IMG/VR virus record: IMGVR_UViG_3300033692_000022 | Source of the DNA: a virus | Lineage: Duplodnaviria; Heunggongvirae; Uroviricota; Caudoviricetes | Strand: one strand, 5' to 3' | DNA length: 64,000 bases | Shown here: positions 1-64,000 of the stretch, one piece after another | Layout of the letters: every line of letters starts with the position of its first letter | How positions within the stretch are numbered: position 1 is the stretch's first letter | Position numbers and translations under genes: made by a program | Notes under the pieces: model-generated | The model's input: only the letters and a program-made list of their open reading frames with translations | Told to the model about the DNA's origin: nothing | The model's database searches: none

Positions 1-4
1 AAAC

Positions 5-2392
5 ATGAAGTTTTATTACGGATCAGACGATTCTGAGATAGGAATAAATGTTTATCCTGCACTTCCTGAACCTAGTGAGAATGAAGACCACAAACTTGTA
101 AGTCTTGCAAGAACATTTCTTCTTGGCCAACCAACAACAGATGAACCAAATATGAGTTTCTATTTATTTAACCAGACTCCGTGGGATATATTCAATAAGC
201 TGGCCCTTGCGGTAGAGGATTTCGTTGTCAGTGCACAGCCTTTTGAAATGAGAAGTACACTTTACTATGGAAAATATGATTGGCCGTTTACTTATGGATA
301 TGGATACGATGGCGACTGGGTCAGTATAAATTCCGTAAGTGATATAAATACAAACAAAATATTACCAAAAAGAAAGACATTCCAGCAAGCACACTTTATA
401 AGCAGTGATTTAGATATTATTCATAACGGAATAAAAGCAAGCTCAAAAGATGTATATACCTATGCTATTCCCACATTTAAAGATGACTCATTCTTTACAT
501 TGGGACCAGAAAGCGAATCGGCAATGAAAGTGTTTGCAGATACAGATATAGACGAGCAGTACCAGAGACTGCTAAATGTTGAAACAGGTATACTGCATAA
601 AGGGATACTTCCTTATTTTTCAACAGATAAAATAGCAGAAAATATGGCAGCCTGTTCATTGAGGGACAGTCTTAAGGATATGTATAAAGGACAGATAACA
701 ATCATTGGAGATTCAAGTATAAAACCTCACGATTATATTTATCTTAACGACAGCTATAACTTCATGAATGGCCCGGTACTTGCCGAACAGGTTGTACATC
801 ACATGAGTATAGACACAGGTTTTATAACCAATATTACTCCCGACGCAGTAAGCCACGTCTCACCGTCCTCAATCAAGCCATATACAATGCTTGACGGTAT
901 ATTCGGTGTTACAGGCGTAATGACGACAATGGCCGCCTTAAGAGCCGTTTTAAGAGTTACAGACCCGGCCAGTATAGCCGAAAGATTTAGCAGACTGAAA
1001 AAGGGACTTGGTAGTTCTGGAACAGTAAAAAGTGCACTTGGTATAACAAATAGTGTAGGACGGAAAGTCAAGGAAGCTATAGAAGCTGCCGGTGGTAAAT
1101 TAAGCGGAAGTGAGATAGTAGAATCAATAAATAAATCTTTTGCAGATGAAATACTTCAGGCCGCTGAGGAAGGAACAGACCTACACAAAGTAGGCCTCGA
1201 CCTTAAGAAAGGATTAATCAACGTTAAAGAAGCTGGAGTAAAAGTAGCAGAATTTGCAGAGGATATGGATGATCTAAGACACATAAAGAATTTCTCATAC
1301 GCGGCAGAAAATTTGTCTAAGGTTACTTCCAAGGCTGGAGATGTTGCAGATGGAGCGGCAGATGCTGCTAGAATAACAAAGAGTCTATTCAAAGGATTTA
1401 AGTCTTCGACAAAAGTCGCCAAAGCTCTTAAATATATAGGTACATTTGGAATAATGATATTGGTCGAAGGAATGCAGGACTTATTCTTTAGATGGGCTAA
1501 AAACAGACAGCGTTGTATTATAATTCCACTTAAAAAGAACGGTAAAGAATTTAGTGCGGGGATTAAAGGACATCAGGGAATGGTCTGGGGAGAACCAAAA
1601 AGTATCTGGGATAAGGCAGTAAGTATCACAGGTAAGGCGATGGCACTACCTCCATTCTTCAATTTAAAAGGTTGGACTAATGATTATTACTCCCCTGGCA
1701 ATACTGAAGATGATAAAGATATAAGCGACATGTTTGGGGCGATCAAGGAATTCTTTAGGGACGATAAAAAGACCGGCGGTTATTACGACCCACCAAAAGA
1801 AGACGGAATAGTCCCTATGAGAAGAGATAGTTATTTTGATAGCGTAAAGGAAAAACAGGACAAAGAAGCTGAAGGATTTGCATTACATGACTATGAAGAA
1901 GTCAGAACAGGCAACTTTTATCAGTTCGAAAATGTAAGCAATAAAAAGGTAACAGCAAGAATGATAGAAGTTATGGATAGATTACAATCAGAACTAAGAC
2001 ATCTAGGGATAGATGAAGTAACAATCGATGCCGTTAATACTGACGATCTCTCATCTAAAATAGGTCATGACCCCTCAGTCTCTGTTGATGATAGTGAAGA
2101 ACCAAACTATACCAGAGGAAGTATAATCGGAGAGAGACCTGCCAGTCGTAATAAAGTTAATACTCATATAATAGGACCACATAAAACAGGGCAGGCTATA
2201 GATATAAAATACAGTACCGAAGAAGAAAAAGAAAGGCTAATAAGGGCTATTGAAAATACAGGTATAGGTAGAAAAGGTAAAAAAGTAGGCTCTTATTTTA
2301 TTAACGAACAGGAAGGTTATATCCAGATAGATTCAACTGGGCTATCTGAAAAAGGTAAGATAATAAACAACGATATAATAAGCGGGGGATGA
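5..2392 (+). CDS. Tail-associated protein (possible tape-measure C-terminal region or baseplate hub) with a putative C-terminal M15-like metallopeptidase motif. It may be 5'-partial: the reading frame is open to the window edge.
   Basis: 795-aa ORF directly upstream of the baseplate genes. It has a central coiled and hydrophobic segment (IGTFGIMILVEG). Near the C-terminus, THIIGPHKTGQAIDI fits the SxHxxGxAxD zinc-binding signature of VanY/M15 peptidases. Confidence 0.4.
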   Translation: MKFYYGSDDSEIGINVYPALPEPSENEDHKLVSLARTFLLGQPTTDEPNMSFYLFNQTPWDIFNKLALAVEDFVVSAQPFEMRSTLYYGKYDWPFTYGYGYDGDWVSINSVSDINTNKILPKRKTFQQAHFISSDLDIIHNGIKASSKDVYTYAIPTFKDDSFFTLGPESESAMKVFADTDIDEQYQRLLNVETGILHKGILPYFSTDKIAENMAACSLRDSLKDMYKGQITIIGDSSIKPHDYIYLNDSYNFMNGPVLAEQVVHHMSIDTGFITNITPDAVSHVSPSSIKPYTMLDGIFGVTGVMTTMAALRAVLRVTDPASIAERFSRLKKGLGSSGTVKSALGITNSVGRKVKEAIEAAGGKLSGSEIVESINKSFADEILQAAEEGTDLHKVGLDLKKGLINVKEAGVKVAEFAEDMDDLRHIKNFSYAAENLSKVTSKAGDVADGAADAARITKSLFKGFKSSTKVAKALKYIGTFGIMILVEGMQDLFFRWAKNRQRCIIIPLKKNGKEFSAGIKGHQGMVWGEPKSIWDKAVSITGKAMALPPFFNLKGWTNDYYSPGNTEDDKDISDMFGAIKEFFRDDKKTGGYYDPPKEDGIVPMRRDSYFDSVKEKQDKEAEGFALHDYEEVRTGNFYQFENVSNKKVTARMIEVMDRLQSELRHLGIDEVTIDAVNTDDLSSKIGHDPSVSVDDSEEPNYTRGSIIGERPASRNKVNTHIIGPHKTGQAIDIKYSTEEEKERLIRAIENTGIGRKGKKVGSYFINEQEGYIQIDSTGLSEKGKIINNDIISGG

Positions 2393-2396
2393 TAAA

Positions 2397-3263
2397 ATGG
2401 CAGATAATCCTTTAAGACAGGCAGTTAGAGATGTAATACGAGAAGAAATGAATAAAAATCTTGAGCCTCAGCTTGGAGTAATAAAAGAATACGACAATGA
2501 AGAAAATACTGCTGTTGTTAGTATTAGAGATACCAAAGCTAAAGGAGTTCGAGTTGCAAAAAATGTACCAGTAAGAATAATGAATGGAGTAGTAGATTAT
2601 GATCTAAAATCTGGAGACCAGGTGTTAGTAGAGTTTCATTCTGGTTCTCCAGATGCCCCCTATGTCTCTCAGATATTTGATGAAGATTATGCAACGAACA
2701 CGAGAGAAAATAGAAAGGCACCAGAAGATGCACCCAAGACAGATAGCAGCTTAAACTCTGGCAGTTATGAAGACAAAGAAGAAAAAAGATATATGGAAAA
2801 TGGACGGGTGGGGATAATCCACCCACAGCATAAATCTACCTACAGAATAGATAATACAAGCGGAGATGCCGAGATAATAGCCTCTAAAAATATTACCGAT
2901 CAGGAAGACTCAATAGCAAGAGCTGTAATGAGAGTTATGTCTAAAGGAACAATAGAATCTATAGCAGGCAGAGTAACAAATCACACAGCAGAATATAACA
3001 TCTATACAGACGAAAATAAATTTCACATAAATGACTACCCAATCAATGAAAAGATGGCTGAGGAGAACAACAAGTTCAGAGAAAGCATACTGATAAATAG
3101 GTTAGAAATAGACAGGCTAGAGGCAGCCATACAGGAGCTTCCAGGTGCTCAAGGTATAAAACTATACTCAGAAGCTACCTACGGGAGAAAGCGTACTGGA
3201 GACCTTAGAGACCTTGCTAAAAGAGCAGAAGAAATAGTATCAAAATACTTACCAGAATTGTAG
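2397..3263 (+). CDS. Putative baseplate spike / assembly protein (gpV-like position)
   Basis: 288-aa ORF immediately 5' of the gp25-like and J-like genes, with an AGGGGGATGA ribosome-binding site context. An OB-like N-terminal stretch (VVSIRDTKAKGVRVAKNVPVRIMNG) is typical of P2 gpV-type spikes. The call rests on position and weak motif only. Confidence 0.3.
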   Translation: MADNPLRQAVRDVIREEMNKNLEPQLGVIKEYDNEENTAVVSIRDTKAKGVRVAKNVPVRIMNGVVDYDLKSGDQVLVEFHSGSPDAPYVSQIFDEDYATNTRENRKAPEDAPKTDSSLNSGSYEDKEEKRYMENGRVGIIHPQHKSTYRIDNTSGDAEIIASKNITDQEDSIARAVMRVMSKGTIESIAGRVTNHTAEYNIYTDENKFHINDYPINEKMAEENNKFRESILINRLEIDRLEAAIQELPGAQGIKLYSEATYGRKRTGDLRDLAKRAEEIVSKYLPEL

Positions 3264-3272
3264 GTGAAGTAA

Positions 3273-3707
3273 ATGGGAGAATACAACAAAAAAGATATCA
3301 AGTTAAGTAAAGCTGGCGATATAGAACTTGAGGCTACAGCAGAAGATGAAGATGGTAACCCTCTCTATGATTTTAAGATGACCTCTGATACTGAGTCTTT
3401 AGAGCAGGATATATACAATAGAATAAAAACAAACTCTCCAGACTGGGAACTACACCCAGAAATAGGTGGGAACCTTGAAGATATAATAGGAGAAAAGAAC
3501 ACACAGGAAGTAGCACAGATTGCCGAGGACCAGCTAAGAAAGACTCTAACCTATGATAACAGAATAAAAACAGATGACCTTGAGGTATATGGAATCCCAA
3601 CCGACTACGATGAAGTAACATTTTATATAAAAGTACAGGTAGATAGTGTAAGTGAGCCTATAGTTATTCCAATACCATTCAACTTTATCAGGGGAATGTT
3701 AGAATAA
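3273..3707 (+). CDS. Baseplate wedge protein, gp25 / GPW-like
   Basis: 144 aa, matching the size and conserved pattern of the GPW_gp25 family (DIYNRIKTNSPDWELHPEIGGNLEDII...DQLRKTLTYDNRIKTDDLEV). It sits between the spike-like and J-like genes. Confidence 0.55.
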   Translation: MGEYNKKDIKLSKAGDIELEATAEDEDGNPLYDFKMTSDTESLEQDIYNRIKTNSPDWELHPEIGGNLEDIIGEKNTQEVAQIAEDQLRKTLTYDNRIKTDDLEVYGIPTDYDEVTFYIKVQVDSVSEPIVIPIPFNFIRGMLE

Positions 3708-3720
3708 AAGGAGGAAGAAA

Positions 3721-4539
3721 ATGCTAGAAAAAAAGACATATAATGAATTAATGGATGAAGCCCTTTATCTTATTCCTAGAAATACTGATATTACAAATGT
3801 GAACCCGGGCGGAATAGCAAGAAGTCTTTTAGAGATACAAAATAGACAGCTTGCTAAATACTATGACACTCTTGAGGTAAATCATGCTTTGGGATTCCTT
3901 TCAGAAACTAAGGGTGAATACCTTGATCTGATAGGTCAAATGATGGACTGTCAAAGAGAGCCAGAAGAGGGCGACGAAAATTACAGGTACAGGATAAGCC
4001 AGAAGGTAAATACAGCAGCTAAAGCAAATAAGATGGCTATTAGACTTGGATGTTTAAGTGTAGATGGAGTAAGAGATATAAAGATGAAACGATGGGTGCA
4101 GGGCACGGGTTCTTTTGCAGTTTATGTAATATCTGAAGAAGGAATAGTATCAGACGAGCTATTAGAGAGAGTACAGAAAAAGATAGATGAAGTACAGGCC
4201 TATGGCAACAAGGGTATAGCCGTCAAGCCCAATGAAATAAAACTTGAGATGAAAGTGCGTATAACCTATTCTTCAGATACCACTGAGGTAGAAAAAAGAA
4301 ATGTGGCCCTAGATGCAAGAAGAAACTTAAGAAAGTATATACAGAACTTAAGTATAGGTGAGGACTTAATAATAAACGAAGCCATAGAACGTGTAATGAA
4401 CACCAGTAATCAGATTAAAAATATGAATATCTACCATTTATCACTTAGAGGTAGGCCAGTATTGCTCAGTGATCAGACAGTTTACTGGGATGAGATAATA
4501 GTAGAATCAGATAAACCCAATTCAGTATATGTAAGCTAA
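3721..4539 (+). CDS. Baseplate J-like protein
   Basis: The N-terminal region (DEALYLIPRNTDITNVNPGGIARSLLEIQNRQLAKYYDTLEVNHALGFLSETKGEYLDLIG) matches the Baseplate_J family signature. Strong ribosome-binding site AAGGAGGAAGAAAATG. Confidence 0.6.
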   Translation: MLEKKTYNELMDEALYLIPRNTDITNVNPGGIARSLLEIQNRQLAKYYDTLEVNHALGFLSETKGEYLDLIGQMMDCQREPEEGDENYRYRISQKVNTAAKANKMAIRLGCLSVDGVRDIKMKRWVQGTGSFAVYVISEEGIVSDELLERVQKKIDEVQAYGNKGIAVKPNEIKLEMKVRITYSSDTTEVEKRNVALDARRNLRKYIQNLSIGEDLIINEAIERVMNTSNQIKNMNIYHLSLRGRPVLLSDQTVYWDEIIVESDKPNSVYVS

Positions 4540-4634
4540 TTTTAGAATAGATGAAAATTATTAGGGAAATAGGGTAAATCACTGTCAAAAAGACCCTTAA
4601 AACAGGTATTATATATATAGAGGTACTTTTAATA

Positions 4635-6035
4635 GTGCGTAACTTAAAGGAGAGGTATATCTTGTCTTATAATATTAATTATCCTTATTCAGATAAAACT
4701 CAAGAGATGTTCGATTATCTACCCAGCTGGATGGAGATGGCCAAAGAAAAAGAGTCTTCCGCACAGCAATTTATGAATTTCTTTGGGTTGAAATTTGAAG
4801 AGATGGATGAAATTTTAGAAGAATTATTAAATAATAGAATACTTGTTACAAATAGCACCGAACAGCCCGACATTATATACAAGATCGACCTCCCTTCGAT
4901 ATATATTGAAAGTAGCGAGGTTGAGATAAAAGGGGCTGGAAGAATATTAGAAGAAAAGAATGAGCTCAAAGAATTTTATAATACTGACGACTCATATATT
5001 ATAGATACGGAAAAGAATATAGCATACATCAGAAATTCTTATGGCGGCGAAGATACAGGTAAAGTAAATGTAAGCATATACAATAAATCAGAACTGGTCT
5101 TTGAAGAAGAAATAGAACTGAGAGTACACCATGTATGGAACTCATTAGACGAGTTCGGATTACTGCTTAACTTACCAAGAAACCACAATGAAGATAATGT
5201 ATCCTACAAAAAGAGACTGCTAAATGTATTTAGGTACCTGCCTAATTCGACAAAAAGCGGATTAACATATGGTATTTCAAATTCACTCGAGCTTATTAAA
5301 ACTATAGAGTGGCCAAATGATGATGTTGCTATTGAGATACAGGGAACACAGATACTTAAAAGTACCATAAAAGTAAATGGCAAAAATGTAGAAGAAGAAA
5401 ATATAACTAAGCTGGATAATGATAGATACAAGATAGACCCAGTTAATACTGGTTCAGAAAGTATTGTAACATATATCTGCGGAGTAGAGCTGCATTCACT
5501 CAGTGATAAAAAAGACGAAAAGTTCCAGAACCAACTCTATAAGACAAATAAGACGGCCACAAATAAATTAAAGTATTATGTAAATAGAATTACTGATGAT
5601 ATCCCTATTATGTGGGGATCGTTCTTATGGGACAGGGGCTGGTGGGACCCAGCAGAAAAGAACCTATTCGGTATAGATTTTCTACCGTCAATCTGGGATC
5701 CAAATGTAGAGAACTGGAAATACTTCGAAGAAGATGAAAAACAGCCTCTCGACGTAGAAGGCATGGAACACTTTATGTTCTCAAGTTACTGGGACGAAAG
5801 CCAGTACAACGGCAGACTGGGATTCAATAAAGGTAAACTATATGGTATACCTGTAGGAGAATTTACTTTTTCGGACGATGGTGGAAAAACTGATTACGAT
5901 TTAACTTCTGGCTTTGACAAGGGAGAACTTACAGATACTGAAGTAGAAGAGTTTTCTTTTTCAGATGATATAGCAGAAGTCCAATACAGCATGAAAAAAG
6001 GATTTAACTATGGATACTTCAGAGAGGAGGATTAG
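4635..6035 (+). CDS. Baseplate / tail-fiber-associated protein (gpI-position)
   Basis: 466-aa ORF between baseplate J and the first giant fiber. No recognisable catalytic motif; assignment is by synteny only. Confidence 0.3.
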   Translation: MRNLKERYILSYNINYPYSDKTQEMFDYLPSWMEMAKEKESSAQQFMNFFGLKFEEMDEILEELLNNRILVTNSTEQPDIIYKIDLPSIYIESSEVEIKGAGRILEEKNELKEFYNTDDSYIIDTEKNIAYIRNSYGGEDTGKVNVSIYNKSELVFEEEIELRVHHVWNSLDEFGLLLNLPRNHNEDNVSYKKRLLNVFRYLPNSTKSGLTYGISNSLELIKTIEWPNDDVAIEIQGTQILKSTIKVNGKNVEEENITKLDNDRYKIDPVNTGSESIVTYICGVELHSLSDKKDEKFQNQLYKTNKTATNKLKYYVNRITDDIPIMWGSFLWDRGWWDPAEKNLFGIDFLPSIWDPNVENWKYFEEDEKQPLDVEGMEHFMFSSYWDESQYNGRLGFNKGKLYGIPVGEFTFSDDGGKTDYDLTSGFDKGELTDTEVEEFSFSDDIAEVQYSMKKGFNYGYFREED

Positions 6036-6040
6036 CATAG

Positions 6041-9000
6041 ATGACAAAACGACTTAAGGCTTTTCAGTCAGGAATAGGAGACAATGAAGATCTATTCCCA
6101 AAAGCACCAGAAAGCTCAAATATTGTAGAAGAATTTAGTTACTATTTAAGATTAAAAGGAACAAAAATAAATAATAGGGCAACGTTCCCTGAAGCAGAAT
6201 TCAACGCTATGCTAACTCTCCATGCAAATCAAAAACAGGCTAATCACCCAGAAGAAAGTTATAATATTTTACTTAAGGGATATCCTGTTTTTAGAGTAGA
6301 CTATGAGGTAAAAGCTAAGGCAAGGCATAATCCTGCTACTTTTAAGTATAAAATTGGAGTTAAAACTGGCCAATGGTACAGGGAAACAGGAGAAAAGACC
6401 GGGCAGACAGTAAAAGATGGTCATTTTTATAAGTCTTCTAATAGTAGGGTAGAAGATATAATAACTTCAGATTCCAATATCCCCTCTGATGTATTCGGAG
6501 GTTCTTATACCGTTAAGAGCATAGCAATTATGGAATCAGGAACCAATAATACAAGCATCATAATATTCAGCCAAGATGGTGAGAATAAAATAGATAGTTC
6601 GGACACTAACGCTATCAGAGATAGTTATGTATATTCAAAGGGAAGTGTATATACTGGAGATATATATGAGCACAAGGGCTCATTCACGAGATCAGTAACC
6701 AAAAGAGATGGCCAGATTGATCTAGGTACTATTTTAAATCACAGCTTCCCAGAGCCGCCGGCCGGACAAACAGTAGACTACGAGATAATAGATAACTCCT
6801 TCCACAGAAATCACATCAACTTAAGATTCTCAAACGGCAGCAGCCAAACAACCAACCACAACAACAATATATTACTGGATACAGATTATTACATGACTAA
6901 AAGAATAACAGGAGACGTTAAATACGGAGAGCCAGCTTCTATAAAAATAGATTCAAAAAATGGATGGAACAGGTCTATACCTAATCCTAGTGGATTAAGC
7001 AGGCCAGATAGATTTTTGATAGAAAAAGACGACCAGTCAAGTAGTGGCTATATAAAAAGTAACTTTGGATTATCATCTTCTGCTTCCATCACAAAATTTT
7101 CGACATACAACGATGACGTTGATGATAGGTTTACTGATACAGACTACAAAATAGATGACTCACTGATAATAAAATCTACTCATGAAAACTATGTAGATGG
7201 AGCCTGGGTATCTAACCCTAGATTCTTTAATGGATTTGTAAACGGAGATGGACCATTGTGGATGAGAAAACCATATAAAGCAACGATAGAAATAAGCAGA
7301 CCGAAAAAAGTCGCAGAAGAAGATAAAGAATACTATATTATCGATTACGATATAATTAGTCTTGATTATTACAATTATAGGGGCAGCTACAAAATACCGG
7401 CCAGTATATATCCTGAGACCATAAAAGTCAAGTTGGAAATTATTTCCTATGAATATGACTATGATGGGGCACTAGATGATGACGGTGTTGATATTTACTT
7501 CGATGATCTAACAACAGAAAGAGACTTAGATAACGGGATACACGAAAATATAACTGTAAAATCTCAAACCTCGATAGAGGAAAATATTGAAAGAGAATGG
7601 ATATCTCCTGCTTTAAGTTATGACAAAATAAATATCAGACAGGGCGAGTCATATGATAGAGACTTACCAGATTACGGAGAATTCAATATACCAGATGATG
7701 TTGAACCTCCTTTCGATTATATTCTTGATTATGATAATCAAAACATCAATGCTGAAATAAATAATGGCGTGGTTTCCGCTTATGTTAGGAAATCAAACAA
7801 CTGGCCACTCAATATCCATAACGGTTATTATTATTTAAACCAAAAAGAAAATTACCTATATGCTAATAAAAAAGAAGTAGAGGTAAAAGATGTTGGTACA
7901 GACGTAGAAGATAGATATGAATTCAAACTCTCTTCTACTTGCGAAAGATCATTTAATGTACCAGAAAGTAAAGTAATAGAAGTAGATAGCAAGAGTGACT
8001 TCGAAAACAACAAAATAGCATCGAATATAGATCTAAAAACAGAAGAGGGAATAGCAAAATTAGCTGTAAATCCTTCTAGTAATGTTAAATATAGTTTCGC
8101 AGATGGCATGGATATAATTGACATGGCCATAGATTATGAAAGAAGCCAGATCATAGCAGGAACAGGTTTAAGCGGTTTAATAATATATGACTATTACAAT
8201 AAGGAAAAAGTTGCTCAATTAGATCATACTAACAGTCCTTTAAAAGATAGGCCAATATCTTCAGTAGCATACAGCAACGGTAGAATAGCAGTAGGTTATG
8301 AAGAAGATGGAGTAATTGTTATAGGCTCAGAAAATTATAGCAAGCTGGCAGAATATACCGATGAATCAGAGTTGAATCTTTACTGGCGTAATGGTAACAA
8401 AATAAGAGATTTATATTTAACTGACCAGTATTTGATTATAGGTAGTGGATACGGCGGCGGAATAGCCGTAATAGACTTCTCTACTAATATGATTGAATAC
8501 TACAGGACAAATGGTTATGAGGACTATATAACATCAATAGACTTTGATGGTGAATACATCTATGCTTCTTATAGTTACAGCTCTGGATTCAATAGTGGGA
8601 TAATTAAATGGACCTTTAAAGATGTCGATCCAGATAACACAGAAGAAATATATAGAGATACATCTACCTATCCTATAGTAGTAGATATCAAAGCTAAAGA
8701 CGGCAAGATATATGCAGCAAAAAGAGACGACAAGAAAGCACTAATAATAGATGAAAACGGAGAGATAGAAGAAATAGCAAGTCCAGATGGTACTCATTTA
8801 ATATGCGTAGATGTAGACAGTGATTACCTGTATCTTGGAACAATGTCCGGTGTTTACTTATATAATTTCGAGCACCAGGTAATAGAACAGGAAATAAATA
8901 ATATAGTAGATTTCGGTCTTGGTAATAATGCAAACTCCATAATCAAAGAAAAGGACAAGCTATTCGTTGGTACTGTAAATGGTATTGCAGAGTTAGGAAA

Positions 9001-10666
9001 GAAATATGAAAGTTACGGAGAGATGTTATCAGAAATCTATGACCTAAGTAGTGATGTTGCCGATATAGATGCAATAACATTTGATTCTATAGAGGAAGGT
9101 GGCACAAGGATAGTAGTTACAGCAAGAACTTCAGATGATATGGAGAACTGGTCTAACTGGGAGCTAAAGCCCCCTAAAAATAGATACTACCAGTTTAAAG
9201 TTGAAATGTGGAGTGATGATGCTTTAGATAACAGAATAACTCCTAAGCTGGATAAAATAACTATTCAGTATTACAAATCAGAAGACCGTACAGAAATGGT
9301 TGATATAGATACTGATCCTATTAAGTTTATAATCAGGCAGGACTCAAGATACCATCAGCTATTTAATGATACAGCAGAAGAAATATTAAAAGAACACATA
9401 GAAAATAAAACTGACTACTCTATTGATAAACTCGTTATTAAAGATATTAGAGCGGAAGAAATAAGCCCAAATATAGAGGTTGAAATACAGGATAATATAA
9501 TCTATGCAAAAACAATCTTTAACCAGGACGACAGTAATATTGACTTCATATTAAATGAGGTGCCACAACAGGGTAGCCCTATAATAGTAACAGACCTTGA
9601 GACCGGTAATAAACTTAGAGCTGTAAAATTCCAGAACGAATTCGGACAGTACTCAATAATGAAAACTGAAACCCTTGAAATAACAAAAAATAGTACTGTA
9701 ATCGCCTCGTTTACTGACATAAAAGATGTTGTAGCTTACGACCTTGATGGTGATTTACTGGATGTATCTGGTGTAGATGAAAATGAAGTTACTGTATACA
9801 AGGGAAGAGACAGCCTACCAAAAGGACAAAAAATAGAGCTATCATATATCTTGAGAGATTCATTCATAGCAGATCAAAACTTCGGAGAAGAACAGACGAG
9901 GTTTACCTTTTCAAGAAAGTACGAGAATATAAAAATCGAATATGAAGGAAGTAAATTTAGTAAATTCTACAGCGCCGAAGAGGTAGAGTTAAACCCGATA
10001 TTCAGTCCTTATGTCAATGGATTTAGTTATATAAGCGAAGATAAAAAAGACCCATTCTATTTAAAGTTGGAAGTGTCTCCAGAATGGACATTCTTCGGAG
10101 TAGAAGAAAACATATCAGTATTCTGTATGATAACAGACATATTGGGTAACCCTATACAAAACCACGGCATAGAATTATTCACAAATACCGGCAGCATAGA
10201 AGTAGAAAATGAGAGTAAGACAGATCAATACGGAGTCGTTAGGGGCATATTAAAACCAGACGATGAAGCCAGACGAATTACAGTAACAGCAAGAGTAGAC
10301 GGTACAACACTAACTGAAAGCAAAAGTGTTAACGTAATCGAGGATAAGACCCCTGATTATTACTTGTTCGTAAACTCAGATACAGACCTTCTTGCTACTA
10401 CCGATGGTGATGACCTACAGGAAACACTGGTCAAGGCAAGGCTTGTTGATGAGAAATGGAACCCAGTATATGATGAAGAGATAATGTTTAATATAGTAAG
10501 CGGAAGAGGCTCAATATCTGGGAGGAAAAGAACAAATAATGCTGGAGTTGCTACTGCAGTTTACACATCGGGAAGCAATAGCGGAATATCAACTATAAAG
10601 GCAACAGCAGAAATAAACACAAAATACTATTCTGACACAAAAGAGATAGAAGTAATAGATATATAA
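6041..10666 (+). CDS. Giant tail fiber / adhesin (1541 aa) with beta-propeller-like repeats and a C-terminal bacterial Ig-like (Big_1-type) domain
   Basis: Sits in the P2 gpH position. The central region carries repeated strand motifs (IAVGYEEDGVIVIG, YLIIGSGYGGGIAVIDF, YIYASYSYSSG). The C-terminus (ARLVDEKWNPVYDEEIMFNIVSGRGSISGRKRTNNAGVATAVYTSGSNSGISTIKATAEI) resembles invasin/intimin Ig-like domains. Confidence 0.5.
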   Translation: MTKRLKAFQSGIGDNEDLFPKAPESSNIVEEFSYYLRLKGTKINNRATFPEAEFNAMLTLHANQKQANHPEESYNILLKGYPVFRVDYEVKAKARHNPATFKYKIGVKTGQWYRETGEKTGQTVKDGHFYKSSNSRVEDIITSDSNIPSDVFGGSYTVKSIAIMESGTNNTSIIIFSQDGENKIDSSDTNAIRDSYVYSKGSVYTGDIYEHKGSFTRSVTKRDGQIDLGTILNHSFPEPPAGQTVDYEIIDNSFHRNHINLRFSNGSSQTTNHNNNILLDTDYYMTKRITGDVKYGEPASIKIDSKNGWNRSIPNPSGLSRPDRFLIEKDDQSSSGYIKSNFGLSSSASITKFSTYNDDVDDRFTDTDYKIDDSLIIKSTHENYVDGAWVSNPRFFNGFVNGDGPLWMRKPYKATIEISRPKKVAEEDKEYYIIDYDIISLDYYNYRGSYKIPASIYPETIKVKLEIISYEYDYDGALDDDGVDIYFDDLTTERDLDNGIHENITVKSQTSIEENIEREWISPALSYDKINIRQGESYDRDLPDYGEFNIPDDVEPPFDYILDYDNQNINAEINNGVVSAYVRKSNNWPLNIHNGYYYLNQKENYLYANKKEVEVKDVGTDVEDRYEFKLSSTCERSFNVPESKVIEVDSKSDFENNKIASNIDLKTEEGIAKLAVNPSSNVKYSFADGMDIIDMAIDYERSQIIAGTGLSGLIIYDYYNKEKVAQLDHTNSPLKDRPISSVAYSNGRIAVGYEEDGVIVIGSENYSKLAEYTDESELNLYWRNGNKIRDLYLTDQYLIIGSGYGGGIAVIDFSTNMIEYYRTNGYEDYITSIDFDGEYIYASYSYSSGFNSGIIKWTFKDVDPDNTEEIYRDTSTYPIVVDIKAKDGKIYAAKRDDKKALIIDENGEIEEIASPDGTHLICVDVDSDYLYLGTMSGVYLYNFEHQVIEQEINNIVDFGLGNNANSIIKEKDKLFVGTVNGIAELGKKYESYGEMLSEIYDLSSDVADIDAITFDSIEEGGTRIVVTARTSDDMENWSNWELKPPKNRYYQFKVEMWSDDALDNRITPKLDKITIQYYKSEDRTEMVDIDTDPIKFIIRQDSRYHQLFNDTAEEILKEHIENKTDYSIDKLVIKDIRAEEISPNIEVEIQDNIIYAKTIFNQDDSNIDFILNEVPQQGSPIIVTDLETGNKLRAVKFQNEFGQYSIMKTETLEITKNSTVIASFTDIKDVVAYDLDGDLLDVSGVDENEVTVYKGRDSLPKGQKIELSYILRDSFIADQNFGEEQTRFTFSRKYENIKIEYEGSKFSKFYSAEEVELNPIFSPYVNGFSYISEDKKDPFYLKLEVSPEWTFFGVEENISVFCMITDILGNPIQNHGIELFTNTGSIEVENESKTDQYGVVRGILKPDDEARRITVTARVDGTTLTESKSVNVIEDKTPDYYLFVNSDTDLLATTDGDDLQETLVKARLVDEKWNPVYDEEIMFNIVSGRGSISGRKRTNNAGVATAVYTSGSNSGISTIKATAEINTKYYSDTKEIEVIDI

Positions 10667-10678
10667 GGAGGGAAGTAG

Positions 10679-11464
10679 ATGACAGAATCTTTTAAGAAAG
10701 AAATTGAAGACGGAAAATACAGATTAAAGATTGGAAAGCAGGTTCCAGAAGACGATGTTAATATATGTTATCTTGATACCCCTCCTTTAAAATCTACCGA
10801 GAATGTGTATCTTACTGATCTGTCCGAAGGGATAGCAGAAAACAGCTGGGGCGCAAGCAGCAAAGAAAGAACAATGTATTCTGGAGAAGATGGTAAGTTA
10901 TATAATGAATCATTTACAGTAGACAGTGTACCAACTGAAGATGTGCTTGTAACAGATATCTATATGGATCAAGATAACCTTAATGGCCCACTATATTATA
11001 AATACAACCTCTTATATGAACACAGAGACTACACCACAGAGGTTACAGACAATATCAACATACTAAAAGAAGATGGGTCAAAAGTAAGTAAGGAAAGATA
11101 CAAAATTGAATACACCAAAACAGCAGAGGCGACTTACGAGGTCACTCTCTTTTTGTCGTTTAACTCAGATGAAAATAACACATACAGAGTAGAGTACGAC
11201 GCCTTAAATTTCGACAAAATAGTTAAAAGAGACCATACTGAAATACTTAATGCTGAAAAGATATTTAAAGAAACATCTATCAGTGAGGTAAGAGACCATA
11301 GTAATATAGGTAAGAAAATATACGCCAAGAAGGTAGACCAGGAAACAAACGGTTATAATATTTATGTTCCAGTTAAATCTTCAGAGACAGAAGGATCACT
11401 TCACAATAAAGAGATAAATGCTGACCTTCCATTACCATTTAAGTATGAGCAGTTCATTTTGTAA
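10679..11464 (+). CDS. N-terminal segment of a split vWA-domain structural protein (continues in the −1 frame at 11449)
   Basis: 261-aa ORF ending FIL*. The downstream vWA beta-1/MIDAS motif begins in the −1 frame with no start codon (see finding). Confidence 0.5.
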   Translation: MTESFKKEIEDGKYRLKIGKQVPEDDVNICYLDTPPLKSTENVYLTDLSEGIAENSWGASSKERTMYSGEDGKLYNESFTVDSVPTEDVLVTDIYMDQDNLNGPLYYKYNLLYEHRDYTTEVTDNINILKEDGSKVSKERYKIEYTKTAEATYEVTLFLSFNSDENNTYRVEYDALNFDKIVKRDHTEILNAEKIFKETSISEVRDHSNIGKKIYAKKVDQETNGYNIYVPVKSSETEGSLHNKEINADLPLPFKYEQFIL

Positions 11465-13407
11465 TAGATAAGTCTGGTTCTATGAGAGGGGAAGACCCCT
11501 GGAACCCTATGAGAAATGCTGTCAGATACTTTAGAGATTTAGAGAATGTAGACTGTAAGTTTAATGTTACCTATTTCGATAATGATGTTCGTACTGTTTA
11601 CGGTGGTTATGTTAGCCCTTCAACAATACTAGGCTGGAATAACCCTGGTATGGGAGGATCAACAGCTTTCTATGATGCGACCAATGCTGCAGTAAGTAAG
11701 ATGATAAATTATAATAACCTACCAGAAGACCATTCCAAAACTCTTAAAGGATGGAAAAAGGTAATAATAACCATGACTGACGGTCACGACAATGCAAGCA
11801 GCTGGAGACCGCATGATGTAAAAAATAGAGCAGATAAAAACATGGACTCATTAATCTATGGAATTGCCTTTGGTGGCGGGGCGGATACAGGTGCTGTTAA
11901 TGCCATATCACACAAACACAGAAGCGACTCCTCATTGGAGCAGGCTTTTATAGAGATAAGTGAAGAAGTTAAACCGGTACCATTTTCAGACAGGATACTT
12001 GTAGGTTCTGGTCTTGTATCGGAGAACAACAGCCCACTCAAACTAAGACAGTTGATGCTCAATATAACTGATGATATGATGATCGATTCTGTAGAGATAA
12101 CAATGAATGACACCAGTAATGACGTTCACACATTCTTCATGAATGAAAATAACGGCAATAGAGTGGGTACAAGTTTTGACGGCGAGGACCACAGTAAAAT
12201 ATACGCTAAAGACCTCTTGTTTTTCAATGACTCTAAAAGTAGTTGGGAATATGACACAGACAATAGAATATATGTTTACGCCGAGACTGACAAAAAGACA
12301 AGAATATACTCAAGGCAGTATGATGTAAAGATGAAGGAAAGCAAGGGTATATATGCAAGAATGCCAGACATAGATAACATATTCAAAAACTGGTATTTAG
12401 AAGTTCATAACGGCAGGTTCAATACTGAAGTAGTATCTGGAGATGAGATATACAGCTATAATTACTACCTACCAGAATACGAAAGACAATTAAGTGTTAC
12501 CGATGGCAACAACTCTATTAGGGTAAACCAAGAGATTCCAGAAATAATTGATAGAAACCAGCTAAAGCTGGCCCATAAGCCACTTGAAGTAATATCTGAA
12601 AGAGTAGACGGAAAAAGAAATATAAAAAATATAACAGTTAAGCAGGACGAACAGGAGATAGAAATTGAAGACTTCAATGCTGAAGGCGGAATACTGTTCT
12701 TAAAAGATAATATAGATCATACCAAAGATGTCAGAGTTAGTTATTCATACACTAATGAGTGGTATACCTATAAAGGATACTACGATGAAAAGAGAGATAA
12801 ATTTGTATCACTTGACTTAAATCCATTTAATGGTCATAAATACACCAAGAAGTTAGGTAACAATACTTATGTTGAAGAAGACACAAGAGACTTATTCAAT
12901 AAAGTTATCTACCTATATTTAAGACCCGCAGATACAACCAAGAAAAGACCAGGCCGGCCTTATGAAATAGTTTTAGGTAGTAAAAATGATTACACTATAT
13001 TCCATACAATAGGACATAAGTTAAGCGAGTCTGACAGTATGTATTCTGAAAATGTAAAAGAATTAGCCATGATATATCTAAAACCAAACTCTACACAGGA
13101 AGATATATCAGTCATAGATGGCAGAAAAAGAGGCGGCGGCCTAAAGGAAACCATAAACCAGGAGATTATCGAACAGATTAATCCAGAGTCTAATTACTAT
13201 TGGGATATCGGATACTTAGACGGTAAAGCATACCCTGGCAACTCTGTAATAATAGTCAAGCTACCCAAAGAGATATTAAAAGATTATGGAGGCAAATTTG
13301 AAACACAGGAAGTAGAAGAAATAATAGATGAACACATAGCTTATGGATCTTACTTTATCATTGAATATATAGATGACGAAGACTTCATAAGTGATTACGA
13401 GCTCTAG
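11449..13407 (+). CDS. von Willebrand factor A (vWA/MIDAS) domain virion protein. The frame is open from 11449, and the ORF track starts it at ATG 11482, which lies inside the domain.
   Basis: Translation from 11449 gives AVHFVIDKSGSMRGED...GGSTAFYDATNAAVSKM...KKVIITMTDGHDNAS. This contains the DxSxS, T and D residues of a MIDAS site. No ATG/GTG/TTG precedes the DKSGSM motif in this frame. Confidence 0.6.
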   Translation, partial: AVHFVIDKSGSMRGEDPWNPMRNAVRYFRDLENVDCKFNVTYFDNDVRTVYGGYVSPSTILGWNNPGMGGSTAFYDATNAAVSKMINYNNLPEDHSKTLKGWKKVIITMTDGHDNASSWRPHDVKNRADKNMDSLIYGIAFGGGADTGAVNAISHKHRSDSSLEQAFIEISEEVKPVPFSDRILVGSGLVSENNSPLKLRQLMLNITDDMMIDSVEITMNDTSNDVHTFFMNENNGNRVGTSFDGEDHSKIYAKDLLFFNDSKSSWEYDTDNRIYVYAETDKKTRIYSRQYDVKMKESKGIYARMPDIDNIFKNWYLEVHNGRFNTEVVSGDEIYSYNYYLPEYERQLSVTDGNNSIRVNQEIPEIIDRNQLKLAHKPLEVISERVDGKRNIKNITVKQDEQEIEIEDFNAEGGILFLKDNIDHTKDVRVSYSYTNEWYTYKGYYDEKRDKFVSLDLNPFNGHKYTKKLGNNTYVEEDTRDLFNKVIYLYLRPADTTKKRPGRPYEIVLGSKNDYTIFHTIGHKLSESDSMYSENVKELAMIYLKPNSTQEDISVIDGRKRGGGLKETINQEIIEQINPESNYYWDIGYLDGKAYPGNSVIIVKLPKEILKDYGGKFETQEVEEIIDEHIAYGSYFIIEYIDDEDFISDYEL

Positions 13408-13810
13408 AAAGGAGGATTCAATGCCTAAAAGCGACTATCCAAACAATATAGATAGATTCCCTAAAGCGATAGCAAATTCTGATGGGGTGGTCGATTTAAC
13501 CCCTGAAAACTTAAATAAAATACAGGAAGCTATAATGTCAGTACAAAATGAGTTAGGGGTAGAACCAAGTAAAGATAAAGAAGATGTCAGGTCAGTGCTC
13601 GAAAATATAATAGATACTAAAGTAACTAAAGGCACTCCGATGAATCTGAATATGGAGTTAGTTGAAGATGAGAACGGAGATCAGGTTATAGATTTATCAT
13701 TTTCATACGTAGACAACAAAAATTTAGAGTATTTTATTCTGGAAGTATGGGATGAAGAACGACAAAAATACGTACCCTATGATAATAAATTAGGGGTAAT
13801 AAGAAAGTAG
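13391..13810 (+). CDS. Hypothetical virion protein
   Basis: 139-aa ORF with ribosome-binding site AAGGAGGATTCAATG. No recognisable motif. Confidence 0.3.
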   Translation: MITSSRKEDSMPKSDYPNNIDRFPKAIANSDGVVDLTPENLNKIQEAIMSVQNELGVEPSKDKEDVRSVLENIIDTKVTKGTPMNLNMELVEDENGDQVIDLSFSYVDNKNLEYFILEVWDEERQKYVPYDNKLGVIRK

Positions 13811-13818
13811 GTGCTTAC

Positions 13819-14241
13819 ATGGAAGATTTAACTATTAAAAATCTGGATGCTAAAAAAATAAGGTTAAAATTTGGTGATGAAGCTATAGTAGCAACCAGGA
13901 AAAAATTAAATACAAAGCATGTAGGTGCCAAAAGGGTACGCATAAGAGCAGTAATCAATGGAGACAAAAAAGAATTTTGTTATTTTGGGAGGTTCAAACT
14001 CCCTGTAAAGGATAAAAACAAAGTTAGAATCAAAGGCAACAATGGTCAGTGGGTTGAAGGAAAAACGATCAACCTGCTCAAACCACCTACTATATCTTCT
14101 TCTACAGTAAGAAAACCATATTCTCCAAATCTTCAAGTGGAGGTGATTAATACTCCAATAAGGCCAGACACCCTATCTGTTTATAATGAAAAAGTATTGC
14201 AGCACCCCAGAAAAATAGAAACAAGTACCAAAAAAATATAA
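13819..14241 (+). CDS. Hypothetical basic virion protein
   Basis: 140-aa ORF, Lys/Arg-rich, with a TACATGG start context. Confidence 0.3.
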   Translation: MEDLTIKNLDAKKIRLKFGDEAIVATRKKLNTKHVGAKRVRIRAVINGDKKEFCYFGRFKLPVKDKNKVRIKGNNGQWVEGKTINLLKPPTISSSTVRKPYSPNLQVEVINTPIRPDTLSVYNEKVLQHPRKIETSTKKI

Positions 14242-14253
14242 GGAGTTGGTAAT

Positions 14254-15459
14254 ATGCCAAAAAGAACAAAATTAGTATTTGATAGAAACAGTGATGACAC
14301 ACAAAAGTACAATGTCTACAGAGGCAACCAGACAGGAGTTACAAGTTCTTCTGAGCTTGTAATGGAAATTTCCCAGCCAGCAGCACAGTCTGTTATTAAA
14401 GATGTAGTTGGAGAAACTCTTAGTGCAGACGCAGAATTTTTAGTCTATACAGCTGGTCACAAAAATATAATAAACGATGGAACAAATTATCCAGTTACAG
14501 TTTATGTTAATGGGACAGAACAAACAACAGGATTCACCATTAACTATTTACTCGGTAAAGTTACATTTGATGTAGCTTTAACAGTAAATGATGTAATTAC
14601 AATGGATTACAGTTATGACGCGGTAGAGGTTTTAGATGATGACGGTACACAGACTAATGTAACATTCTTAGGAACAGTAGCACAAGACTTAGCTGCTCCA
14701 GATATTCCTGCAAACCCAGGCATAGTTGGAGACGACGCCAATAACAAAGCGATAGTATCATGGGATGGAGTATTAGCAGATAACGGAAGTCAGTACTTTT
14801 ACAAAGTAGAAGCAGAAGATGAGGTAGGAAATAAATCTACATTAACTGCAGAAGTAGCAGCAGTATTAACTGAGGGACTTCATGCAAACCCTTATGTTCT
14901 TGAGAAATCAGAAGACGGAGGAAACACCTGGAGTATAGTAGGAGAATTTAGTACTACTTCCTATGAGGAGACAGGAGTAGATACTACTGCACCAGATGGA
15001 GTGGCTTCTTTAGTATCTACAGTTACAGAAGTTGGAGATCCATTAAAACCAGCTGTTCAGCTTACATGGCAAAACCCTGCTGATGACAATGAAACAATGT
15101 CTCTGACTTATAGAGTTAAATCACAGGATGCTAATGGGAATGTTTCTAGTCCAGGAGCTGCAGTTGGACCGGTTCCAGTATCAACAGGACTTAAAAGAGT
15201 ATTCATTAAGCGTAAGGTAGATGACGGAACTTACCCAACTAATAACGATACCTCTCTTGTAGTATTCGATTCTACAGATTTCACAAATCAATCTTTTGTT
15301 GATTTAGATGTAGCAGAAGATACAATATACAACTACTCAGTTTTTGTTGAAGATAATGCAGCGAACGTATCGGTTGCGGCTACAGTTCAGGCTTCAGTTG
15401 GAGACTTCACTGCTCCTGAAACAGTAACTGGATTAGCAGCTGAGGAAGTAACTATATAA
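14254..15459 (+). CDS. FN3/Ig-like repeat structural protein, possibly an abundant tail or decoration protein
   Basis: It carries several fibronectin-III-like modules (QYFYKVEAEDEVGNKSTL; LTYRVKSQDANGNVSSPG). A strong GC hairpin terminator follows, and its N-terminus is paralogous to the next gene. Ribosome-binding site AAGGAGTTGGTAATATG. Confidence 0.4.
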   Translation: MPKRTKLVFDRNSDDTQKYNVYRGNQTGVTSSSELVMEISQPAAQSVIKDVVGETLSADAEFLVYTAGHKNIINDGTNYPVTVYVNGTEQTTGFTINYLLGKVTFDVALTVNDVITMDYSYDAVEVLDDDGTQTNVTFLGTVAQDLAAPDIPANPGIVGDDANNKAIVSWDGVLADNGSQYFYKVEAEDEVGNKSTLTAEVAAVLTEGLHANPYVLEKSEDGGNTWSIVGEFSTTSYEETGVDTTAPDGVASLVSTVTEVGDPLKPAVQLTWQNPADDNETMSLTYRVKSQDANGNVSSPGAAVGPVPVSTGLKRVFIKRKVDDGTYPTNNDTSLVVFDSTDFTNQSFVDLDVAEDTIYNYSVFVEDNAANVSVAATVQASVGDFTAPETVTGLAAEEVTI

Positions 15460-15472
15460 TACTAAATAAATA

Positions 15473-15492
15473 GGCGGGGGCTTCCCCGCCTT
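15473..15492 (+). terminator. Rho-independent-like terminator hairpin (GGCGGGG-gctt-CCCCGCC)
   Basis: A 7–8 bp all-GC stem directly after the stop of the FN3-repeat gene, followed by a short TT. Confidence 0.5.
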
Positions 15493-15515
15493 AAGATACA
15501 TAAAGGAGTGATAAA

Positions 15516-16055
15516 ATGCCACTAGGTATAAGAATTTCATGGAATAAAAACAATGATGACACAGTAGAATACGGAGTCTGGAGGAGAACAGAGTCAACAG
15601 AACTCTCAGAAATAACAAGAGTGCCTCAACCTACAGATCAAACTAGCCCATCTTATAACGATGAAAATATAGATATAGCGGATCCAACAGCGCCTGGTAT
15701 TACAATAAATAGACCAACGACCACAAGTGCAACTGTAGAGATAACAACAGTATCTACAGATGCAGCAAATCCTGTTTATTACTATTCAATAAAATCATAT
15801 GATGAGGCCGGCAACAGCTCACCATTGTGTCCAGAGGTAAGTCTGCAGCCTTCAAATGCAATAGATAGATATGAATGGACACTAATAAATGATGCAGATT
15901 CAAGCACAGTAGACAGTGGAGTAATAGACCCACTTAATCCAGTATCAGCAGAGACAACACTAACAGCTGGAGAAACTTATCATTACGAAGTTAAAGCTGT
16001 AGATCTTGACGGAAACGAAAGTACATTAACTTCATCCGAGCCATTTACAGTATAA
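15516..16055 (+). CDS. FN3-like structural protein, paralog of the 14254 gene N-terminus
   Basis: ISWNKNNDDTVEYGVWRR aligns with FDRNSDDTQKYNVYRG of the upstream gene. YYYSIKSYDEAGNSSPL is an FN3-like strand motif. Confidence 0.4.
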   Translation: MPLGIRISWNKNNDDTVEYGVWRRTESTELSEITRVPQPTDQTSPSYNDENIDIADPTAPGITINRPTTTSATVEITTVSTDAANPVYYYSIKSYDEAGNSSPLCPEVSLQPSNAIDRYEWTLINDADSSTVDSGVIDPLNPVSAETTLTAGETYHYEVKAVDLDGNESTLTSSEPFTV

Positions 16056-16069
16056 GAGAGGTGAAATAA

Positions 16070-16615
16070 TTGACTACAGAATTTGAAAGACACTATGATA
16101 ATATAGGAGAAATTATAGATGCTCAAGACGTCAATGAGCTGCAAGATGTAATAAATATCAATGAACAAAATATCCAGATGTTAAGAGATGTTGATTTCGA
16201 AGATTTTTCCCTTTGGCTACTTAAAAACAGGGAGGAATTCAATCGTTTATGGATAGATACATTCAATGACAAGACTAAGATAGATGAAGTTGAAAGCTCA
16301 AAATTAATATACCTACCTAAAGATAGAATGGTAAAAGTCAGGAGAGATCAGGATTTTGCAGAGCTTTATTCTAAAGCCTATAATGATGATGAAAATATAA
16401 ATAGAGCTATCCTGCTAACACAGACCGCGGTGCATAATAGTGAAGATTTAATAAAATTTCAAATATCTATTAATGGTATGTCTTTTGAGGATATACAACC
16501 TAACGAGTTATTCGAGCCTGATAATATAGGTAATAGTTTTAAGTTAAAAGCGCTGTTTAACAAAGATAGTGAGAAAGGACCAGAGCTCTACAGATGGGCT
16601 TTGCTCTGGGGATAA
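16070..16615 (+). CDS. Hypothetical protein (TTG start)
   Basis: 181-aa ORF with GAGGTGAAATAATTG ribosome-binding site spacing. Confidence 0.3.
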   Translation: MTTEFERHYDNIGEIIDAQDVNELQDVININEQNIQMLRDVDFEDFSLWLLKNREEFNRLWIDTFNDKTKIDEVESSKLIYLPKDRMVKVRRDQDFAELYSKAYNDDENINRAILLTQTAVHNSEDLIKFQISINGMSFEDIQPNELFEPDNIGNSFKLKALFNKDSEKGPELYRWALLWG

Positions 16616-16638
16616 TATATTAAGGAAGGAGTGAAGGA

Positions 16639-17529
16639 ATGCCTCGGATACAAAAACTTATAGATGGTACATTTAAAAAAGTTGACAATAAAAGAGAAAG
16701 AGAACTACATGAAAAAATCGACCAGGAGATATTAGAAAGAATATCTGAAGATGATCGGATAGAGGATAAATTCACTAAAATAACAAATGATTTAGAGATA
16801 GATATAGATAATGTAGAAGAAGCACTTAACCAATTTATAATTGAACAAAATAATATAAATGATGAACTTAAAGATGAAATAGATACAGAAAGAAGTCAAA
16901 GACTTGAGGCAGATGACACACTCCAGTCCAATATAGATTCTGAAGAGAATGCTCGTAAATCAGAAGATCAAGCAATAAGGAATGCGATACAGAACGAAGC
17001 AGAAGAAAGAGCCTACGAAGACCAAAAACTTCATAATAAAATAGATGATGAGATATATGACAGAGAACAGGCAGATATAGAACTCAATGAAGTTATCAAC
17101 ACTGAAAGGTCCGAAAGAATAGAAGCTATAAACGATCTCGATTCCAGGCTAAGGCAGGAGATTGTTGATAGAGAAGACGCTGATAATTCTTTAGAGAAAA
17201 AAATAGAGCGCGAGACAAACGAAAGAAAACTTGATGTTAGAATCCTTAATCATAGAACAGATGAAGATACCATTCTTACAAATATGATAATGGATCTTGA
17301 CAGTGAGCTCCAATCTGAGACTAATGCAAGAGAAGCAGAAGACCAAGCACTGCATGCTAAGATAAACCAAGAAATAGCCGATAGAGAAAGTGATGTCTCA
17401 ACTCTTACAACAAATCTCGACAATGAAATACAAACTAGAGTGTCTGAAGTTAATAGACTTGATCAGAGAATAGATGATCATACTGATTCCAACAACTCAG
17501 ATCCGACAATAATCTACAGACTCAAATAG
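16639..17529 (+). CDS. Tail fiber coiled-coil repeat protein, N-terminal part of a split gene
   Basis: Acidic heptad-like repeats (LQSNIDSEENARKSEDQAIRNAIQNEAEERAYEDQ...). The same repeat continues in the −1 frame from 17487. Confidence 0.5.
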   Translation: MPRIQKLIDGTFKKVDNKRERELHEKIDQEILERISEDDRIEDKFTKITNDLEIDIDNVEEALNQFIIEQNNINDELKDEIDTERSQRLEADDTLQSNIDSEENARKSEDQAIRNAIQNEAEERAYEDQKLHNKIDDEIYDREQADIELNEVINTERSERIEAINDLDSRLRQEIVDREDADNSLEKKIERETNERKLDVRILNHRTDEDTILTNMIMDLDSELQSETNAREAEDQALHAKINQEIADRESDVSTLTTNLDNEIQTRVSEVNRLDQRIDDHTDSNNSDPTIIYRLK

Positions 17530-19064
17530 ATGAACTTGATACTATGCTATCGGATGAAGAAACTACAAGGTTTAATGCCGATAAGGCCTTGAGGGATGAC
17601 CTTGACGCTGAAGAGGCAGCAAGAATAGCCGGGGACAACAACCTACAGAACACAATAGACCAGTCAATAGATAATCTTCTGGCCAGAGAATTCTACGGGG
17701 TCGCAGAAGAGACACTCGGAACAGTAACTACTACAACATATGACTTAAATACATCTCAGGAAATAGTACAGGATGTAAGATATTTTGTAGTAATGAATAA
17801 TGACGGCACAGAGGTTATTGGAGATAGCGGCAGTCCAGTTAGTGTTGTAGACATATCTAATAAAACTATCACTTTTAGTGAAACTCCTAATCAAGATGTT
17901 GTTGTTCAGTTCGCAATCAAAAAAACATTAGGCACACTGCCTGCGGACGCACTAATAACTTATGATACCGTAGGTACTAAATTAGATGCAGATATTACCG
18001 AAGTTATAGGGGCCGCGTATTATGATGGGCGAAAGAATGTAGCAGATAACTTCTCACTGGATGTAAGAATAGAAAACGAGATAGAAGATAGAACCAACGC
18101 TGATAATTCTCTCCAAAGCAATATAGACTCTGAAGAGGCGGCAAGAATAGCAGCTGATAATACACTGCAGGATAATATAGATGCAGAAGAGGCGGCTAGG
18201 ATAGCAGCAGATAACGCCTTAGAGCAGACTATTGAAGACGAGGTACAAACAGCAATCACTCAGCTTCAGGCAGATATAGCGGCGGAAGAACAGGCCAGAA
18301 TAGATGCCGATAATGAACTGCGTAACACTATAGAAAATGAAGTCCAAACTGCAATAACACAAATGGAAGAAGACCTTGCGGCGGAAACAGCAGCCAGACA
18401 GCAGCAGATAGCAGACCTACAGGAACAAATAGATAATGATATACAGATAGCCATTGACCAGATGCAGTCAGATCTACAGGCCGAAAAGACAGCCAGACAA
18501 AATGCCGACGACGCATTACAGGCTCAAATAGATACACTTAATACTGAAGTAGCTTCTAAGTTTGATGACCTATATGATGACTTCTATGCTCACCACCACG
18601 ATTCTCAGTACGTAAATCAAGACGGAGACGAAATGACAGGAGACTTAAGTTTCTCTGCCGGTAAAGGAATAGAGTGGTATGAGAATACTGATGGGGCTGA
18701 AATCAAGTTTAACAGTGATAGCGATAGCGCCCAACAGTCTAATCTTGAGTTTAGAGTAAGAGACAACATGGATGAAGGCTTTAAGTTTATAGCATATAAC
18801 GATGGTGTAGACGTAGACGGCATAGAGCTAATGTATATGAATAAAGATAACTTTGATTATCGCGGCCATGAAATCTGGCATGCAGGAAACGATAGCCACA
18901 ACTCAGGTTTAAATGCAGATATGGTCGACGGAGAACACAAAACAGAAGTTAAAGATAATGCTAGAAAACAAACAAATGAATTGAGATTAGAGACTAGAAC
19001 TTCTGATCCAGCAAATGCTGAGGTGGGTAGAATATGGTTAAGAACAGACTTAGTACCAGAGTAA
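17487..19064 (+). CDS. Tail fiber coiled-coil repeat protein, C-terminal part, ending in a DGDEMTGDL-type fiber tip domain. The frame is open from 17487 and the track ATG is at 17544.
   Basis: Repeats DNSLQSNIDSEEAARIAADNTLQDNIDAEEAARIAADNALEQ are followed by HHHDSQYVNQDGDEMTGDLSF, a motif recurrent in phage fiber distal domains. Confidence 0.5.
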   Translation, partial: FQQLRSDNNLQTQIDELDTMLSDEETTRFNADKALRDDLDAEEAARIAGDNNLQNTIDQSIDNLLAREFYGVAEETLGTVTTTTYDLNTSQEIVQDVRYFVVMNNDGTEVIGDSGSPVSVVDISNKTITFSETPNQDVVVQFAIKKTLGTLPADALITYDTVGTKLDADITEVIGAAYYDGRKNVADNFSLDVRIENEIEDRTNADNSLQSNIDSEEAARIAADNTLQDNIDAEEAARIAADNALEQTIEDEVQTAITQLQADIAAEEQARIDADNELRNTIENEVQTAITQMEEDLAAETAARQQQIADLQEQIDNDIQIAIDQMQSDLQAEKTARQNADDALQAQIDTLNTEVASKFDDLYDDFYAHHHDSQYVNQDGDEMTGDLSFSAGKGIEWYENTDGAEIKFNSDSDSAQQSNLEFRVRDNMDEGFKFIAYNDGVDVDGIELMYMNKDNFDYRGHEIWHAGNDSHNSGLNADMVDGEHKTEVKDNARKQTNELRLETRTSDPANAEVGRIWLRTDLVPE

Positions 19065-19080
19065 TGGAGGTGAATTATAG

Positions 19081-22000
19081 ATGGCAGGACAAAAGTTAGT
19101 ATATGATTACTATAGAGAAAGAAGAGGTAGCTGGTACTGGCTTAGCTCAAATCTAAGAGAATGGCTAAATAGCGACCAGGAAAATGTAGGATATACTAAT
19201 GAACCTCCAAATAGTAGCAACCTAGGTTCTGATAGTTATGCGGATGAAGCCGGATTTTTAACTAACTTTACAACAGCAGAAAAAAATGCTATAGCAGTAA
19301 CAAGACACAGAGGGTATACCAGAGGTGTTGATAGTTCCGTAAAGGATGGTGGGAGTACTGATTTAAACTTTTCTTCGTCTTTTGATACTCCATTTGCTAA
19401 CTATTATTGCTCGGGTGTTGAAGATAATTGGGGCTCTTTTAATTATAAAATTTCAGATGATAAAGTATTTTTATTTTCTCCAGTAGAAATTCACCATTAC
19501 TCACAAAGTAGAAATTTCAACATAAAAAAAGCGCCTTCCCAGTATATAAGAAATAAATATAATATATCTTCAAATTATATAAAGTATACCGTTCAGAATG
19601 GGGAGCACTACGACAGACTTTGCGCAATTAGCGATGAAGGAACATTCTCTTCTACTAACTCTGACTCTACAACAGGAATAGCACCTGCTATACATCTCAA
19701 ACCCGATTATACGTTGGATAGTGGGAAAAAAGTATCAAATTTAAAAGTTGGAGAAGAAGTCGTATTTGGTAATTATGGTGGACACCAAATATCGTGGATA
19801 GTAGTTAATAAAACTCCAGATGACTTTGCATTGCTCTGGTCAAAAGAAGTAATAACTTTAAAAGCATACGATTCTCCTAATGATGACTTCTCCTGGGAGT
19901 ATTCAGACCATATAAATTTCAGCAACTATGATGTAAATATAATTAACGACCTTCAAAAATGGTATCCAACAAATGATAAAACTTTACCGAGACTTTATCT
20001 TCTCAATGAAGACGATCTAAATTCAAGACAAGACGGCGGATGGACCTTAAAATTACAGGCAGAAGATACAGGGTCCGGCATAGAAAAGATAGTATTACCT
20101 GATGGTACCGAAGTTTATGATAACTACGCTGAATATTATATTACTGAAAATAAAAGATATTTCATGCACACTGTAGACAATGCTGGGAATAGAAATAATC
20201 TAACTATTCCAGTAAGTAATATAAACCCACCTTCTTCTGTGGACATCAACTCATCATCTGATGGATGGACTAATTCAGACGTAAATGTAGAGATAAAAGC
20301 ATCTAATGACGTAAATGATTATTATGCAAATGAAATAATAACAAATAGTAGAGACTGGTATGGTCCAGCTTGGCCGAATTCTATATCTTACACTGGAAAA
20401 ACCTTCAGAGTGACAGGTAATATAGAATTAATAGATCACAGCGCAGATTTAGGTAATGTAAGAGCAAATGTGGGTTTTAGATATATAAGAAGATATAATA
20501 AAAACGATGGGTACGACATATCGAATAGTTGGCCCACAATAGAACATTTTTATCTTAGGGATATTAACGGAACACAGGCTAGTTTTGATTTTGAATACAC
20601 AGTACCTGGGGATTATTATAAAGATATAAGGCCATTTTTACAGATTGGAGTAGCACATCATAATCATAATTATACAGTAAAATACACTAATGTTAAATAC
20701 GAATTACTTGATAAAAGTGACTTTGGTATAGATTACATCAAACTACCAAATGGTCAGAAAATATATCAAGACACTTATACAACCACAATCACAGAAGAGG
20801 GAACGTATACTTTTGAGGTTATGGATAATAGAGGCGTAGTTACATCAAGAACTATAGAGGTGCTGATAGAAACTAACCCTCCAGATCTAAATATAAGTCA
20901 GGAAGTAACCAAGAAAACCAATCAAAGTTATGACCTCATTGTAAATGCTTCAGATTCCGAAAGCGGAGTTAAAAGAATACTGCAGCCCAACGGCGAATGG
21001 GTTGAATCTGATTCTTTAAGGTATAATATTTATCAAAATGGAACCTATGAGTTTACAGCAGAAGATAATGCTGGTAATAGAAAAACTAAATCAATAACAG
21101 TATCAAATATAGACAAGACTAGCCCAGTAGACCCCAATATCCATGTAGTTGATAAAGGAGAAAATCACGTAACACTTAATTGGATAGCAGATGATACAGA
21201 GTCAGATATAGATTCAATCAGGTTATATTTCCAAGAATCAGACAGTGATGGTAATCATCTGAAAGATATAGATATCAACGGAGATGGAAACACAGAATAC
21301 GACGTTGATGTTACTGGCCAGGAATCATATACGATTAATGGATTAAATGATTACACATACTACAGATATTATTTAAGAGTGATAGATTCAGTAGACAATG
21401 TAAGAAATGACGGCTATCATACCGTAAGAACTCAAGACACTACGGGGCCAATAGTAGATATAACATCGCACAACGATAATACTAATATCGGATATATCGA
21501 CGGCAATCAACTCACTTTAAGCGGAACAGCAGATGACAATGGAGAGGTTGATAGAGTAATCTTAAACGCTTCGGGCGCAGTCACACTTAATGACTTAGTT
21601 ATAGACGACAGCTCACCAGAAAACTGGAGTTATACAAGATCATATCCCGAAGGTCATACAAGACTAGAAGTTAAAGCAATAGACAAAGCCGGCAACGAAT
21701 CGGATGCCAAGTATATAGAATTTGATGTAGATACTGAAGCTCCTCAGATTGTATGGAATAATCACACAGATAAGAGCTGGCGCAACACTGTACCTGATGT
21801 CCACACTAATAATATAGATATAAACTCTGGTATTAGCACCTCAAAACTAGCAGTAACCTCAAATACAACTAAACCTTCCGACTGGATTAATGACTCCTCA
21901 CCTAGTAACACATACTTCCAAAACACATTAGAAGGAAAACCAGATGGTGAATGGTACTGTCATGTTGAAGTAACAGACAACAACGGCAACAGTACTTATA

Positions 22001-22830
22001 GTTACCAGGGACCATTTAAGATAGACAGAAGTGAGCCTACACATGTGTCACATTCCATATCTGGAGCAGATTATGTAAGAGATAATAATTACTATGTTAA
22101 ACCTAATAGGGAATTTTATATAGAAGTAGAGGGAGAAGAAAACACACTCCTTTCTCATAACTACCTAAATCTAAATGGTGACAACGTTGATATAAGAGCA
22201 TATCAGGTACTATCAGACGAATCATTTAATGAGTACAGAACAGGAAACTATGCTGAGATAATATCGGCTGAGAAGGTAAATTCAACAACTACAAAATTTA
22301 AAGTAAGAATAAAAGATAATGCACCTAACGGATTTATTTTCAATGTAAACGGATGGCACAAAAACGAGGCCGGCACATTAAGCAGATTCACTACTGATAT
22401 AGATATAATAGTAGATGCTAATCCTGCTCAAATGAATGGGTGGGAGATAAAGAACGCACCCTATTTCGATGGCAACACTTATTGGGGTAAACAGGGTGAT
22501 CAGATGACTTTTAACCTCAAGGGCTATGACGACGTAAGCGGGGCAAAAAGAGGTTACATTCAATTAGTTAACAAAGAGACCGGCGACGCCGAACACGCCT
22601 CATACAATAGGGATGAGGGCTATCTCAGCGATTCTAGGGAAGAGCCTAATGTAGATGTAACAACTGGTAGACTAATAAGCAGCGATGATAAAAATATGGA
22701 GATAGAGTTTGATTTTACTCTAGGTAATCAGCCGACAAATTATGACTTATGCTGGTACTGGTACGATAATGTTAAGAACACAATGGATTATACAGATACC
22801 GGCAAAGATATAGGAATAGAAATATCATAG
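19081..22830 (+). CDS. Giant Ig-like/FN3-rich tail fiber (1249 aa), truncated by a frame break
   Basis: It carries three copies of an approximately 90-aa Ig-like module (DSGSGIEKIVLPDGTEV...VDNAGNR; DSESGVKRILQPNGEWV...AEDNAGNRKTKSITV) and an FN3 module with a DINGDG loop. Confidence 0.5.
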   Translation: MAGQKLVYDYYRERRGSWYWLSSNLREWLNSDQENVGYTNEPPNSSNLGSDSYADEAGFLTNFTTAEKNAIAVTRHRGYTRGVDSSVKDGGSTDLNFSSSFDTPFANYYCSGVEDNWGSFNYKISDDKVFLFSPVEIHHYSQSRNFNIKKAPSQYIRNKYNISSNYIKYTVQNGEHYDRLCAISDEGTFSSTNSDSTTGIAPAIHLKPDYTLDSGKKVSNLKVGEEVVFGNYGGHQISWIVVNKTPDDFALLWSKEVITLKAYDSPNDDFSWEYSDHINFSNYDVNIINDLQKWYPTNDKTLPRLYLLNEDDLNSRQDGGWTLKLQAEDTGSGIEKIVLPDGTEVYDNYAEYYITENKRYFMHTVDNAGNRNNLTIPVSNINPPSSVDINSSSDGWTNSDVNVEIKASNDVNDYYANEIITNSRDWYGPAWPNSISYTGKTFRVTGNIELIDHSADLGNVRANVGFRYIRRYNKNDGYDISNSWPTIEHFYLRDINGTQASFDFEYTVPGDYYKDIRPFLQIGVAHHNHNYTVKYTNVKYELLDKSDFGIDYIKLPNGQKIYQDTYTTTITEEGTYTFEVMDNRGVVTSRTIEVLIETNPPDLNISQEVTKKTNQSYDLIVNASDSESGVKRILQPNGEWVESDSLRYNIYQNGTYEFTAEDNAGNRKTKSITVSNIDKTSPVDPNIHVVDKGENHVTLNWIADDTESDIDSIRLYFQESDSDGNHLKDIDINGDGNTEYDVDVTGQESYTINGLNDYTYYRYYLRVIDSVDNVRNDGYHTVRTQDTTGPIVDITSHNDNTNIGYIDGNQLTLSGTADDNGEVDRVILNASGAVTLNDLVIDDSSPENWSYTRSYPEGHTRLEVKAIDKAGNESDAKYIEFDVDTEAPQIVWNNHTDKSWRNTVPDVHTNNIDINSGISTSKLAVTSNTTKPSDWINDSSPSNTYFQNTLEGKPDGEWYCHVEVTDNNGNSTYSYQGPFKIDRSEPTHVSHSISGADYVRDNNYYVKPNREFYIEVEGEENTLLSHNYLNLNGDNVDIRAYQVLSDESFNEYRTGNYAEIISAEKVNSTTTKFKVRIKDNAPNGFIFNVNGWHKNEAGTLSRFTTDIDIIVDANPAQMNGWEIKNAPYFDGNTYWGKQGDQMTFNLKGYDDVSGAKRGYIQLVNKETGDAEHASYNRDEGYLSDSREEPNVDVTTGRLISSDDKNMEIEFDFTLGNQPTNYDLCWYWYDNVKNTMDYTDTGKDIGIEIS

Positions 22831-23369
22831 AGATAGATATTAATGTCGAGGACAGTCAGTCAGGAGTAAAAAGTGTCGAATACAAATTCGACCACAGCAC
22901 TCATTACTCTGGAGACAACTTAAGAACTACTGGTACTCAGGATACCCTCTTTATAGAAGCCCACGGTGAATGGTATCTTCATATAAGAGCAGAGGACAAT
23001 GCCGGGAATGTTGTAAGACAGACATTCGGTCCTTATGTTAATTACTCGGACCCTAAAAGATATATGAAGATCCAGACACCCGGCGGCGAACAGGAAATAC
23101 CACTATATGAACTCAATCAAAGAGTAGACAACAGGCTGAGAATAAAAGCAGCAGATGAAGTGGTATGTATAGGATTAGTCCCACCAGATGATAAGAGGGC
23201 AACAGAAATAAGAGTTAAGATGCCTGAAGCAATATATGCAGTAGAAGGGAACAGAAATGTATTCAGATTCTCAGAGATCGATCCTAACTTAAGTAATGAC
23301 TTTACTCTTGGGGAAGATGAAATAACAATAGATACTCAAAGAGGATTCGACGGTGGAGAATTAGTATAA
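22776..23369 (+). CDS. C-terminal continuation of the 19081 fiber in the −1 frame. It includes a fourth Ig-like module, and there is no start codon before 23064.
   Basis: The frame is open from 22776. It encodes DINVEDSQSGVKSVEYKF...HGEWYLHIRAEDNAGNVVRQTF, the same module as in the upstream ORF, with 290 nt lacking ATG/GTG/TTG. Confidence 0.5.
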   Translation, partial: EHNGLYRYRQRYRNRNIIEIDINVEDSQSGVKSVEYKFDHSTHYSGDNLRTTGTQDTLFIEAHGEWYLHIRAEDNAGNVVRQTFGPYVNYSDPKRYMKIQTPGGEQEIPLYELNQRVDNRLRIKAADEVVCIGLVPPDDKRATEIRVKMPEAIYAVEGNRNVFRFSEIDPNLSNDFTLGEDEITIDTQRGFDGGELV

Positions 23370-23383
23370 ACTAGGAGGCAGAA

Positions 23384-23791
23384 ATGAGTATATTAAATAA
23401 CTTACCCAACTGGAATGCACAGTCAGATAGGGTTGTAGAACCAGATAACGATAAGAAAGCAGCTGGGTGGAGGCTCGGTGAAGAGCCACCTCCTGGTTAC
23501 TTTAACTGGTTCTGGAATCTCGTATCCGATTCATTAAATATTTTAGATACACATAATCACGATGATAGATATTACACCAAAGGTTACTTTGATTCTCACG
23601 ATCATGACAGTTTATATTACAGAAAAGATTACATCGATTCTCACGAGCACGACGACAGATATTACACAAAAAATGATGTTAATAGTATGCTCGGGGCCAC
23701 CTATATTGAAAGCCCAACTGTTGGTAATATATTAGTATCAGACACCGAGCCAACTAATGCAGAAGAAAACGACATATGGATAAAGTTATAA
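23384..23791 (+). CDS. Short tail fiber protein: conserved N-terminal anchor domain plus HxHD-RYY histidine repeats
   Basis: LPNWNAQSDRVVEPDNDKKAAGWRLGEEPPPGYFNWFWNLVSDSLNILDTHNHDDRYYTK is shared with five other fiber genes. It also has repeats SHDHDSLYYRK and SHEHDDRYYTK. Confidence 0.45.
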   Translation: MSILNNLPNWNAQSDRVVEPDNDKKAAGWRLGEEPPPGYFNWFWNLVSDSLNILDTHNHDDRYYTKGYFDSHDHDSLYYRKDYIDSHEHDDRYYTKNDVNSMLGATYIESPTVGNILVSDTEPTNAEENDIWIKL

Positions 23792-23804
23792 AGGAGGCAG
23801 TAAA

Positions 23805-25667
23805 TTGGGATATATAACACCAGATAAATCACCGGGTATATACATGGACCCGATTACTGTCAACTTTAGTGTTGATAGCAGGGTAGTAAATATAGCAGAA
23901 ACTCAGGATGGCAGCAACCCAACAATAGCAAAATATATAGCATATGATAATCTAAACCCACCTAATCCATTCATAGCGACCGTACAGGACGGCAGGGGTA
24001 ATGTTCTGTTCGATGGTGGATTTCCAAAATACTACAATATGAGAGTAAATTCTTCCTGGACTTCATTTTCTCAACTTAATGATACATTTAAGTATTTTCA
24101 TAATGCTTTAGATTGGATAGCAAACGATGATAAGGTATCAGAAGGTAATCGTAAGATGTTATTTCTTGGTGATTCAAACCCTGGAGAATCTTACAACATC
24201 AAACAAACAGGCGGCAGTGATTTTAAAACATCTATAGAAACAATGTGTACTACTGGTAACTGGGACCCTACCTATCTGACAAGAGAAGATTTCAGCGGCG
24301 GCCAAATCGATTTAAGTTATGCTGATTTAGAGCCTTATGTTGGCGTATTCCTGATGTCGAGTAGGCATACATCTAATAGATATATAACTCAATCAACTGT
24401 AGATAATCTATTGGCTTTTAGAGAAGCCGGTAACGGTATGTTTATCATAACAGACCATGGTTCTAGTGCAGACAACGGTTTTTATAGAACTGCTAATTTC
24501 ATAGCTGAAGAACTTGGGGCTCAATTTTTAGGATATTATAATAGATCACCTGTTAATGTTGGTTTCTTAATAGATAACTACGGTAATCATCCTTTATGGT
24601 CTGGTATGGATAGGAGTGGATATGTCCACGCTGGAAGTTCGGAGTCTGAAATAATTGTAGATGAAACACCAACTACTACAACAGCAGACTCTCTTACTGT
24701 AAGTGAACAGGGTTTTAAGACAGCAAGATTCTTAATAGAGCTCGATACAGGAGAAAAGGTATTTGAAACATATTCCTACGGATTGAATGCTGGAGACCCT
24801 ATTACTTTCAATAACGATATTCAAAATGGAGAGCTTAAAATAGGATTCGGCAGAACTATAGATTTAGATTTCGATATAAATTTAGGAATAATGGACAGCG
24901 CTTCAGGGCTAGTAAGAAGGAACAGCGATGTAATAGCTCAGTGGTCAAAAGACAGCGGCGGAATGACAACAGAATGGTTTACCGAAAGTGGTAACAGTAC
25001 CATTAAGGTAGATGATGGGGACTCAATAAAGGTAGCCTTACAGTCTCCAGTCTATTATGCAGAGTCTTTTACTATTAATGCAGCACCTCGAACTTCGACA
25101 GCCATCGACATAAACCTCGAAGATAAGACAAGTAAATACATTTCACTAAGCTGGACCTATGATAGCAGGATAGAACTAGACCATCTCGAGCTTATCTTTT
25201 TAAAAAGCGACGGATCACAGATAGATATAGATGATGACGGTACATTAGAAGATAGGTTAAACCTCAATAAAAGCCTATCATTTAGTGCAAGTAATCTTGA
25301 GCCGGCAACAGAATATAAGTTCAAACTAAGAGTATATGATGTTAACGGCGGCAGTTTAGACAGCAGCTATTATACAGCTAAAACAAACGGAGTACTTAAG
25401 ATACTTGTCGATAATACCTACAAGATACCACGCAACGCTCTAGTAAAAAAAGGAACAGGCTGGTCGAATTTTACAACTCAAATAAAGAATAACGGAGAGT
25501 TTGAGGAAATCGACATAGGGCCTACGATACAAACTTCCATGTTTACTACTGACATGTGGACAGAGTTTTCAAAAGAGGTGCGGGCAATCCACCTGTTAGA
25601 TAATGACTCTGATCTATATGGCAGCAGCCTTGATATTATAGATGTAATAGACTCCTATGGAATATAG
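23805..25667 (+). CDS. Tail protein paralog A, part 1: N-terminal hydrolase-like domain (GDS / TDHG motifs), FN3 module, beta-rich region
   Basis: TTG start after ribosome-binding site AAGGAGGCAG. It is approximately 75% identical over its N-terminal 260 aa to the 27431 ORF. It contains LFLGDSNPGES and FIITDHGSSADNGF. Confidence 0.45.
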   Translation: MGYITPDKSPGIYMDPITVNFSVDSRVVNIAETQDGSNPTIAKYIAYDNLNPPNPFIATVQDGRGNVLFDGGFPKYYNMRVNSSWTSFSQLNDTFKYFHNALDWIANDDKVSEGNRKMLFLGDSNPGESYNIKQTGGSDFKTSIETMCTTGNWDPTYLTREDFSGGQIDLSYADLEPYVGVFLMSSRHTSNRYITQSTVDNLLAFREAGNGMFIITDHGSSADNGFYRTANFIAEELGAQFLGYYNRSPVNVGFLIDNYGNHPLWSGMDRSGYVHAGSSESEIIVDETPTTTTADSLTVSEQGFKTARFLIELDTGEKVFETYSYGLNAGDPITFNNDIQNGELKIGFGRTIDLDFDINLGIMDSASGLVRRNSDVIAQWSKDSGGMTTEWFTESGNSTIKVDDGDSIKVALQSPVYYAESFTINAAPRTSTAIDINLEDKTSKYISLSWTYDSRIELDHLELIFLKSDGSQIDIDDDGTLEDRLNLNKSLSFSASNLEPATEYKFKLRVYDVNGGSLDSSYYTAKTNGVLKILVDNTYKIPRNALVKKGTGWSNFTTQIKNNGEFEEIDIGPTIQTSMFTTDMWTEFSKEVRAIHLLDNDSDLYGSSLDIIDVIDSYGI

Positions 25668-26824
25668 GACACTGCAGACTTAATATAACAGAACCACCAC
25701 CTCTTGTAGCAAACGATGACTCATTTGAGATATACGAGGGTGGATATATAAATATTTATAAATCTCAGATGTTAGACAATGATTACGATGAAAGCGGGAA
25801 CGAACCAATCGAAATCATAGGTTTCTCTGGTGTTACTGGAGGAACACTAACCGAGTACGACAACTACATTAGATTCGATGTAACAAGTCAGGTAGGAGAA
25901 CCTGCAGAGTTTAAATATACAATAACTAACGCAGTAGGCATAGAAACTACAGCCTATGTAAAGTTAATTATTAAAAAGGGACTTATTGCAGGAATAGATA
26001 ATACTGATTCATATAAAGATATCGAAAAGACCATTCCTATTTCAACCCTCGACATAACAGACATTTCAGAAAACCCACCAATTAAGTTAATAGGTGTTAC
26101 AGATCCAAGCGGCGGAACAGTAACCTTTGACGATTATAACATCTATCTTACCTCAACAGCTGCGGCTGGCAGTAATATTTCATTCAATTATACAGTGCGA
26201 AATGATATTAATCTTACAGATACAGGAACTGTTAATGTGAAAGTTATGCCTACTCCTCAGATACAAACAGCTGATGATACATTCGAAGTTACCCAGGGTA
26301 ATCAGATATTGATTTCTAAATCTGGACTCACCAATAATGATACAGATGAAGGAGGATATTACCCACTAACAGTAACCAATGTATACAACGTAACAGGTGG
26401 AACACTTGATGTAAGCGGAGATACTATTACATTTACTTCTACAAGTCTTGCGGGAGAAGCCGCAGGTTTTAAGTATGATGTAGAAAACACTCAGGGCGTA
26501 ACTCAGACAGGAAATGTATATATCACTGTTAATCCACTTCCAGCCGTAGACTCCTTAATTTTTAGCGACGCACAAACAACCCAGGATAAGCTAAACGAAT
26601 ATACTCCTGATAGTATGCAGGACGTATTTACAAGCTGGTATAGATTCTCTCATCAAGGCGGGAATATACAGGTCAACCCTCTTACTATGTATGACGGCAC
26701 TACTCAATACGATTTATATAGCGAAAATATATGGAAGTACCACGCCGATGAAGATAGAATAGCCTGTCAGCAGAATACTCCTCAGCATGTTGGCTTTCTT
26801 CGCCGGGTGGAGATGATGACATGA
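25634..26824 (+). CDS. Tail protein paralog A, part 2, continuing part 1 in the −1 frame. The track ATG is at 25769.
   Basis: The frame is open from 25634 and encodes NIGHCRLNITEPPPLVANDDSFEIYEGG. This aligns to YIGHCEIKTSQTPNLVAMDDSFEVYEGG of the 28206 ORF, with no start codon upstream of 25769. Cadherin-like or Ig-like repeats follow. Confidence 0.45.
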   Translation, partial: YYRCNRLLWNIGHCRLNITEPPPLVANDDSFEIYEGGYINIYKSQMLDNDYDESGNEPIEIIGFSGVTGGTLTEYDNYIRFDVTSQVGEPAEFKYTITNAVGIETTAYVKLIIKKGLIAGIDNTDSYKDIEKTIPISTLDITDISENPPIKLIGVTDPSGGTVTFDDYNIYLTSTAAAGSNISFNYTVRNDINLTDTGTVNVKVMPTPQIQTADDTFEVTQGNQILISKSGLTNNDTDEGGYYPLTVTNVYNVTGGTLDVSGDTITFTSTSLAGEAAGFKYDVENTQGVTQTGNVYITVNPLPAVDSLIFSDAQTTQDKLNEYTPDSMQDVFTSWYRFSHQGGNIQVNPLTMYDGTTQYDLYSENIWKYHADEDRIACQQNTPQHVGFLRRVEMMT

Positions 26825-27411
26825 TCGGTATAGTTTTAGCCTATACTGAAACTTCTAATCCTTATGATGAACATACACTCATAGCTCAAAGAACTCACGG
26901 GGGGATAGGCGGAGGCGAATGGGCTATAATTTATAATAAATCAAAATCTGGGGATAGTGTGATAATAAACGATAGCATATCTGGTGATGATATAAGTGGG
27001 GGTTGGAGTGGAGATCGCACAAGAGTAAGAGCTGAGAGAGAAGGAAATATCATAAAAGTATATGCTTCTCCAATGAATTCAACTACTCTTGATCCAAATT
27101 CAATGTTCGAAATAGATTTAAGCTCAGATAGTAGACTCCACAAATTTATGGACGGAGGATCATACGGGTATTGTTGTTTATCACAGGACAGATCAACATT
27201 TACCGATATACAGTTCGAAGGTGGATTAGACAAATCCATAATCTTAGATATTGAAAATAATATAGTCTGGGAATATAGCTTCGAACAAAGCCAATGGATA
27301 GATACAGGAAGAACTATTCAGGACGAAATAGGATATGTAAGAGAGGTATATAATCCAAACACTGGTGATAGATACCTTGTTAAAGAAAACGAAATAATCA
27401 AAATGACTTAA
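26758..27411 (+). CDS. Tail protein paralog A, part 3, continuing part 2 in the −1 frame. The track ATG is at 26821.
   Basis: Upstream in the same frame, SPGGDDDMIGIVLAYTE aligns with SSNGDNDVIGLVIAFDRD of the 28206 ORF. The C-terminal YVREVYNPNTGDRYLVKENEIIKMT is nearly identical to the paralog B C-terminus. Confidence 0.45.
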   Translation, partial: NSLSAEYSSACWLSSPGGDDDMIGIVLAYTETSNPYDEHTLIAQRTHGGIGGGEWAIIYNKSKSGDSVIINDSISGDDISGGWSGDRTRVRAEREGNIIKVYASPMNSTTLDPNSMFEIDLSSDSRLHKFMDGGSYGYCCLSQDRSTFTDIQFEGGLDKSIILDIENNIVWEYSFEQSQWIDTGRTIQDEIGYVREVYNPNTGDRYLVKENEIIKMT

Positions 27412-27430
27412 GGAAAAGGAGGGGAATTTT

Positions 27431-28228
27431 ATGGGATACGTAATACCAGATAAACAACCTGGAATATATAAAGAACCATTTACTGTAGATTTTAATGTAG
27501 ATAGTAGTGTATCAAATGTAGTAGACACTCAAGATGGAAGCAATCCGACCATAGCAAAGTATATAGCATATGACAATTTAAACCCGCCAAATCCATTTAT
27601 AGCAACAGTTCAAGATGGTAAGGGTAATGTATTATTCGATGGTGGCTTCCCTAAGTACTATAATCACAAATGTGATACATCTTGGAGTTCGTTTTCCGAC
27701 CTTAATAACACCTTTAAGTATTTTTATAATGCTTTGAATTGGATAGCAAATGAAGAAAAAGTAGCTGAAGGGAATCGCAAAATACTTTTTATAGGAGATG
27801 CTATTCCAGGCGAGCCTTACAATATAAAAGAAACTGGCGGTAGTGATTTTAAAACATCAATAGAAACAATATGTAGAGTTGGGAATTGGAACCCTACTTA
27901 TAAGATAAGGACTGATTTTCCTAATAATCAAATAGATTTAAGCTATACAGACTTAGAACCTTATGTAGCGGTATTTCTAATGTCAAGTAGACACACTAGC
28001 ACTAAACATATCACAGATAGTACAGTAAATAACATGCTTGCCTTTAGAGAAGCAGGCAACGGTATATTCATGATTACCGATCATGGATCAAGTGCAGATA
28101 ATGGTTTTTATAAAACTGCTAATTACATTGCAGAAGAACTTGGTGCACACTTCATTGGTGATTATGATAGAACTCCAGTTAACGTAGGCTACCTTATCGA
28201 TAATTATGGCAACCATCCATTGTGGTGA
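27431..28228 (+). CDS. Tail protein paralog B, part 1 (hydrolase-like N-terminal domain)
   Basis: Ribosome-binding site AAGGAGGGGAATTTTATG. It matches paralog A residues 1–265 closely (IAKYIAYDNLNPPNPFIATVQDG identical). It ends at NYGNHPLW*, where paralog A continues. Confidence 0.45.
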   Translation: MGYVIPDKQPGIYKEPFTVDFNVDSSVSNVVDTQDGSNPTIAKYIAYDNLNPPNPFIATVQDGKGNVLFDGGFPKYYNHKCDTSWSSFSDLNNTFKYFYNALNWIANEEKVAEGNRKILFIGDAIPGEPYNIKETGGSDFKTSIETICRVGNWNPTYKIRTDFPNNQIDLSYTDLEPYVAVFLMSSRHTSTKHITDSTVNNMLAFREAGNGIFMITDHGSSADNGFYKTANYIAEELGAHFIGDYDRTPVNVGYLIDNYGNHPLW

Positions 28229-31200
28229 GACTCCTATATCTACCAGCACAGACCCTCTGGTAGTTGATCAGTCAGGCTATAAAACAGCAAGGTTTTTGAT
28301 AGAGCTAGACAATGGAGAAACTAAATTCGAAAGTTATTCTTATGGGTTAAATACTGAAGAGCCGATTGTATTTAATCACAGCCTAATAGATAATAAATTG
28401 GATTTAGGACTTAAGCGAGATTTCAATTTAGATTTCAGTATAGTACTAGGAGTGATGGACAGCGCCAACGGGTTTATTAAAAGAAATAACGAAGTAGTTG
28501 GCCAGTGGTCGAAAGACCAGACTTCTTTTGATAAGACCTGGTTTACCGATAGCGGCACCAACAATATTAAAGTAGAACTAGGAGATTTAATAGAAATAAC
28601 ATTAGAAGATCCTTTGTATTACAGTAAATCAATGACAATAGATGGTAAAGAGCCTATCTTAAATACGTCTCCGCAATCTAGTGGTAACTATGTGGCTCTT
28701 GAATGGGATGTTAGTGATGGCTCACAGGATTTCACATATATGCTTCACAAAAAGAAGTCCTCAGATAGTGTATTCCAAACTATACCAGCTAAAGAAAACC
28801 TTAAGATACTTAATGTATATCCAGAAAATGGGGTAAGTGAAACAATAACCTTCACAAACTGGAAAGGAGAAACTACGACAACCTTAAAATCTGCCTCCCT
28901 AAAGAAATGGATGGAAGAACCAAATAACACACATTCAAAAGGATGGGGTAAAGGCCTTATAGATGTCGATATAGTTTCATTACTGGACTTTAATAATTCA
29001 CCAGACAGTTATCTTAAGACTAATGGCAGTTATGACTATGATGTTGTAGTATTTGGAACCTGGGATTGTAATGGAGATTGCTCAAGCGGTGGAGATACTA
29101 GCGCAGCTGCGGCAGCAAGCATAGAAACTTTCATCAAGACGGGCAGGGGTGTTCTACTCGGTCATGATACATTACACAAAAACCATCCTAATTTCAATAG
29201 TCTTGTTAGTTATTTTAATGTTACTTTAGATACAACGGGTATAGGATATACAGAACTTGAAATAACTAAAAAAGGATTACTCACCAACTATCCCTGGTAT
29301 ATAGGAGATATCGGAGATAAACTATCTATTCCCATGGCACATGTAACCAATCAGATGGCGCATGGAGATGTATGGTTTAAATTTACCGATGACACCTGGG
29401 GTGGTTATGACTATGTTGCTAATGACCTAACAAGAAATTTTTATCTTACTACATGGAATAATACTGCCTTAATTCAGACCGGTCACAGTGATGCTCAGGC
29501 GACTTCTGATGAACAGAAACTACTTGCTAACACACTATTTTATCTAGGTCAGGTTACAACCGCAACTAGCTGGAATGATATGTCCGGGCAGGATCTCGCC
29601 GGGCCAGAAAAACCAGTCATAAATAACGTAAAAATAAACCAAGACACTAAGAAAATAGAAATAGATTACAGTTCTCCAAATGATAATGGAACCACATATG
29701 ACTACTACGTTACTGCAAAAGGTAGTGAAGGATTAACAACCCAAACCAACACTTCTACTTGTACTATAAAAACAAATATTGCCGGTTATTCAATATTGGT
29801 AGATGACAGTCCAAGTAGTGTGCCCAATAACGATATAAACACTACAGAAACTTCATATGATTTGGAACATGAAAAATATGATAATTTCTATGTCCATATT
29901 GCAGCAGTAGATAATGCAGGAAACATATCAAAAACCTCACACTATCATTATACAGACAATACCGCTCCTGATTTAGATTTAACACAAAAAATATCAGAGT
30001 GGACACCTACAGAAGAAACTATAGTTGCTGAAGCTACTGATATAGGGTCTGGGGTTAGCAGAATACAACTCCCTAACGGTGAGTGGGTTAATCAATCAAA
30101 AGTAGAATTTAAAGCCACATCAAATGGTGATTATACTTTCACTGCAGAAGATTATACCGGCAACAGAACAACAAAGACTATTACCGTATACGGAGTTGGA
30201 CCAGAAAGTAATCCATTAATAAATTTAAAAATAACAGAAGTTACAAGTAGTACCATAGACCTTAGATGGGAAATATCAGAAACCATAGATGTAGACTATA
30301 TAAATTTAATGTTCCTCAAAAAAGACGGAGAAGAGTTTAAAAATATAGATATTAATGGTGACGGCTCTATAGATGATTATCTAAATATAAACGATGCAAC
30401 TTCATACAGTGTTAATAAACTCGAGCCCAGAACAGAATATTACTTTAAAATAATAGTCTATGACAATGACCAAACTCAGATGAGCAGTGCTTTATTGTCG
30501 GCAAAAACAAAAGGGCTAATAAAGGTAAATAAGAATGGCAGTTTCAAAATAGCAAAAGATGTACTCGTTAAAAAGAATAATGACTGGGAGTCCTTTAGCG
30601 GTAAAATAAAGAAGGACGGTAAACAGGTTAAGGTAGATATAGGTACTACAATTAAAACAAATCTATACGAAGAAGATGTCTGGCCGGGCTTCGAAAAAGA
30701 AATAAGGGCCATTCACTTATTAGAAGATGATAGTGATATATATGGAGATACTGATCTTAATATTGTCGATATCAAAAACGTATACGGAGGGGATGCCGAA
30801 TTCGTAGGAAGCGATTCTCTGGTAGAAACATCAGTAAACTTTAGAAATAATGCTGAGATAGGAGAAACTGCTGGTTTTACTTATGTAGTAGAAAACTCCA
30901 GAGGTAGAAGATATATCGGGCATTGTGAAATAAAGACATCTCAAACTCCAAACTTAGTAGCAATGGATGACTCGTTTGAAGTTTATGAAGGCGGATTTGT
31001 TGATATATATAAGTCGCAAATACTAGCCAATGATTATGATACAGAAAATAATACTCCAATAGAAATAGTAGATGTATTCGATGCAAAAGGTGGGACTCCT
31101 ACTGTATATGATAATTATATTAGATTCCAGGTGAATGATGAAATTGGAGATCCTGCTCAATTTAGATATACAATCAGAAACTCAATAGGTCAAGAAACAA

Positions 31201-32696
31201 CTGCATACGTAAAATTACTAATCAAAAGAGGATTAAAAGCTGAAGATCAAACTCTAACTGGTTATAAAGGAAAGGAAAAATTAATTCCTCTATCGCAGTT
31301 AAATATTACAGACCTATCAGAGTCGCCTCCATTCGAAATCACAGAGATTAAAGATACAGCAAATGGCAGCTTGATAAGTTATAACAAAGATGAAATAAGA
31401 TTTGTACCAACTGGAGAGATCGGCGAGGAAGCTAGTTTCGTATATCAAGTCAAAAATCAAACAGAATTAATTGATGAAGCCAAAATTACTCTAACCATAG
31501 AAGAGCCACCACAGATAACCTGTAATGACGATTTATTTGAAGTCACTCAAGGAAAAGAACTTATAATATCAAAATCAAATTTAAGCGATAATGATACAGA
31601 CTCGAAGGGGTTATACCCTTTAAGTGTAACTTCAGTTAAAGAACCTATTGGATGTAGTTTGAGCACTGATGGAGATACCATAATAGTAACACCAATAGTA
31701 AATGCAATGGAAGAATGTGGGTTCAAATATGAAGTAGAAAATACCGAAGGGATAAAAGGTAGTGGTAATGTGTTTATTAATGTTAAGCCATTACCAGAAA
31801 TAGAAGCTCTAATTTACGAGAATCAAAACGAAATAGATAATGAAATCGAGAATATCGTACCTCCTACAATGAAAAATATATTTAATCAGTGGGATAGATT
31901 CGATGGGGATAATTTATACACAGCAGGCTCTAGTTATGATGGCAACGCCTCATCCTGGCAATTTAGTGAAAACCCGGACAGAGTGATACAACCCGTAAAT
32001 GTGGCGCCCTATAATGGGTTTTTAAGCAACAAAGAAGTAGACTTTTATAGTCACGAAGCAACGCTAACTTCTAGCAATGGGGATAATGATGTTATTGGTC
32101 TTGTTATAGCTTTTGATAGAGATAACAATAAAAATCATACGTTAAGTGTAATAATATCAAAAGGTGATCCTATACCTAAAAGCGGTTACGGTATTGTATA
32201 TGACTATGATTATACTCATGGTGGAAGAATTCATGATAGAGATTGGATTGTTGAAGAAAAAAATGTTATATCTACCGCTGCTGGGTGGAGTGGTAACAAA
32301 ATCAGAGTAAGAGTAGATAGAGATAAAGATATAATAAAGGTATATTGCTCTGGTTGGAATAATTTGTCAAGCTATAAGATAGAGTCAGAGATAGTTATAG
32401 ATTTAAATAGTGATCCAAGACTAGAACGGTTTAAAGGAAAAAAGAAATATGGCTACGGGAACTACTCTCAAGCCAATACCACATATTTAGATATAGATTT
32501 CAAAGGTGGTATTAACTACACTAAGATGTATAACTTCGAAACAGAAACTGTATATAAATATAATATAGATAGCAATTCTTGGGAGGCGACGAATACTACT
32601 ATCCAGGATGAATTAGGGTATGTAAGAGAAGTGGTTAACCCGAAAACAGGAGAAAGATATCTTATCAAAGAAAACGAAATAATTAAAATGACATAG
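28206..32696 (+). CDS. Tail protein paralog B, part 2 (1496 aa): beta-rich region, a ThuA/GATase1-like domain, Ig-like and FN3 modules, cadherin-like repeats and a C-terminal lectin-like domain
   Basis: Contains YDVVVFGTWDC...GRGVLLGHDTLH (GATase1/ThuA-like), EATDIGSGVSRIQLPNGEWV...AEDYTGNRTTKTITV (Ig-like module) and an FN3 module with DINGDGSIDD. The C-terminus matches the 26821 ORF. Confidence 0.5.
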   Translation: MATIHCGETPISTSTDPLVVDQSGYKTARFLIELDNGETKFESYSYGLNTEEPIVFNHSLIDNKLDLGLKRDFNLDFSIVLGVMDSANGFIKRNNEVVGQWSKDQTSFDKTWFTDSGTNNIKVELGDLIEITLEDPLYYSKSMTIDGKEPILNTSPQSSGNYVALEWDVSDGSQDFTYMLHKKKSSDSVFQTIPAKENLKILNVYPENGVSETITFTNWKGETTTTLKSASLKKWMEEPNNTHSKGWGKGLIDVDIVSLLDFNNSPDSYLKTNGSYDYDVVVFGTWDCNGDCSSGGDTSAAAAASIETFIKTGRGVLLGHDTLHKNHPNFNSLVSYFNVTLDTTGIGYTELEITKKGLLTNYPWYIGDIGDKLSIPMAHVTNQMAHGDVWFKFTDDTWGGYDYVANDLTRNFYLTTWNNTALIQTGHSDAQATSDEQKLLANTLFYLGQVTTATSWNDMSGQDLAGPEKPVINNVKINQDTKKIEIDYSSPNDNGTTYDYYVTAKGSEGLTTQTNTSTCTIKTNIAGYSILVDDSPSSVPNNDINTTETSYDLEHEKYDNFYVHIAAVDNAGNISKTSHYHYTDNTAPDLDLTQKISEWTPTEETIVAEATDIGSGVSRIQLPNGEWVNQSKVEFKATSNGDYTFTAEDYTGNRTTKTITVYGVGPESNPLINLKITEVTSSTIDLRWEISETIDVDYINLMFLKKDGEEFKNIDINGDGSIDDYLNINDATSYSVNKLEPRTEYYFKIIVYDNDQTQMSSALLSAKTKGLIKVNKNGSFKIAKDVLVKKNNDWESFSGKIKKDGKQVKVDIGTTIKTNLYEEDVWPGFEKEIRAIHLLEDDSDIYGDTDLNIVDIKNVYGGDAEFVGSDSLVETSVNFRNNAEIGETAGFTYVVENSRGRRYIGHCEIKTSQTPNLVAMDDSFEVYEGGFVDIYKSQILANDYDTENNTPIEIVDVFDAKGGTPTVYDNYIRFQVNDEIGDPAQFRYTIRNSIGQETTAYVKLLIKRGLKAEDQTLTGYKGKEKLIPLSQLNITDLSESPPFEITEIKDTANGSLISYNKDEIRFVPTGEIGEEASFVYQVKNQTELIDEAKITLTIEEPPQITCNDDLFEVTQGKELIISKSNLSDNDTDSKGLYPLSVTSVKEPIGCSLSTDGDTIIVTPIVNAMEECGFKYEVENTEGIKGSGNVFINVKPLPEIEALIYENQNEIDNEIENIVPPTMKNIFNQWDRFDGDNLYTAGSSYDGNASSWQFSENPDRVIQPVNVAPYNGFLSNKEVDFYSHEATLTSSNGDNDVIGLVIAFDRDNNKNHTLSVIISKGDPIPKSGYGIVYDYDYTHGGRIHDRDWIVEEKNVISTAAGWSGNKIRVRVDRDKDIIKVYCSGWNNLSSYKIESEIVIDLNSDPRLERFKGKKKYGYGNYSQANTTYLDIDFKGGINYTKMYNFETETVYKYNIDSNSWEATNTTIQDELGYVREVVNPKTGERYLIKENEIIKMT

Positions 32697-32707
32697 GAGG
32701 TTATTAA

Positions 32708-33325
32708 ATGTCGATACTAGGAGAATTACCAGATTGGGATGCGCCGTCTAATAAAATAATAGAACCAGATATAACTAAAAAAACTAGTGGCTGGAATCCA
32801 GGGGAAAGGCCTCCAGCCTACTATTTTAATTGGTTCTGGACGAGAGTATCAAACGCTCTAAAAATTTTAGACGCACACAATCACGATAGTTTGTATTATA
32901 AAAAATCCGAGATAGACAGCAAAATACAGCAATCAGTAGCAAGCAATGAAGACTTGGTAGAATCAATGTACCCAATAGGATCAATTTATATTAATGCAAC
33001 AAACAATACCAATCCTGGCACTTTATTAGGCTTTGGAACTTGGGAAAGATTTGGTGAAGGTAGAGTATTAGTCAGCCAAGATAGCACAGATGCGGATTTT
33101 GATGCAATTGGCGAAACAGGCGGAGAAAAAACACATCAATTAACTGAATCAGAAATGCCATCGCATAATCACAATTATACCAGAGTATCGGGAGGTTATG
33201 GAGGTGGTGGTCTTAATGTAGATGGCAGCACAAGTACAGTACCTACTAGTCTAGCTGGCGGCGATTCTCCCCATAACAACCTTCAACCATACATCACAGT
33301 TTATATGTGGGTAAGAATATCATAA
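32708..33325 (+). CDS. Tail fiber with conserved N-terminal anchor and a C-terminal phage tail-collar-like domain
   Basis: N-terminal LPDWDAPSNKIIEPD...GWNPGERPPAYYFNWFWTRVSNALKILDAHNHDSLYY. The C-terminal PIGSIYINATNNTNPGTLLGFGTWERFGEGRVLV...GGEKTHQLTESEMPSHNHNY...PHNNLQPYITVYMWVRI fits the Collar (PF07484-like) pattern. Confidence 0.55.
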   Translation: MSILGELPDWDAPSNKIIEPDITKKTSGWNPGERPPAYYFNWFWTRVSNALKILDAHNHDSLYYKKSEIDSKIQQSVASNEDLVESMYPIGSIYINATNNTNPGTLLGFGTWERFGEGRVLVSQDSTDADFDAIGETGGEKTHQLTESEMPSHNHNYTRVSGGYGGGGLNVDGSTSTVPTSLAGGDSPHNNLQPYITVYMWVRIS

Positions 33326-33355
33326 AAACTAAATTAAGAAAGAGGAAGTGATAAA

Positions 33356-34129
33356 ATGGATAGCTTTTATCTTCCAGAATGGACCCCACCAGCCAATATG
33401 CTGGTGGAACCAGAGATTGAAAGAAGAAACCTAGGATGGGGCGCTGGAGAATCACCACCTGCAGGTGTGTTTAACTGGTTTTGGAATAAGACATATAATG
33501 CTTTAAAAGTAATAAGAGACCACGATCATGATGCAAGATATTATACTAGAATGGAAATGGGAAATATTATTTCCAATATGGCCCCAAAGGAACATGAACA
33601 CGAAGGTTCAGATATTATATCTAAAGTATCAGAGGCAGCAAATGCAGACGAGGCAACAAACTCACAAACACTTCAGGGCAGACCACCAGAACAGTTTGCC
33701 GACAATGTACACTACCACGATGATAGATACTACACAGAAGACGAGATCGATCAAAAGCTAGGCTTCAAATCCAACACTGGCCACACTCACAACTACGCGC
33801 CAGCAGAACACATCCATGATGATATATATAAAACTGAATCAGAGATAATTAATCTTGCCAAAGCAGTTAGCGTAGAAGATATATCAATAATCCAGGGGAC
33901 AATAGAAGACGGAGAGAAACTACCATTACCAAACGGCTACACTGAAAGTCAATGCAGTTGGGTAGTATCACCAAGACAGGTGGCCACAACCGGTAGAACT
34001 GACGGATATGACGATGGTAAGGGAATAAGATTCTATGCAGATAATGATCGTAACGTTATTGCTAGATTCGATGGGCTTGGTGAAGTTTCTGGTACTGCTA
34101 ACTTTATAGTTATAGGAGTTAAAAAATAA
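33356..34129 (+). CDS. Tail fiber with conserved N-terminal anchor and His-rich HxHD-RYY repeats
   Basis: N-terminal LPEWTPPANMLVEPE...GWGAGESPPAGVFNWFWNKTYNALKVIRDHDHDARYYTR. Further repeats KEHEHEGSD, VHYHDDRYYTEDEIDQKL, GHTHNYAPAEHIHDDIYKTESEI. Confidence 0.5.
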   Translation: MDSFYLPEWTPPANMLVEPEIERRNLGWGAGESPPAGVFNWFWNKTYNALKVIRDHDHDARYYTRMEMGNIISNMAPKEHEHEGSDIISKVSEAANADEATNSQTLQGRPPEQFADNVHYHDDRYYTEDEIDQKLGFKSNTGHTHNYAPAEHIHDDIYKTESEIINLAKAVSVEDISIIQGTIEDGEKLPLPNGYTESQCSWVVSPRQVATTGRTDGYDDGKGIRFYADNDRNVIARFDGLGEVSGTANFIVIGVKK

Positions 34130-34144
34130 ATAGGGGGAATTAGA

Positions 34145-34582
34145 ATGTATGTACTAATTAATTTAGATAAAAAATCTATATATGGCTTTTCTTCTAGTAA
34201 GCCAAACATAAAAGATCTTATTTCAATCAATAGAACAGCCGTAGAATATACTGGAGAACTCAGTTATGACTCGCTAAGGCCAGTTATTGATAATGGTGAC
34301 GTAATATCGGTAAAAGAAAAGACTAAATATCAGTTAAGTGCGTCTACAACTCAAATAAATGCTGGCGGCGAAGATAGAACATTTGTAAACATCAAAGTAG
34401 ATGATGGAGACGAAGATCAGGTAATGTTTAAAGTAAATGATGAAAAAGTAGGTACTGTATATACTGAGGGAGGCACAACCGAACTCGAATTTACAGCTGA
34501 TAGTCCCGGTATCTACACAATAACAGCAGAAAGTATTAATAAAAGGTATATCAGTAACTCAATAGACATAGAGGTGATATAA
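34145..34582 (+). CDS. Small Ig-like (Big_2-type) domain protein
   Basis: TFVNIKVDDGDEDQVMFKVNDEKVGTVYTEGGTTELEFTADSPGIYTITAES is a Big_2-like beta-sandwich pattern. Confidence 0.35.
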   Translation: MYVLINLDKKSIYGFSSSKPNIKDLISINRTAVEYTGELSYDSLRPVIDNGDVISVKEKTKYQLSASTTQINAGGEDRTFVNIKVDDGDEDQVMFKVNDEKVGTVYTEGGTTELEFTADSPGIYTITAESINKRYISNSIDIEVI

Positions 34583-34704
34583 TGAGCGGCCTTAAATTTA
34601 ATGGCAAGAATCCTAAAGAAAAGACCGACAAAGAAAGAATAACTGAACTCGAAGAAAAGATAGCAAAATTGGAAAAAATCATAGAAGAAAATACAACTAA
34701 TTAG
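34582..34704 (+). CDS. Small coiled-coil protein (40 aa), absent from the ORF track
   Basis: The ATG overlaps the upstream stop (TAATG) and is preceded by GAGGTGA. The product is MSGLKFNGKNPKEKTDKERITELEEKIAKLEKIIEENTTN. Confidence 0.25.
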   Translation: MSGLKFNGKNPKEKTDKERITELEEKIAKLEKIIEENTTN

Positions 34705-34715
34705 GAGGTTTTTAG

Positions 34716-35543
34716 ATGTCTTTTTTAGACCAACTACCAGAATGGAATGCACCAACAATGAAAATTCACACCCCAACTCCCAAGAAACAGGAAGAGGGTT
34801 GGAATATAGATGAAAGACCTCCTGCCGGTTATTTTAACTGGTTTTGGACAACTGTGTCTGACGCATTAAGAATCTTAGATACTCACAATCATGACTACAA
34901 GTATGTAATTAGAGGGGAAGACAATGTAATATCTTCTGAGATGATACAAAAAAACATCATCAATGAAGAACATTTTAGAGAAAATATAGACTTTAAACAG
35001 TTTATACCAGAAATAGACAGCCACCAGCATGATAACTATTTACAAAAAGACGGAGACACCATGAGTGGCCCTCTAAGACTTGGCGATAATTCAACACTAG
35101 TTAAAGAAACACCAAATGGAGATCACATTATAATAGATGAAAACGGTAGAGTATGGAACTCTGTTTACAATGATATCGCAGAACTTTATGAAGCTGACCC
35201 AAAAGTCAAAGAAGGCCAGGTACTAATCTGGGACGGAGAAAAAGTAAGAACAACATTTAAAGCAGAAGACGAGAGAGTTATAGGAGTATATTCAAATACA
35301 TTTGGATACTGTCTTGGAGGACAGCCAACTACTATTAATAAAGTTCCTATAGGTATTAGCGGTAAAGTCAAGACAAAGGTTAAAGGCCCAGTTAGACCAG
35401 GAGACCTCCTGACTACTTCAGAAATACCCGGGGTTGCTAAAAAGTCCGAGAATAAAAAACTTGGAACAATATTTGGTAAAGCCATGGAAGACATAGAAAA
35501 AGATAAGATTAAGACAATCTGGGTATTCATTGCGGTGATATAA
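34716..35543 (+). CDS. Tail fiber with conserved N-terminal anchor and a DGDTMSGPL fiber motif
   Basis: N-terminal LPEWNAPTMKIHTP...GWNIDERPPAGYFNWFWTTVSDALRILDTHNHDYKY. SHQHDNYLQKDGDTMSGPLRLGD is a recurrent phage fiber motif. Confidence 0.5.
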   Translation: MSFLDQLPEWNAPTMKIHTPTPKKQEEGWNIDERPPAGYFNWFWTTVSDALRILDTHNHDYKYVIRGEDNVISSEMIQKNIINEEHFRENIDFKQFIPEIDSHQHDNYLQKDGDTMSGPLRLGDNSTLVKETPNGDHIIIDENGRVWNSVYNDIAELYEADPKVKEGQVLIWDGEKVRTTFKAEDERVIGVYSNTFGYCLGGQPTTINKVPIGISGKVKTKVKGPVRPGDLLTTSEIPGVAKKSENKKLGTIFGKAMEDIEKDKIKTIWVFIAVI

Positions 35544-36374
35544 ATGGGATTATTAAATAATATACCGGGCTGGAATGCCCCAGAAGAAAAAGTAGTAGAG
35601 CCAAAACAGGTAAAAAAAGATAGCGGCTGGAATCCAGGAGAAAGACCACCCGCATATGTATTTAACTGGATGTGGAACATGGTATCAAATGCCCTAGAAA
35701 CACTGAGCAATCACTTACATGATGATAGGTACTCAAAGAAAGACCACACTCACAGCGTGACTGAAGTATCTGGTAAGATAGATAATGCAGCTTATGCTGA
35801 TAACGCAGACAAGTTAGATGGTAGAGACGCCTCGGATTTTGCCTCAAGTTCACACTCCCACCCCTACTCTCCAGAAAACCACACCCATGATGGAAGATAC
35901 TATAAAGAATCTGAAGTCAACAACCTTATAAATAACCTACAAAATGAAGTAAACAATCTTAAAAACCAATCTATGGATCTTGAAAATGTTTATCCAGTAG
36001 GATCGCTATATTTTAATGCAGTCAGCGGTCAAAACCCTGAAACTCTTTTAGGTTTTGGTAAGTGGCAGCGCTTTTCTAAAGGTAGAGTATTAGTAGGATT
36101 AGATGAAAGTGATGGTAATTTTAACGGGTTACAGGAAAGAGGAGGAGCAAAAACACACAGACTTACCGATGCAGAAATGCCAAAACACAAACATATCTCG
36201 CCTTATGGTGATACTTGGAACACTCCATGGGGGACATATGGTAACTGGAAAACAGGTTCTGGGGATTCAGATAGTGACAACCACTACCACTGGACAAGTC
36301 CAGCAGGAGGAGATAAGCCACACAACAACCTGCAGCCTTATATCACGGTCTATATTTGGCGCAGAACACAGTAA
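35544..36374 (+). CDS. Tail fiber with conserved N-terminal anchor, HxH repeats and a tail-collar-like C-terminal domain
   Basis: N-terminal IPGWNAPEEKVVEPK...GWNPGERPPAYVFNWMWNMVSNALETLSNHLHDDRYSKKDHTH. The C-terminal PVGSLYFNAVSGQNPETLLGFGKWQRFSKGRVLV...GGAKTHRLTDAEMPKHKHI...PHNNLQPYITVYIWRRT is paralogous to the 32708 C-terminus. Confidence 0.55.
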   Translation: MGLLNNIPGWNAPEEKVVEPKQVKKDSGWNPGERPPAYVFNWMWNMVSNALETLSNHLHDDRYSKKDHTHSVTEVSGKIDNAAYADNADKLDGRDASDFASSSHSHPYSPENHTHDGRYYKESEVNNLINNLQNEVNNLKNQSMDLENVYPVGSLYFNAVSGQNPETLLGFGKWQRFSKGRVLVGLDESDGNFNGLQERGGAKTHRLTDAEMPKHKHISPYGDTWNTPWGTYGNWKTGSGDSDSDNHYHWTSPAGGDKPHNNLQPYITVYIWRRTQ

Positions 36375-36387
36375 AGGAGGTGCTTAG

Positions 36388-38367
36388 ATGCCACTAACAG
36401 AAACAGAAGTAGAAAATAGGATTATAGAGTTAGAGTCGGCTCTCGACTTACACAATCATATAACATCGTTTAGTGATGGTAGTGGTGGCAATCCGATACA
36501 AAGTAACGCATTAGATTCTGAGCTTAAAACAGAGATAGAAACTAATATCTCTCACAGAGATGTAGTCGACGCAAATCCACATCAAACAAAAGCCCACCAG
36601 ATACAGATAACAGCAGGAGATTATGCTTCACATAATATCCAACAGGCACTAGATATAATAAAGTCTAAAAGCAAAAATGACTATAGCGAGTTAGAAGAGT
36701 TAAGCAATGCCCTTGCTAATACGATTAAGACTGGCGATGCAGTAACTGATTGGACAATAGAAGAGTCATCTATTAAAAACAACAGAGCTTTATTTAATAA
36801 GATAGAATCTCATAATCATGATTCAAGATATACGAAACCATTTGAGCTAGAAAATGAGATTAACAGTCACTCTGAAAGCAACGCTCATGATGAAAGATAT
36901 TACACTAAAAACTATTTAGACAGTGAATTTGGAACAAAATCTGATAAGACACATCTTCATGATGCAATCTATCTTAGAAGACCAGAACTTGATGACTTAT
37001 ATTTTAATGTAGCCGATGACGAATTAAATATCGACCTAGAAATCAATAAGACATCTCCTAAGCTGACATTAAATGATGAATCAACCAATGGTAAGCTGGT
37101 AGAGATAACCTCCACAGATGAAAGATTCCTGCTTAAGATGAACGGCAATAATAAGCTGGACCTTCAAAATGATTTAGTAGTGGATATACCTGGTAATATA
37201 ATTCTTAGAGACACTCCAGTATCACTCGAAGGACACGTGCATGATAATAGATATTATCAAAAATATCAGGTAGAAGACTTACTATCAACTAAATCGGAAC
37301 AAGGCCATATTCATGATCATATATATTACAGACAGTCAAAGGTTCATAGCCTATTGGATGAGAAGACAGATTTAGATCATAAACACGAAGATATTTATTA
37401 CAATAAAACAGCAGCAGATAATAGGTTTGTTAATAATACCGTAGACACAATAGATGAATTAACAGTAAATGACAAACTGAACCTTAACGACAGGGCATAT
37501 TTTGATGAAAGTGGTTTGATTTTTAAAAGCTACAATTCAACAATAAGTATCGATAATGATAGTGATAATAATTTAGGTCTCAATATTAGGTCTGGAAACT
37601 TAGATCAAATATATCTCAATACGGATAAAGTAAAAGTAAGAAGTAATCTTGAAGTTGTAGGAGATATTCATCTAGGCCATAAAATAAATGGAGTCAAAAT
37701 AGAAGATTTTAAAGCAGAATATGATTTCCACGCATCAAAAGATGATGCTCACCATGAAAAATATACTGACCGAGAAGCAAGGGTCGCAATATATAATGAT
37801 GGCAACCATTATGAAATGGCAGACCATGTGCATAATCACAACACCCTTTATTATAAAAAAGAGTATATAAATTCAGCTCTATCCCAGAAGGCCGATAAAG
37901 ATCATGACCATGATTCAATGTATATGAGAATAGAAGAGGTAATAGAAAGACTAGATAATAAATCAGACAAGGGTCATCTCCACGATACAAGATACTATAC
38001 TAAAGATGAGATGAATCAACAGATAACCCTAATCGGAGATGAACTCCAGCTTAAGTCTGATAAGGGTCATGATCATAATGAAACATATTATACTCAGGCT
38101 GAAGTGGACCAGGAGATAAAAGATAAGACAGGTAATAGTGCCTATGTTGTAAGTGGTGAAATAATAACAGACATCAATGGTAGAGCAAAATTACCAATAC
38201 CATCCGGCTTTGATAGGCACGAGTGCCATTATATGGCCTCTGCTGGCCAGAATACTTTAGTTCCTTATTCCAGCTCTGGCGTGGAGATAAACAGAAATAC
38301 TGGAGATATACAAGTAAGTCCAAGTAGTGTAGATGCAGTAAACTATATGGTAATTGGAATCAGGTAG
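36388..38367 (+). CDS. Long fiber protein (659 aa) built from approximately 12 HxHD-x-RYY-TK histidine repeats
   Basis: Repeats include SHNHDSRYTK, AHDERYYTKNY, THLHDAIYLRR, GHVHDNRYYQKY, GHIHDHIYYRQS, DHKHEDIYYNK, HVHNHNTLYYKKEY, DHDHDSMYMRIEE, GHLHDTRYYTKDE, GHDHNETYYTQAE. Confidence 0.5.
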   Translation: MPLTETEVENRIIELESALDLHNHITSFSDGSGGNPIQSNALDSELKTEIETNISHRDVVDANPHQTKAHQIQITAGDYASHNIQQALDIIKSKSKNDYSELEELSNALANTIKTGDAVTDWTIEESSIKNNRALFNKIESHNHDSRYTKPFELENEINSHSESNAHDERYYTKNYLDSEFGTKSDKTHLHDAIYLRRPELDDLYFNVADDELNIDLEINKTSPKLTLNDESTNGKLVEITSTDERFLLKMNGNNKLDLQNDLVVDIPGNIILRDTPVSLEGHVHDNRYYQKYQVEDLLSTKSEQGHIHDHIYYRQSKVHSLLDEKTDLDHKHEDIYYNKTAADNRFVNNTVDTIDELTVNDKLNLNDRAYFDESGLIFKSYNSTISIDNDSDNNLGLNIRSGNLDQIYLNTDKVKVRSNLEVVGDIHLGHKINGVKIEDFKAEYDFHASKDDAHHEKYTDREARVAIYNDGNHYEMADHVHNHNTLYYKKEYINSALSQKADKDHDHDSMYMRIEEVIERLDNKSDKGHLHDTRYYTKDEMNQQITLIGDELQLKSDKGHDHNETYYTQAEVDQEIKDKTGNSAYVVSGEIITDINGRAKLPIPSGFDRHECHYMASAGQNTLVPYSSSGVEINRNTGDIQVSPSSVDAVNYMVIGIR

Positions 38368-38385
38368 GAGGAAAGGAGGATTAAT

Positions 38386-38844
38386 ATGTATTACTTATTA
38401 GACAAAGACACATTAGAAATTAAAGCCTCCTTAAGAGGTAAACCAAACATGGAGGAGATTGAAAAAAATAATATAACAGCAATTAATTCATCATATCAAT
38501 ATTCTCCTAGAAAACTTAAGGCCATTGAAAAAGATGGAGAAATAAATATAGAGTTCAGACCAGAAATCAAAGCAAAAATAAAAAATACAGGAAACTATAT
38601 AAAAGTAGATGCAATGGTTAGAAGAGAAGACGGAACGGTTAATCAAGAAATAAATGATGAACTTACTATTACAGTAGAAAAATATGAAGACAAGGAGATA
38701 ATTACAGAAAAAACACTAATCATAAATTCTGGAGAGGGTTTCAAAAACTTTAACATTGGAGAAACTGGAAGATTTGTGGTTAGAGTTAAGCACGATAAGT
38801 TTAGTGAAGCCTCTGATTATATATCTGTTAAGGAGGTTATGTAA
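38386..38844 (+). CDS. Hypothetical virion protein
   Basis: 152-aa ORF with ribosome-binding site GGAGGAAAGGAGGATTAATATG. Confidence 0.3.
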   Translation: MYYLLDKDTLEIKASLRGKPNMEEIEKNNITAINSSYQYSPRKLKAIEKDGEINIEFRPEIKAKIKNTGNYIKVDAMVRREDGTVNQEINDELTITVEKYEDKEIITEKTLIINSGEGFKNFNIGETGRFVVRVKHDKFSEASDYISVKEVM

Positions 38845-39452
38845 TGCCAAAAATAGTAAAAAAAGCAGATGGAACATATGAAATAAGAAAAACTGAATTC
38901 GAGATAGAAGTTGAAAATAATATAAAAAATCTATGGGAAACTGTTGAACTAAATAATGAGGAATCAATAAAAAGAGATGAAGAACTTGAAGAGTTAATAA
39001 TAAAAAACACAGATGAATTAAGAAGCTCATTAGATAAAGAAATAGCAGATAGAGAAGAAGACATATCTGAAATAAATAATAAAATAGATAATCAAACAAA
39101 TACTATAAATGCCGAGATAAACAGAATAGGAATAAAACTTGATAATGAAATAAGAAATAGCCTATCTGAAGCTGAAAGGTTAGACCAAAGGATAACTGAT
39201 GAAGCAAATAAAAGATACAATAGAGACTTAGAGATAGAAGAAAGTATAAATAACTTCAAAAGTCAGTTTGATTATGAAATAGACCGTCTAGATGGAGACA
39301 TAGAAAATATAGATAGGATAAATTCTTCTTTAAATCAAGTTCTCAATGAAAAAATGGAAATAATGGTAGTATCAGAACAAATGAGAAATATAATAGTTTC
39401 ACTAGAAGAACCAGTAGATGCAGAAGAGAATGACCTATGGGTTATAGCTTAA
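38844..39452 (+). CDS. Coiled-coil protein
   Basis: 202 aa, highly charged with heptad periodicity (EELEELIIKNTDELRSSLDKEIADREEDISEINNKIDNQ). Confidence 0.3.
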   Translation: MPKIVKKADGTYEIRKTEFEIEVENNIKNLWETVELNNEESIKRDEELEELIIKNTDELRSSLDKEIADREEDISEINNKIDNQTNTINAEINRIGIKLDNEIRNSLSEAERLDQRITDEANKRYNRDLEIEESINNFKSQFDYEIDRLDGDIENIDRINSSLNQVLNEKMEIMVVSEQMRNIIVSLEEPVDAEENDLWVIA

Positions 39453-39469
39453 AATAAAGGGGCGGTAAA

Positions 39470-39835
39470 GTGAAAAATATCGCCCTAAAAGGAGGTTCCA
39501 ATAATATGTACGAATACAAAGCAGTAGTTACAAGAATCATAGATGGTGACACATTCGAAGCCAACATAGATTTAGGCTTTAAAACCTACCAGCAGCAAAC
39601 ATTTAGGTTAAAAGGAGTAGATACTCCAGAAGTCTACGGCGCAGAAAAGGCAAGAGGGCTTAAGGCTTCAGATGTTGTAGAAAGAATGATACTTGGTAAA
39701 GAAGTAATAATCAGATCAGAAAAGTCTGGCAGCTTCGGCCGCTGGATAGCAGATGTAGATATAGAAACAGACAGAGGAAAAGTAAACTTAAACCAGTTTC
39801 TTTTGGATAATGGGTTAGCAAATAAATATGAATAG
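39470..39835 (+). CDS. Staphylococcal-nuclease (SNase/thermonuclease)-like protein
   Basis: YKAVVTRIIDGDTFEANIDLGFKTYQQQTFRLKGVDTPEVYG...GKEVIIRSEKSGSFGRWIADV matches the SNase core (V.DGDT....RL.G.D.PE...GR). Confidence 0.55.
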   Translation: MKNIALKGGSNNMYEYKAVVTRIIDGDTFEANIDLGFKTYQQQTFRLKGVDTPEVYGAEKARGLKASDVVERMILGKEVIIRSEKSGSFGRWIADVDIETDRGKVNLNQFLLDNGLANKYE

Positions 39836-39847
39836 AGGTGCATAATA

Positions 39848-42334
39848 GTGGCCAATGATTATATAGAAGATTTCATGAGCACACTTCCAAAGTACCAGAG
39901 AAAAGAAATGCACAAGATACTCGGGGAAGAGGAAGAACTCGACCTAATAAAGAGCAAAGAAGAATATGAGTCAGAGCTTGAGAAACTTATAAGTAAGATA
40001 AATGAAGAGTCTCCAGAACCCCTGATGAAGACCAGGGAGCAGAAAAACAAAACCAACTCTGAAGATTTCAACGAAACTTTTAGCGAAGTAAATATAGACC
40101 TCAATTCATTATTTCACCAATCGACAGGTCTCGACAATATAATTTCTAAACATCATCAGCTAAATAAATCGGGACTTATGATGATAAAAGACAATATCAA
40201 ACAAATTGAAAATGAAGTGGAAAGATACATGATGCTGCTTGGGAACAATGAAGGTTTTGTCGATTCCTTCTATGAAACATTTTTGACATCTTCCAATGTT
40301 GAAAAAGACAGCAAGTACTACACGGATCCTGCAAGTGGTGGCATTATAGAAAATGACAGGCGAGCAGAGATAGACCAGACAGGAGAGTCTTTAAAGCTGG
40401 CCACTACAGAAAGCATTGATGCTATCACAAACGATAACGGCTCTAAGATGGCCAAAGTTAATATCTTAAGGCAACCCGGCAGTGGATTTATAGGCGAAGC
40501 CAACAAAACATACGACATAGAAAAAGCGATAGATACTGACCTTGAGAGCTTCTGGGGAGAAGTAATACTATCAGACAAAGAAATGAGAATAGACTTTAGT
40601 GATTTTAATATAACTGAAGGTGCCTTCTGTGAGTTCGAGGTAGTATTTAACTCGTTATCTGTTATATCCGAGATAACAATGGCCCCTTTTACAGAGTTCC
40701 CAATAGATGTGCTTGGCATTAGATCATATGACGGCCTTGAGGATTCTGCAGAGATAACAGAAATAATAACTCCAGATAATTCGATACCAATCGACGAACC
40801 AGAAACTATACAGTTTGAAGCTATAGAGTCGCGAAGATTAGTATTTGTAGTAAACCAGAAACACTACCGAGAAAACAACTATCTTATCAAAAAATCAGAG
40901 AGAAATAATATAGAGATGTGGCAGAAAATAAGCAACAAGGAAAAAGAAGTAACTCTTTCTGGTAACTGGGAGGATGAGGAGAGAGAGAACATCAACCCTA
41001 CAGTAAGTCAGGATTTTCTCAATACAATAAGCGGCTGGGACCTATACGAAAGAAAACTTAAAGAGTTTAATAGAATGGTCGCTAAAAACAGAAGTTCTTC
41101 TAATACCTGGGGTCTTATCGGAGGCATACTAACAGCAGGAGCTGTAGTAATGACCGGCGGCGCACTATCACCAGCATTAACACTGGGAGCATTAGGTGCC
41201 GGGATAGGAGTAGGTAACGCGATCAAAGAAGGACTCTTAGAAGATTACGACTTCAGAAAAGATAAACTTGTAGAAGTAGATAAAAAAGAATACATCTACG
41301 GCCTCTATGACCTTGATATAAGAGGTAATAAATACCTAAACAGTTCGATATATGTATCAAAACCGATCAGTACACCACCAAATCTAGCTCAGGTGGCACT
41401 TGATACAACTGAAGTGCACCCAGATGTTGATGGTAAAGAAGTAACAGATATAGAATTTTATGTTACTAATATGGATGAACCTACAGATGATGACTGGTAT
41501 CCCATACTTCCTAACAATAAAAAAATAATAAAGTCTGAAAGATTATTTTTAGATGCCAGAACAAGTAAGGCCAGGCTTAAATTTGAAGTAGAGAAAATGA
41601 ACAGCATAGAGATATATAAGAATAGCGAAAAACTTCCAGCTTCTAAGTATGATATTAGTAATATCTCAGAGAATGGAAGAGTAATAACAGAAGTTACATT
41701 CCACGACTTCGAGATAAACGCTATCTATTCTGCCTCCTACAGACCTAAAAGTAGTGCACATCTGATTGATTTTACAAGCTCTGAAGACACAACCAAACTC
41801 ACAGCAACAGAGAAGTTCAAGAATGGAGCTGGCAGAAACGGCAGCATAAACTTAAAACACTATCCATATATAGACTACGAGAAAATAAATATGGCCGAGA
41901 AAGCAGAGGAAGATGGTTATGATCCAAATACTAACAATTATCGCCCGATAGAAGTAAAACTTAACGGCGAGTTCGAGGGTATAAACACATCTGTAATTCA
42001 ACCATATCATAAGAATACAGCCGGGCCAGCAACCAAAAACACTACTGATTATACAAGTAAGATACAGACTACTCTTAGAGGTTATGATAAAGATAGCAAT
42101 CCTTATTTCGAGTACAGACAGGATGGCAATAAACTATTTTTTAATGACACATTTAATGAATACGACAATGTAGACAGCATAAGGGCTAATGCAGAAATAG
42201 AGGTAAAGTATTCCTACCTTATCTCAAAGCTAAGAGTAAAAGCCGTAATGAGAAGAAATGTTCCCGGCAATGAATCTGTAACTCCAATACTTGAAGATTA
42301 CACCCTTAAGTTTAAGACAGTTAATATAGGGTAG
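39848..42334 (+). CDS. Large virion-associated protein, paralog family member 1, with discoidin/F5-8-type-C-like domain and a glycine-zipper hydrophobic segment
   Basis: N-terminal coiled region with EDFNETFSEVNIDL. IDTDLESFWGEVIL is an FA58C-like motif. WGLIGGILTAGAVVMTGGALSPALTLGALGAGIGVGNAI is a Gly-zipper TM-like segment. Confidence 0.4.
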   Translation: MANDYIEDFMSTLPKYQRKEMHKILGEEEELDLIKSKEEYESELEKLISKINEESPEPLMKTREQKNKTNSEDFNETFSEVNIDLNSLFHQSTGLDNIISKHHQLNKSGLMMIKDNIKQIENEVERYMMLLGNNEGFVDSFYETFLTSSNVEKDSKYYTDPASGGIIENDRRAEIDQTGESLKLATTESIDAITNDNGSKMAKVNILRQPGSGFIGEANKTYDIEKAIDTDLESFWGEVILSDKEMRIDFSDFNITEGAFCEFEVVFNSLSVISEITMAPFTEFPIDVLGIRSYDGLEDSAEITEIITPDNSIPIDEPETIQFEAIESRRLVFVVNQKHYRENNYLIKKSERNNIEMWQKISNKEKEVTLSGNWEDEERENINPTVSQDFLNTISGWDLYERKLKEFNRMVAKNRSSSNTWGLIGGILTAGAVVMTGGALSPALTLGALGAGIGVGNAIKEGLLEDYDFRKDKLVEVDKKEYIYGLYDLDIRGNKYLNSSIYVSKPISTPPNLAQVALDTTEVHPDVDGKEVTDIEFYVTNMDEPTDDDWYPILPNNKKIIKSERLFLDARTSKARLKFEVEKMNSIEIYKNSEKLPASKYDISNISENGRVITEVTFHDFEINAIYSASYRPKSSAHLIDFTSSEDTTKLTATEKFKNGAGRNGSINLKHYPYIDYEKINMAEKAEEDGYDPNTNNYRPIEVKLNGEFEGINTSVIQPYHKNTAGPATKNTTDYTSKIQTTLRGYDKDSNPYFEYRQDGNKLFFNDTFNEYDNVDSIRANAEIEVKYSYLISKLRVKAVMRRNVPGNESVTPILEDYTLKFKTVNIG

Positions 42335-42344
42335 GAGGTATAAA

Positions 42345-44369
42345 ATGGCGGATAAATATAGAATAAAAAAACACAGCAATATCCTAATCAAGCAAGCTAA
42401 AGACATCATAGATAAGATAGGAAATAAGATAAGAGATAATAACCTATCAGAAGCCTCTAAAGTAACAAGAGAAATGCTTGAAGGATTAAAAGATATGTTT
42501 ACTAATATAGGTAAACCCGTAATGAAAAAGAGATATGCACCGGTTGATGGACCACCTTGGTCTGAGGATTACAATAAGACCATGGAAGAAATTAATGAGG
42601 ATTTATGGACTGCCTATAATGAAATGGAATCACTACAGGACGGAGTTAAAACTGACTTTAACTTTAACAGCACACAGAGAGAGAACCTGAAAAATAGAAT
42701 AAAAGTACTTGAAGAAAGATTAGAAGATTTTGTACTATTTACAAATATAGATAATGACTTAGTGCACGCTAAGGATACTTTTAAAAACTTAAGTAAAGTT
42801 GATGTTCGAGGTACGAGGCTCAAATCAGCAGATGTAGAAACCGAAACAGGTCTTGTTACGCTAGAAAAGTCAGGATCAGAAAACCTATCTAGCAGCTGCA
42901 AGGTAAATATAGTAAGAAGCGACTCCAATGGTTTTCCTGGAAACTTACATCAAGTTAAAAATATAGCTTATGATGGAGCGACTCGTTTTAAACCTATAAA
43001 AAGAAAAGAACCAGAATGGAAGTTCTATGGCGAAGAAGATATGCACATCGTACCCGAGTACATGATAGATGAAAATCCAGATACCTGGTTTGAATATGAA
43101 ACTTGTGACATCCCAGTAGGCAAAAAAAGGCAACAGAAATTTTACGGTTTTGACTATAAGGGAGGAGAACAGTGGAGCAGAGACCCAGTAGAGCCTTACA
43201 AAAGAAGTGGAAACTATCAGGATACAAACAAACCAAACACTGAAAAACCATTAAGGCTTAGTATAGAACTTTCTTTAGAAGAAGCTCAAGTAATAAACTG
43301 GATAAATGTAAATCCTTATATACCGGCATTCGATGGTTCTGCTCCTCCTAAGATAATTGATATCTTAGTGTCAGACGGAGCAGGTTACGAGACTTCAGTA
43401 CTTGATTCAAATCATAAAAACCTAACACTATCAGAAGAACTCAATGAAACAAATCAGACTTATGAAAAAGATGAGGTAACGGGCAACAAAAACTTCGCTG
43501 GACAAGCAGTGTTCACATTCCCACCCACTAAAGCTAAAGTAATATCAATAATAATAGAACAGGAATCGCCTTATAACTGTAGGATAGGACATATTTACTA
43601 TCAGAGAGTAGATAAAATAAAGATTGAAGAAAGCGGCGCCTTTGGAGGTCTATTTGGAGGGGATGAGACCTCATACGAAACTAAAAGAACATATATTGAA
43701 GGGCCGAAAGTAGGATTATCACAATTGTATACAGAATGGGATGATAACTTAGGTATTACAGATTTGGGTGAAGATACATTCTTAGAGCCTATAACAGACA
43801 TATTGGGAGGGATATCAGGGTTCTTATTTGGCAGCACTGAAAAATCTCTTGTTAGCTCAAAGATAGAGTCTGGAATACATGGCTTCGAGGGATGGCGATG
43901 GGCTATAGGCGTTAAAGGAATAAACGTTTATGCTTTTGAGTATGCAGAACAGGGCGAGCTTTTATCAAAGACCCATATAGTTGGAGATAAAATAAAAAGA
44001 GTATCTCTTAATGTAAATGAAGAAATACCTGATATATTCGTCAATAACGAAAACTATGATAGAAGAAATGACTGGATTAAATACTATATATCTATTGACG
44101 GTAATACCTGGCACCGCATAAGCCCAGAAGGGCACGATGAAACAATAGAAAACGATGAGCTGGTACCAGAAGTATACATTATAAATAGTGAGGTTTCAGA
44201 AGAGAATAGAAACCCAAATGCAGGATACATCGAAACCGAAACTGATCCAGTAAACATCAAATTCAAGGCCATACTATCAAGGCCAACTAATATAGAGCAG
44301 GCAGAACATTTTACTCCAGTACTAAGAGGATATGCTCTAAAAATGCAAACTGAAGGTGAGAATGTATGA
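42345..44369 (+). CDS. Large virion-associated protein, paralog family member 2 (discoidin-like domain)
   Basis: The N-terminal block SEDYNKTMEEINEDLWTAYNEMESL is shared. MIDENPDTWFEYETCDIPV is the FA58C-like motif. ILGGISGFLFG is a Gly-rich hydrophobic patch. Confidence 0.4.
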   Translation: MADKYRIKKHSNILIKQAKDIIDKIGNKIRDNNLSEASKVTREMLEGLKDMFTNIGKPVMKKRYAPVDGPPWSEDYNKTMEEINEDLWTAYNEMESLQDGVKTDFNFNSTQRENLKNRIKVLEERLEDFVLFTNIDNDLVHAKDTFKNLSKVDVRGTRLKSADVETETGLVTLEKSGSENLSSSCKVNIVRSDSNGFPGNLHQVKNIAYDGATRFKPIKRKEPEWKFYGEEDMHIVPEYMIDENPDTWFEYETCDIPVGKKRQQKFYGFDYKGGEQWSRDPVEPYKRSGNYQDTNKPNTEKPLRLSIELSLEEAQVINWINVNPYIPAFDGSAPPKIIDILVSDGAGYETSVLDSNHKNLTLSEELNETNQTYEKDEVTGNKNFAGQAVFTFPPTKAKVISIIIEQESPYNCRIGHIYYQRVDKIKIEESGAFGGLFGGDETSYETKRTYIEGPKVGLSQLYTEWDDNLGITDLGEDTFLEPITDILGGISGFLFGSTEKSLVSSKIESGIHGFEGWRWAIGVKGINVYAFEYAEQGELLSKTHIVGDKIKRVSLNVNEEIPDIFVNNENYDRRNDWIKYYISIDGNTWHRISPEGHDETIENDELVPEVYIINSEVSEENRNPNAGYIETETDPVNIKFKAILSRPTNIEQAEHFTPVLRGYALKMQTEGENV

Positions 44370-46393
44370 GCATAAAAAGAAGACACATCAGAGAAAAACT
44401 TGAGAAAGTAATCAAGGAAGAGATACAAAAAGGGAAATATCCGAGCACAGAAACCATAAATAAGAGAATGAGCGATGAATTTGATAAGCATACTCCTGGA
44501 CTACCAAAGTTTAAACCTATAGAGGCCCCCAAAAACGGAGTCTCCGATCCTCACGACTATAACGAAATGATAGATAATATCTATGACGATCTGCATATGG
44601 TATTTTCAGAGACATCATCTCAGGCAAAACGGCTCTTAAAGAACTTCGACTACGGGGAGGTCGAAAGAAATAAGATACTAAAGAGACTCGAGAGATTAAG
44701 TGATAATATAGATAACCTGCTTCTTTTAGCCGAAAACACCGAAGGCTATTTGGAAAGTCTTTATGATAACTTCCACGACTACTCTAAGGTTAATATGGAA
44801 AACACTACAGCAAATGTTGATCTTAGCAGCAGGGAAGTTACTTTAAGCCAGATAAAAAGCGATGGTAAAAAATATTCACTCAGAAACAGAAGGTACAGTA
44901 TAAACACTTTAGATGATGGCAGCAGCATAGAAAATATAGAATCATTTAATAATGCACTCGATGATTATCTCAATACAGCCTGGCTATCTAAGGTAACTAA
45001 GAAAGAAAAGGGGCCAGCCTCAATAGAGGTAGTAATAAACCTAACAGAACTCGATAACGATAAGGATAATCCGCTGGCAGATGAGATACCAGTAAGCTCA
45101 ATAAGTTTTGTAGATTCAAGTCCAGATATCACAAACCTATCTGTTATGTGGTCTAATGATGACATAAATTACTTCTATATAGACGATAACAAAAGAAGTG
45201 TTGATGTAATAGAAAAAGAGACATTTACCTGTGAAGAAACATATATGCAGTACATCAAACTAATCTTAACCAAAGATAAACCAGACGAACAGTTAAGCGA
45301 TGGCCGCTATATATACAGGTTCGGCGCCAAAGGAATAGATGTTAAAAAGGTAGGGTTTAAGGAAGCAGGTAGATTTGAGTCTAAGTATCTTACAATAGAA
45401 AACACAGATGAAACCAATCCTATTAATCAGGTAGCTTTAAATGTTGAAGATGAGACTCCTAAATTCACTTCGATAGATTACTTCCTCCGCTTTCCACAAA
45501 GTAACGGCTTCATTCCAATCAGTCCGATAGATGATCCTAATCCTAAACACCAGAAGGTAATAAACCTCGAAAACATCTCCACACCTAACCCTGTAAATAT
45601 ATCGGGCGGCAAAAACAACTATTTAACCCACAACGGTATAGACTTCTATAAACTTAAGACACTTGAACATACCCCAAGAAAAAATAGCGTAGAGCTATTC
45701 AGGGGTAAAAACATGTGGAAGAAGGAAGAATTTAATACCTCGACTTATGAGGGAATGGATACAAGGCATAACCCGATAGGAAAAGACTGGCTTAACCTAC
45801 CAGAAGATGTATCAGAAAAGGATATTAAAAAGAGCTTCATTAATGCAACTGGCAACCTGAGCAAAGATAGCAGCAAGGGTACGATGACCAGATGGACTAC
45901 TTACCTTTACTGCAGTTCAACTAAGGTAGTAAAAGAAACAATGACAACTGCAGGAGATATAAACTCTAATATTATTCTAAATGGAAGTACTATCAGCATA
46001 GATGAAAACGGAAAGTATGTTTTAAGAATACCAGAAGGCTGGAATAAGATAGAAGTCCTAAATTACAATATAAATGGTCACAGCGGCAACTTAAACATTA
46101 ATTTCAATCCAAAGACTGTAGGGAAGATGATAGCAGAAAATGCTCCACTCCAAGAAGTTAGTCTATATGACTTAAAGAATAATGTTTTGATGAATGACAA
46201 CAATAAGTTTGCTATGGACGAAGATAAAATCATATTAAATTATAATCCAGACGGTATTGGATACGAGGTAAGCTATTCTTACGGGATAGCAAATAACTTC
46301 AATGAAATAAAGTTTGCTGCAGAGTTAAAGAGAGAAAAAGATATAGCAGATCTTACTCCGAGACTCAAAAAGTACAACATAAGGATATCTTAG
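44366..46393 (+). CDS. Large virion-associated protein, paralog family member 3 (discoidin-like domain)
   Basis: PHDYNEMIDNIYDDLHMVFSETSSQ and ALDDYLNTAWLSKV motifs. The start overlaps the upstream stop (ATGA). Confidence 0.4.
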   Translation: MSIKRRHIREKLEKVIKEEIQKGKYPSTETINKRMSDEFDKHTPGLPKFKPIEAPKNGVSDPHDYNEMIDNIYDDLHMVFSETSSQAKRLLKNFDYGEVERNKILKRLERLSDNIDNLLLLAENTEGYLESLYDNFHDYSKVNMENTTANVDLSSREVTLSQIKSDGKKYSLRNRRYSINTLDDGSSIENIESFNNALDDYLNTAWLSKVTKKEKGPASIEVVINLTELDNDKDNPLADEIPVSSISFVDSSPDITNLSVMWSNDDINYFYIDDNKRSVDVIEKETFTCEETYMQYIKLILTKDKPDEQLSDGRYIYRFGAKGIDVKKVGFKEAGRFESKYLTIENTDETNPINQVALNVEDETPKFTSIDYFLRFPQSNGFIPISPIDDPNPKHQKVINLENISTPNPVNISGGKNNYLTHNGIDFYKLKTLEHTPRKNSVELFRGKNMWKKEEFNTSTYEGMDTRHNPIGKDWLNLPEDVSEKDIKKSFINATGNLSKDSSKGTMTRWTTYLYCSSTKVVKETMTTAGDINSNIILNGSTISIDENGKYVLRIPEGWNKIEVLNYNINGHSGNLNINFNPKTVGKMIAENAPLQEVSLYDLKNNVLMNDNNKFAMDEDKIILNYNPDGIGYEVSYSYGIANNFNEIKFAAELKREKDIADLTPRLKKYNIRIS

Positions 46394-46403
46394 GGGGGAT
46401 ATA

Positions 46404-46649
46404 ATGAGCAATTATAATATAGAGATGAAAAAGAGAAATGCCCGTTATCGCGGAGCAACTGAAAGTTATAAGTATTTAATAGATGCTCATGAAAGAATAG
46501 CCGACTTTCAAAACGCCTATGAAAATATAGAAAACACCAGAGAAAGTCTGGGAGATAGGAATAACTTAAGGCAGGAAAAAGATGAAAATGCCGCGCGGAT
46601 TACAGTAGTCAAAAAAGAATTAGATGCAATAATAAAGGAGGTAAGTTAA
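46404..46649 (+). CDS. Small hypothetical protein
   Basis: 81-aa ORF with ribosome-binding site TAGGGGGGATATAATG. Confidence 0.3.
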   Translation: MSNYNIEMKKRNARYRGATESYKYLIDAHERIADFQNAYENIENTRESLGDRNNLRQEKDENAARITVVKKELDAIIKEVS

Positions 46650-47897
46650 ATGGATAACGAGTTTACTCCAAGTTTAAAGAAACCCAATGTGAGATACAGA
46701 GGTAAAACCTCCAGTGAAGAATATAACCAGATGACAGAAGATCTATACTACGATCTGAGCAACATCTTCACTGAGACAAACAAAAACTCAAAGTATGCAA
46801 CCGAGCTAGTAGAACAACTTACACTAGAAAACAATATCTTAAGTAACCAGATAGATGAACTGGAAAGCAAGCTCGAAAACGTAAAGAATCTATTAGTAGA
46901 AATTCAAAAGCGGAATAACCAGTTTAATAAATCGGTATTTGTTGGTGATTTCATAGAGGATCAGGAGCAAAATAACATCAACAAAGCCTTTATAGATAAA
47001 GAACACAGGGTAACTACTCTCCCCATAAGCGGGAAAGGAATAAGTAAGACACATATTTATGATTCATTTAAGGAGGAGGTGTTTATACCAGATGAGCTAA
47101 AGATATATTTCGACAAAGAGATCAACAGCTATCCAGACGCTGAAGAGAACGACCCTAAGAACGCATTTGATGGCCAGGACGAATCAGTGTGGATTAGACA
47201 GATAAGGTATCCAGAAGACGAGCCAAGATCAGAAGAAGAACTGACAATGTATGTCAAACTTCCTGAGAACATCATCAATAATAGACTAATGAATACTATA
47301 GTCGTCCATCCATTTCCTATTAATGGCTTAGATATCTTAAGTATAGAGTACTCAAAAGATGTAACCAATGATATGTCAAAGGCTAACTGGCAGATGATAC
47401 CAGGCTGGCCAAGAGACGAAAAACAGGACCTTACTACAGTTAATGATTCTGGCCCGGTCAAGTTCTGCTTTGAAGATATTAAAGCAAGCTGGATCAAGGT
47501 TAAATTAAGGCAGAAAAACAGTATAGTTAAGGGTAACATGAAGATATTTAACATAGGCTTAAAGCAGTTTGATATCAAATACAACAACTATACTTCAGAA
47601 AAGGCTTCATTTATAGTACCTGTAGACCTAACTGCACCAGAATCAGTACTTTATACAGTAAAAGACATACAAGCTGTAATAGATAATCAAAGCACTATTT
47701 CTAAAGATTATAGGCCTCTAACCTATGAGATATACGGAGTCAACCAGTTCGGAGAATTAGAATACATTGGGGATAACTTACCAATCAAAAACATTAAGTT
47801 TGAGAGGATTCAGATTAAAGCCACGATACATGCAGATAAAAACAAGGAATCAACTCCTGCGGTATCAGCCTTTAAGGTATTTTATGAGTCCATTTAA
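46650..47897 (+). CDS. Virion-associated protein, paralog family member 4 (discoidin-like domain)
   Basis: SEEYNQMTEDLYYDLSNIFTETNKN shared block. NAFDGQDESVWIRQI...VKFCFEDIKASWIKVKL is a galactose-binding-like / FA58C pattern. Confidence 0.4.
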   Translation: MDNEFTPSLKKPNVRYRGKTSSEEYNQMTEDLYYDLSNIFTETNKNSKYATELVEQLTLENNILSNQIDELESKLENVKNLLVEIQKRNNQFNKSVFVGDFIEDQEQNNINKAFIDKEHRVTTLPISGKGISKTHIYDSFKEEVFIPDELKIYFDKEINSYPDAEENDPKNAFDGQDESVWIRQIRYPEDEPRSEEELTMYVKLPENIINNRLMNTIVVHPFPINGLDILSIEYSKDVTNDMSKANWQMIPGWPRDEKQDLTTVNDSGPVKFCFEDIKASWIKVKLRQKNSIVKGNMKIFNIGLKQFDIKYNNYTSEKASFIVPVDLTAPESVLYTVKDIQAVIDNQSTISKDYRPLTYEIYGVNQFGELEYIGDNLPIKNIKFERIQIKATIHADKNKESTPAVSAFKVFYESI

Positions 47898-47924
47898 AAT
47901 CTAACAGTAAAGGAGGAACTAAAT

Positions 47925-48440
47925 GTGGCGATCCCCCAGCGCATCATGCAGGCAGTCTTTGAATTTCTATATGGAAGTATAAATCATACCCTGTCTGCAT
48001 TCTTCCTATTTTCTGTAATAGCAATCATAGTCGCGTATTTCGCAGGAAAGGCAGAAGAGGTCAAGGAACAGTTAAAATTCATAGGGGTATACAACATACT
48101 TATTATAATAGCACACCATATAGATTTAATAATGATAAATAATCTAGCACCAGCTGAAGACACCACACGGATATTAGTTATCATACTGATGTCTGGAAGA
48201 GTATTAAACGAGATCTTTGCTTACCTTAAAGCGGGTGGTATATCAGTTCCCAAAATACTAACACTAAGTGTTGAAAAAATGGAAGAAGTAGACAATCCAA
48301 AAGAAAAAGAGAAAGAATGGGACGAAGAAAAAATTAGCAGACAGATTGAGTATGTCAGCGAGAAGATAAGGAACTTCGAGGAGCTGGAAAAAGAGATATA
48401 CGATAAACTCGATCTGAAGGGAGGCGACGATAAAGAATGA
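47925..48440 (+). CDS. Membrane protein, holin candidate (GTG start)
   Basis: Two or three predicted TM helices (LSAFFLFSVIAIIVAYFAG; IGVYNILIIIAHHIDLIMI) with a charged C-terminal tail. It lies immediately upstream of the endolysin. Confidence 0.3.
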   Translation: MAIPQRIMQAVFEFLYGSINHTLSAFFLFSVIAIIVAYFAGKAEEVKEQLKFIGVYNILIIIAHHIDLIMINNLAPAEDTTRILVIILMSGRVLNEIFAYLKAGGISVPKILTLSVEKMEEVDNPKEKEKEWDEEKISRQIEYVSEKIRNFEELEKEIYDKLDLKGGDDKE

Positions 48441-49162
48441 CATTTGTAAGAATAGCAACTACAATCTTCCTTGAGCTATGTGTCGGATTATTTATCGGTT
48501 TACTAATTAAAGACGGCAAGCAAGAGGAAACAATTCAAGAGATTAAGATTTCAACACTTTTATTTATAGTAGTAATAATTACATGGTATTTTGGGTCTAA
48601 GATACACATTATAGAAACAGTTTATGAGGTAAGCTATCTTTGGGTAGCACTTGTTTTCGGAGTATTTGTGGGGGATTACTTAAAGGGCAGATTCTTCGAG
48701 AAAATAGTGTTTGTTCTAAAGAAAAAAGACGTACAGCTTGCTATCACCGAGTTTGAGATAGTGGCTAATCAGGTTGCAATAATGGATAACCTAAGCAGTC
48801 AGGAGAAGATGTATGCAAAACTCGATGAGATTAACGAATTAATTATAGGATTAGAGGCCTATAAAAAGTATCAGACAGAACAATGGATGGAACATTTAAA
48901 AGAGATAACTCTATTATGCCATGAATATGCTGCTTTAAGTAAATCAATAGGAGAGAAGGAAAGCGACAGAGAACTGAGAGATAAGCTAATGGAAACCGGC
49001 GAGGATCTTTCAGAGATAGTCTATCATACACTAAACCATACTGAAAGAGAGCTTAACACAATAGGACTAATAATAAATAGAGGTGGTCATAATGCGAAAA
49101 GAAGAAGGAAAAAGCCTAAAAGAAAACCTAAACCTGAAAGGAGCTCAAAAGATGAACAATAA
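48437..49162 (+). CDS. Membrane protein with a basic C-terminal tail (lysis-associated candidate)
   Basis: N-terminal TM helices (TIFLELCVGLFIGLLI; LLFIVVIITWYFG; VALVFGVFVGDYL). The C-terminus is RGGHNAKRRRKKPKRKPKPERSS. Overlaps neighbours by 4 nt. Confidence 0.3.
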   Translation: MTFVRIATTIFLELCVGLFIGLLIKDGKQEETIQEIKISTLLFIVVIITWYFGSKIHIIETVYEVSYLWVALVFGVFVGDYLKGRFFEKIVFVLKKKDVQLAITEFEIVANQVAIMDNLSSQEKMYAKLDEINELIIGLEAYKKYQTEQWMEHLKEITLLCHEYAALSKSIGEKESDRELRDKLMETGEDLSEIVYHTLNHTERELNTIGLIINRGGHNAKRRRKKPKRKPKPERSSKDEQ

Positions 49163-49712
49163 GATATTAGAAGGTAAGAAGTTTATAGTGGATGCCGGTC
49201 ACGGCGGAAAAGATCCTGGAGCTGTTGGAGTCAACGGTCTAACCGAATCAGAAACAACTCTTAAAATGGCTTATCTAATAGGATTTAAACTAAAAGAGAT
49301 GGGCGCAGAGGTCGTATTAACCAGACCTACTGAAGAGTTTGTAACATTAAAAGGCAGAGTAATAACTGCTAAAGAGCACAGAGATGCTGATGCCTTCATC
49401 TCGATCCACTGCAATGCCGTAGGCAATAGAGAAGTAGAAGGAATAGAAACTTACTACTACAGAAACAGTACAATAAGCCCAGAGCTTGCAGAAAAGATAC
49501 AGAAATCAATGATGGCAGAGTTTGATGAACACAACGATAGAGGAACAAAAGGAGCAGGCTATTACGTAACAAAGTACACACCAATGGCTGCCGCTTTAGT
49601 CGAAATGGAGTTCATCTCTAACCCAGACATAGAGGAGCAATTAAAAAACCCTACTATTATATATAGGTACGTAAACAGTATCGTAAACGGTATTGTCGAT
49701 TACGTCAACTAG
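49152..49712 (+). CDS. N-acetylmuramoyl-L-alanine amidase (Amidase_3 family) endolysin. The track start 49083 is probably upstream of the true start.
   Basis: FIVDAGHGGKDPGAVG...ADAFISIHCNA...GAGYYV are Amidase_3 (CwlD-like) zinc-ligand motifs. The ribosome-binding site AAGGAGCTCAAAAGATG favours ATG 49152. Confidence 0.7.
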   Translation: MNNKILEGKKFIVDAGHGGKDPGAVGVNGLTESETTLKMAYLIGFKLKEMGAEVVLTRPTEEFVTLKGRVITAKEHRDADAFISIHCNAVGNREVEGIETYYYRNSTISPELAEKIQKSMMAEFDEHNDRGTKGAGYYVTKYTPMAAALVEMEFISNPDIEEQLKNPTIIYRYVNSIVNGIVDYVN

Positions 49713-49723
49713 GAGGTGAAAAG

Positions 49724-50032
49724 ATGTTGGAATTCTTAGGTTTTCTCGGATTACCAGAGATAGGCATTATAGGCTTTATACTCGGGGCAGCTGCTGGGAG
49801 GTACTTTAAGACAGAAGATACAGATACTCTCGTAGAAACTGTATTTAAACTGGCTGAGATTGCTGTCCGTAGCACTGAACAGCAACGAGGTGATGAACCC
49901 GGTGTTACCAAGAAAGAAGTTGCAAAGATGAAACTTAAAACTGAAATGCAGGAAATGGGCTTAAATATAGCTTCTGGCGTGATAGAAGAGGCTATTGAAG
50001 GTGCAGTACAGAAGATGAACTCAGACAAATAA
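49724..50032 (+). CDS. Small single-TM membrane protein (holin- or spanin-like candidate)
   Basis: N-terminal TM (FLGFLGLPEIGIIGFILGAAAG) with a charged helical tail. Ribosome-binding site AGGAGGTGAAAAGATG. Confidence 0.3.
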   Translation: MLEFLGFLGLPEIGIIGFILGAAAGRYFKTEDTDTLVETVFKLAEIAVRSTEQQRGDEPGVTKKEVAKMKLKTEMQEMGLNIASGVIEEAIEGAVQKMNSDK

Positions 50033-50042
50033 TTTTTATTAG

Positions 50043-50098
50043 TCCCCTATTTAACGGCGACCACAAATGGTCATAACCCCGCTAGATAGGGGATTTCT
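50043..50098 (+). terminator. Structured terminator-like element: 8-bp stem TCCCCTAT/ATAGGGGA enclosing an inner GACC-acaaat-GGTC hairpin
   Basis: Inverted repeat directly after the stop of the last late gene, followed by TTTCTAT. It separates the structural and lysis unit from the early promoter. Confidence 0.35.
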
Positions 50099-50162
50099 AT
50101 ACTCTGTTTGTAGTCTCAACTAATTTTATTCTTGCATTTCGCAGTTTTAGCACATTTTTATA

Positions 50163-50191
50163 TTGACAGTGTTTCATCTCTATGGTATAAT
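50163..50191 (+). promoter_or_regulatory. Consensus sigma-70-type promoter (TTGACA–17 nt–TATAAT) for the replication and recombination module
   Basis: ttgacaGTGTTTCATCTCTATGGtataat, with a perfect −35 and −10 and a 17-nt spacer, 65 nt upstream of the Rad52-like gene ribosome-binding site. Confidence 0.6.
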
Positions 50192-50255
50192 TAATTTGCA
50201 GTCGAAAGAAGTCGGCGTTACGCAGTTTATTAGTCAAAACTAAAAGGAGGTAGCG

Positions 50256-51080
50256 TTGATGAATATTAAAGAAGTTATGATGGCAGAACAGCCAGAAAAC
50301 GCAAAAGAGGTTATTGAGAGGAAATTGGACCCGAATTGGATTAAGCAAAGAAAGGGTAGAGGCGGAATTATGCTCGACTACCTAGAGGGGCACAGAGTAA
50401 TTGCTATTTTAAATGAGGCCTTTGATTACAAGTGGAGTTTCCAAGTTTTAAAAAAAGAAACAATCTCCCCGGGCAAAGGTAAAGAATTTGTAGAAGTCAT
50501 GGGTAGACTTACAATTCCAGGTGTCGGTGTTAAAGAGGCATACGGAACAAAAGAGCTTTACGGTGATCAGTCACAAGCGGCTAAAGCAGCAGCAACTGAC
50601 GCACTGAAAAAAGCAGCCAGTATGGCAGGAATTGGACTAGAACTTTGGAACGATGATGACGATTATAACTCCAACAATAGTTATGGTGGTAATAACAGTT
50701 ATGGAAATAATAACAGCTATAATAACAATAACTACAATAATAATAATGGTGGCAGTACTAATACTGGTACTAATACCAATACTGGTACTAATACTGGTAC
50801 CAAAAATGGTGGTAATAATGGTGGTAATAGTCAGCAGTCTAGTCAGGCCAACAACTCTAGAGGCGGAAAAACATGGGCGCAACCAGAAATAGTACAGGCG
50901 GCCAACAACCTAAAGACTAATAAACAGGCTTTAGGAGTCAAAAAGAACGAAGAGTTAAATGAGTACGTTAAGGAATGGTCTAATAACGACCTGAACTCAT
51001 GGCAGGATATTACTCCAGATAACATTCAAGATTTCAACAGCTGGCTACAGAACAATAAAATAGCAAAGCTATCAGCATAA
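50256..51080 (+). CDS. Rad52-family single-strand annealing protein with a low-complexity N/G/T/S-rich C-terminal tail
   Basis: GHRVIAILNEAFDYKWSFQV...VMGRLTIPGVGVKEAYG...AAKAAATDALKKAASMAGIGLELW matches the Rad52/Rad22/Sak N-terminal annealing domain. The tail is NNSYGGNNSYGNNNSYNN...TNTGTNTNTGTNTGT. Confidence 0.6.
   Translation: MMNIKEVMMAEQPENAKEVIERKLDPNWIKQRKGRGGIMLDYLEGHRVIAILNEAFDYKWSFQVLKKETISPGKGKEFVEVMGRLTIPGVGVKEAYGTKELYGDQSQAAKAAATDALKKAASMAGIGLELWNDDDDYNSNNSYGGNNSYGNNNSYNNNNYNNNNGGSTNTGTNTNTGTNTGTKNGGNNGGNSQQSSQANNSRGGKTWAQPEIVQAANNLKTNKQALGVKKNEELNEYVKEWSNNDLNSWQDITPDNIQDFNSWLQNNKIAKLSA
50690..50860 (+). repeat. Short tandem codon repeats (AAT-AAC-AGT-TAT-GGT; ACT-AAT-ACT-GGT) encoding the low-complexity tail of the Rad52-like protein
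   Basis: aatagttatggtggtaataacagttatggaaataataacagctat... and actaatactggtactaataccaatactggtactaatactggtacc. Confidence 0.6.
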
Positions 51081-51162
51081 AAAGTTCACTGAAGTCCCTG
51101 TCGGTATAAAACCCGATGGGGACTAAACTCTTGAAAAGCACAAAAAGAATGGAGGTAATCCT

Positions 51163-51840
51163 ATGGGTTCAAGAATAGATTTAATGGTTTATTATGTAAA
51201 GAAGATGTATACAAAAAAGCCCAACGATGTTCAGAGGAATCAAATAATTACTACTATTACTAATGCACTAGACAATGGGTATTCAGAAAGAGATATAAAG
51301 CTGATAATAGATAAGCACGGAAGAAATTACGGTAGAGAAACTGATATAACAAAAGTAATCCAGATGGAAGGTAAGAAACCTACCGATGATGTAAACTTAC
51401 TCAAGCAGGATAAGTTCTATTATCACTCCGAGCTTAGAATAGTCCCTGGTCCTCCAGTAACAAAGTATAATCCAGAGACTAAAGACTTCACAAGAAAGCA
51501 GGAGGATTATTACTTAGAGCTTAAAGCAAGTTTCACTATGAGTGAATTAATAGATTACTACTGTGACACTATGAAAATAAAAAAGAATGACGCTAATATA
51601 AAAAGGTTTGAGGCAGTATTTAAGAGTCTCTTGGGTTCTTACAAGCTGGATCTTATACTATTTACGATAGATGCAGCTGCTGATATAAGAACAGAAAACC
51701 ACTTAAATCCCCTAATAAATCCGTTTAATCTTACAGACTATATGAATGTTGGAGAACAAAACTTTAATTTAAAAGTTAGCTTAAGTAAGCAGGAAGGTGT
51801 TGATCAAATTGTCTACAAAAAAAGAGAAGCTCTTTTCTAA
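51163..51840 (+). CDS. Hypothetical replication-associated protein
   Basis: 225-aa ORF between the annealing protein and primase genes. No recognisable motif. Confidence 0.3.
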   Translation: MGSRIDLMVYYVKKMYTKKPNDVQRNQIITTITNALDNGYSERDIKLIIDKHGRNYGRETDITKVIQMEGKKPTDDVNLLKQDKFYYHSELRIVPGPPVTKYNPETKDFTRKQEDYYLELKASFTMSELIDYYCDTMKIKKNDANIKRFEAVFKSLLGSYKLDLILFTIDAAADIRTENHLNPLINPFNLTDYMNVGEQNFNLKVSLSKQEGVDQIVYKKREALF

Positions 51841-52855
51841 AATAGAATTTGGTTGCCACTTACCTAATGGATACTTTAAAAGGGGAATGTTTATTGACGA
51901 AGGTGATTTACTTGAAAAGAGAAAAGAATTTTCAAACACTGGAATCTATAAAACAATATATTCTTACCAGAGTAAAGAGGTTGAGGGTAATCCAATCTAC
52001 GGTCCCTTTTATTTAGATTTTGATGCTGAGATGTGGGATGTTGACCCCAAAACAGCAGCCAAAAACTTAAAGAAAGTACAGGAAGATTTTAAGCAGGCGA
52101 TAACTTTCTTTGAGGTAATCTACAATATACCAAGAGAATATGCAAGAACATATTACTCAGGCAAAAAGGGCCTACATCTTATCTATCCGCCAGAGCTTTT
52201 TGCGATAGAACCCAGAGAAGACCTAAACAGAATCTTTAAATTAATCAAAGATGATGTCTGTAAGTATACAAAGAATGATACAGTAGACCAGAGAATTTAT
52301 GATAATAAGAGATTATTTCGAGTCACAAACTCGAGACACCAGGATACAGGATTATATAAGGTGCCGGCAGAGCCAGAGTTCTTACTTAATGCAACAGTTA
52401 AGGAATTACATGAGTATGCTAAAACACCAAAGGTAGTCGAATTTAAAGAGCCAAGAACGATAAGGAAAACCGCAAAGCATTATCGATCAGTAGTTGATAA
52501 ATTCGAATACAAAAAGAAGGAGCGGCAAAAGAGGTTGGAAAGATACAAGGACAAACCTCTAAAACACACTCCACCCTGTATAGACCACTTATTAAAAGAA
52601 GGGGCCAGAAAAGGATACAGAAATAACTCAATGGCCGCACTCACAAGTTTCTTAAAACAAAAAGGCTTAACAGAAGATGAGGTATTCATGAAGATTAAAA
52701 AATGGGGTAAAGAACAGTGCGTCCCACCAATACCTACCAATGAGATAAGGGCAACGGTGCCTTCTGTATATAGCAGTAATAAAAACTATGGATGTGCAGC
52801 ACTAAAAGAGTTATCAGAATGCGATATAGATAATTGCAAACTGGTTAAGAATTAA
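51797..52855 (+). CDS. Archaeo-eukaryotic-type primase (AEP / PrimPol-like) domain protein
   Basis: YLDFDAE (DxD metal site), SGKKGLHLIY (motif II) and LFRVTNSRHQDTGLYK (motif III-like) occur in the expected order and spacing. Confidence 0.5.
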   Translation: MLIKLSTKKEKLFSKIEFGCHLPNGYFKRGMFIDEGDLLEKRKEFSNTGIYKTIYSYQSKEVEGNPIYGPFYLDFDAEMWDVDPKTAAKNLKKVQEDFKQAITFFEVIYNIPREYARTYYSGKKGLHLIYPPELFAIEPREDLNRIFKLIKDDVCKYTKNDTVDQRIYDNKRLFRVTNSRHQDTGLYKVPAEPEFLLNATVKELHEYAKTPKVVEFKEPRTIRKTAKHYRSVVDKFEYKKKERQKRLERYKDKPLKHTPPCIDHLLKEGARKGYRNNSMAALTSFLKQKGLTEDEVFMKIKKWGKEQCVPPIPTNEIRATVPSVYSSNKNYGCAALKELSECDIDNCKLVKN

Positions 52856-53762
52856 AGGGGTCTTTTTCATTAACTTCCTTTTCTAAGACAGAATCAACAA
52901 CATGAGTATATATCTCAGTAGTGCCAAGATTAGAGTGGCCAAGTAACTGCTGAAGATGTCTAATATCCATCCCGGCTGAATGATAGAGCGTAGCGAATGT
53001 ATGTCGCAATGTGTGGCTAGAAACTTTCTTATTTAAGTCTAAATTTTTAACTAACTTTTTAACTATCCAGTGGATAGTATGTCGGGATATACGATTCTTT
53101 TTCTTAGAAACGAAGAGAGCATCAAGTTTAGTTCTAGGACGCTTATCGAGATAATCTGTTAACAGCGAATATGAGACACTATTTAGATAAGCATAGCGTT
53201 CCTTATTACCCTTACCCAAGAGTTTTATTCGTTTCTCTTTTAAGTTCAAATCCTGAATATCAATTCCAGTAACTTCGCTTACACGAAGTCCGGCCATTGC
53301 CATCAGAGCAAGCATAGCCTTGTTTCTCGCATAAAATTCTGTAAAGGTATTATCTACGCCGTCCAAAATTAGCTTAACTTGATCAGAACCCAAGTAAAGA
53401 GGTAACTTTTTGCTTCTAGGGGCATCGTAGTCAATCTTTTCCATAGGATTAAAATTTATCATGCCCTTATTGGCAACGAAGTTAAAGAAGGAATTGAGAG
53501 AAGAAACCTTCCTCGATACTGTTGTGGCGGCGTTCTCTCTGTCATCACTACAGTAATGAAGAAAGGATCTGACATGTTCTGGTGTAATTTCATCGAAAGT
53601 TTTAGGACCCGAATCGAGCTTTAATTCAAAGAAAAAAAGCAAAACTTCGATATCTCGAAGGTATTCTTCGATAGTTGTAAGGGATTTGTTCTTTTCGATT
53701 CTAAGATGATTACGCCAGGAGTTGAGTATTTCTTTTTCATTTTTCACAGTAGATTCCTCCAA
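52845..53762 (-). CDS. Tyrosine site-specific recombinase (phage integrase / XerC-D family)
   Basis: MAGLRVSEVTGIDIQDL...SHTLRHTFATLYHSAGMDIRHLQQLLGHSNLGTTEIYTHV gives the R..H..R..Y catalytic tetrad and LGH motif. It is the only sizeable minus-strand gene. Confidence 0.8.
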   Translation of the reverse strand: MEESTVKNEKEILNSWRNHLRIEKNKSLTTIEEYLRDIEVLLFFFELKLDSGPKTFDEITPEHVRSFLHYCSDDRENAATTVSRKVSSLNSFFNFVANKGMINFNPMEKIDYDAPRSKKLPLYLGSDQVKLILDGVDNTFTEFYARNKAMLALMAMAGLRVSEVTGIDIQDLNLKEKRIKLLGKGNKERYAYLNSVSYSLLTDYLDKRPRTKLDALFVSKKKNRISRHTIHWIVKKLVKNLDLNKKVSSHTLRHTFATLYHSAGMDIRHLQQLLGHSNLGTTEIYTHVVDSVLEKEVNEKDPFNS

Positions 53763-53910
53763 TTCAACAAAATGTGTATTTTGTTTAGTTAGACCTTATA
53801 TTATATATTATTGTACATTTATCATGAAAATCCTTTATTTATATAGATAATCCCATTCTGCCAAGTTACCTTTGGATTTTGGGACAGAAGAAAAAATTAG
53901 GAGGCAGACT

Positions 53911-55047
53911 ATGAGCGCAAATCCTCAGACTGAATATCATCCACTGGCTGAAGATGATATCGACGAAATAAATAATAATAGCGATTCTGACGCAATGGCG
54001 CCACCACCAATGGTGGAAAACTATGATGACCCAAACGCGGGTAGTAACTTACCGCCTATTCAATCAATGACTCAGGATCAGTTAGACAGCATGCCAGAGT
54101 ATATGAGGAATACGGCAATGCTGATAGAAGAATTTGATAGATATTGTAAAGAAAATCCCGACGGCGGGTATATGACAGGTATGGAGCAGTTAGACGACGC
54201 GATAATCGGATTCCAGCCGGGACTTCACTTTGTTGCTGGAATGAGTAATGCAGGTAAATCCTCCTTTCTTTTAAATCTAGCGTGGAAAGTAGCACATAAT
54301 AACGATGACGCCTATGCTCTTTACATCACTCTTGATGATGGTACTAATGACCTTCTACCCCGTATAGTCGCTATGGAGCAGCAGGTTCCAATTAATACTG
54401 CTCGTTATCCTGGTCGTTATACAGATTTTGATGACTTAATAGAAACTCGTGAGGAAGGTATTAGAATACTCTACGACAATGTAGATAAATTTGGAATAAT
54501 GAATAAAGATTACGGCTGGCCGGCAGAAAATTTAGAAGAACTCGTAAAAGAGTACAGAATGCAGTTAGCCGCAAGTGGATCAGACAGAGACCTTTGTATC
54601 TTTATTGATAACTTTCACGACCTCTCCTCTGAAAAAGTCTCAATCGGTACCGACCAGAATGCTAGATTTGAGCAGGCAGGTGGAGCACTAAAGAATATTT
54701 CAGAAACATACGACGTACCAATAATCGCAACAGCAGAATACAAAAAGCTCGAAGGTAAATCAAGGCCCGTTATCTCTGATATTAAGCAGACTGGTAAAAC
54801 AATCTATCAGGCTAAAACAGTTATGCTCTGCTATAACGAAGTTGGAGTTAAAGACGAAATGGCCAAAGTATATTTTGCCCGAGAAGAAAGAGACAGAAAA
54901 AGCCCAATATTTGAAGTACACATCGCAAAAAATAAGAGTTCAGACATGAAGTCTCGTCTCTTCTACGAATTCTATGAGGAAATGGCAAGGTTCGAAGAAG
55001 TACCAAAGACTCAATCTGGACACTATCTCAATATGCTAGGAGGTTAA
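53911..55047 (+). CDS. DnaB-like / RecA-fold replicative helicase. The track start 53872 is probably spurious; a ribosome-binding site supports ATG 53911.
   Basis: Walker A GMSNAGKSSFLLNLAWKVA, followed by YITLDD and FIDNFHDL (Walker B-like), and a C-terminal TGKTIYQAKTVMLCY typical of DnaB C-terminal domain helicases. AGGAGGCAGACTATG. Confidence 0.55.
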   Translation: MSANPQTEYHPLAEDDIDEINNNSDSDAMAPPPMVENYDDPNAGSNLPPIQSMTQDQLDSMPEYMRNTAMLIEEFDRYCKENPDGGYMTGMEQLDDAIIGFQPGLHFVAGMSNAGKSSFLLNLAWKVAHNNDDAYALYITLDDGTNDLLPRIVAMEQQVPINTARYPGRYTDFDDLIETREEGIRILYDNVDKFGIMNKDYGWPAENLEELVKEYRMQLAASGSDRDLCIFIDNFHDLSSEKVSIGTDQNARFEQAGGALKNISETYDVPIIATAEYKKLEGKSRPVISDIKQTGKTIYQAKTVMLCYNEVGVKDEMAKVYFAREERDRKSPIFEVHIAKNKSSDMKSRLFYEFYEEMARFEEVPKTQSGHYLNMLGG

Positions 55048-55049
55048 TT

Positions 55050-55439
55050 ATGAACGATCAAGTTATTATAGGCAGTATGCTTCACTCTAAAATGGAGCAG
55101 CTGCTGATACCATATAAGACAGTTAAAATGATATCCGATAAAGTAACACTACCCAAACAGGTGGTTAAGGATAAGGAAAATGAATATATTAAAAAGAATA
55201 TGAAAAAGTGGAATATGTTTTCTAAAGAAGAAAAATCATATATGAGAGAAACCTGGTATGAAGAAGCTGCCGTATTAGATTACCTAAGAGAAAAAGGAGT
55301 CATTGATAAAACACCTCCCGGTGATGTTGAGATGCTCTGGCAGGAAGATCAGGACGGTAACATAATCAGCTGTGACATTAGACTCTATTATAACAGCACC
55401 GGGCAGTTAGGAGGCACCAGACAAAATGTTCAAAAGTAA
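55050..55439 (+). CDS. Hypothetical protein
   Basis: 129-aa ORF with ribosome-binding site GGAGGTTAATTATG. Confidence 0.3.
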   Translation: MNDQVIIGSMLHSKMEQLLIPYKTVKMISDKVTLPKQVVKDKENEYIKKNMKKWNMFSKEEKSYMRETWYEEAAVLDYLREKGVIDKTPPGDVEMLWQEDQDGNIISCDIRLYYNSTGQLGGTRQNVQK

Positions 55440-55674
55440 TAAAAAGATACTGAAGAAAAAAGCTAAATGTGACGAATACTTCCCCTGCCCTCTCTGCTAT
55501 CGCTGTATGGCAGAAAGCTCTCACAATCCTAAATGTAAGGACTGCAAAGCCGGTAACTGCAAGCATAATGACGAGCAGCGGGCAAAGCTAATTAAAAGAG
55601 AAAACTTTAGACTAAATGTTAACGATGATGTTAAAGAAGCTATCAAAAATATGGAGGGTGAGCAATGTACGTAA
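55426..55674 (+). CDS. Cys-rich zinc-ribbon-like small protein
   Basis: CDEYFPCPLCYRCMAESSHNPKCKDCKAGNCKHND has 8 Cys in 35 residues. Confidence 0.3.
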   Translation: MFKSNKKILKKKAKCDEYFPCPLCYRCMAESSHNPKCKDCKAGNCKHNDEQRAKLIKRENFRLNVNDDVKEAIKNMEGEQCT

Positions 55675-56222
55675 GAAATTTAGGAACTAAAGGAAACTGG
55701 CGTGAAGTAGCAGATGCCGCAAGGACTACAATAGGTATGGAAGCAGGTTCTGGTGAACCGTCTTCTGAATGGAAAAGAAGGATTTTAAAAGCAGAACACT
55801 CTCCTATTCGCTTACTTAAATTTAAGTGGCAGTGGGTAGACCTAAAAAGCTGGATCTCTGTTCACTTTGTCAGACATAAGTTTGGCATAGAACACTTCGT
55901 AAGAAGTCAGCGCAATGACAGACAGGATGAATATGACAGGGACTCTGCTCCTCAATCGACTCTTATAACACACGAGGCCGAAGCTAATGCTCAGGCTATT
56001 ATAAACATCTCTCGTAAAAGACTCTGCGGGCAAAGCCATGCAGAAACAGCTAGCGCCTGGATAGAATTTTTAGAGACAGTTATTAAACCAAATGAGCCAG
56101 AGCTATATGATGTTTGTGTTAGGGAATGTATATACCGTGGAACATGTACTGAAATGGAATCTTGTGGTTATGATATGAGTACTGATTATTTAAGGGAAGT
56201 CGAAAGATATCAAATGTATTAA
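55665..56222 (+). CDS. thyX: Flavin-dependent thymidylate synthase ThyX-like (short form)
   Basis: EHSPIRLLKFKWQWVDLKSWISVHFVRHKFGIEHFVRSQR gives the ThyX H-E-S and RHR-x7-8-S-x-R signature with K replacing the third R. At 185 aa it is shorter than typical ThyX (approximately 220 aa). Confidence 0.5.
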   Translation: MYVRNLGTKGNWREVADAARTTIGMEAGSGEPSSEWKRRILKAEHSPIRLLKFKWQWVDLKSWISVHFVRHKFGIEHFVRSQRNDRQDEYDRDSAPQSTLITHEAEANAQAIINISRKRLCGQSHAETASAWIEFLETVIKPNEPELYDVCVRECIYRGTCTEMESCGYDMSTDYLREVERYQMY

Positions 56223-56256
56223 ATAATAGGAGTTGAACTAATTGGAAGACAAGAAA

Positions 56257-56421
56257 ATGATTGTTAAGACTTATGATTATAAACGAGTTAAGGAAAATGC
56301 TGAAAAGTATCATGATGCCAGAGATCTCTTAACTGAGATTAAGGAATATATAGATGCAGGAACTATTGAAATAGAACAGGATAGAATAGTTTCCGAAATA
56401 GACAGATTAATCAAAAATTAA
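56257..56421 (+). CDS. Small hypothetical protein (54 aa), absent from the ORF track
   Basis: Ribosome-binding site AGGAG upstream. MIVKTYDYKRVKENAEKYHDARDLLTEIKEYIDAGTIEIEQDRIVSEIDRLIKN. Alternative TTG start at 56243. Confidence 0.25.
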   Translation: MIVKTYDYKRVKENAEKYHDARDLLTEIKEYIDAGTIEIEQDRIVSEIDRLIKN

Positions 56422-56439
56422 AGGAGGAATTTATTAATT

Positions 56440-56655
56440 ATGACATTAGAAGATATTGTAGGAAAGAAAGTTGAGACTATTACTAAGGGACAAAACGGTG
56501 GATACTGGGTTGTATTAGAAGACGGAAGTGCAGTAGGCTTCTCCCCTTCTATGCGTCAGATCGACAATAACACATTTAATCTAGCTTTAGATATTAACTC
56601 TCTGCCTGCAAAAGGTACTACTCCAGATGCTAATGCAGAAAAAGCTGATATCTAA
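56440..56655 (+). CDS. Small hypothetical protein
   Basis: 71-aa ORF with ribosome-binding site AAGGAGGAATTTATTAATTATG. Confidence 0.3.
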   Translation: MTLEDIVGKKVETITKGQNGGYWVVLEDGSAVGFSPSMRQIDNNTFNLALDINSLPAKGTTPDANAEKADI

Positions 56656-57062
56656 TGAGAATACTACATGTTAAGGTTGACAGCAACCTGCCCTCGGACA
56701 TCAAAGAAACAGTAAGGTCCGGGGTGCAGGAAATGTTTAATGGTAAGAATGTAAAGTCAATGATAACTCAGGATGATGATGTTGAGATCTCTTTTTTAGA
56801 TACCAACGTCCTCTCCGAGATTAAATCAGAGCTCGAGGAAATAAAGGAGCTCTTAAAATATCCACCTATTGTCGTAAACGATAACCCTAACCGCAAAGAT
56901 GATTTTCCGCCTGATTTCAGCAAGGAATTACAGAGGCAGCTTAAAGAACTTGAAAAATTGGATGAAGGTGAGGTTCCAGTTGATCCTCTTCCCAGGCAAC
57001 CTTTTAAGGAAAACGACATGATGTATTTCCATAATGAAGTAACAAGTGATGGAGGTGAGTAA
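56655..57062 (+). CDS. Hypothetical acidic protein
   Basis: 135-aa ORF whose start overlaps the upstream stop (TAATG). Confidence 0.3.
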   Translation: MRILHVKVDSNLPSDIKETVRSGVQEMFNGKNVKSMITQDDDVEISFLDTNVLSEIKSELEEIKELLKYPPIVVNDNPNRKDDFPPDFSKELQRQLKELEKLDEGEVPVDPLPRQPFKENDMMYFHNEVTSDGGE

Positions 57063-57326
57063 ATGAAAAAATTCGAAGATGTAGTTGGCAAATCAGTACA
57101 GACTAAATTAGATAGAGATGCAGCTTACGGAGAAAGCGATTTAAAACCAACACAGGGTAACCTTGAGGAAGGCCCACTACCGCCAAGCGGTGCTATTAAA
57201 TGCAGGTTATGTGGGGAGCCTATTTATATTAAACCGAAAGCACCTGTTTATAGATGGGAAGTAGCAAACGCTGCTCATGTTACATGTGCTAAGAAGTATG
57301 CTGATGAACAAAATAAAGGGGACTAA
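57063..57326 (+). CDS. Small Cys-containing (zinc-ribbon-like) protein
   Basis: KCRLCGEPIYIKPKAPVYRWEVANAAHVTCAKKY. Ribosome-binding site GGAGGTGAGTAAATG. Confidence 0.3.
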   Translation: MKKFEDVVGKSVQTKLDRDAAYGESDLKPTQGNLEEGPLPPSGAIKCRLCGEPIYIKPKAPVYRWEVANAAHVTCAKKYADEQNKGD

Positions 57327-57356
57327 GAGGCAATGCCTCTCCCCTTTTAAGGGGGA
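57327..57356 (+). terminator. Tandem hairpins GAGGC-aat-GCCTC and CCCCtttaGGGG after the zinc-ribbon gene (terminator candidate)
   Basis: Perfect 5-bp GC stem immediately after the stop, then a CCCCTTTTAAGGGG stem-loop with a T tract. Confidence 0.4.
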
Positions 57357-57361
57357 ATTAC

Positions 57362-57754
57362 ATGAAGGAACTAGTTTATAAATACCTAAAAGAGGTAGAG
57401 GAATATACGAAGACAATGGCCAGATTTGGTTTTAATAGCTTAAATGTTTTAAACTTACCGGGTCTACATAATCATCCCGGCCCTCTTGATAATCAGGGTA
57501 GTTATGAAGTCTTTTATTTGAGAAGAAGAGCAGGCAAACTCGAGGCAATAGCTTTCGTAAGTGATAAAAAAATTAAATACAATATAGAAGATATTTATGT
57601 TATTGATATTATGGCTCAGGATAAAGGGATACATGTAGTCTCTGGACTTATAGATCAGTACAACGACCCGTCAGTTTTAGGAAACAGTATTCATTTTGAT
57701 GTGGTAAGTGATAGAGATACTCTGGAGGAATTATTTGATATAGAGATAGTATAG
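57362..57754 (+). CDS. Hypothetical early protein, KYLxEVE N-terminal family member
   Basis: MKELVYKYLKEVEEYTK shares the N-terminal motif with the 57754, 58415 and 61747 genes. Confidence 0.3.
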   Translation: MKELVYKYLKEVEEYTKTMARFGFNSLNVLNLPGLHNHPGPLDNQGSYEVFYLRRRAGKLEAIAFVSDKKIKYNIEDIYVIDIMAQDKGIHVVSGLIDQYNDPSVLGNSIHFDVVSDRDTLEELFDIEIV

Positions 57755-58434
57755 TGGGGGTGTATGTTATGGATAAAGATTTAATAAAAAAATATTTAGA
57801 AGAAGTAGAAGGATTAGATTACGAAAATGTTAAGGCTGATAGGTACTTTATTTTCCACGATAAGAGATTTAAGCTCAGAGAAATAGAAACAGTAACTACA
57901 GATAACAGGCGACAACGGGCAGAATATAACGCTCTATTCGGTACTATGGGGTACCACGAACCAATGGTGAGTTTTACCATGAACTTTACCTTTACCGAAG
58001 AAGGCACAAGGGATAGATACGAAATAGAAGTCTCTTTTGATAATGAAAGACTATACGAGAGAGTAATGAATATCTTAAACGAGTATTATGCTGGTGAGAT
58101 TACAAAGTTAGGTAGCGACATAGACCTAAGTCCATATGTAAGACAGATTAATGTAGCACCTTATTGCACTGTTGATACAATCTGGACTACTCCTTCTATT
58201 GATGATAGCTCAGTTCATACGGGAGAAATAAGTGTCGGTGAACCATTAACACGAGAAAACATAATGGCACATACACATATAGACGAAGATAACTTCAATC
58301 CCGATGTCTATGTTGCTGGTGGTGCTAATGTAAGTATGGAAGCCCCAATAGAGGAAGATTTAAGAGTGGATTTAGAAGAGTTTCAACGACAGATAATGGG
58401 GTCTTTTACAGTGCGTGGTGATAATATTGAATAG
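57754..58434 (+). CDS. Hypothetical early protein, KYLxEVE N-terminal family member
   Basis: DLIKKYLEEVEGLDYENV. 226 aa. Confidence 0.3.
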   Translation: MGVYVMDKDLIKKYLEEVEGLDYENVKADRYFIFHDKRFKLREIETVTTDNRRQRAEYNALFGTMGYHEPMVSFTMNFTFTEEGTRDRYEIEVSFDNERLYERVMNILNEYYAGEITKLGSDIDLSPYVRQINVAPYCTVDTIWTTPSIDDSSVHTGEISVGEPLTRENIMAHTHIDEDNFNPDVYVAGGANVSMEAPIEEDLRVDLEEFQRQIMGSFTVRGDNIE

Positions 58435-58876
58435 CTTAATAGATAAATACTTAATAGAAGTAGAAAAAAAGAACCCCGGTAAAGTTTATGCTCAAATGAA
58501 TATGCCGCTTAAAGCAAGAGATGTAAGATTCAGTCCTGGAGATATAAAAGAGATATATGCTAACTTTGATTGCGATATAAGTGGGATGGCCCAGATAGAA
58601 TTTGAGGTAGTCAGGGATAGTAAAAAGTACAACATATTACTTCAAATTAGCCAGCCACCTATAGAAAACGAGGAACTGGTAATACAGGAATTAACAAACA
58701 GAAAATTCTTCGACCAGCCGACAATGGAATTAAGTATTGAAGTAGTTTTAGATAACTATGTAACTCAGATATATGAATCCGAAGTAGAAACAAATGAAAA
58801 ACAAGAAAATATAACAGAAAAAACTATCAGAGAGATAGTAGAGGAAATTTTCGATGAGGCAAGGGAGCAATTATAA
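58415..58876 (+). CDS. Hypothetical early protein, KYLxEVE N-terminal family member
   Basis: LIDKYLIEVEKKNPGKVY. 153 aa. Confidence 0.3.
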   Translation: MVIILNSLIDKYLIEVEKKNPGKVYAQMNMPLKARDVRFSPGDIKEIYANFDCDISGMAQIEFEVVRDSKKYNILLQISQPPIENEELVIQELTNRKFFDQPTMELSIEVVLDNYVTQIYESEVETNEKQENITEKTIREIVEEIFDEAREQL

Positions 58877-59370
58877 TGAAAAGATCTCTTATAAAAGCCT
58901 ACAAAGAAGTATTCAATGAGGACGAAGGAGTATTTATCGACGATATCTTTTATAAATATGAGGATATGCACATCGATTCTTATGAACTTGTTTTAATAAG
59001 AAATCCAAAGGAAATAAAACACCACATAGACCTTGCTATTTATAGAGGTGGCAACGAATACTTTGTGGTTGAGCTCTTACTTAAAACTGTTAAGTTTATC
59101 AAACTTTTAGACAGACTGGAAAATACAGATGAACTCTTAAATAATATAGCTTACGAACTTGAGCACACTGGCCGCAGCTTGTATTCAGAAAGAAACTATA
59201 CAAGAACGGTAGACAGGATTTATGATAAATGTTTGAAACAAGAAATAGACTTCAGTATCAGGTTCAATCAGGATGAAATCAGAGATAGAAACTTAATACA
59301 CCAGCTTAATATTAAATTCGATATGGAATACTCAACAGACAATCAAAATTACTATACTTACACATACTAA
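58876..59370 (+). CDS. Hypothetical early protein
   Basis: 164-aa ORF overlapping the upstream stop by 1 nt (TAATG). LIKAYKEVFNEDEG is a weak family match. Confidence 0.3.
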   Translation: MKRSLIKAYKEVFNEDEGVFIDDIFYKYEDMHIDSYELVLIRNPKEIKHHIDLAIYRGGNEYFVVELLLKTVKFIKLLDRLENTDELLNNIAYELEHTGRSLYSERNYTRTVDRIYDKCLKQEIDFSIRFNQDEIRDRNLIHQLNIKFDMEYSTDNQNYYTYTY

Positions 59371-59382
59371 AGAGGTGCAGAT

Positions 59383-60144
59383 ATGGAGTTTACAGTCAAA
59401 CAATTACAGGAATTTGGAAGATGCCCGTTAAAATATAAGTTCGGATTTGCTGATGATTTAAGATACCGCAAAGACAGAGATGAAGAACTTGCCGACTCTC
59501 TAAAATCAGCCACTACCTGGTTTTTCGATAAGGTAGAGATGGGAGTACCGCCCACAAAGAGAATGCTCAGACAAAAGTGGGGGAAGATATGGCATGACGG
59601 GAAGAATGTATACGACATATTATTTGACACCTCTTATAAATATGAAAGGCGCCGCAACATCAAGGGTATTAAAGTATTAGACAAGTTTTATGACAGATTC
59701 ATAGAAGATCCCGGGATAATAATCCTCAACAACTATCCCTTTGAGGTCCCAATAAAAGGGGGACATATCCTAAAGGGTAGGTTTGATGTGGTTAGAGAGA
59801 TAGATGACGGGACAAATAAGAAGTTAGAACTAATGAACTTCAGAAGTGATAAATATGCCCCACAGCTTAGAGTTAAAGAAAGAGATTTACTGCTTACAAT
59901 GCACGATTATGCCTTTAGGAAGACATTCGAACAAATCCCCGATCAACTAGCTTATTATGCTTTTAAAAACGACAGGCTCGAAGCGATAAGCCCAATGGAT
60001 GAAAAAAGATTCGCTCGTATGGAGGCTATGGTTAACAACATTGCTTCTATTGTAGAGCAGGAACTCTACTATCCGCGCTTCGACGAAAAACACTACATGT
60101 GCCGGCACTGTGATTATTCAACACTGTGCTCAAGATGGCGCTAA
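59383..60144 (+). CDS. Cas4-like PD-(D/E)XK nuclease with Fe-S-type Cys cluster (phage exonuclease)
   Basis: N-terminal Cys (EFGRCPLKYKF), core GRFDVVREIDDG...LELMNFRSDK (D-x-n-E-x-K), and C-terminal CRHCDYSTLC. One N-terminal plus three C-terminal Cys is the Cas4/RecB-family arrangement. Confidence 0.5.
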   Translation: MEFTVKQLQEFGRCPLKYKFGFADDLRYRKDRDEELADSLKSATTWFFDKVEMGVPPTKRMLRQKWGKIWHDGKNVYDILFDTSYKYERRRNIKGIKVLDKFYDRFIEDPGIIILNNYPFEVPIKGGHILKGRFDVVREIDDGTNKKLELMNFRSDKYAPQLRVKERDLLLTMHDYAFRKTFEQIPDQLAYYAFKNDRLEAISPMDEKRFARMEAMVNNIASIVEQELYYPRFDEKHYMCRHCDYSTLCSRWR

Positions 60145-60159
60145 TACGGAGGTGACACA

Positions 60160-60324
60160 ATGATTGAATTTAAGAATCCAGATGGTAAGAAAGTCATGGA
60201 AATGAATGATGAAGGCGAGAACAAAATTGTTGACCCAGAATACTTTAATGAAATAAGCGAAGAAAATGAAGGAAAATACAGAGTTGATGAAAGCGGGGAA
60301 ATCAAAGAAGTAGAATCTGAATAA
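60160..60324 (+). CDS. Small acidic protein (54 aa), absent from the ORF track
   Basis: Ribosome-binding site GGAGGTGACACAATG. MIEFKNPDGKKVMEMNDEGENKIVDPEYFNEISEENEGKYRVDESGEIKEVESE. Confidence 0.3.
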   Translation: MIEFKNPDGKKVMEMNDEGENKIVDPEYFNEISEENEGKYRVDESGEIKEVESE

Positions 60325-60337
60325 GGAGCTGAACTAA

Positions 60338-60850
60338 TTGATTATACTAGGGATTGACCCATCTACAGTCGCAACAGGATACTCAGTAATGGAGATAGAG
60401 GATCCAGGGGATCACTTCTCTCCTCTGGTCTTTTCTCCTACTGTTATTGAATACGGAGCTATTAAAACAAAAAGAAGTAACAGAATGTCTGATAGAATCA
60501 CAAAGATATACGATAACCTAGAGGATTTAATAGAGAAATACGAACCAGATATCGTAGTCTCTGAAGATCAGTACGGAGGCCGCGTAAACGCAGTAAAAGC
60601 CCTAAGTCACGTAAGAGGAGCAATCATGGTCTTATGTTCTAAGAGAGAACTTCCCCTCTATTTACTGGCACCAAGCCGCGTTAAAAAGACTATGACCGGC
60701 AAGGGTAACTGCAACAAACAGAAAGTAATAGAACATGTAAGCAGCAAATTTGGAATAGACGAAGATGATTTAACAAGCGATATGGCAGACGCTATAGCAA
60801 TAGCATATACCTACCTCTTTTTCGAAGACGATAAGCTACGCACCGCATAA
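60338..60850 (+). CDS. ruvC: RuvC-family Holliday junction resolvase
   Basis: MIILGIDPSTVATGYSVMEIED...DIVVSEDQYGG...DAIAIAYT matches the RuvC catalytic acidic residues and N-terminal signature. TTG start with AGGAGCTGAACTAATTG. Confidence 0.7.
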   Translation: MIILGIDPSTVATGYSVMEIEDPGDHFSPLVFSPTVIEYGAIKTKRSNRMSDRITKIYDNLEDLIEKYEPDIVVSEDQYGGRVNAVKALSHVRGAIMVLCSKRELPLYLLAPSRVKKTMTGKGNCNKQKVIEHVSSKFGIDEDDLTSDMADAIAIAYTYLFFEDDKLRTA

Positions 60851-60878
60851 CACAATACTCAAGGAGGCATATTTTAAA

Positions 60879-61670
60879 TTGGACGACAAAACATACACTT
60901 CAGAAGAAATCGAAGAACTAGTCTTTAATTATAAAGAGAGTGGGGAAAAGCAGAAGGCAGCTAAGGAGCTGCTGGACGCCTTCTTTCCTCTTCATAATAA
61001 ATACGTCAAGATACTAAAGAAAGGTACATGTAATGTTACAGACTCAGACACCAGAGGATTTCTGCACTTATGGATTGAAGATACTACAGAAAAGTACAAA
61101 TTCTTAAATAACTATAATACAGACTGGGCCAGAAGCTACGGAGCTAACATAGCCTCTTTCCTTACTGACCTATGTAAAACATTAAGTTATGATGACTTGT
61201 ACCAGGAACTCAGACTGATCACCCTAAAACTAGCAGATAGATATGAAGATATGGGTAAGTCTTTTCTTGCCTACATCAGTAAATCTTTTAAGTATGAGCT
61301 AAGAAGGAGCCTTAAGACTTTAATCGAGGACCCAGTTATTTATCTTCAAAACTATAATATGTATTATGATGATGAAGATGTTGAGTCTGGATTAAACGAT
61401 AGCTTTAACTCGGATACAAGACTTCAGTATAACGAGAAAGCATTCAGTATGGAATATAAACATCTGGGCCCTATGTGGCTGAAAGGTAAAACCTGCTCTG
61501 AAAAGTTTAAAGAACTCACTTTAGTGGAACGCAAGATTATTAAAATGTATTATTTAGATGGATTGCCAGATAAAGATATTGCAGAGGAGCTGGGCTATAG
61601 CCGCTCTTGGGTTAACTCTCTTCGCAAAGATATCGTAGAGAAATTAGAAGATGAAGAAAAAGTTTCTTAA
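60879..61670 (+). CDS. Phage-encoded sigma-70-family sigma factor
   Basis: Region 2-like LYQELRLITLKLADRYEDMGKSFLAYISKSFKYELRR and a region 4 HTH DKDIAEELGYSRSWVNSLRKDIVEKL. Confidence 0.5.
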   Translation: MDDKTYTSEEIEELVFNYKESGEKQKAAKELLDAFFPLHNKYVKILKKGTCNVTDSDTRGFLHLWIEDTTEKYKFLNNYNTDWARSYGANIASFLTDLCKTLSYDDLYQELRLITLKLADRYEDMGKSFLAYISKSFKYELRRSLKTLIEDPVIYLQNYNMYYDDEDVESGLNDSFNSDTRLQYNEKAFSMEYKHLGPMWLKGKTCSEKFKELTLVERKIIKMYYLDGLPDKDIAEELGYSRSWVNSLRKDIVEKLEDEEKVS

Positions 61671-61706
61671 TTTAGTAAATGAAATATAAAAATGTAATAA
61701 AAACGT

Positions 61707-61735
61707 TTGACATCTATGTTTCATTATGCTATAAT
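61707..61735 (+). promoter_or_regulatory. Second consensus sigma-70-type promoter (TTGACA–17 nt–TATAAT)
   Basis: ttgacaTCTATGTTTCATTATGCtataat, sharing the GTTTCAT spacer core with the 50163 promoter, 12 nt upstream of the nuclease gene ribosome-binding site region. Confidence 0.6.
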
Positions 61736-61746
61736 AAATATATCAG

Positions 61747-62472
61747 ATGGAAGGGGGAGACAAAATGCCTACAGAATTAGTTAGAGGTTATCTTGAAAAA
61801 GTAGAAGGATACGGCGAAGATTACAGTCTTGCTGATTTAATAAATAATAAACTCAGACAGGAAGAAATCTTTTCAGAACGCGATATGACGGTTTTCCACC
61901 CCTCTTCTGTTGGGTACTGCGCGAGAAAGGTGGCTGCCGACATGATCGGTACCTACCCTAAAGAACAGATTGAAGAAAGAATCTTAAGGGTATTTCAAAA
62001 CGGCCACTCTTCTCACGAAAGAATACAGAACTGGTTTAATGAGATGGGAATCATGGTCGAGGAAGAAAAGCGACTTACTGATGACGAACTCAATATAAAG
62101 GGTAACTGCGATGGGGTGCTTGAACTTGGTGATGATGGCCTATTTGTCTTAGAAATTAAGACTATAAGTGCCAAAGGCTATAGATACATTAAGGAGCCAA
62201 AACCAAAGCACTACGCACAGATACAGCTTTATATGCACCTTGCAGAAATCCATAAGGGGATTCTCTTTTACGAGTGCAAGGATGACCAGAGAATAAAAGA
62301 ATTTAAAGTCGAATATGACGAAGAATTTGTTGAAGAACTGATAGAAAAGATAAAATATATAAATGAATGTGTGGCTAACCGAGAGCTACCAGAAAGACAG
62401 TATGAGAAAAACAGCTTTGACTGCCGCTATTGTGAATACAGAGAAACAATATGCTGGCCAGACGAAGACTAA
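61747..62472 (+). CDS. Second Cas4-like PD-(D/E)XK nuclease with C-terminal Cys cluster. It also carries the YLEKVEG N-terminal motif.
   Basis: Core GNCDGVLELGDDGLFVLEIKTIS (D..E.K) with Q-h-x-x-Y (HYAQIQLYMH), CARKVAAD N-terminal Cys, and a C-terminal CRYCEYRETICW. Confidence 0.5.
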   Translation: MEGGDKMPTELVRGYLEKVEGYGEDYSLADLINNKLRQEEIFSERDMTVFHPSSVGYCARKVAADMIGTYPKEQIEERILRVFQNGHSSHERIQNWFNEMGIMVEEEKRLTDDELNIKGNCDGVLELGDDGLFVLEIKTISAKGYRYIKEPKPKHYAQIQLYMHLAEIHKGILFYECKDDQRIKEFKVEYDEEFVEELIEKIKYINECVANRELPERQYEKNSFDCRYCEYRETICWPDED

Positions 62473-62795
62473 CAAATTTACCAACACACATACCATGACA
62501 ATAAATCCTCGAAATAGGGAGTACCGACAATTAGCTTACCAGCTGGGTACTCCAAAAACTTAGCCGGGTCAACAATTAAATGGCTCAATGTTTGGTAAGC
62601 ACAAAGCCAGCCCGGTATTTTGTCGAAGAAGTTAGTAAGTCCACAGAACAAGTGGCATTGCTCAGAGAGCTATGGGGTTTACAATCGACTAAATATCGTA
62701 TCCTGCATATTGGGTTTTATTTAATTTTCCCCTCTATGCAGGACGATATAATACTTTCTTTATTCGTTATTGAATAAATTAGTTTGTTTCATATT

Positions 62796-63137
62796 GGGAA
62801 GGTGTGATGAGCCTTCCCTCTCCTTTCAAAATGGGATTAAGTAGTAGGAGGAGGTCTTGAAGGGTCCTCCTCCCTACGTAAACAACAGACTATACCAGTC
62901 TGCTGACATAGATTTATTGAATATATTTACTTATCCATTATTAGGGGAGGTCTATCCTCCCCACTCCTTAAGAAATCAACGGGCCTTGTAGTCCGATGAT
63001 ATAGATTTTCCTGAAAAGTTATTTTATATATGGGGGGGGGAGCTAATCTCTCCCTTCCTACAACAGCCACAGACCTTATGGTCTGTTGACATACATCTCC
63101 TAATTCCGCCCCTGAAATATTGGGGCGGTAATTTTAT
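62796..63137. repeat. GC-hairpin-rich intergenic region: five purine/pyrimidine (SD/anti-SD-like) hairpins plus two copies of a approximately 35-nt element containing a CAGAC-loop-GTCTG hairpin and TGACATA
   Basis: Hairpins at 62796–62818 (GGGAAGG/CCTTCCC), 62847–62873 (GGAGGAGG/CCTCCTCC), 62944–62962 (GGGGAGG/CCTCCCC), 63038–63054 (GGGAG/CTCCC) and 63106–63128 (CCGCCCC/GGGGCGG + TAATTTTAT). Repeat copies at 62882–62913 and 63062–63096. Confidence 0.5.
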
Positions 63138-63165
63138 CCCTAAAATATGAGAAAGAGGTGATTTA

Positions 63166-63372
63166 ATGGGATGGGGCGCAATGTTCATCTTCTTTATCTT
63201 ACTTATAATAATTGCAATATTACTACTTCTATTTGGCATAATGCCTAAGATCGGTGCAAAGTTTACTAAATATTTTAAGTGGGAAGAAGAGGATGTCGAT
63301 TACAACAAAGAACCAGACAATGCTGAGAAACCAGACACAGAAAAAGAAAATATCAAGGGGGAAACAATTTAA
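63166..63372 (+). CDS. Small membrane protein with an acidic C-terminal tail
   Basis: WGAMFIFFILLIIIAILLLLFGIM is a TM helix. Ribosome-binding site AGAGGTGATTTAATG. It lies directly upstream of, and abuts, the SPFH gene. Confidence 0.4.
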   Translation: MGWGAMFIFFILLIIIAILLLLFGIMPKIGAKFTKYFKWEEEDVDYNKEPDNAEKPDTEKENIKGETI

Positions 63373-64000
63373 ATGACAAACAAAGAAAAAGGAATTTTAG
63401 GACTAGTTATAGCAGGAGCAGTACTACTGTTAGCACTAATCGGTTTTTTCATGATTACGGAAAATATCGAACCAGGGTTTGTAGGATACGTCTATGATAG
63501 AACAATCGATCCAGACAGTCCCGAAGATAATGTAGTACCAGTATTACAAGGTACTTCTGTAATCGATAAGCCAAGATATGGTCTTGTATTTTTAAATCCA
63601 TTCACTCAGGAAATGTATATCTCTCCTACTACAGTGGTAAGTCGAAGCTGGACCAGGACAACCCAAGAAGGATCTAACCAAGATGATTCTATAGCAGCAG
63701 GAACAATCGAATCAAAAAATGTACCAGTAGATATTTATTTATCAGTACAGCCTTCAGATGTAGGTAAGATTATTAAAAACTGGGGTGTTGATAGAAGTTT
63801 CGAATCTATTGTTGATGATGAACTTTACGGAGTTATGAAGGGTGAGGTTAAGAAAGTAACCAGAAAAGTATCTGTTTATAACTTCCAGGCTAAAGTAGAA
63901 GAAATGCAGAAAGAAATATTTGAGAACTTAGACAAAGTACTCCAAACAAGATATGGTATTAAACTTGTTAGATTTGAGTTTGGTAATGTTCATATTCCAC
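63373..64000 (+). CDS. SPFH / band-7 (prohibitin-HflKC-like) membrane protein, 3'-partial at the window edge
   Basis: N-terminal TM (GILGLVIAGAVLLLALIGFFMI) followed by GFVGYVYDRT...VPVLQGTSVIDKPRYGLVFLNPFTQEMYISPTTV...DIYLSVQPSDV, typical of the SPFH domain start. No stop codon before the window end. Confidence 0.5.
   Translation, partial: MTNKEKGILGLVIAGAVLLLALIGFFMITENIEPGFVGYVYDRTIDPDSPEDNVVPVLQGTSVIDKPRYGLVFLNPFTQEMYISPTTVVSRSWTRTTQEGSNQDDSIAAGTIESKNVPVDIYLSVQPSDVGKIIKNWGVDRSFESIVDDELYGVMKGEVKKVTRKVSVYNFQAKVEEMQKEIFENLDKVLQTRYGIKLVRFEFGNVHIP

Follow-up and report, generated by a model that had tools for sequence, protein, structure and literature searches.

The window, a 64,000-nt stretch of DNA from a tailed phage (IMGVR_UViG_3300033692_000022), carries two consecutive open reading frames at positions 10679-13407, which raises the question of whether they are two genes, one gene joined by a ribosomal frameshift, or one gene that has been broken. 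ORF1 (10679-11464, 261 aa) is preceded by a strong Shine-Dalgarno sequence (AAGGAGGG) and its product ends in KYEQFIL, followed by TAA at 11462-11464. The frame of ORF2 lies at -1 relative to that of ORF1; an in-frame TGA occupies 11446-11448, and from 11449 onwards the frame is open and reads AVHFVIDKSGSMRGED. It overlaps the frame of ORF1 by 16 nt, U-rich just before the stop codon. The earliest ATG, GTG or TTG in the ORF2 frame is the ATG at 11482, which yields an ORF of 641 aa. No Shine-Dalgarno sequence was found upstream of this ATG, and the frame contains neither a start codon nor a Shine-Dalgarno sequence 5' of its MIDAS motif; by comparison, GGAGG-like sites lie 6-10 nt 5' of the start in the majority of the window's genes. 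A preliminary description of the locus had read both frames and the lack of an earlier start codon correctly, and had proposed one gene of ~900 aa broken at a TTTT run, either because the assembly lacks one T or because the ribosome shifts by -1 at the stop context.

Translation of the -1 frame from 11449 gives AVHFVIDKSGSM, which includes the MIDAS motif DxSxS (D-K-S-G-S) at 11467-11481 (D at 11467-69, S at 11473-75 and S at 11479-81). Pfam analysis located a vWA domain (PF00092, profile positions 2-155 of 174) at 11452-11922 on the plus strand. The score from 11449 was 34.8 bits (E = 2.4e-8), against a gathering cut-off of 23.8 bits and a score of 33.9 bits for the intact homologue P0001; from the ATG at 11482 it was 21.0 bits, and the threshold was passed only when 11449-11481 was translated too. 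The vWA assignment made from VIDKSGSM in the preliminary description is genuine, and a chance motif is excluded. The later MIDAS residues are T343 (GGSTAF) and D382 (TMTDG) in P0001, both kept in P0002; on sequence, the residue set of DxSxS, Thr and Asp is complete, and any divalent-cation-dependent ligand binding is putative.

A comparison of the vWA segment with the sequences of solved structures returned weak vWA matches only (E = 0.12), including a match to the vWA domain of ITIH4 that aligns VVFVIDKSGSMSG; the same search with the full-length intact protein gave no match. The beta-1 strand and MIDAS motif read VVFVIDKSGSM in ITIH4 and VHFVIDKSGSM in the intact phage protein, which also resembles vWA domains in its later T (GGSTAF) and D (TMTDGHDN). 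The phage domain differs from that of ITIH4 in residing inside a structural protein, where any binding is putative. For P0001, AlphaFold2 modelling on a two-sequence alignment reached a mean pLDDT of 34.4, and the model is too unreliable to use; strands and helices alternate in it over residues 270-445.

Comparison with intact relatives revealed that 10679-13407 is a single gene of ~923 codons for a putative virion, baseplate or tail-fibre-associated protein, homologous to gene 164 of the Bacillus phage 0305phi8-36. On contigs from eight other samples the intact gene encodes 923 aa. A single ORF crosses the junction in P0001 (923 aa, 98-99% identity) and in P0002 (916 aa, 48-50% identity), and the full-length proteins P0007, P0021, P0039, P0031, P0096 and gp164 (27-31% identity) each align through it. 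All eight near-identical copies and all seven more distant homologues are single ORFs, and the two-frame arrangement was found in none of them. The two ORFs of the window are halves of one gene, as the preliminary description had held.

The 5' part of this gene (10679-11448, plus strand) comprises codons 1-256 and two bases of codon 257; its sequence does not differ from the first 770 nt of the gene in its intact form (L004, L007 and others), and its product is homologous to the N-terminal region of gp164. The 3' part (11449-13407, plus strand) begins with the codon for A272 of the intact protein and runs to the stop codon; its frame lies at -1 to that of the 5' part, and it is 100% identical to L007 and L018. 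The ATG at 11482-11484 (plus strand) is not a genuine start; it encodes the M of DKSGSM, which is M283 in the intact protein and corresponds in alignments to an internal Met of P0001, P0002 and gp164. Substitutions relative to other strains first appear at 12648, and the codon differences in the 11449-13407 frame are 33 synonymous and 5 non-synonymous, which indicates that the ORF2 frame has been under purifying selection.

In the intact gene an N-terminal domain is followed by a linker of 14 residues, then by the vWA domain with its MIDAS motif, and last by a C-terminal domain that is conserved. The linker keeps its length, with no gaps, even in homologues of 27% identity, gp164 among them. 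The C-terminal domain (~370 aa; 12268-13380, plus strand; P0001 residues ~545-915) matches phrog_28704 (E = 6.9e-42) and is common to hundreds of large phage structural proteins, within many different architectures. A homologue search with a limit of E<=1e-3 returned 661 proteins; for the majority of the best 150 of these 661 the match was to the C-terminal half of P0001 (residues ~460-920). A second, word-indexed search with an alignment as the query added no proteins, and blastn of window positions 10000-14000 against GenBank phages gave no match.

The two-frame arrangement results from a 43-nt gap, unique to the window, at 11448/11449. DNA alignment with L001-L004 and blast comparison with L007, L010, L011 and L019 showed that the window lacks AGTTGATATAAGCGGATTTAAGCGCTCAGAGCATAAAGGTATT, which codes for (E)VDISGFKRSEHKGI, and reads AAGTATGA joined directly to GCAGTTC. 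The gap takes out 14 conserved codons and one base, a frame shift of -1; at the protein level, it removes the linker VDISGFKRSEHKGI and puts the remainder out of frame. The upstream frame consequently stops at 11462, and the vWA beta-1 strand and MIDAS motif are left without a start codon; the first vWA residue by Pfam, V273, directly follows the gap. The last codons of ORF1, QFIL and TAA (11450-11464, plus strand), are an out-of-frame product of the gap where the intact gene reads (A)VHFV(I).

The boundaries of the 43-nt gap are exact, with 0 nt of microhomology, and neither flanking direct repeats nor a hairpin (DNA fold z = +1.09) was found there. A recombination breakpoint at the junction is ruled out by flanks that are identical for kilobases and by substitutions against other strains that set in only at 12648. 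Exact scans for the deletion junction in viral, metagenome and genome collections gave no match, nor did an exact scan of viral contigs for the intact junction.

The preliminary description placed the break at the TTTT run, but the actual difference lies ~7 nt upstream of it. Inserting one T does fuse the ORFs, as had been claimed, into a product of 909 aa containing KYEQFIFVIDKSGSM, and this fusion scores as a vWA protein in a profile search, equally with the intact protein. However, the locus did not arise in this way. All intact copies have exactly four Ts in cattttg, for which the in-frame reading is CAT TTT G (His-Phe); the fusion would lack the 14 residues conserved in all homologues; and no single-base indel occurs anywhere between the window and its 61-kb twin. 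The loss of one T through a homopolymer error in sequencing or assembly therefore has a negligible probability.

Programmed -1 frameshifts are known in phage tail genes, for example in tail assembly chaperones of the lambda G/GT type. A programmed -1 frameshift, or P-site slippage at UUU-UGU-AA beside the stop codon, could fuse the two frames here, and the 16-nt overlap, its U-rich stretch and a downstream stem-loop (GGUUC...GGAACC, 11476-11506) are what such a site might offer. However, C-AUU-UUG is not a slippery heptamer of the X XXY YYZ type, and in the zero frame (C ATT TTG TAA) only the A-site codon could re-pair. The stem-loop starts ~14 nt after the U run, compared with the 5-9 nt expected for a stimulatory RNA structure, its folding is marginal (z = -1.67 against shuffled sequences), and it is equally present in relatives that need no shift. 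The single ORFs of the near-identical and distant homologues, and the occurrence elsewhere in the window of gaps of the same kind without a T run, also argue against a frameshift, which we regard as extremely unlikely. The resemblance to lambda G/GT is superficial, being limited to overlapping frames and a U-rich overlap in a tail gene cluster; the window site has neither the slippery heptamer nor a conserved two-frame layout. On the comparative sequences, both mechanisms offered in the preliminary description, the missing T and the -1 shift, are effectively refuted, and an attractive candidate recoding site vanishes on comparison with near-identical relatives.

A natural split of a gp164-like gene into two separate genes of 261 and 641 codons would be in keeping with the modular and 'hyperplastic' baseplate and fibre genes of this lineage (PMC2147016) and with the many architectures in which the C-terminal domain occurs. 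However, the 641-aa ORF lacks a Shine-Dalgarno sequence, starts within the MIDAS motif and falls under the Pfam vWA threshold; conserved residues are lost at the site of the split, and an otherwise identical genome has one ORF. The chance that these are two genuine genes is very slight.

The 43-nt gap is one of eight. From 2541 to 64000 the window matches a 202-kb metagenomic contig (ena:ERZ27245728:k141_29228) with 0 mismatches apart from eight gaps, which are 43-124 nt each, sum to 511 nt and all lie between 11448 and 28226. In addition to the 43-nt gap, 78 nt are missing at 17252/3, 52 nt at 17501/2, 52 nt at 22820/1, 54 nt at 23276/7, 124 nt at 25661/2, 46 nt at 26793/4 and 62 nt at 28226/7. 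The gaps are blunt, with 0-1 nt of microhomology at each, and six of the eight lengths are not multiples of 3. Jointly they break five consecutive large structural genes, the seven further gaps splitting the 851-, 1464-, 1258- and 1775-aa genes of the contig into shorter ORFs; none of the split products of the window (261, 641, 1249, 1496 and 506 aa) is on record. The eight missing segments share no common motif and have no second copy, with the sole exception of 26 nt over which segments 2 and 3 are 88% similar. The end of an independent Logan contig falls precisely on the left edge of gap 2. Scans of the window for tRNAs and Rfam families were empty.

Since eight gene-breaking gaps are accompanied by zero substitutions, we infer that the gaps did not arise as real deletions; very probably they are an artefact of assembly or processing, for example of contig breaks, or of regions lacking coverage, that were closed up without filler. 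A homopolymer miscount does not fit, and nor does a biological frameshift signal. The 43-nt stretch is invariant among the known strains, and strain variation is therefore not an obvious reason for an assembly break at this site.

Alternatively, all eight gaps may be real deletions in a defective or minority phage genome, in which the gene would be a fresh pseudogene producing the 261-aa N-terminal fragment and at most little of the 641-aa fragment, by reinitiation at 11482. The gaps are clean, their flanks are perfect, the window shows neither Ns nor any other direct sign, at the junction or elsewhere, that gaps were closed, and nothing within the sequence itself proves an artefact. However, real deletions would require eight independent blunt events with zero substitutions over 61 kb and the inactivation of five large structural genes, which is implausible for a replicating phage. 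Such junctions were found in no other sample, and the strong purifying selection on the frame 3' of the gap also speaks against this reading. We consider real deletions unlikely. Less likely still is that the gaps, which cluster in the baseplate/tail-fibre module, are real and mark a defective genome in which 17 kb was cut repeatedly through both strands, for example by a host nuclease, and the ends rejoined without microhomology, or that low-level -1 slippage at UUU-UGU-AA expresses the gapped gene; either would be quite improbable. With the gaps taken as an artefact of assembly or processing, 10679-13407 should be annotated as a single gp164-like gene that lacks 43 nt, and at least four neighbouring structural genes, which contain the seven further gaps, should be distrusted.

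The closest described counterpart is gp164 (ORF164) of the Bacillus thuringiensis jumbo phage 0305phi8-36, a virion structural protein that is annotated with a bacterial vWA domain and was detected by mass spectrometry of virions; together, ORFs 162-164 of that phage have been proposed as a host-recognition determinant (PMC2147016). By likeness to gp164, the product of the window gene would be a virion protein. With the intact gene, the small family of vWA virion proteins in 0305phi8-36-like jumbo phages grows by one member; these proteins are candidate host-recognition components, as had previously been recognised. A literature search for vWA domains in jumbo-phage fibres yielded nothing besides the 0305phi8-36 paper.

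A tblastn comparison with gp164 gave 31% identity (E = 5e-44) over query residues 3-890 in two pieces; the homology covers the N-terminal, vWA and C-terminal regions and is spread over two frames in the window. Both proteins have the same order of N-terminal domain, vWA domain with DxSxSM and C-terminal domain (...RGGGLK...YWDIG..DGK). They differ in length (1062 aa for gp164, 923 aa for the intact form here) and have an overall identity of ~27-31%; gp164 has insertions before the vWA domain that the intact form lacks, and, unlike gp164, the window copy is interrupted by the 43-nt gap. The genes also correspond in position. Within the baseplate module, each directly follows a giant Big/invasin-type tail-fibre gene (gp163 in 0305phi8-36, a 1541-aa ORF here), and the baseplate J and sheath-initiator genes lie upstream of both.

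The first ORF of the interrupted gene (10679-11464, 261 aa) ends in ...PLPFKYEQFIL followed by TAA, and the frame of the second ORF, whose first ATG is at 11482, is -1 relative to it. This second frame is closed by TGA at 11446-11448, opens at 11449 and reads AVHFVIDKSGSMRGED; it contains no ATG, GTG or TTG ahead of 11482, and the layout at 11440-11500 is thus as the preliminary description had read it. No Shine-Dalgarno sequence is present upstream of the ATG at 11482; in most genes of the window, the first ORF among them, a GGAGG-type site precedes the start by 6-10 nt. Our profile search with PF00092 (gathering threshold, 23.8 bits) verified the vWA homology, since the translation from 11449 scored 34.8 bits (E 2.4e-8; profile positions 2-155 of 174), whereas the ORF begun at ATG 11482 scored 21.0 bits, below the threshold. 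The vWA assignment is statistically sound, and the MIDAS-bearing beta-1 strand therefore lies ahead of every usable start codon, as had been proposed. The first ORF by itself matched no Pfam family, PDB sequence searches gave vWA matches that were all sub-threshold, and an AlphaFold2 model built on a 2-sequence alignment had a pLDDT of 34.4, too low for the model to be used.

Using the fusion with one inserted T as a query, we retrieved two full-length relatives encoded by single ORFs, P0001 (923 aa, 98-99% identity) and P0002 (916 aa, 48-50% identity). Aligned with both, the window protein proved to lack 14 residues in addition to changing frame: across the junction P0001 reads ...PLPFKYE-VDISGFKRSEHKGI-AVHFVIDKSGSM... 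and P0002 reads ...VPFQYA-VNIAGFKRSEYKGI-AVHFVMDRSGSM.... DNA alignment with four independent contigs mapped the lesion to exactly 43 nt missing between 11448 and 11449, AGTTGATATAAGCGGATTTAAGCGCTCAGAGCATAAAGGTATT. These relatives support the earlier view that the two ORFs are one broken gene; however, the break is not at the TTTT run, as had been suggested, but approximately 7 nt upstream of it. In all intact copies GCAGTTCATTTTGTAATAG is unchanged and its four Ts are read in frame (...CAT TTT GTA...), indicating that the run has its full length and does not serve as a slip site. The loss of one T from the assembly, one of the two mechanisms proposed in the preliminary description, is therefore extremely improbable. 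The other, a ribosomal -1 shift near the stop, deserves hardly any credence either: C-AUU-UUG is no slippery heptamer, the stem-loop lying downstream is too distant as well as weak and is unchanged in relatives that have no need of a shift, and the two-frame layout occurs in none of the homologues in our 8-sequence alignment, which are encoded by single ORFs.

An exhaustive HMMER search gave 661 relatives, most of which have in common only a C-terminal domain of ~370 aa; five (P0007, P0021, P0039, P0031 and P0096) matched over the full length. Our 8-sequence alignment, with gp164 of Bacillus phage 0305phi8-36 among its members, shows this 14-residue segment to be ungapped, partly conserved (YEV..G....G) and directly N-terminal to the vWA beta-1 strand. 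Since the segment is ungapped in the homologues and the first vWA residue assigned by Pfam (V273 of P0001) is one residue past the 43-nt gap, the missing piece is a conserved linker or strand joining the N-terminal and vWA domains, the loss of which also shifts the frame.

The intact stretch was found on contigs from eight other samples in total (ERZ27245802, ERZ27245808 and ERZ27245728; SRR34871449, SRR34861975 and SRR34913713; JGI 3300017922 and 3300017923). The deletion junction did not occur in viral, metagenome or genome collections, and no truncated product of the window is on record. The contig ena:ERZ27245728:k141_29228 (202,621 nt), compared as five overlapping pieces, matched 2541-64000 of the window with 0 mismatches, the only differences being eight gaps on the window side, totaling 511 nt: 43 nt in the vWA gene (junction 11448/9), 78 nt (17252/3), 52 nt (17501/2), 52 nt (22820/1), 54 nt (23276/7), 124 nt (25661/2), 46 nt (26793/4) and 62 nt (28226/7). 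Only the 78-nt and 54-nt gaps are multiples of 3. Each junction has a microhomology of 0-1 nt, and the missing segments are single-copy in the genome and of ordinary base composition, with no common motif; no repeats or hairpins to explain the 43-nt loss were found. Contig genes of 923, 851, 1464, 1258 and 1775 aa are strings of shorter ORFs in the window, the last four, all structural, corresponding to 16639-17529 and 17544-19064; 19081-22830 and onward; 23805-25667, 25769-26824 and 26821-27411; and 27431-28228 and 28206-32696, respectively. The split or overlapping ORFs at 16-33 kb were probably caused by the gaps other than that in the vWA gene. An independently assembled 45-kb contig, logan:SRR34913713_466, is 100% identical to the window and ends at the exact left edge of the 78-nt gap, a single coincidence that hints that the gap positions are prone to assembly breaks; SRR34913713 is a different sample from that of the window, because the intact 43 nt are present there.

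The simplest reading, which we consider very probable, is that the gaps arose in assembly or processing; for example, adjacent contigs may have been joined, or uncovered stretches dropped, without filler. On this interpretation, which fits the evidence best, the apparent gene break or frameshift has no biological reality. A defective genome that truly carries multiple deletions is unlikely, as eight separate blunt losses inactivating five large structural genes, yet with zero substitutions in 61 kb, would be unexpected for a replicating phage. Less likely still is a version in which the blunt deletions of this cluster exist in the phage, perhaps with some rescue by slippage. The frame downstream of the gap differs from other strains by 33 synonymous and 5 non-synonymous codons, a clear sign of purifying selection, so the gene is not an old pseudogene.

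Homology and synteny place the gene among the gp164-like, vWA-bearing virion proteins of the 0305phi8-36-type jumbo phages. In a tblastn search, ORF164 of 0305phi8-36 was matched over query residues 3-890 (31% identity, E 5e-44), and the database record describes gp164 as 'contains bacterial von Willebrand domain; identified as virion protein by mass spectrometry'. As for gene order, the vWA gene of the window and of its relatives comes directly after a gene for a 1541-aa Big_1/invasin-domain protein, with the sheath-initiator and baseplate-J genes lying upstream; similarly, gp164 comes after the fibre protein gp163 in 0305phi8-36. ORFs 162-164 form a 'hyperplastic' region that is a candidate host-recognition determinant (Hardies et al. 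2007, PMC2147016). By analogy with gp164, the intact protein is most likely located at the baseplate or fibre periphery, where its predicted metal-dependent vWA site would be used for adhesion.

The C-terminal ~370 aa (12268-13380), with the motifs LDLNP..GH, RGGGLK and YWDIG..DGK.YP.N, correspond to no Pfam family but to phrog_28704 (function unknown). The domain occurs in 661 proteins at E<=1e-3, and the best 150 of these, 121-2526 aa long, combine it with N-terminal parts of many kinds; the domain may serve as a conserved module for baseplate attachment. Comparison with the intact contigs L001-L004 places every substitution within the 3' half of the vWA gene (38 changed codons, 33 of them synonymous and 5 non-synonymous) at 12646-13377, and the cluster extends to ~13800 in some strains. 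There are 0 substitutions at 4551-12647 relative to L002 and L004 and one (11050) relative to L001 and L003. The 12646-13377 region looks like a mosaic patch from inter-strain recombination in the C-terminal domain; no recombination breakpoint was located at the 11448/11449 junction. A second short patch seems to be present at 4104-4221, within the baseplate-J-like ORF (3721-4539), where 8 substitutions (6 synonymous) relative to L001-L003 have otherwise identical flanks. The 48%-identity relative on ena:ERZ773359 NODE_1031 has a radical-SAM gene (13548-14915) downstream of the vWA gene, at a distance of a few genes, without a counterpart at the equivalent place in the window.

Scans for tRNA and Rfam families across the window gave no matches. 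The only large minus-strand gene (52845-53762) encodes a tyrosine integrase/recombinase with Phage_integrase and SAM-like N-terminal domains, and adjoins PriCT_1 and DnaB-like genes in this ~200-kb jumbo-phage genome; the rest of the window is plus-strand. DNA-processing genes at 59383-62472 encode a PD-(D/E)XK nuclease, RuvC, a sigma-70 region-4 protein and a second PD-(D/E)XK/Cas4-like nuclease. Just past the window end, k141_29228 carries a Tad2-like gene and an HNH/NUMOD4 endonuclease gene next to an RNR alpha fragment.

What the first reader, a model, noticed from the sequence alone, without database searches (positions are those of the whole stretch)
10679..28235. Systematic pattern: five one-base-short frame breaks in 17 kb of tail genes, all at short A/T runs, all −1
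**What the sequence shows**
- Five breaks: 11455–61, about 17497–17506, about 22815–22827, 25658–25663 and 26795–26803.
- All convert the downstream frame by −1, i.e. one base missing.
- All sit in A or T runs of only 2–4 nt.
- Much longer homopolymers inside the same ORFs remain in frame, for example the 8 As at 17922.

**Interpretation**
- Random long-read indel error would preferentially hit long runs.
- The observed pattern is equally compatible with a polishing artefact and with biology.
- Biological options are programmed −1 frameshifting, transcriptional slippage, or recent pseudogenisation of redundant fiber paralogs.
- All the affected genes are large, repeat-rich structural genes.
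Basis: inference. Interest (0 to 1): 0.7.

Follow-up and report, generated by a model that had tools for sequence, protein, structure and literature searches.

The report
Block deletions, not one-base frameshifts
The five "one-base" frame breaks are five of eight clean 43–124-base blocks missing from this one record of a jumbo-phage tail-fibre region; every other public assembly of the same phage has them, so this is a flaw or defective variant, not programmed frameshifting.

Summary

- **Identity to a reference.** The window equals ENA contig ERZ27245728:k141_29228, positions 133722–198232, base for base, once eight blocks are removed (43, 78, 52, 52, 54, 124, 46 and 62 nt; 511 nt in total).
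- **Why five look like −1.** One is 3n+2, a missed +1 break at 28225/28226. Two are in frame and so invisible.
- **Other assemblies.** All other independent ENA, Logan and JGI assemblies keep the blocks and encode intact genes of 923, 851, 1464, 1258 and 1775 aa. Diverged orthologues and paralogues conserve the blocks tested.
- **No recoding or mutational signal.** There is no slippery heptamer, long homopolymer, RNA structure, microhomology or boundary motif, and no SNP or small indel anywhere in 64 kb.
- **Source.** The broken ORFs match the gene calls of a 134,508-nt JGI/IMG contig, evidently the source.

Frameshifting and transcriptional slippage are refuted. The best explanation is an assembly-stage artefact confined to the fibre module. 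The rival is a real, non-viable deletion haplotype.

The parts
11448..11449 (+). Deletion junction 1: 43 nt (AGTTGATATAAGCGGATTTAAGCGCTCAGAGCATAAAGGTATT, encoding EVDISGFKRSEHKGI) absent. Splits the 923-aa VWA-domain structural gene into 10679–11464 and 11449/11482–13407.
   Evidence: Alignment with four independent contigs. Exact reconstruction. Intact P0001/P0106 of 923 aa.
17251..17252 (+). Deletion junction 2: 78 nt absent, in frame (26 aa of coiled coil). Placement is ambiguous by 1 nt.
17501..17502 (+). Deletion junction 3: 52 nt absent (3n+1). Splits the 851-aa coiled-coil fibre gene into 16639–17529 and 17487/17544–19064.
22820..22821 (+). Deletion junction 4: 52 nt absent (3n+1). Splits the 1464-aa Ig/FN3-rich structural gene into 19081–22830 and 22776–23369.
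   Evidence: Intact P0115 of 1464 aa.
23276..23277 (+). Deletion junction 5: 54 nt absent, in frame (18 aa, YYGRSVFNTYHGMGYGQF), in the C-terminal part of the same 1464-aa gene.
   Evidence: Segment present in L006, L007, L008 and L009.
25661..25662 (+). Deletion junction 6: 124 nt absent (3n+1; 42 aa, the second half of an Ig-like domain). Splits the 1258-aa fibre gene X1 into 23805–25667 and 25634–26824.
   Evidence: Segment conserved in the 68%-identical orthologue P0005 and in paralogue X2.
26793..26794 (+). Deletion junction 7: 46 nt absent (3n+1; GFVSTDKYKNYVHEAT). Splits X1 again into 25634–26824 and 26758/26821–27411. JGI contig Ga0373123_459 (L008) ends exactly at base 26793.
28225..28226 (+). 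Deletion junction 8: 62 nt absent (3n+2; SGMSRSDSISAGGSESEVVVN). It gives a +1 frame change that splits the 1775-aa fibre gene X2 into 27431–28228 and 28188/28206–32696. Placement is ambiguous by 1 nt.
   Evidence: Intact P0006, P0113 and P0114 of 1775 aa.
10679..32696 (+). Tail or baseplate-fibre module holding the five damaged large structural genes: VWA 923 aa, coiled-coil fibre 851 aa, Ig-rich 1464 aa, and paralogous fibres X1 (1258 aa) and X2 (1775 aa). Seven small undamaged genes lie between them (13391–16615, 23384–23791).

Best explanation
The breaks are not a recoding system. This record, evidently a 134,508-nt JGI/IMG metagenome contig, is the same phage genome as ENA contig ERZ27245728:k141_29228. 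It lacks eight short blocks of ordinary, conserved coding sequence in five large tail-fibre or baseplate genes.

The most likely cause (inference) is a defect introduced when this record was assembled. Pieces of a fragmented fibre module may have been joined end to end while the short stretches between them were skipped. Equivalently, large gaps in a draft backbone may have been beyond the reach of later polishing. Read literally, the record truncates five structural genes. The real phage almost certainly makes the intact proteins.

Shown: the identity, the eight deletions, their sizes and positions, the intact genes elsewhere, and the absence of frameshift signals. Inferred: that the cause is technical rather than a real DNA haplotype.
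For: - **Exact identity.** Removing the eight blocks from the ENA contig reproduces the window exactly, 64000 of 64000 bases. There are therefore no substitutions and no small indels in 64 kb.
- **Blocks present elsewhere.** Every other assembly covering them has the blocks. These come from 3 ENA MEGAHIT samples, 5 Logan runs and 2 JGI samples. Block 1 is seen in L002–L005 and L019–L022, and blocks 2–8 in L006–L009.
- **Blocks are conserved protein sequence.**
  - P0002 (48% identity) covers the whole fused VWA protein.
  - P0005 (68% identity) and paralogue X2 keep blocks 6 and 7.
  - Paralogue X1 keeps the equivalent of block 8.
  - Other strains' X2 proteins keep block 8 unchanged.
- **The spectrum looks unselected and unnatural.**
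  - Only 2 of 8 deletions are in frame, which is the random expectation.
  - Every deletion is at least 43 nt, with nothing smaller.
  - Microhomology at the joins is 0–1 nt and there is no filler sequence.
  - There are no flanking repeats and no shared boundary motif.
- **Clustering.** All eight lie in the fibre module (P = 6e-4). This is the stretch where contigs from other samples stop. They end at stitched-reference coordinates 16887–20998 (about window 12927–16995) and resume near 29000 or later.
- **Public source record.** The broken ORFs (261, 641, 1249, 607, 351, 196, 265 and 1496 aa) are the gene calls of one JGI/IMG contig of 134,508 nt. The lesions are therefore in a public record and are unique to it.
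- **Absent elsewhere.** The deletion-1 junction string is absent from the three DNA collections.
Against: - I could not see the source record's metadata, assembler or reads, so the technical cause is inferred, not shown.
- A de Bruijn-graph assembler normally needs the junction k-mers to be present in reads. That would make the deletions real DNA.
- JGI contig Ga0373123_459 (L008) ends exactly at the left edge of deletion 7. My rough estimate of a chance coincidence is 0.005. This implies a real assembly-graph branch at that base in some sample. A genuine deletion haplotype would predict it as well as a skipped graph segment would.
- The blocks are not visibly variable among the strains available. 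The idea that strain variation fragmented the graph at exactly these places therefore has no direct support.
Confidence: 0.66

Rival explanations
1. A real deletion haplotype. A non-viable derivative of the phage, for example a decaying prophage or phage-plasmid maintained by a host, suffered eight blunt deletions in its fibre module. A possible route is repeated nuclease attack (such as CRISPR self-targeting with clustered spacers) followed by end-joining repair. Reading frame would not be under selection.
For: - The lesions are in a public JGI/IMG record with its own gene calls.
- L008 ends exactly at the deletion-7 boundary, as expected if intact and deleted forms coexist in a sample.
- The deletions are clustered in one module and are frame-agnostic.
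- The genome carries a tyrosine integrase at 52845–53762, so a maintained lysogenic or episomal state is possible.
Against: - Eight deletions against zero substitutions and zero small indels in 64 kb is far from any ordinary mutational spectrum.
- There is no microhomology or filler at any join, unlike replication slippage or typical end joining.
- No boundary motif exists.
- No other assembly from about ten samples shows any of the deletions.
- Five structural genes are destroyed at once.
Confidence: 0.28
2. Programmed −1 ribosomal frameshifting or transcriptional slippage joins the ORF halves.
For: The upstream and downstream open frames overlap by 16–67 nt, and three downstream halves have no usable start codon.
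Against: - No X XXY YYZ heptamer lies in frame in any overlap.
- The A/T runs are 2–4 nt, far shorter than slippage tracts.
- No unusual RNA structure was found.
- Relatives at 100%, 98–99%, 68% and 48% identity encode single uninterrupted ORFs.
- A frameshifted product would lack 14–42 conserved residues, including half an Ig-like domain.
- One break needs +1, not −1.
Confidence: 0.02
3. The window is the original state, and the other assemblies carry eight short insertions such as small mobile elements.
For: None beyond the bare length difference.
Against: - The blocks restore long ORFs and complete domains.
- They are unique sequence with no copies elsewhere.
- They are conserved in orthologues and in anciently diverged paralogues.
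Confidence: 0.01
4. Single-base homopolymer indel errors from long-read sequencing, or from its polishing.
For: The frame breaks resemble such errors when only the window is read.
Against: - The differences from the reference are 43–124 nt, and none is 1 nt.
- All 26 long homopolymers are identical to the short-read assembly.
Confidence: 0.01

Closest known systems
Programmed −1 frameshifting in phage tail genes (lambda G/GT type), and frameshift-appended Ig-like domains on phage structural proteins (own knowledge: Xu, Hendrix and Duda 2004; Fraser et al. 2006)
   Same: Overlapping ORFs in tail genes. The downstream part lacks its own start. In two cases Ig-like domains lie downstream of the break.
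   Different: There is no slippery sequence and the two-frame arrangement is not conserved. Relatives have one continuous ORF with extra sequence at the site. One break has the opposite sign.
Local mis-joins or unfilled gaps in metagenome assemblies of strain-variable phage tail-fibre regions
   Same: The lesions are unique to one record, confined to the module where other assemblies fragment, blunt-ended and frame-agnostic. The rest of the sequence is perfect.
   Different: Usual collapses occur between repeats, and none is present here. Usual scaffolding gaps are marked with N, and there are none. The exact pipeline step is unknown.
Pseudogenisation of a defective prophage by deletion
   Same: Several structural genes are inactivated by deletions, and an integrase is present in the genome.
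   Different: No accompanying substitutions or small indels, no microhomology, and 100% identity to contigs from other samples.
Translational bypassing (T4 gene 60, 50-nt coding gap; own knowledge)
   Same: Segments of about 50 nt make the difference between a broken and a continuous reading frame.
   Different: The direction is reversed. Here the extra segments are translated in frame in the intact genomes and are simply absent from this record. There is no take-off and landing codon pair and no stop-containing gap.

Membership tests
Programmed −1 ribosomal frameshift site | Slippery heptanucleotide X XXY YYZ in the upstream frame within the overlap | tested here: not met
   A scan of all five overlaps found none.
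Programmed −1 ribosomal frameshift site | The two-frame arrangement is conserved in related genomes | tested here: not met
   Relatives at 48–100% identity have single ORFs of 923, 851, 1464, 1258 and 1775 aa.
Programmed −1 ribosomal frameshift site | Stimulatory RNA structure at or near the shift site | tested here: inconclusive
   Only the deleted blocks with ±15 nt of reference sequence were folded. Seven of eight were unremarkable and one gave z = −3.9. The window sequence downstream of each junction was not folded separately.
Transcriptional slippage site | Homopolymeric A or T tract of about 8–9 nt or more at the frame change | tested here: not met
   The runs at the junctions are 2–4 nt. 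The long runs elsewhere lie in intact frames.
Homopolymer indel sequencing or polishing error | A 1–2-nt length difference from an accurate reference, located in a homopolymer | tested here: not met
   The differences are 43–124 nt. There are no 1-nt differences in 64 kb.
Repeat-collapse mis-assembly or replication-slippage deletion | Direct repeats or microhomology flanking the lost segment | tested here: not met
   Each deletion can slide by only 0–1 nt. No repeat copies of the segments exist.
Translational bypass element (T4 gene 60 type) | A non-coding gap with matching take-off and landing codons and a stop after take-off, present in the genome | tested here: not met
   In the intact contigs the segments are read in frame without stops. 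The window simply lacks them.
Diversity-generating retroelement variable region | A similar template repeat elsewhere, with variability among strains | tested here: not met
   No second copy exists in the 72.9 kb examined. Segments 1, 6, 7 and 8 are invariant or conserved among strains. The rest of the 202-kb genome was not examined.
Assembly-stage artefact unique to one record | The lesion is absent from independent assemblies of the same genome | tested here: met
   All eight blocks are present in every other contig covering them. The broken ORFs occur only on one JGI/IMG contig.
Assembly-stage artefact unique to one record | Raw reads of the source sample contradict the junctions | not testable with these tools

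The most novel reading that the evidence does not exclude
The eight deletions are real DNA. A naturally occurring derivative of a jumbo, integrase-carrying phage lost eight blunt, frame-agnostic 43–124-nt blocks, all inside its tail-fibre module, while acquiring no other change. That would point to an undescribed targeted process, for example clustered nuclease or CRISPR self-targeting of a resident prophage followed by microhomology-independent end joining. The exact coincidence of a JGI contig end with the deletion-7 boundary is the one observation that hints the junction exists in reads.
Probability: 0.22. Interest if true: 0.6.

Novelty: not a real feature. Interest (0 to 1): 0.15.

Why it matters
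- **For annotation.** It removes a false lead. Five apparent −1 frameshifts in phage tail genes would have been a striking recoding cluster, but none is a recoding site. The eleven ORF fragments in 10679–32696 should be annotated as five genes, taking the intact sequence from ERZ27245728:k141_29228.
- **For method.** A frame break read from a single sequence cannot distinguish a one-base slip from a 3n+1 block deletion. A single comparison with a near-identical assembly settles it.
- **If the deletions are real.** The interest would shift to whatever process makes blunt, module-restricted deletions in a resident phage.

Tried and rejected
- **No close phage in the annotated collection.**
  - Megablast of the region against 50,697 phage records gave no match.
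  - tblastn found only distant jumbo-phage relatives at 30–40% identity, phiKZ-like phages and Salicola SCTP-2.
  - A 96-aa junction peptide was too short and gave no hit.
- **IMG/VR searches.** A search with protein A and two DNA strings found nothing, so the phage is not there.
- **Deletion-1 junction string.** It is absent from the metagenome, genome and viral contig collections.
- **Unproductive scans.**
  - A 20-mer left of deletion 7, scanned in JGI metagenome contigs, gave only unrelated chance matches.
  - A 37-mer from an undamaged gene gave nothing in GTDB genomes, so the host is unidentified.
- **Exact look-ups of the window's truncated ORFs.** The 261-, 265-, 506- and 196-aa ORFs were not in the gene-position index. 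I first read this as meaning the variant exists nowhere. The cluster look-up then showed they are on a JGI/IMG contig missing from that index. P0004 was also not on record.
- **Planted or random corruption.** Rejected, because the broken ORFs are IMG gene calls and the lesions cluster (P = 6e-4).
- **Hypervariable patches dropped by a consensus step.** Not supported, because the blocks are invariant in the strains available.
- **Restriction-fragment loss.** Rejected, because the two ends of each deletion share no site.
- **Introns, inteins or mobile insertions.** Rejected, because the blocks are unique, in-frame, conserved coding sequence.
- **Literature.** A search for the sample accessions found no paper.
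Full report
**1. What the window shows**

All long ORFs in 1–52 kb are on the + strand. These are not ordinary gene junctions.

- After 11449 the new frame reads AVHFVIDKSGSM. The first ATG (11482) is the M of the VWA MIDAS motif, and the Pfam VWA match starts at residue 2 of the open frame.
- After 22776 there are 96 open codons with no ATG, GTG or TTG.
- After 25634 a Big_9/cadherin domain starts upstream of the first ATG.
- One PHROG profile (phrog_21285) is matched at positions 801–906 by the ORF ending at 26824, and at 913–1095 by the next ORF.

The observation of five breaks, each into the −1 frame, therefore stands.

**2. A sixth break and paralogue evidence**

The window holds two paralogous giant fibre genes.

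- X1 consists of 23805–25667, 25634–26824 and 26758–27411.
- X2 consists of 27431–28228 and 28188–32696.

The single 1502-codon frame of X2 is collinear with all three X1 pieces. X1 in turn runs uninterrupted across the X2 split. The junction at about 28226 is therefore a sixth break, and it goes to the +1 frame.

At the X1 break at 25661, X2 has 42 extra residues, and at the X2 break X1 has about 21. This was the first sign that more than one base is missing.

**3. Orthologues**

A conceptual fusion of the VWA gene found P0001 (923 aa, 98% identity, 100% coverage) and P0002 (916 aa, 48% identity, 100% coverage).

Four contigs from different samples and assemblers carry the 923-aa gene. Aligning them showed that the window lacks exactly 43 nt between 11448 and 11449, with identical flanks.

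An exact look-up of the small intact gene 23384–23791 returned a 202,621-nt MEGAHIT contig, ERZ27245728:k141_29228. Its genes in this region are intact, at 851, 1464, 1258 and 1775 aa.

**4. The whole window against that contig**

I stitched four overlapping loci of the contig and ran BLAST against the window. Nine collinear blocks resulted, all 100% identical. The single apparent mismatch lies in the 5-nt alignment overlap at deletion 2. The blocks are separated by eight gaps in the window.

| Gap after window position | Missing length (nt) | Length class |
|---|---|---|
| 11448 | 43 | 3n+1 |
| 17251 | 78 | in frame |
| 17501 | 52 | 3n+1 |
| 22820 | 52 | 3n+1 |
| 23276 | 54 | in frame |
| 25661 | 124 | 3n+1 |
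| 26793 | 46 | 3n+1 |
| 28225 | 62 | 3n+2 |

Deleting the eight segments (511 nt) from contig positions 133722–198232 reproduces the window exactly, 64000 of 64000 bases.

- The 3n+2 deletion is the missed +1 break.
- The two in-frame deletions cannot be seen from the window alone.

**5. Nature of the missing segments**

- They are unique coding sequence with no second copy in the 72.9 kb examined.
- They are read in frame in the intact genes.
- Segment 1 is identical in eight contigs from at least five samples.
- Segments 6 and 7 are conserved in a 68%-identical orthologue and in paralogue X2.
- Segment 8 is unchanged in two other strains.
- The joins have 0–1 nt of microhomology and no filler.
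- No k-mer is enriched at the 16 boundaries.
- Folding energies are unremarkable for seven of eight segments.

**6.

- No X XXY YYZ heptamer lies in frame in any overlap.
- The A/T runs are 2–4 nt. Since 78% of random 9-nt intervals in this window contain AA or TT, their presence carries no information.
- All 26 long homopolymers match the short-read contig. One-base long-read error and its polishing are therefore excluded.
- A frameshifted product would lack 14–42 conserved residues.

**7. Where the window comes from**

Exact look-ups of four of the window's truncated ORFs found nothing in the gene-position index.

The 90%-identity clusters of the intact proteins, however, contain members of 261, 641, 1249, 607, 351, 196, 265 and 1496 aa. 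All lie on one JGI/IMG contig of 134,508 nt. By eye, their C-terminal ends and lengths match the window's fragments; I did not run a programmatic comparison.

The deletions therefore belong to a public record and were not introduced afterwards. No other record has them.

**8. Artefact or real haplotype?**

For an artefact:
- Zero SNPs and zero small indels beside eight deletions, all of them at least 43 nt.
- A random frame distribution, with 2 of 8 in frame.
- Blunt, featureless joins.
- Simultaneous destruction of five structural genes.
- Absence from about ten other samples.
- Confinement to the fibre module (P = 6e-4). Other samples' contigs end at stitched-reference coordinates 16887–20998 (about window 12927–16995) and resume near 29000 or later.

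A plausible route, which is inference only, is end-to-end joining of graph pieces with the short intervening pieces dropped. Another is large gaps in a draft backbone that polishing could not repair.

Against an artefact:
- I cannot see the assembler or the reads.
- De Bruijn assemblers normally need read support for a junction.
- JGI contig Ga0373123_459 (L008) ends exactly at the left edge of deletion 7. My rough chance estimate is 0.005. This shows a real graph branch at that base in some sample, and either explanation predicts it.

I put the artefact at about 0.66, a real non-viable deletion haplotype at about 0.28, and everything else at a few per cent in total.

**9. Context**

- The proteins' nearest annotated relatives are virion structural proteins of phiKZ-like jumbo phages and Salicola phage SCTP-2 gp99, a single 1735-aa ORF.
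- The reference contig exceeds 200 kb and carries an integrase, a sigma-factor-like gene, a DnaB-type helicase and ribonucleotide reductase genes.
- The host is unknown.

**10. Verdict**

There is no novel recoding, and interest is low. The one open question is whether the eight junctions exist in reads.

Noticed in passing
window 26793 / L008 6313 (JGI 3300033746 Ga0373123_459): An independent 6313-nt JGI contig that contains segments 4, 5 and 6 intact terminates at exactly the base before deleted segment 7. This suggests a real assembly-graph branch at that position. It remains unexplained.
   Followed up: partly
window 23805–27411 and 27431–32696: Two tandem paralogous giant fibre genes. 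Their first 265 residues are 77% identical and the rest about 40–45%. X2 has an additional insert of about 500 aa. The N-terminal domain matches phrog_11065 and virion structural proteins of phiKZ-like jumbo phages.
   Followed up: partly
window 23384–23791, 32708–33325, 33356–34129, 34716–35543, 35544–36374, 36388–38367: A family of six paralogous genes sharing an N-terminal module of about 120 aa. Two carry a Pfam Gp10_C domain in the reference gene table. They are interleaved with the fibre genes and may be fibre adaptors or baseplate attachment proteins.
   Followed up: no
window 52845–53762 (− strand): A tyrosine integrase (Phage_integrase plus SAM-like domains) is the only clear minus-strand gene in the window. 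It lies between a PriCT_1-domain gene and a DnaB-like helicase. An integrase is unusual for a genome of more than 200 kb whose structural genes resemble jumbo phages.
   Followed up: no
window about 12927–16995 and 33000–40000 (ends of L002–L004, L011–L013, L021, L022): Contigs of this phage from other samples repeatedly stop just before or inside the fibre module and restart after it. Two Logan contigs from different runs end at the same base, stitched-reference coordinate 16887. The module appears to be strain-variable and hard to assemble.
   Followed up: partly
window 39848–46393: Three consecutive large genes of 828, 674 and 675 aa share weak N-terminal similarity (23–26% identity). They are probably another paralogous structural gene set.
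   Followed up: no
L014 16439–19006 (beyond the window's 3' end): The ribonucleotide reductase alpha gene seems to be interrupted by an HNH/NUMOD4 homing-endonuclease ORF. This may be an intron or a split gene.
   Followed up: no
L011 1–565 versus reference: In sample ERZ27245802 the first Gp10_C gene after X2 is 261 aa instead of 205 aa. It contains a patch copied from another paralogue (93% identity to stitched-reference coordinates 40082–40382). This is evidence of recombination among the paralogues.
   Followed up: no

Follow-up and report, generated by a model that had tools for sequence, protein, structure and literature searches.

The window, a 64,000-nt stretch of metagenome-derived tailed-phage DNA, carries on its forward strand two consecutive reading frames that raise the question of whether they are one gene or two, and of what a vWA domain would do inside a block of baseplate and tail-fibre genes. 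The first is a 261-aa ORF called as a separate upstream gene (10679–11464), and the second is a 641-aa gene call that begins at the first ATG of the downstream frame (11482–11484). As it stands, the second ORF does not encode a complete vWA domain: the β1 strand and the D-x-S-x-S motif (11449–11481) fall upstream of its ATG, no in-frame ATG, GTG or TTG occurs between 11449 and 11482, and ATG 11482 has no Shine-Dalgarno sequence (the upstream sequence is aagtctggttct), unlike most neighbouring genes, which are preceded by AGGAG- or GGAGG-type sites.

We found that 10679–13407 is one gene with a native product of 923 aa, from which 43 nt (AGTTGATATAAGCGGATTTAAGCGCTCAGAGCATAAAGGTATT) are missing at a junction between 11448 and 11449 on the forward strand. 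The deletion was defined by DNA alignment with four intact contigs together with a base-by-base walk against a 202-kb contig, and it takes out residues 258–271 (VDISGFKRSEHKGI) and leaves the sequence downstream in the −1 frame. Putting the deleted peptide back into the window protein gives P0156 exactly, and these 14 residues are also conserved in P0002 (51% identical) and in further family members with a vWA domain. A single continuous frame is present in seven contigs, three of them from the same strain as the window; specifically, P0001 (923 aa, 99% identical) is encoded on four contigs, and P0156 (923 aa), which has all of the window-specific substitutions, on three independent assemblies of the same strain. 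The 641-aa ORF matches P0154 exactly. The last residues of the upstream ORF, QFIL followed by TAA (11450–11464, forward strand), are a spurious out-of-frame tail produced by the deletion and are absent from P0001 and P0156. The two-ORF split thus exists because of a 43-nt deletion specific to one assembly and is without biological meaning as gene architecture. The initial annotation had proposed a protein of about 900 aa if the two ORFs were fused; the size stands, and the deletion replaces a biological fusion or frameshift as the origin of the split.

The native protein consists of an N-terminal module, a vWA domain, a small middle domain and a C-terminal module, all encoded on the forward strand. 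The N-terminal module (10679–11448, native residues 1–257 of 923) shows no difference from residues 1–256 of intact P0156 and was modelled with a pLDDT of ~90. The vWA domain follows (11449–11976, residues 272–447), its β1 strand AVHFVID beginning with the first codon after the 11448/11449 junction. The middle domain (11977–12270, residues 448–545) lies in the variable central cassette and is β-rich, being composed mostly of strands in a model of lower confidence (pLDDT ~50–80); its sequence finds a match in only P0002 among the family representatives. The conserved C-terminal module and stop codon occupy 12271–13407 (residues 546–923), with a model pLDDT above 90. An AlphaFold run with a three-sequence alignment gave a pLDDT of 32, and that model was discarded. 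The C-terminal module has no relative in Pfam, NCBIfam or the PDB, neither a phmmer search with P0001 nor a profile of 48 family members matched the N- or C-terminal module among PDB sequences, and the NCBIfam search returned nothing meaningful. A promoter and terminator scan of 10000–14500 gave counts at the level of shuffled sequence, and the window contains no tRNA genes.

The vWA/MIDAS observation of the initial annotation is confirmed. Pfam PF00092 matches residues 2–158 of the frame starting at 11449 with 34.8 bits (gathering cut-off 23.8; E = 2.4e-8), and intact P0001 scores 33.9 bits. The domain carries a complete predicted MIDAS, with all five residues of the D-S-S-T-D set present in the native sequence and aligning with the ITIH4 and PTMP1 motifs. 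Specifically, the D-x-S-x-S motif (11467–11481) supplies D278 (11467–11469), S280 (11473–11475) and S282 (11479–11481), on a strand that aligns with VVFVIDKSGSM of ITIH4; T343, in GGST (11662–11664), was placed by alignment and by its position in the model, where it sits at the N-terminus of helix 344–360, and aligns with the G-x-T of PTMP1; and D382, in MTDG (11779–11781), was placed by alignment. Residues 318–342 of the model are of low confidence. A non-vWA Rossmann fold without a MIDAS had been named as the outcome that would overturn the assignment, and the assignment stands, since all five MIDAS residues are present. The model has an α/β dinucleotide-binding-like fold that superimposes on solved vWA domains, and its top fold matches are extracellular adhesion vWA domains (among them ANTXR1/CMG2, ITIH, Mfa5, LapA, PilB, GBS104 and RrgA). 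The T343 column is kept in 9 of 13 vWA-bearing members, and the MIDAS as a whole is intact in 9 of these 13 relatives and degenerated in the other 4, so metal binding is not a universal requirement.

Judged from sequence similarity and gene order, the window gene is the orthologue of gp164 (ORF164, YP_001429655; phrog_28704) of Bacillus phage 0305phi8-36, a structural component of the virion from the baseplate/fibre region of a jumbo phage of myovirus type (~200 kb). The two proteins share the layout of N-terminal module, central vWA and C-terminal module, the N-terminal module being 33% identical (gp164 residues 10–214, BLASTP E = 1e-27) and the C-terminal module 32% identical (gp164 residues 680–1028, E = 2e-58), and the top Foldseek match of the whole model is a 1062-aa BFVD entry of the 0305phi8-36 series (E = 1.5e-57). 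They differ in that gp164, at 1062 aa, has a ~140-residue insertion between its N-terminal module and vWA domain, and in that its vWA falls below the Pfam cut-off (17–20 bits), whereas that of the window lies above it. In both phages the gene follows that of a giant fibre whose C-terminus is intimin/invasin-like (gp163) and precedes that of a gp165/166-like protein, and the window ORFs are colinear with 0305phi8-36 ORF162, 163, 164, 166 and 167, which bears out the earlier placement of the gene in a baseplate–fibre block. Genes for gp25-like and Baseplate_J proteins lie upstream, and Ig-like, FN3, cadherin-like and invasin domains abound in the neighbouring proteins. The reported adjacency to FN3 proteins holds in part: two short ORFs, of about 129 and 140 aa, intervene before the gp165/166-like protein, whose FN3 signal is weak in Pfam.

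The record of gp164 assigns it a bacterial von Willebrand domain and notes its detection in virions by mass spectrometry, and both the vWA protein type and its virion presence were described for 0305phi8-36 in 2007 (PMC2147016). By analogy with gp164, the window protein is very likely located in the virion, in line with the suggestion that it is virion-borne. It is a fresh member of a protein type already known from 0305phi8-36; the statement that such a protein is not part of standard myovirus inventories is accurate for T4 and P2, from which it is absent, and has to be set against that publication. The window phage differs from 0305phi8-36 in being metagenome-derived and without nucleotide similarity to any deposited phage, as a megablast of 10000–14000 against 50,697 phage records gave no match; a related-locus search of viral contigs also found no relative.

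The family to which these proteins belong comprises 661 cluster representatives. A word-indexed protein search with a three-sequence profile contributed a single further match, a partial one. Module mapping in 153 representatives placed the N-terminal module in most of them and showed that the N- and C-terminal modules are conserved and the centre is variable. About 13 of 154 representatives examined carry a vWA domain, and Pfam VWA was detected in 7 of 48 family sequences. The family is thus built from a constant core of N- and C-terminal modules around an exchangeable central cassette, for which vWA is one option. The description of the C-terminal ~450 aa as lacking any recognisable motif has to be revised, since residues ~546–923 are the most conserved part of the family across its 661 representatives and match phrog_28704 with E = 2.4e-42.

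Taken together, we consider it likely that the window gene is a gp164 orthologue with a native length of 923 aa, artefactually split, whose core is anchored in the baseplate or fibre and whose vWA domain serves adhesion. In this mechanism, the constant N- and C-terminal core would anchor the protein in the baseplate/fibre complex, the vWA domain would be displayed on the baseplate, and through a divalent cation at its MIDAS it may bind an anionic ligand of the host envelope, a carboxylate or another, thereby helping adsorption. We know of no experimental demonstration of MIDAS-based, cation-dependent phage adsorption. More tentatively, the gp164 family as a whole (at least 661 clusters) might serve jumbo myoviruses generally as a modular adsorption protein, its constant core inserted in the baseplate and its host-binding centre exchangeable, the vWA of the window being a divalent-cation MIDAS receptor-binding module; we regard this as possible rather than probable. 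These observations extend a little-studied baseplate/fibre family of jumbo phages to an uncultured lineage that has a canonical MIDAS and is a clean candidate for studying metal-dependent adsorption.

The vWA domain could instead mediate protein–protein contacts inside the virion, in baseplate/fibre assembly or fibre docking, and not bind the host. Domains of this kind commonly act in protein–protein interactions, as in ITIH, proteasome Rpn10 and TFIIH, all of which are among the fold matches; the gene sits between fibre genes; and Hardies et al. noted that such domains could serve either assembly or interaction with the host or environment (PMC2147016). However, most family members have either no vWA cassette or another one in its place while retaining the same N- and C-terminal modules, and a domain that is swapped or absent across a family would hardly be a core element of assembly, the pattern resembling that of host-range modules. 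We therefore find an internal role rather doubtful. An adhesive role for the vWA domain would follow the operating principle of bacterial pilus-tip and surface adhesins without shared whole-protein ancestry. The window vWA is only 10–22% identical to extracellular adhesion domains of the vWA/integrin I type (ANTXR1/TEM8, CMG2, ITIH1/4, integrin αI-domains and mussel PTMP1) and, unlike these, is part of a structural protein of a phage, flanked by unrelated β-rich modules, and it lacks the sortase, LPXTG, pilin or RTX context of bacterial vWA adhesins (RrgA, GBS104, SpaC, PitA, Mfa5, PilB and LapA).

The pattern of deletions in the contig points to an assembly artefact as the most likely origin of the deletion itself or, failing that, to a defective variant. 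From 11449 to 28227 we counted eight deletions, each 43–124 nt long (the remaining junctions being at window positions 17253, 17502, 22821, 23277, 25662, 26794 and 28227), all confined to the tail-fibre block of the window's assembly and six of them frameshifting. No direct repeats or microhomology were found at the deletion borders, so neither misassembly nor replication slippage is explained by them. The 38-mer just downstream of the 11448/11449 junction is absent from the viral and genome contig sets, and its sole match in metagenome contigs is an intact JGI fragment.

If the deletion were genuine, the window would represent a natural variant whose vWA baseplate gene and four neighbouring fibre genes are inactivated or expressed as fragments. 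The public JGI/IMG record does carry the split, in the form of two hypothetical proteins (261 aa and 641 aa) called on a contig of 134.5 kb, and deletions of 43–124 nt are atypical of short-read or long-read errors. In addition, the smallest family members, P0010 and P0012, have their N- and C-terminal modules almost directly joined, suggesting that the modules may be separable folding units and that the fragments might keep some function. Yet the eight deletions occur alongside zero substitutions across 53.7 kb (window 679–54369) compared with the 202-kb contig, whereas genuine strain differences in the window phage take the form of substitution patches with few indels. Moreover, successive large structural genes are frameshifted by six of the eight deletions, a state hardly to be expected of a viable phage; no other sample yielded the deletion allele; and ATG 11482, without a ribosome-binding site, would give a vWA lacking β1 and D-x-S-x-S. 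We thus consider a natural variant unlikely. The two hypothetical proteins of the public record (261 and 641 aa) are corrected to one 923-aa protein, very likely of the virion. At least four neighbouring fibre genes of the same contig are broken likewise, so that analyses of this contig would overcount genes, miss large fibre proteins and perhaps mistake the junction for recoding.

Viral vWA–MIDAS proteins have also been described as partners of MoxR-type AAA+ ATPases (PMC7911831), as with Hardycor1 HrrHc1_245, HVTV-1 and ATV ORF892, and the window protein resembles these in being a virus-encoded vWA with a MIDAS. It is nevertheless very improbable that it is such an adaptor in a non-structural chaperone pair of the kind found in haloarchaeal and Acidianus viruses. 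This is the other published context for viral vWA–MIDAS proteins (PMC7911831), and the Acidianus two-tailed virus vWA protein is among the BFVD fold matches, but those genes belong to replication or accessory modules, with an AAA+ ATPase gene next to them, and do not encode structural proteins of the virion. The window gene has no such neighbour, with no AAA+ ATPase gene within ~10 kb and no AAA+ domain detected by Pfam and PHROG scans in the 24 ORFs spanning window 5–32696; all identifiable neighbours are baseplate or fibre genes, and the orthologue gp164 is a virion component.

Phage tail chaperones make regulated short and long products through frameshifting, and the two ORFs might be joined in the same way, by a programmed −1 frameshift or transcriptional slippage at the T-run 11457–11460 giving a regulated short/long mix. 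The downstream frame is indeed −1 relative to the upstream one, with an overlap at 11449–11464 around CATTTTGTAA, and a slip of the P-site tRNA-Leu ahead of the stop, from UUG to UUU, would give ...EQFIL-VIDKSGSM, a plausible β1 strand. We give this almost no credence, as an X XXY YYZ heptamer is absent at 11449–11464, the frame overlap exists only through the 43-nt deletion, and one continuous frame runs across the conserved 14-residue segment in the same strain and in all relatives. A homopolymer (T4/T5) indel or −1 slip at 11457–11460 was likewise dropped as a candidate once DNA alignment gave the 43-nt deletion.

Separately from the deletion, the gene contains a strain-specific divergent patch (12648–13377, forward strand) with 41 substitutions relative to strains L003–L006, amounting to 33 synonymous and 5 nonsynonymous codon differences, and this patch is also present in the intact allele P0156.

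The vWA protein is encoded in the window by two plus-strand open frames, an upstream ORF in frame A (10679–11464, 261 aa) and a downstream ORF in frame B, the −1 frame relative to A (ATG 11482 to 13407, 641 aa as listed). Frame B is open from 11449, immediately after a TGA, where its translation reads AVHFVIDKSGSM, and its first ATG (11482) is the methionine just after the D-x-S-x-S motif. We found no in-frame ATG, GTG or TTG between 11449 and 11482, which makes 11482 the first possible in-frame start, so that the interval initially annotated, 11449–13407, is exactly an open frame and not a startable gene; nor did we find a Shine-Dalgarno sequence at ATG 11482. A large protein database contains homologues spanning both frames: P0001, a 923-aa protein of other strains (99% identical; four contigs, drawn from ENA, Logan and JGI), and P0002 (916 aa, 51% identical). 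The P0001 junction reads ...PFKYE-VDISGFKRSEHKGI-AVHFVIDKSGSM..., and the corresponding inserted segment in P0002 is VNIAGFKRSEYKGI. DNA alignment showed that exactly 43 nt are absent from the window between 11448 and 11449, a length not divisible by 3 that therefore shifts the frame there; this deletion rules out a slip in the T-run at 11457–11460 as the cause of the split. The P0001 cluster has three further members. P0155 (261 aa) and P0154 (641 aa), both on one 134,508-nt JGI/IMG contig, match the two ORF products of the window exactly, and P0156 (ENA ERZ27245728:k141_29228, 202,621 nt, and Logan assemblies SRR34913713 and SRR5852467) is an intact 923-aa protein with every window-specific substitution. 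Adding E and VDISGFKRSEHKGI to the window translation reproduces P0156 exactly, bearing out the initial suggestion of a fusion of about 900 aa with the upstream ORF; the native protein has 923 aa, and the two-ORF split is a deletion specific to the window's assembly.

A base-by-base comparison of window 679–54369 with the 202-kb contig ERZ27245728:k141_29228 revealed no substitution at all; the window carries eight deletions, all of them inside 17 kb of tail-fibre genes and none in the flanking 37 kb. Besides the 43-nt frameshift at 11449, there are in-frame deletions at 17253 (78 nt) and 23277 (54 nt) and frameshifting deletions at 17502 (52 nt), 22821 (52 nt), 25662 (124 nt), 26794 (46 nt) and 28227 (62 nt). 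They break genes of 923, 851, 1464, 1258 and 1775 aa into smaller window ORFs, the last four into 16639–17529 and 17544–19064; 19081–22830; 23805–25667, 25769–26824 and 26821–27411; and 27431–28228 and 28206–32696, respectively. We found no direct repeats at the borders of the seven further deletions (17253–28227). Where strains of this phage truly differ, the differences come as patches of substitutions, and indels are few and small. The 730-nt patch at 12648–13377, in the C module (residues 546–923), has 41 substitutions relative to the strain of P0001 (contigs L003–L006; ~5.6% divergence), and its codon differences, 33 synonymous and 5 nonsynonymous, indicate purifying selection. Its flanks are identical to L003–L006 across several kilobases, which suggests that the patch was acquired from a related phage by recombination. 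Eight mid-sized deletions without substitutions, six of them wrecking consecutive large structural genes, are an implausible spectrum for a viable lineage, and we consider it most probable that they are an assembly artefact. That they represent a genuine defective variant is improbable on the same spectrum; if the deletion allele were real, its product from ATG 11482 would be without strand β1 and three of the five MIDAS residues. Joining of the two ORFs by programmed frameshifting is excluded in practice, as a slippery heptamer is absent and only the deletion makes the two frames overlap. In practical terms, the analysis chiefly serves to correct a damaged contig.

The proposed vWA/MIDAS domain was upheld by both profile and fold comparisons. 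Pfam VWA (PF00092) matches residues 2–158 of the 11449 frame (E = 2.4e-8) at 34.8 bits, exceeding its gathering score of 23.8 bits, with a weaker VWA_2 match in the same scan. Against solved structures, a two-sequence profile of the vWA segment matched mussel PTMP1 (E = 2.9e-8) and ITIH4 (1.8e-3), then more weakly ITIH1, complement C2 and TRAP, and VHFVIDKSGSM in the window aligned to VVFVIDKSGSM in ITIH4, with the G-x-T and TDG motifs also in register. Using an AlphaFold2 model of the intact homologue (48-sequence alignment, mean pLDDT 80.2, pTM 0.63), Foldseek returned from the PDB only vWA-fold proteins at E ≤ 1e-3 (ITIH1, ITIH4, PTMP1, ANTXR1, CMG2, integrin I-domains, TRAP and vWF A3), and thus none of the non-vWA Rossmann folds that had been raised as a counter-possibility. 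All five MIDAS residues are present on the plus strand, in native numbering D278 (11467–11469), S280 (11473–11475), S282 (11479–11481), T343 in GGST (11662–11664, placed from its alignment with PTMP1 and from where the helix begins in the model) and D382 in MTDG (11779–11781). The window segment is therefore a vWA domain with a predicted MIDAS.

In tblastn searches of deposited phages, the C-terminal half matched ORF164 of Bacillus phage 0305phi8-36 (31% identity, E = 5e-45), as well as Moorella phage MTATph1 and three Bacillus jumbo phages. GenBank annotates ORF164 as a 1062-aa virion structural protein with a bacterial von Willebrand domain, identified in virions by mass spectrometry. Its product, gp164, is matched at residues 10–214 by the window's upstream ORF (E = 1e-27) and at 680–1028 by the downstream frame (E = 2e-58), with the vWA segments at equivalent positions. 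The top viral prediction for the whole model in Foldseek was A7KUT8 (1062 aa, E = 1.5e-57), which from its length and accession series we infer to be gp164; a second vWA-containing protein among the fold matches, BFVD entry A7KV72 (553 aa, E = 1.3e-5), belongs to the same accession series, and 0305phi8-36 may therefore code for at least two proteins with vWA domains. In that phage, ORF163, which is a tail fibre of 2143 aa containing FN3 domains, comes before ORF164, and ORF165 and ORF166, both FN3 proteins, come after it. The window is colinear, with counterparts of ORF162 (4635–6035), ORF163 (the giant fibre, 6041–10666), ORF166/165 (14254–15459) and ORF167 (16070–16615), and has a gp25/sheath-initiator-like gene (3273–3707) and a Baseplate_J gene (3721–4539) upstream of the vWA gene, which confirms its location in the baseplate–fibre block. 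The giant fibres of the two phages are alike in their C-terminal Big_1/invasin-intimin-like domains, and Hardies et al. (PMC2147016) described an intimin domain at the gp163 C-terminus. The initial annotation was correct in what it observed but overstated how unusual a vWA protein in a baseplate is, since gp164 has already been published with virion proteomics, and the arrangement, published for 0305phi8-36, is not new.

An exhaustive HMMER search with P0001 retrieved 661 cluster representatives at E ≤ 1e-3 (144 at E ≤ 1e-30), most of them matching via residues ~550–920, so that the C-terminal ~450 aa, initially described as lacking a recognisable motif, is instead the conserved signature of a large protein family. 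When modules were mapped on the best 153 of the 661 representatives, most had an N module (~1–250) and a C module (~350 aa) around a centre of near zero to >1,500 aa, smallest in the database proteins P0010 (600 aa) and P0012 (715 aa) and largest in P0041 (2184 aa) and Moorella phage CDS0051 (2201 aa). A central vWA domain occurs in only 13/154 representatives, and Pfam VWA was detected in 7/48. MIDAS is complete in nine of the 13 vWA-bearing members, including the window lineage, P0002 and gp164, and degenerate in four, at several positions together. Two related elements, BtI1 and BwK1, were reported to have a different domain in place of the central part (Hardies et al., PMC2147016). We found no Pfam, NCBIfam or PDB relatives of the N and C modules, which are matched only by phrog_28704 (function unknown). 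Within the C module, 15 residues are invariant in 48 members at about 25–30% identity (P0001/P0156 residues 586–904, window about 12391–13347): W586, E614, Y703, Y712, G714, D727, H790, D828, R830, G833, G834, G835, D857, G863 and G904, with motifs DxRxRGGGLK (D828, R830, G833–G835) and YWDIG (D857). The charged and glycine residues among them could mark a site of catalysis or ligand binding rather than a scaffold alone.

This module anatomy suggests that the N and C modules form a constant, assembly-competent core and that the centre is an exchangeable cassette displayed on the surface. In the window phage, the vWA cassette would use a MIDAS cation to bind an anionic ligand, which most likely sits on the host envelope. 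We favor host binding because host-range determinants typically behave as such cassettes and because the neighbours are adhesin-like, with Ig, FN3, cadherin-like and invasin domains. Metal-dependent adsorption is offered as a testable hypothesis. The main alternative, that the vWA domain makes a protein–protein contact within the virion, seems to us rather unlikely. A role as a MoxR-AAA+ partner, as for vWA proteins of archaeal viruses (PMC7911831), is not supported, a nearby AAA+ gene being absent.

Other genes in and around the block were also noted. A 795-aa ORF at window 5–2392 matches phrog_20474 (annotated endolysin, E = 5e-67). The 202-kb contig has this ORF as the C-terminal portion of a longer gene (1786 aa) that lies immediately upstream of those for the gp25-like protein and Baseplate_J, which makes a baseplate hub or tail-associated lysin, truncated at the window edge, the probable product. 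In the phage whose vWA protein is 51% identical (contig L008, ENA ERZ773359 NODE_1031), the baseplate/fibre block encodes a 455-aa radical SAM protein (12742–14109, PF04055), between a gp166-like gene and the next structural genes, and the window has no counterpart. A tyrosine integrase (Phage_integrase and SAM-like N-terminal domains) is the sole sizeable minus-strand gene of the window (52845–53762) and is also present in contig L009 (20501–21403), which is unexpected in a jumbo myovirus with a genome of ~200 kb. Close to it, at ~49.1–50.0 kb, lie an Amidase_3 endolysin and holin_6_1, lysis genes that suggest a Gram-positive (Firmicutes-type) host.

Follow-up and report, generated by a model that had tools for sequence, protein, structure and literature searches.

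A Predicted Phage Tail Fiber Gene Disrupted by a 52-nt Deletion within a Cluster of Eight Deletions

The −1 frameshift of lambda G/GT and the 50-nt bypass of T4 gene 60 are known cases of recoding in phage tail and structural genes. Like both, the locus described here presents consecutive ORFs in different frames in a tail-related gene, and the 52 nt at issue are close to the length of the T4 bypass. The difference is that the extra 52 nt are coding here and are carried by an intact allele; moreover, a slippery site is absent from the broken allele, and its arrangement is not conserved. The wider relatives of the phage itself are Moorella phage MTATph1 (176.6 kb) and Bacillus phage 0305phi8-36 (218.9 kb), both large myoviruses of Bacillota. 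Their baseplate wedge protein is 40-42% identical, over >90% of the length, to that encoded at 3721..4539 of the window, by which we mean the whole 64,000-nt stretch of viral DNA that was analyzed. They resemble the window phage in having a large genome with a long module of very large fiber/adhesin genes, but they show no DNA-level similarity to it, and the phage collection contains no detectable fiber homologue. Near-identical DNA was absent from the cultured-phage collection, and tblastn of the fiber and its 659-aa neighbor against phages returned no match. An IMG/VR scan gave distant coiled-coil proteins only (<35% identity), no fiber relative was found in GTDB genomes, and a search for literature naming the sample accessions found none.

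The divided gene and its intact allele

The fiber gene begins behind a Shine-Dalgarno sequence (AAGGAG, 16626..16631, + strand) that lies 7 nt before ATG 16639. Its 5′ fragment, ORF1 (16639..17529, + strand, 296 aa), ends in ...RIDDHTDSNNSDPTIIYRLK and the stop codon TAG at 17527-17529. The 3′ fragment, ORF2 (17544..19064, + strand, 506 aa; JGI gene call P0001), is offset by −1 relative to ORF1 (17544 mod 3 = 0, 16639 mod 3 = 1). In the ORF2 frame, a TGA stop at 17484-17486 comes directly before the open stretch, which runs from 17487, where its translation begins FQQLRSDNNLQTQIDELDTMLSDEETTRF..., and contains ATG 17544 as the sole ATG, GTG, or TTG before 17560. These are the features from which the original prediction started, namely, an ORF1 end that breaks the repeat and a −1 frame that opens at 17487 and lacks a start codon before 17544, and all of them are present in the sequence. 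Its claim that the repeat continues in the −1 frame is correct. The codons at 17502..17543 (+ strand, n = 14, SDNNLQTQIDELDT), which fall downstream of the deletion junction but ahead of the first start codon, match the intact 851-aa gene of other assemblies base for base, and the continuation in the ORF2 frame is therefore real coding rather than chance. Only the first five residues of the open frame, FQQLR (17487-17501), are ORF1 codons read out of frame.

Two assemblies contain the gene in one piece. An intact 851-aa ORF is found at 10570..13125 of ENA ERZ27245728 k141_29228 (L162) and at 6402..8957 of Logan SRR5852467_63787 (L164). In both cases, the fiber gene is 100% identical to that of the window over 2426 aligned bases, and the only differences are a 78-nt and a 52-nt segment. 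The neighbors, start, Shine-Dalgarno sequence, and stop are the same as in the window; the intact allele differs in containing the two segments and is therefore one ORF. Both segments are also present in a ∼99% identical assembly (L165, ENA ERZ27245802). More distant relatives are likewise undivided. The partial fiber gene at 1158..2474 of Ga0136556_1017358 (L082), 51% identical in amino acids and preceded by the same two genes, runs through the junction in a single frame, conserves the Met of LDTMLSDEE, and has 36 residues (2 × 18) at the position where the intact allele has 36. A 531-aa protein (P0002, ENA ERZ2647865) unites an ORF1-type N-terminus with an ORF2-type globular domain. Both share with the window fiber the N-terminal motif MPRI..L.DGT..K, the 18-residue rod, the globular insert YFVVMN.DGTEVIGD, and the upstream genes, whereas P0002 departs from it in its identity (31-41%), in having a rod that is far shorter, and in its C-terminal domain.

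The frameshift is caused by the 52-nt deletion, with its junction at 17501..17502 (+ strand). The segment, CATAATTAGAATAGATGGCAGAATAGACCAGGAGATAAACGATAGAACAAAT, is present in L162 (11511-11562), L164, and L165, and the junction microhomology is 0 nt. What is lost is the last base of codon Asp-314 (GAC) together with the 17 codons for IIRIDGRIDQEINDRTN; the joined codon, GA from the left and T from the right, still encodes Asp. The effect is to take out one 18-residue repeat and to shift the frame. The 78-nt deletion (junction 17251..17253, + strand, 1 nt ambiguity) is in-frame, and the piece missing there, also present in L162, L164, and L165, encodes QRLGTEIQTRTSEDQRIDARIDQETS (26 residues). 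Apart from these two missing segments, ORF1 is identical to L162 from 10570 onward; its 288 authentic residues are interrupted by the 26-residue gap and followed by eight out-of-frame codons (PTIIYRLK) and the TAG. A repeat-mediated deletion, by slipped-strand or homologous pairing, was considered for the 52-nt loss and rejected, given the 0 nt of microhomology and a length 2 nt short of the 54-nt unit.

With an intact allele present and the lesion pinpointed, the gene in the window is one disrupted by deletion, i.e., a pseudogene or defective allele. We found no evidence against the single-gene reading and hold with high confidence that ORF1 and ORF2 are one gene broken by a 52-nt deletion, with no recoding involved. 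The proposal of one gene split in two is thus upheld by the single 851-aa ORF of the 100% identical assemblies and by the read-through in L082. Its details need revision: the protein has 851 aa and not ∼800, with ORF1 additionally lacking 26 residues through the in-frame 78-nt deletion, which the prediction could not have seen, and the DGDEMTGDL motif, thought to form a tip ending the protein, is found at residue 705 of 851, with ∼146 residues still to follow.

From N- to C-terminus, the intact protein would comprise a ∼70-aa N-terminal domain, a long alpha-helical rod of 18-residue (7+11) repeats, a ∼150-aa globular insert, a second rod, and a C-terminal domain similar to phage tail fiber proteins. 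Over many repeats, the hydrophobic h-xxx-h motif returns at 18-residue (7+11) intervals, interrupted by a 7-residue insertion, a periodicity compatible with a coiled coil. Local, weak matches relate the second rod (residues 496-688) to 9l9p_S, a putative tail fiber protein (E 1.4e-8), and residues 701-763 around DGDEMTGDL to 5yvq_A, the phage Mu tail fiber protein S (E 5e-5); PHROG 19567 (tail fiber protein, phrog_19567) was matched locally only (E 5.7e-9). No annotated match was obtained for the N-terminal domain, the first rod, or the globular insert. Baseplate genes lie upstream (baseplate wedge, sheath-initiator, and Baseplate_J at 3273..4539), and Gp10_C-domain genes follow downstream. 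Judged from sequence, the 851-aa gene is a predicted phage tail fiber with an alpha-helical coiled-coil shaft, located in a baseplate/tail fiber module.

Eight deletions across the baseplate and fiber module

Over the 64 kb, the window is 100% identical to the ENA contig except for eight missing segments. These blunt deletions measure 43-124 nt each (511 nt in total) and all fall between 11448 and 28226, a span of 16.8 kb in a 64-kb window (P about 5e-4). Six of the eight have lengths that are not a multiple of 3 and shift the frame, and all five large fiber/adhesin genes of the module are broken. Besides the two lesions in the fiber gene, and all on the + strand, a 43-nt deletion (junction 11448..11449) leaves a 923-aa VWA-domain gene in two pieces, 10679..11464 and 11482..13407. 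A second 52-nt deletion (22820..22821) truncates a 1464-aa gene to the ORF 19081..22830 (1249 aa), with a 54-nt deletion (23276..23277) in the now untranslated 3′ part of the same gene. Deletions of 124 nt (25661..25662) and 46 nt (26793..26794) lie in a 1258-aa cadherin/Ig-like gene, and one of 62 nt (28225..28227, 1 nt ambiguity) splits a 1775-aa gene into 27431..28228 and 28206..32696. In order along the window, the eight junctions have microhomologies of 0, 1, 0, 0, 0, 0, 0, and 1 nt; an example of a junction 40-mer among the eight sites is CAACAACTCAGA joined to TCCGACAATAAT.

The broken gene products are on record from a single JGI contig (134,508 bp), and intact versions of the same genes are on record from several other assemblies. 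The junction 24-mers of the window were absent from every other fetched contig, and the protein collection contained no single-deletion alleles. A lookup with the 1775-aa gene for a contig starting at a right breakpoint returned the ENA contig alone. We note that a spectrum of deletions only, eight against zero substitutions in 64 kb, is unusual for mutation. Several candidate mechanisms found no support: hairpins pairing the deletion ends (z −1.6 to +1.1), k-mers of 14-30 nt repeated around the breakpoints (none), hypervariable cassettes (the segments show no differences in any other assembly), and relocated segments (none elsewhere in the window). Restriction followed by re-ligation was set aside on reading the junctions, since the GATC formed at two of them is absent from the segment ends in the intact allele.

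We give about an even chance to the deletions being real, in a defective genotype that would be present alongside the intact phage in several samples. Its carrier could be a prophage in decay or else a variant that the wild type complements, and its host-recognition module may have been targeted, for example, by repeated nuclease/CRISPR attack with subsequent end joining. The ends of two contigs from other samples are consistent with this origin. L163 (Logan SRR34913713_466) stops at ENA 151016, the final base common to the intact and 78-nt-deleted alleles, and L182 (JGI 3300033746 Ga0373123_459) ends at 160917, the base preceding the 46-nt segment; with ∼42 contig ends examined, the probability of two or more such matches is about 4e-5 (2e-4 when only the deletion zone is considered). 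The clustering of the eight deletions and the integrase gene at 52845..53762 (matches of 31% only among GTDB genomes, in Acholeplasmataceae and Tenericutes MAGs, too distant for assigning a host) also speak for real deletions. However, no junction or broken product occurs in any other assembly, and eight deletions against zero substitutions make a non-neutral spectrum. The breakpoints show no microhomology, end hairpins, or common motif, and dominance would not be expected of a phage with five broken fiber/adhesin genes. That a directed process, such as serial nuclease/CRISPR attack with end-joining repair in a prophage, produced a fiberless genotype beside the intact phage appears unlikely to us.

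A technical origin is somewhat less probable than real deletions but remains a serious contender. The eight segments would then be present in the source phage DNA and would have been lost in assembly, scaffolding, or polishing of the contig, where contig ends in a strain-heterogeneous region would be joined without the intervening bases. Deletions without a single insertion or substitution in 64 kb are in keeping with this, as is the microhomology, which fits arbitrary blunt joins (six zeros observed vs 4.3 expected). Six frameshifts among eight deletions, with five large genes broken, would be lethal for a phage. Each broken product is known from one contig, with its junction 24-mers in no other that was fetched, and the other assemblies are heavily fragmented in this part of the genome, where many of their contigs end (ENA 146-151 kb). 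On the other hand, a de Bruijn-graph assembler cannot produce a junction that no read contains, and blunt deletions of 43-124 nt are not a usual product of such assemblers; to our knowledge, no standard step bluntly joins contigs without Ns. The flanking sequences are unique (no 14-30-mer is repeated), other assemblies are free of strain variation within the missing segments, and the two contigs of other samples that end exactly at left breakpoints suggest a branch in other read sets. An origin that is neither technical nor a real deletion in DNA has a small probability.

Whether the deletions arose in DNA or in assembly, the fiber gene of this contig is a defective copy and not a new mechanism. 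A contig that looks clean (100% identity to other assemblies over 47 kb) can hide a cluster of medium-sized deletions in its fiber module, and such clustered deletions give rise to spurious "split genes"; the four neighboring giant genes broken by the contig need the same correction as the fiber gene. If the deletions are true in DNA, they would represent an unusual, deletion-only path to losing host-recognition genes.

Reading of the broken copy

A ribosome starting at 16639 reads eight wrong codons and stops at TAG 17527; the remaining 520 codons lie in the −1 frame, where their start would be an internal Met codon without a ribosome-binding site. True gene starts in the window have Shine-Dalgarno matches of 5-8 nt to AAGGAGGT, and none precedes ATG 17544. 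In the 851-aa protein, this ATG encodes Met-347, an internal residue, and it is internal in the relatives as well, i.e., ORF2 has no translation signals of its own. Most likely, the 520 downstream codons are not translated, and the contig's copy is predicted to be incapable of making a functional fiber.

Functional fission, in which ORF1 (anchor and rod) and ORF2 (rod and tip) are two associating proteins, would find some support in the position of ATG 17544, which lies 14 nt past the ORF1 stop, where reinitiation is conceivable. The absence of an upstream Shine-Dalgarno sequence argues against it, as does the conservation of Met-347 as an internal residue in unsplit relatives. In addition, there have been zero substitutions since the split and therefore no time for adaptation, and five more frameshifting deletions are found in neighboring genes of the same contig. 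We regard fission as highly improbable.

Joining of ORF1 to ORF2 in translation by a programmed −1 ribosomal frameshift or other recoding is more improbable still. The two frames do overlap in a −1 configuration, and phage tail genes with known frameshifts exist, such as lambda G/GT, but the 17487-17529 overlap holds no X XXY YYZ heptamer or slippery run, and no XXXYYYZ heptamer occurs in 17480-17550. No relative has the two-frame arrangement, L082, L162, L164, L165, and P0002 each being one continuous ORF, and the frameshifted product would be out of register and short by one repeat. Recoding would thus play no part in the broken copy. For annotation, ORF1 and ORF2 are not two genes, 17480-17550 is not a candidate recoding signal, and the correct gene model is the 851-aa ORF of the ENA and Logan assemblies.

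The original prediction's own repair, one base added in tcagatccgac to undo a single-base indel or sequencing error, does fuse the frames into a plausible repeat sequence, but it is refuted by the identical assemblies, which differ by exactly 52 nt and not 1, and has next to no probability left at a site without any homopolymer of 4 or more (17480-17550). The register of the repeat gives the same answer: the h-xxx-h motif of the intact protein is in phase at residues 264, 282, 300, 318, and 336, and a +1-nt repair leaves it one residue off the 18-residue register. Of the repair models tried before the identical assemblies were found, +1 nt gave a 19-residue spacing and −2 nt an 18-residue spacing. 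The 52-nt loss itself was predicted from L082 and afterward confirmed directly in the identical assemblies.

Reading frame of the split fibre gene

ORF1 (16639..17529 (+), 296 aa), the 5' fragment of the fibre gene, ends ...HTDSNNSDPTIIYRLK* at its C-terminus, and ORF2 (17544..19064 (+), 506 aa), the 3' fragment, is offset by -1 relative to it. In the ORF2 frame a TGA at 17484-17486 is followed by open sequence from 17487, whose translation ...SDNNLQTQIDELDTMLSDEETTRFNADKALRDDLDAEEAARIA is the repeat common to both sides of the junction, and ATG 17544 is the sole start codon before 17560. The original observation of a split coiled-coil gene, with its repeat array continuing in the -1 frame and no start before 17544, is confirmed.

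Relatives were sought with the fused ORF1+ORF2 translation. This retrieved P0002, a 531-aa protein whose N-terminus aligns with that of ORF1 (MPRI..L.DGTF.K) and whose centre is 41% identical to the ORF2 globular domain. A metagenome scan yielded a divergent partial relative (L082, Ga0136556_1017358) in which homologues of both genes upstream of ORF1 are present; 3' of these, one uninterrupted frame of 439 codons extends past the contig end. At 51% identity it aligns colinearly with ORF1 and the first third of ORF2, and the Met of LDTMLSDEE is a conserved, internal residue in it. Because the junction spacing is 36 residues (2 x 18) in L082 versus 18 codons + 2 nt in the window, the window was predicted to be 52 nt short.

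The 181-aa protein directly upstream (16070..16615) recurs without any change in other assemblies. Of these, L162 (ENA ERZ27245728 k141_29228, 202,621 bp) and L164 (Logan SRR5852467) follow it with a single ORF of 851 aa. All shared bases of the fibre gene (2426/2426) are identical between the intact assemblies and the window, from which two segments are missing: 78 nt after 17251/17252, in frame and encoding 26 residues, and 52 nt after 17501, CATAATTAGAATAGATGGCAGAATAGACCAGGAGATAAACGATAGAACAAAT. The intact sequence over the latter site reads ...RIDDHTDSNNSD IIRIDGRIDQEINDRTN SDNNLQTQIDELDTML..., and an about 99% identical strain (L165, ENA ERZ27245802) also carries both segments. Since identical assemblies contain the 52 nt, the lesion is a 52-nt deletion and not a one-base indel; the single gene originally proposed stands, but its one-base lesion does not. 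ORF1 and ORF2 are thus the two parts of a single gene, interrupted by a 52-nt deletion private to this contig.

The repeat register agrees with the failure of the proposed +1-nt repair. In the intact protein, h-xxx-h motifs at residues 264, 282, 300, 318 and 336 are all in phase modulo 18, with a heptad insertion following them. The repair moves the downstream part by one residue in this 18-residue register, so that with this repair the phase is lost at the junction, an outcome originally named as refuting; the single-gene idea survives. Recoding and a point frameshift were likewise rejected in favor of the 52-nt deletion: the ORF1/ORF2 overlap lacks an X XXY YYZ heptamer, and no homopolymer of 4 or more occurs in the junction region. 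Ribosomes reading the deleted allele should add eight wrong codons and then meet TAG 17527, and its 3' 506 codons would probably be silent. Genuine starts in the window show 5-8-nt matches to AAGGAGGT at a spacing of 3-8 nt; none lies upstream of ATG 17544.

Eight deletions across the fibre and adhesin module

To compare the whole window, four loci of the 202-kb ENA contig were stitched and aligned to it. Window 1..64000 corresponds to ENA 133722..198232 at 100% identity, without insertions or substitutions over the whole 64-kb alignment; it differs only in lacking eight segments: 43 nt after 11448, 78 nt after 17251/17252, 52 nt after 17501, 52 nt after 22820, 54 nt after 23276, 124 nt after 25661, 46 nt after 26793 and 62 nt after 28225/28226 (43-124 nt each, 511 nt in total). 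Six of the eight have lengths not divisible by 3, and junction microhomology (0, 1, 0, 0, 0, 0, 0 and 1 nt) is that expected of arbitrary blunt joins. All eight cluster in 16.8 kb of the fibre and adhesin module (P about 5e-4); the remaining 47 kb has no deletion relative to the ENA contig. The fibre-gene split itself is ordinary, the sole unusual aspect being this cluster of blunt deletions.

The five large genes of the module are all broken: the 851-aa fibre gene, a 923-aa VWA gene (10679..11464 + 11482..13407), a 1464-aa gene and two cadherin/Ig-like genes of 1258 aa (23805..25667 + 25769..26824 + 26821..27411) and 1775 aa (27431..28228 + 28206..32696). The 1249-aa ORF at 19081..22830 is the truncated 1464-aa gene (DUF6273, Big_13, fn3), in which the deletion after 22820 brings a stop 10 nt later; its part at 22821..23383 lacks the further 54 nt after 23276. 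Most downstream pieces of the split 923-, 1258- and 1775-aa genes have no Shine-Dalgarno sequence, the exception to the missing AAGGAGGT match being 26821, with a weak 4-nt GGAG. The fragments (261/641, 506, 1249, 607/351/196 and 265/1496 aa) are JGI gene calls on a single 134,508-bp contig, and therefore the deletions are in the public record and were not introduced in the window. No other contig has a record of these fragments; intact versions occur in ENA, Logan and further JGI assemblies.

Origin of the deletions

We give deletions in real DNA about an even chance. Neither a junction sequence nor the product of a single deletion turned up elsewhere. The right end of L163/L187 (Logan SRR34913713_466) is ENA 151016, the left breakpoint of the 78-nt deletion, and that of L182 (JGI 3300033746 Ga0373123_459) is ENA 160917, the left breakpoint of the 46-nt deletion. 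Such exact coincidence in two contigs of other samples has a chance of 4e-5 to 2e-4; it suggests a branch at both bases in other read sets and would have no explanation were the deletions solely an artefact of a single assembly. A technical origin, which we rate somewhat below even, would account for a spectrum of deletions only, blunt junctions, confinement to one contig, a gene content that would be lethal and the fragmentation of other assemblies in the same region. However, the deletion flanks are unique, the missing segments are not hairpins and show no strain variation, and graph assemblers need junction reads. Some other origin is improbable.

Many contigs of other samples (L165, L166, L188-L193) end at ENA 149.6-150.8 kb, window about 15.9-17.0 kb, near the fibre-gene start. 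Strains of 98-99% identity concentrate their differences there, so that strain heterogeneity has a local hot spot in this interval. Separately, window 23806-24608 and 27432-28226, the 5' parts of the 1258- and 1775-aa genes, share about 75% nucleotide identity and encode paralogous N-terminal domains; the 62-nt deletion begins where this similarity stops.

Gene identity and neighbouring genes

The fibre gene lies between baseplate genes (sheath initiator and Baseplate_J/wedge gene, 3273..4539) and Gp10_C-domain genes. It matches PHROG 19567 (tail fiber protein) and PDB 9l9p_S (putative tail fiber protein), and the stretch around DGDEMTGDL (residue 705) matches phage Mu tail fibre protein S. 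Because the window baseplate protein is 40-42% identical to its counterparts in Moorella phage MTATph1 and Bacillus phage 0305phi8-36, and the neighbouring 1775-aa gene has homologues in Bacillota, the element is a large phage or prophage of the myovirus type, with a putative Bacillota host.

The adjacent genes 14254..15459 and 15516..16055 have a common N-terminal motif (..N.DDT..Y.V.R) and weak DUF1093 matches; they are intact in all assemblies and more likely paralogues than a further split gene. A Gp10_C-domain protein is 261 aa in L168 (6999..7784; ENA ERZ27245802 strain, 98.7% identical) versus 205 aa in the window (32708..33325), an instance of natural variation in length within a neighbouring gene of the fibre module. 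Apart from a tyrosine integrase (52845..53762 (-)), hardly any large gene lies on the minus strand; an Amidase_3 endolysin and a holin are upstream of the integrase (49083..49712 (+)). Just beyond the window end, the ENA contig carries a small Tad2-like (PF11195) gene (L172 19620..19892).
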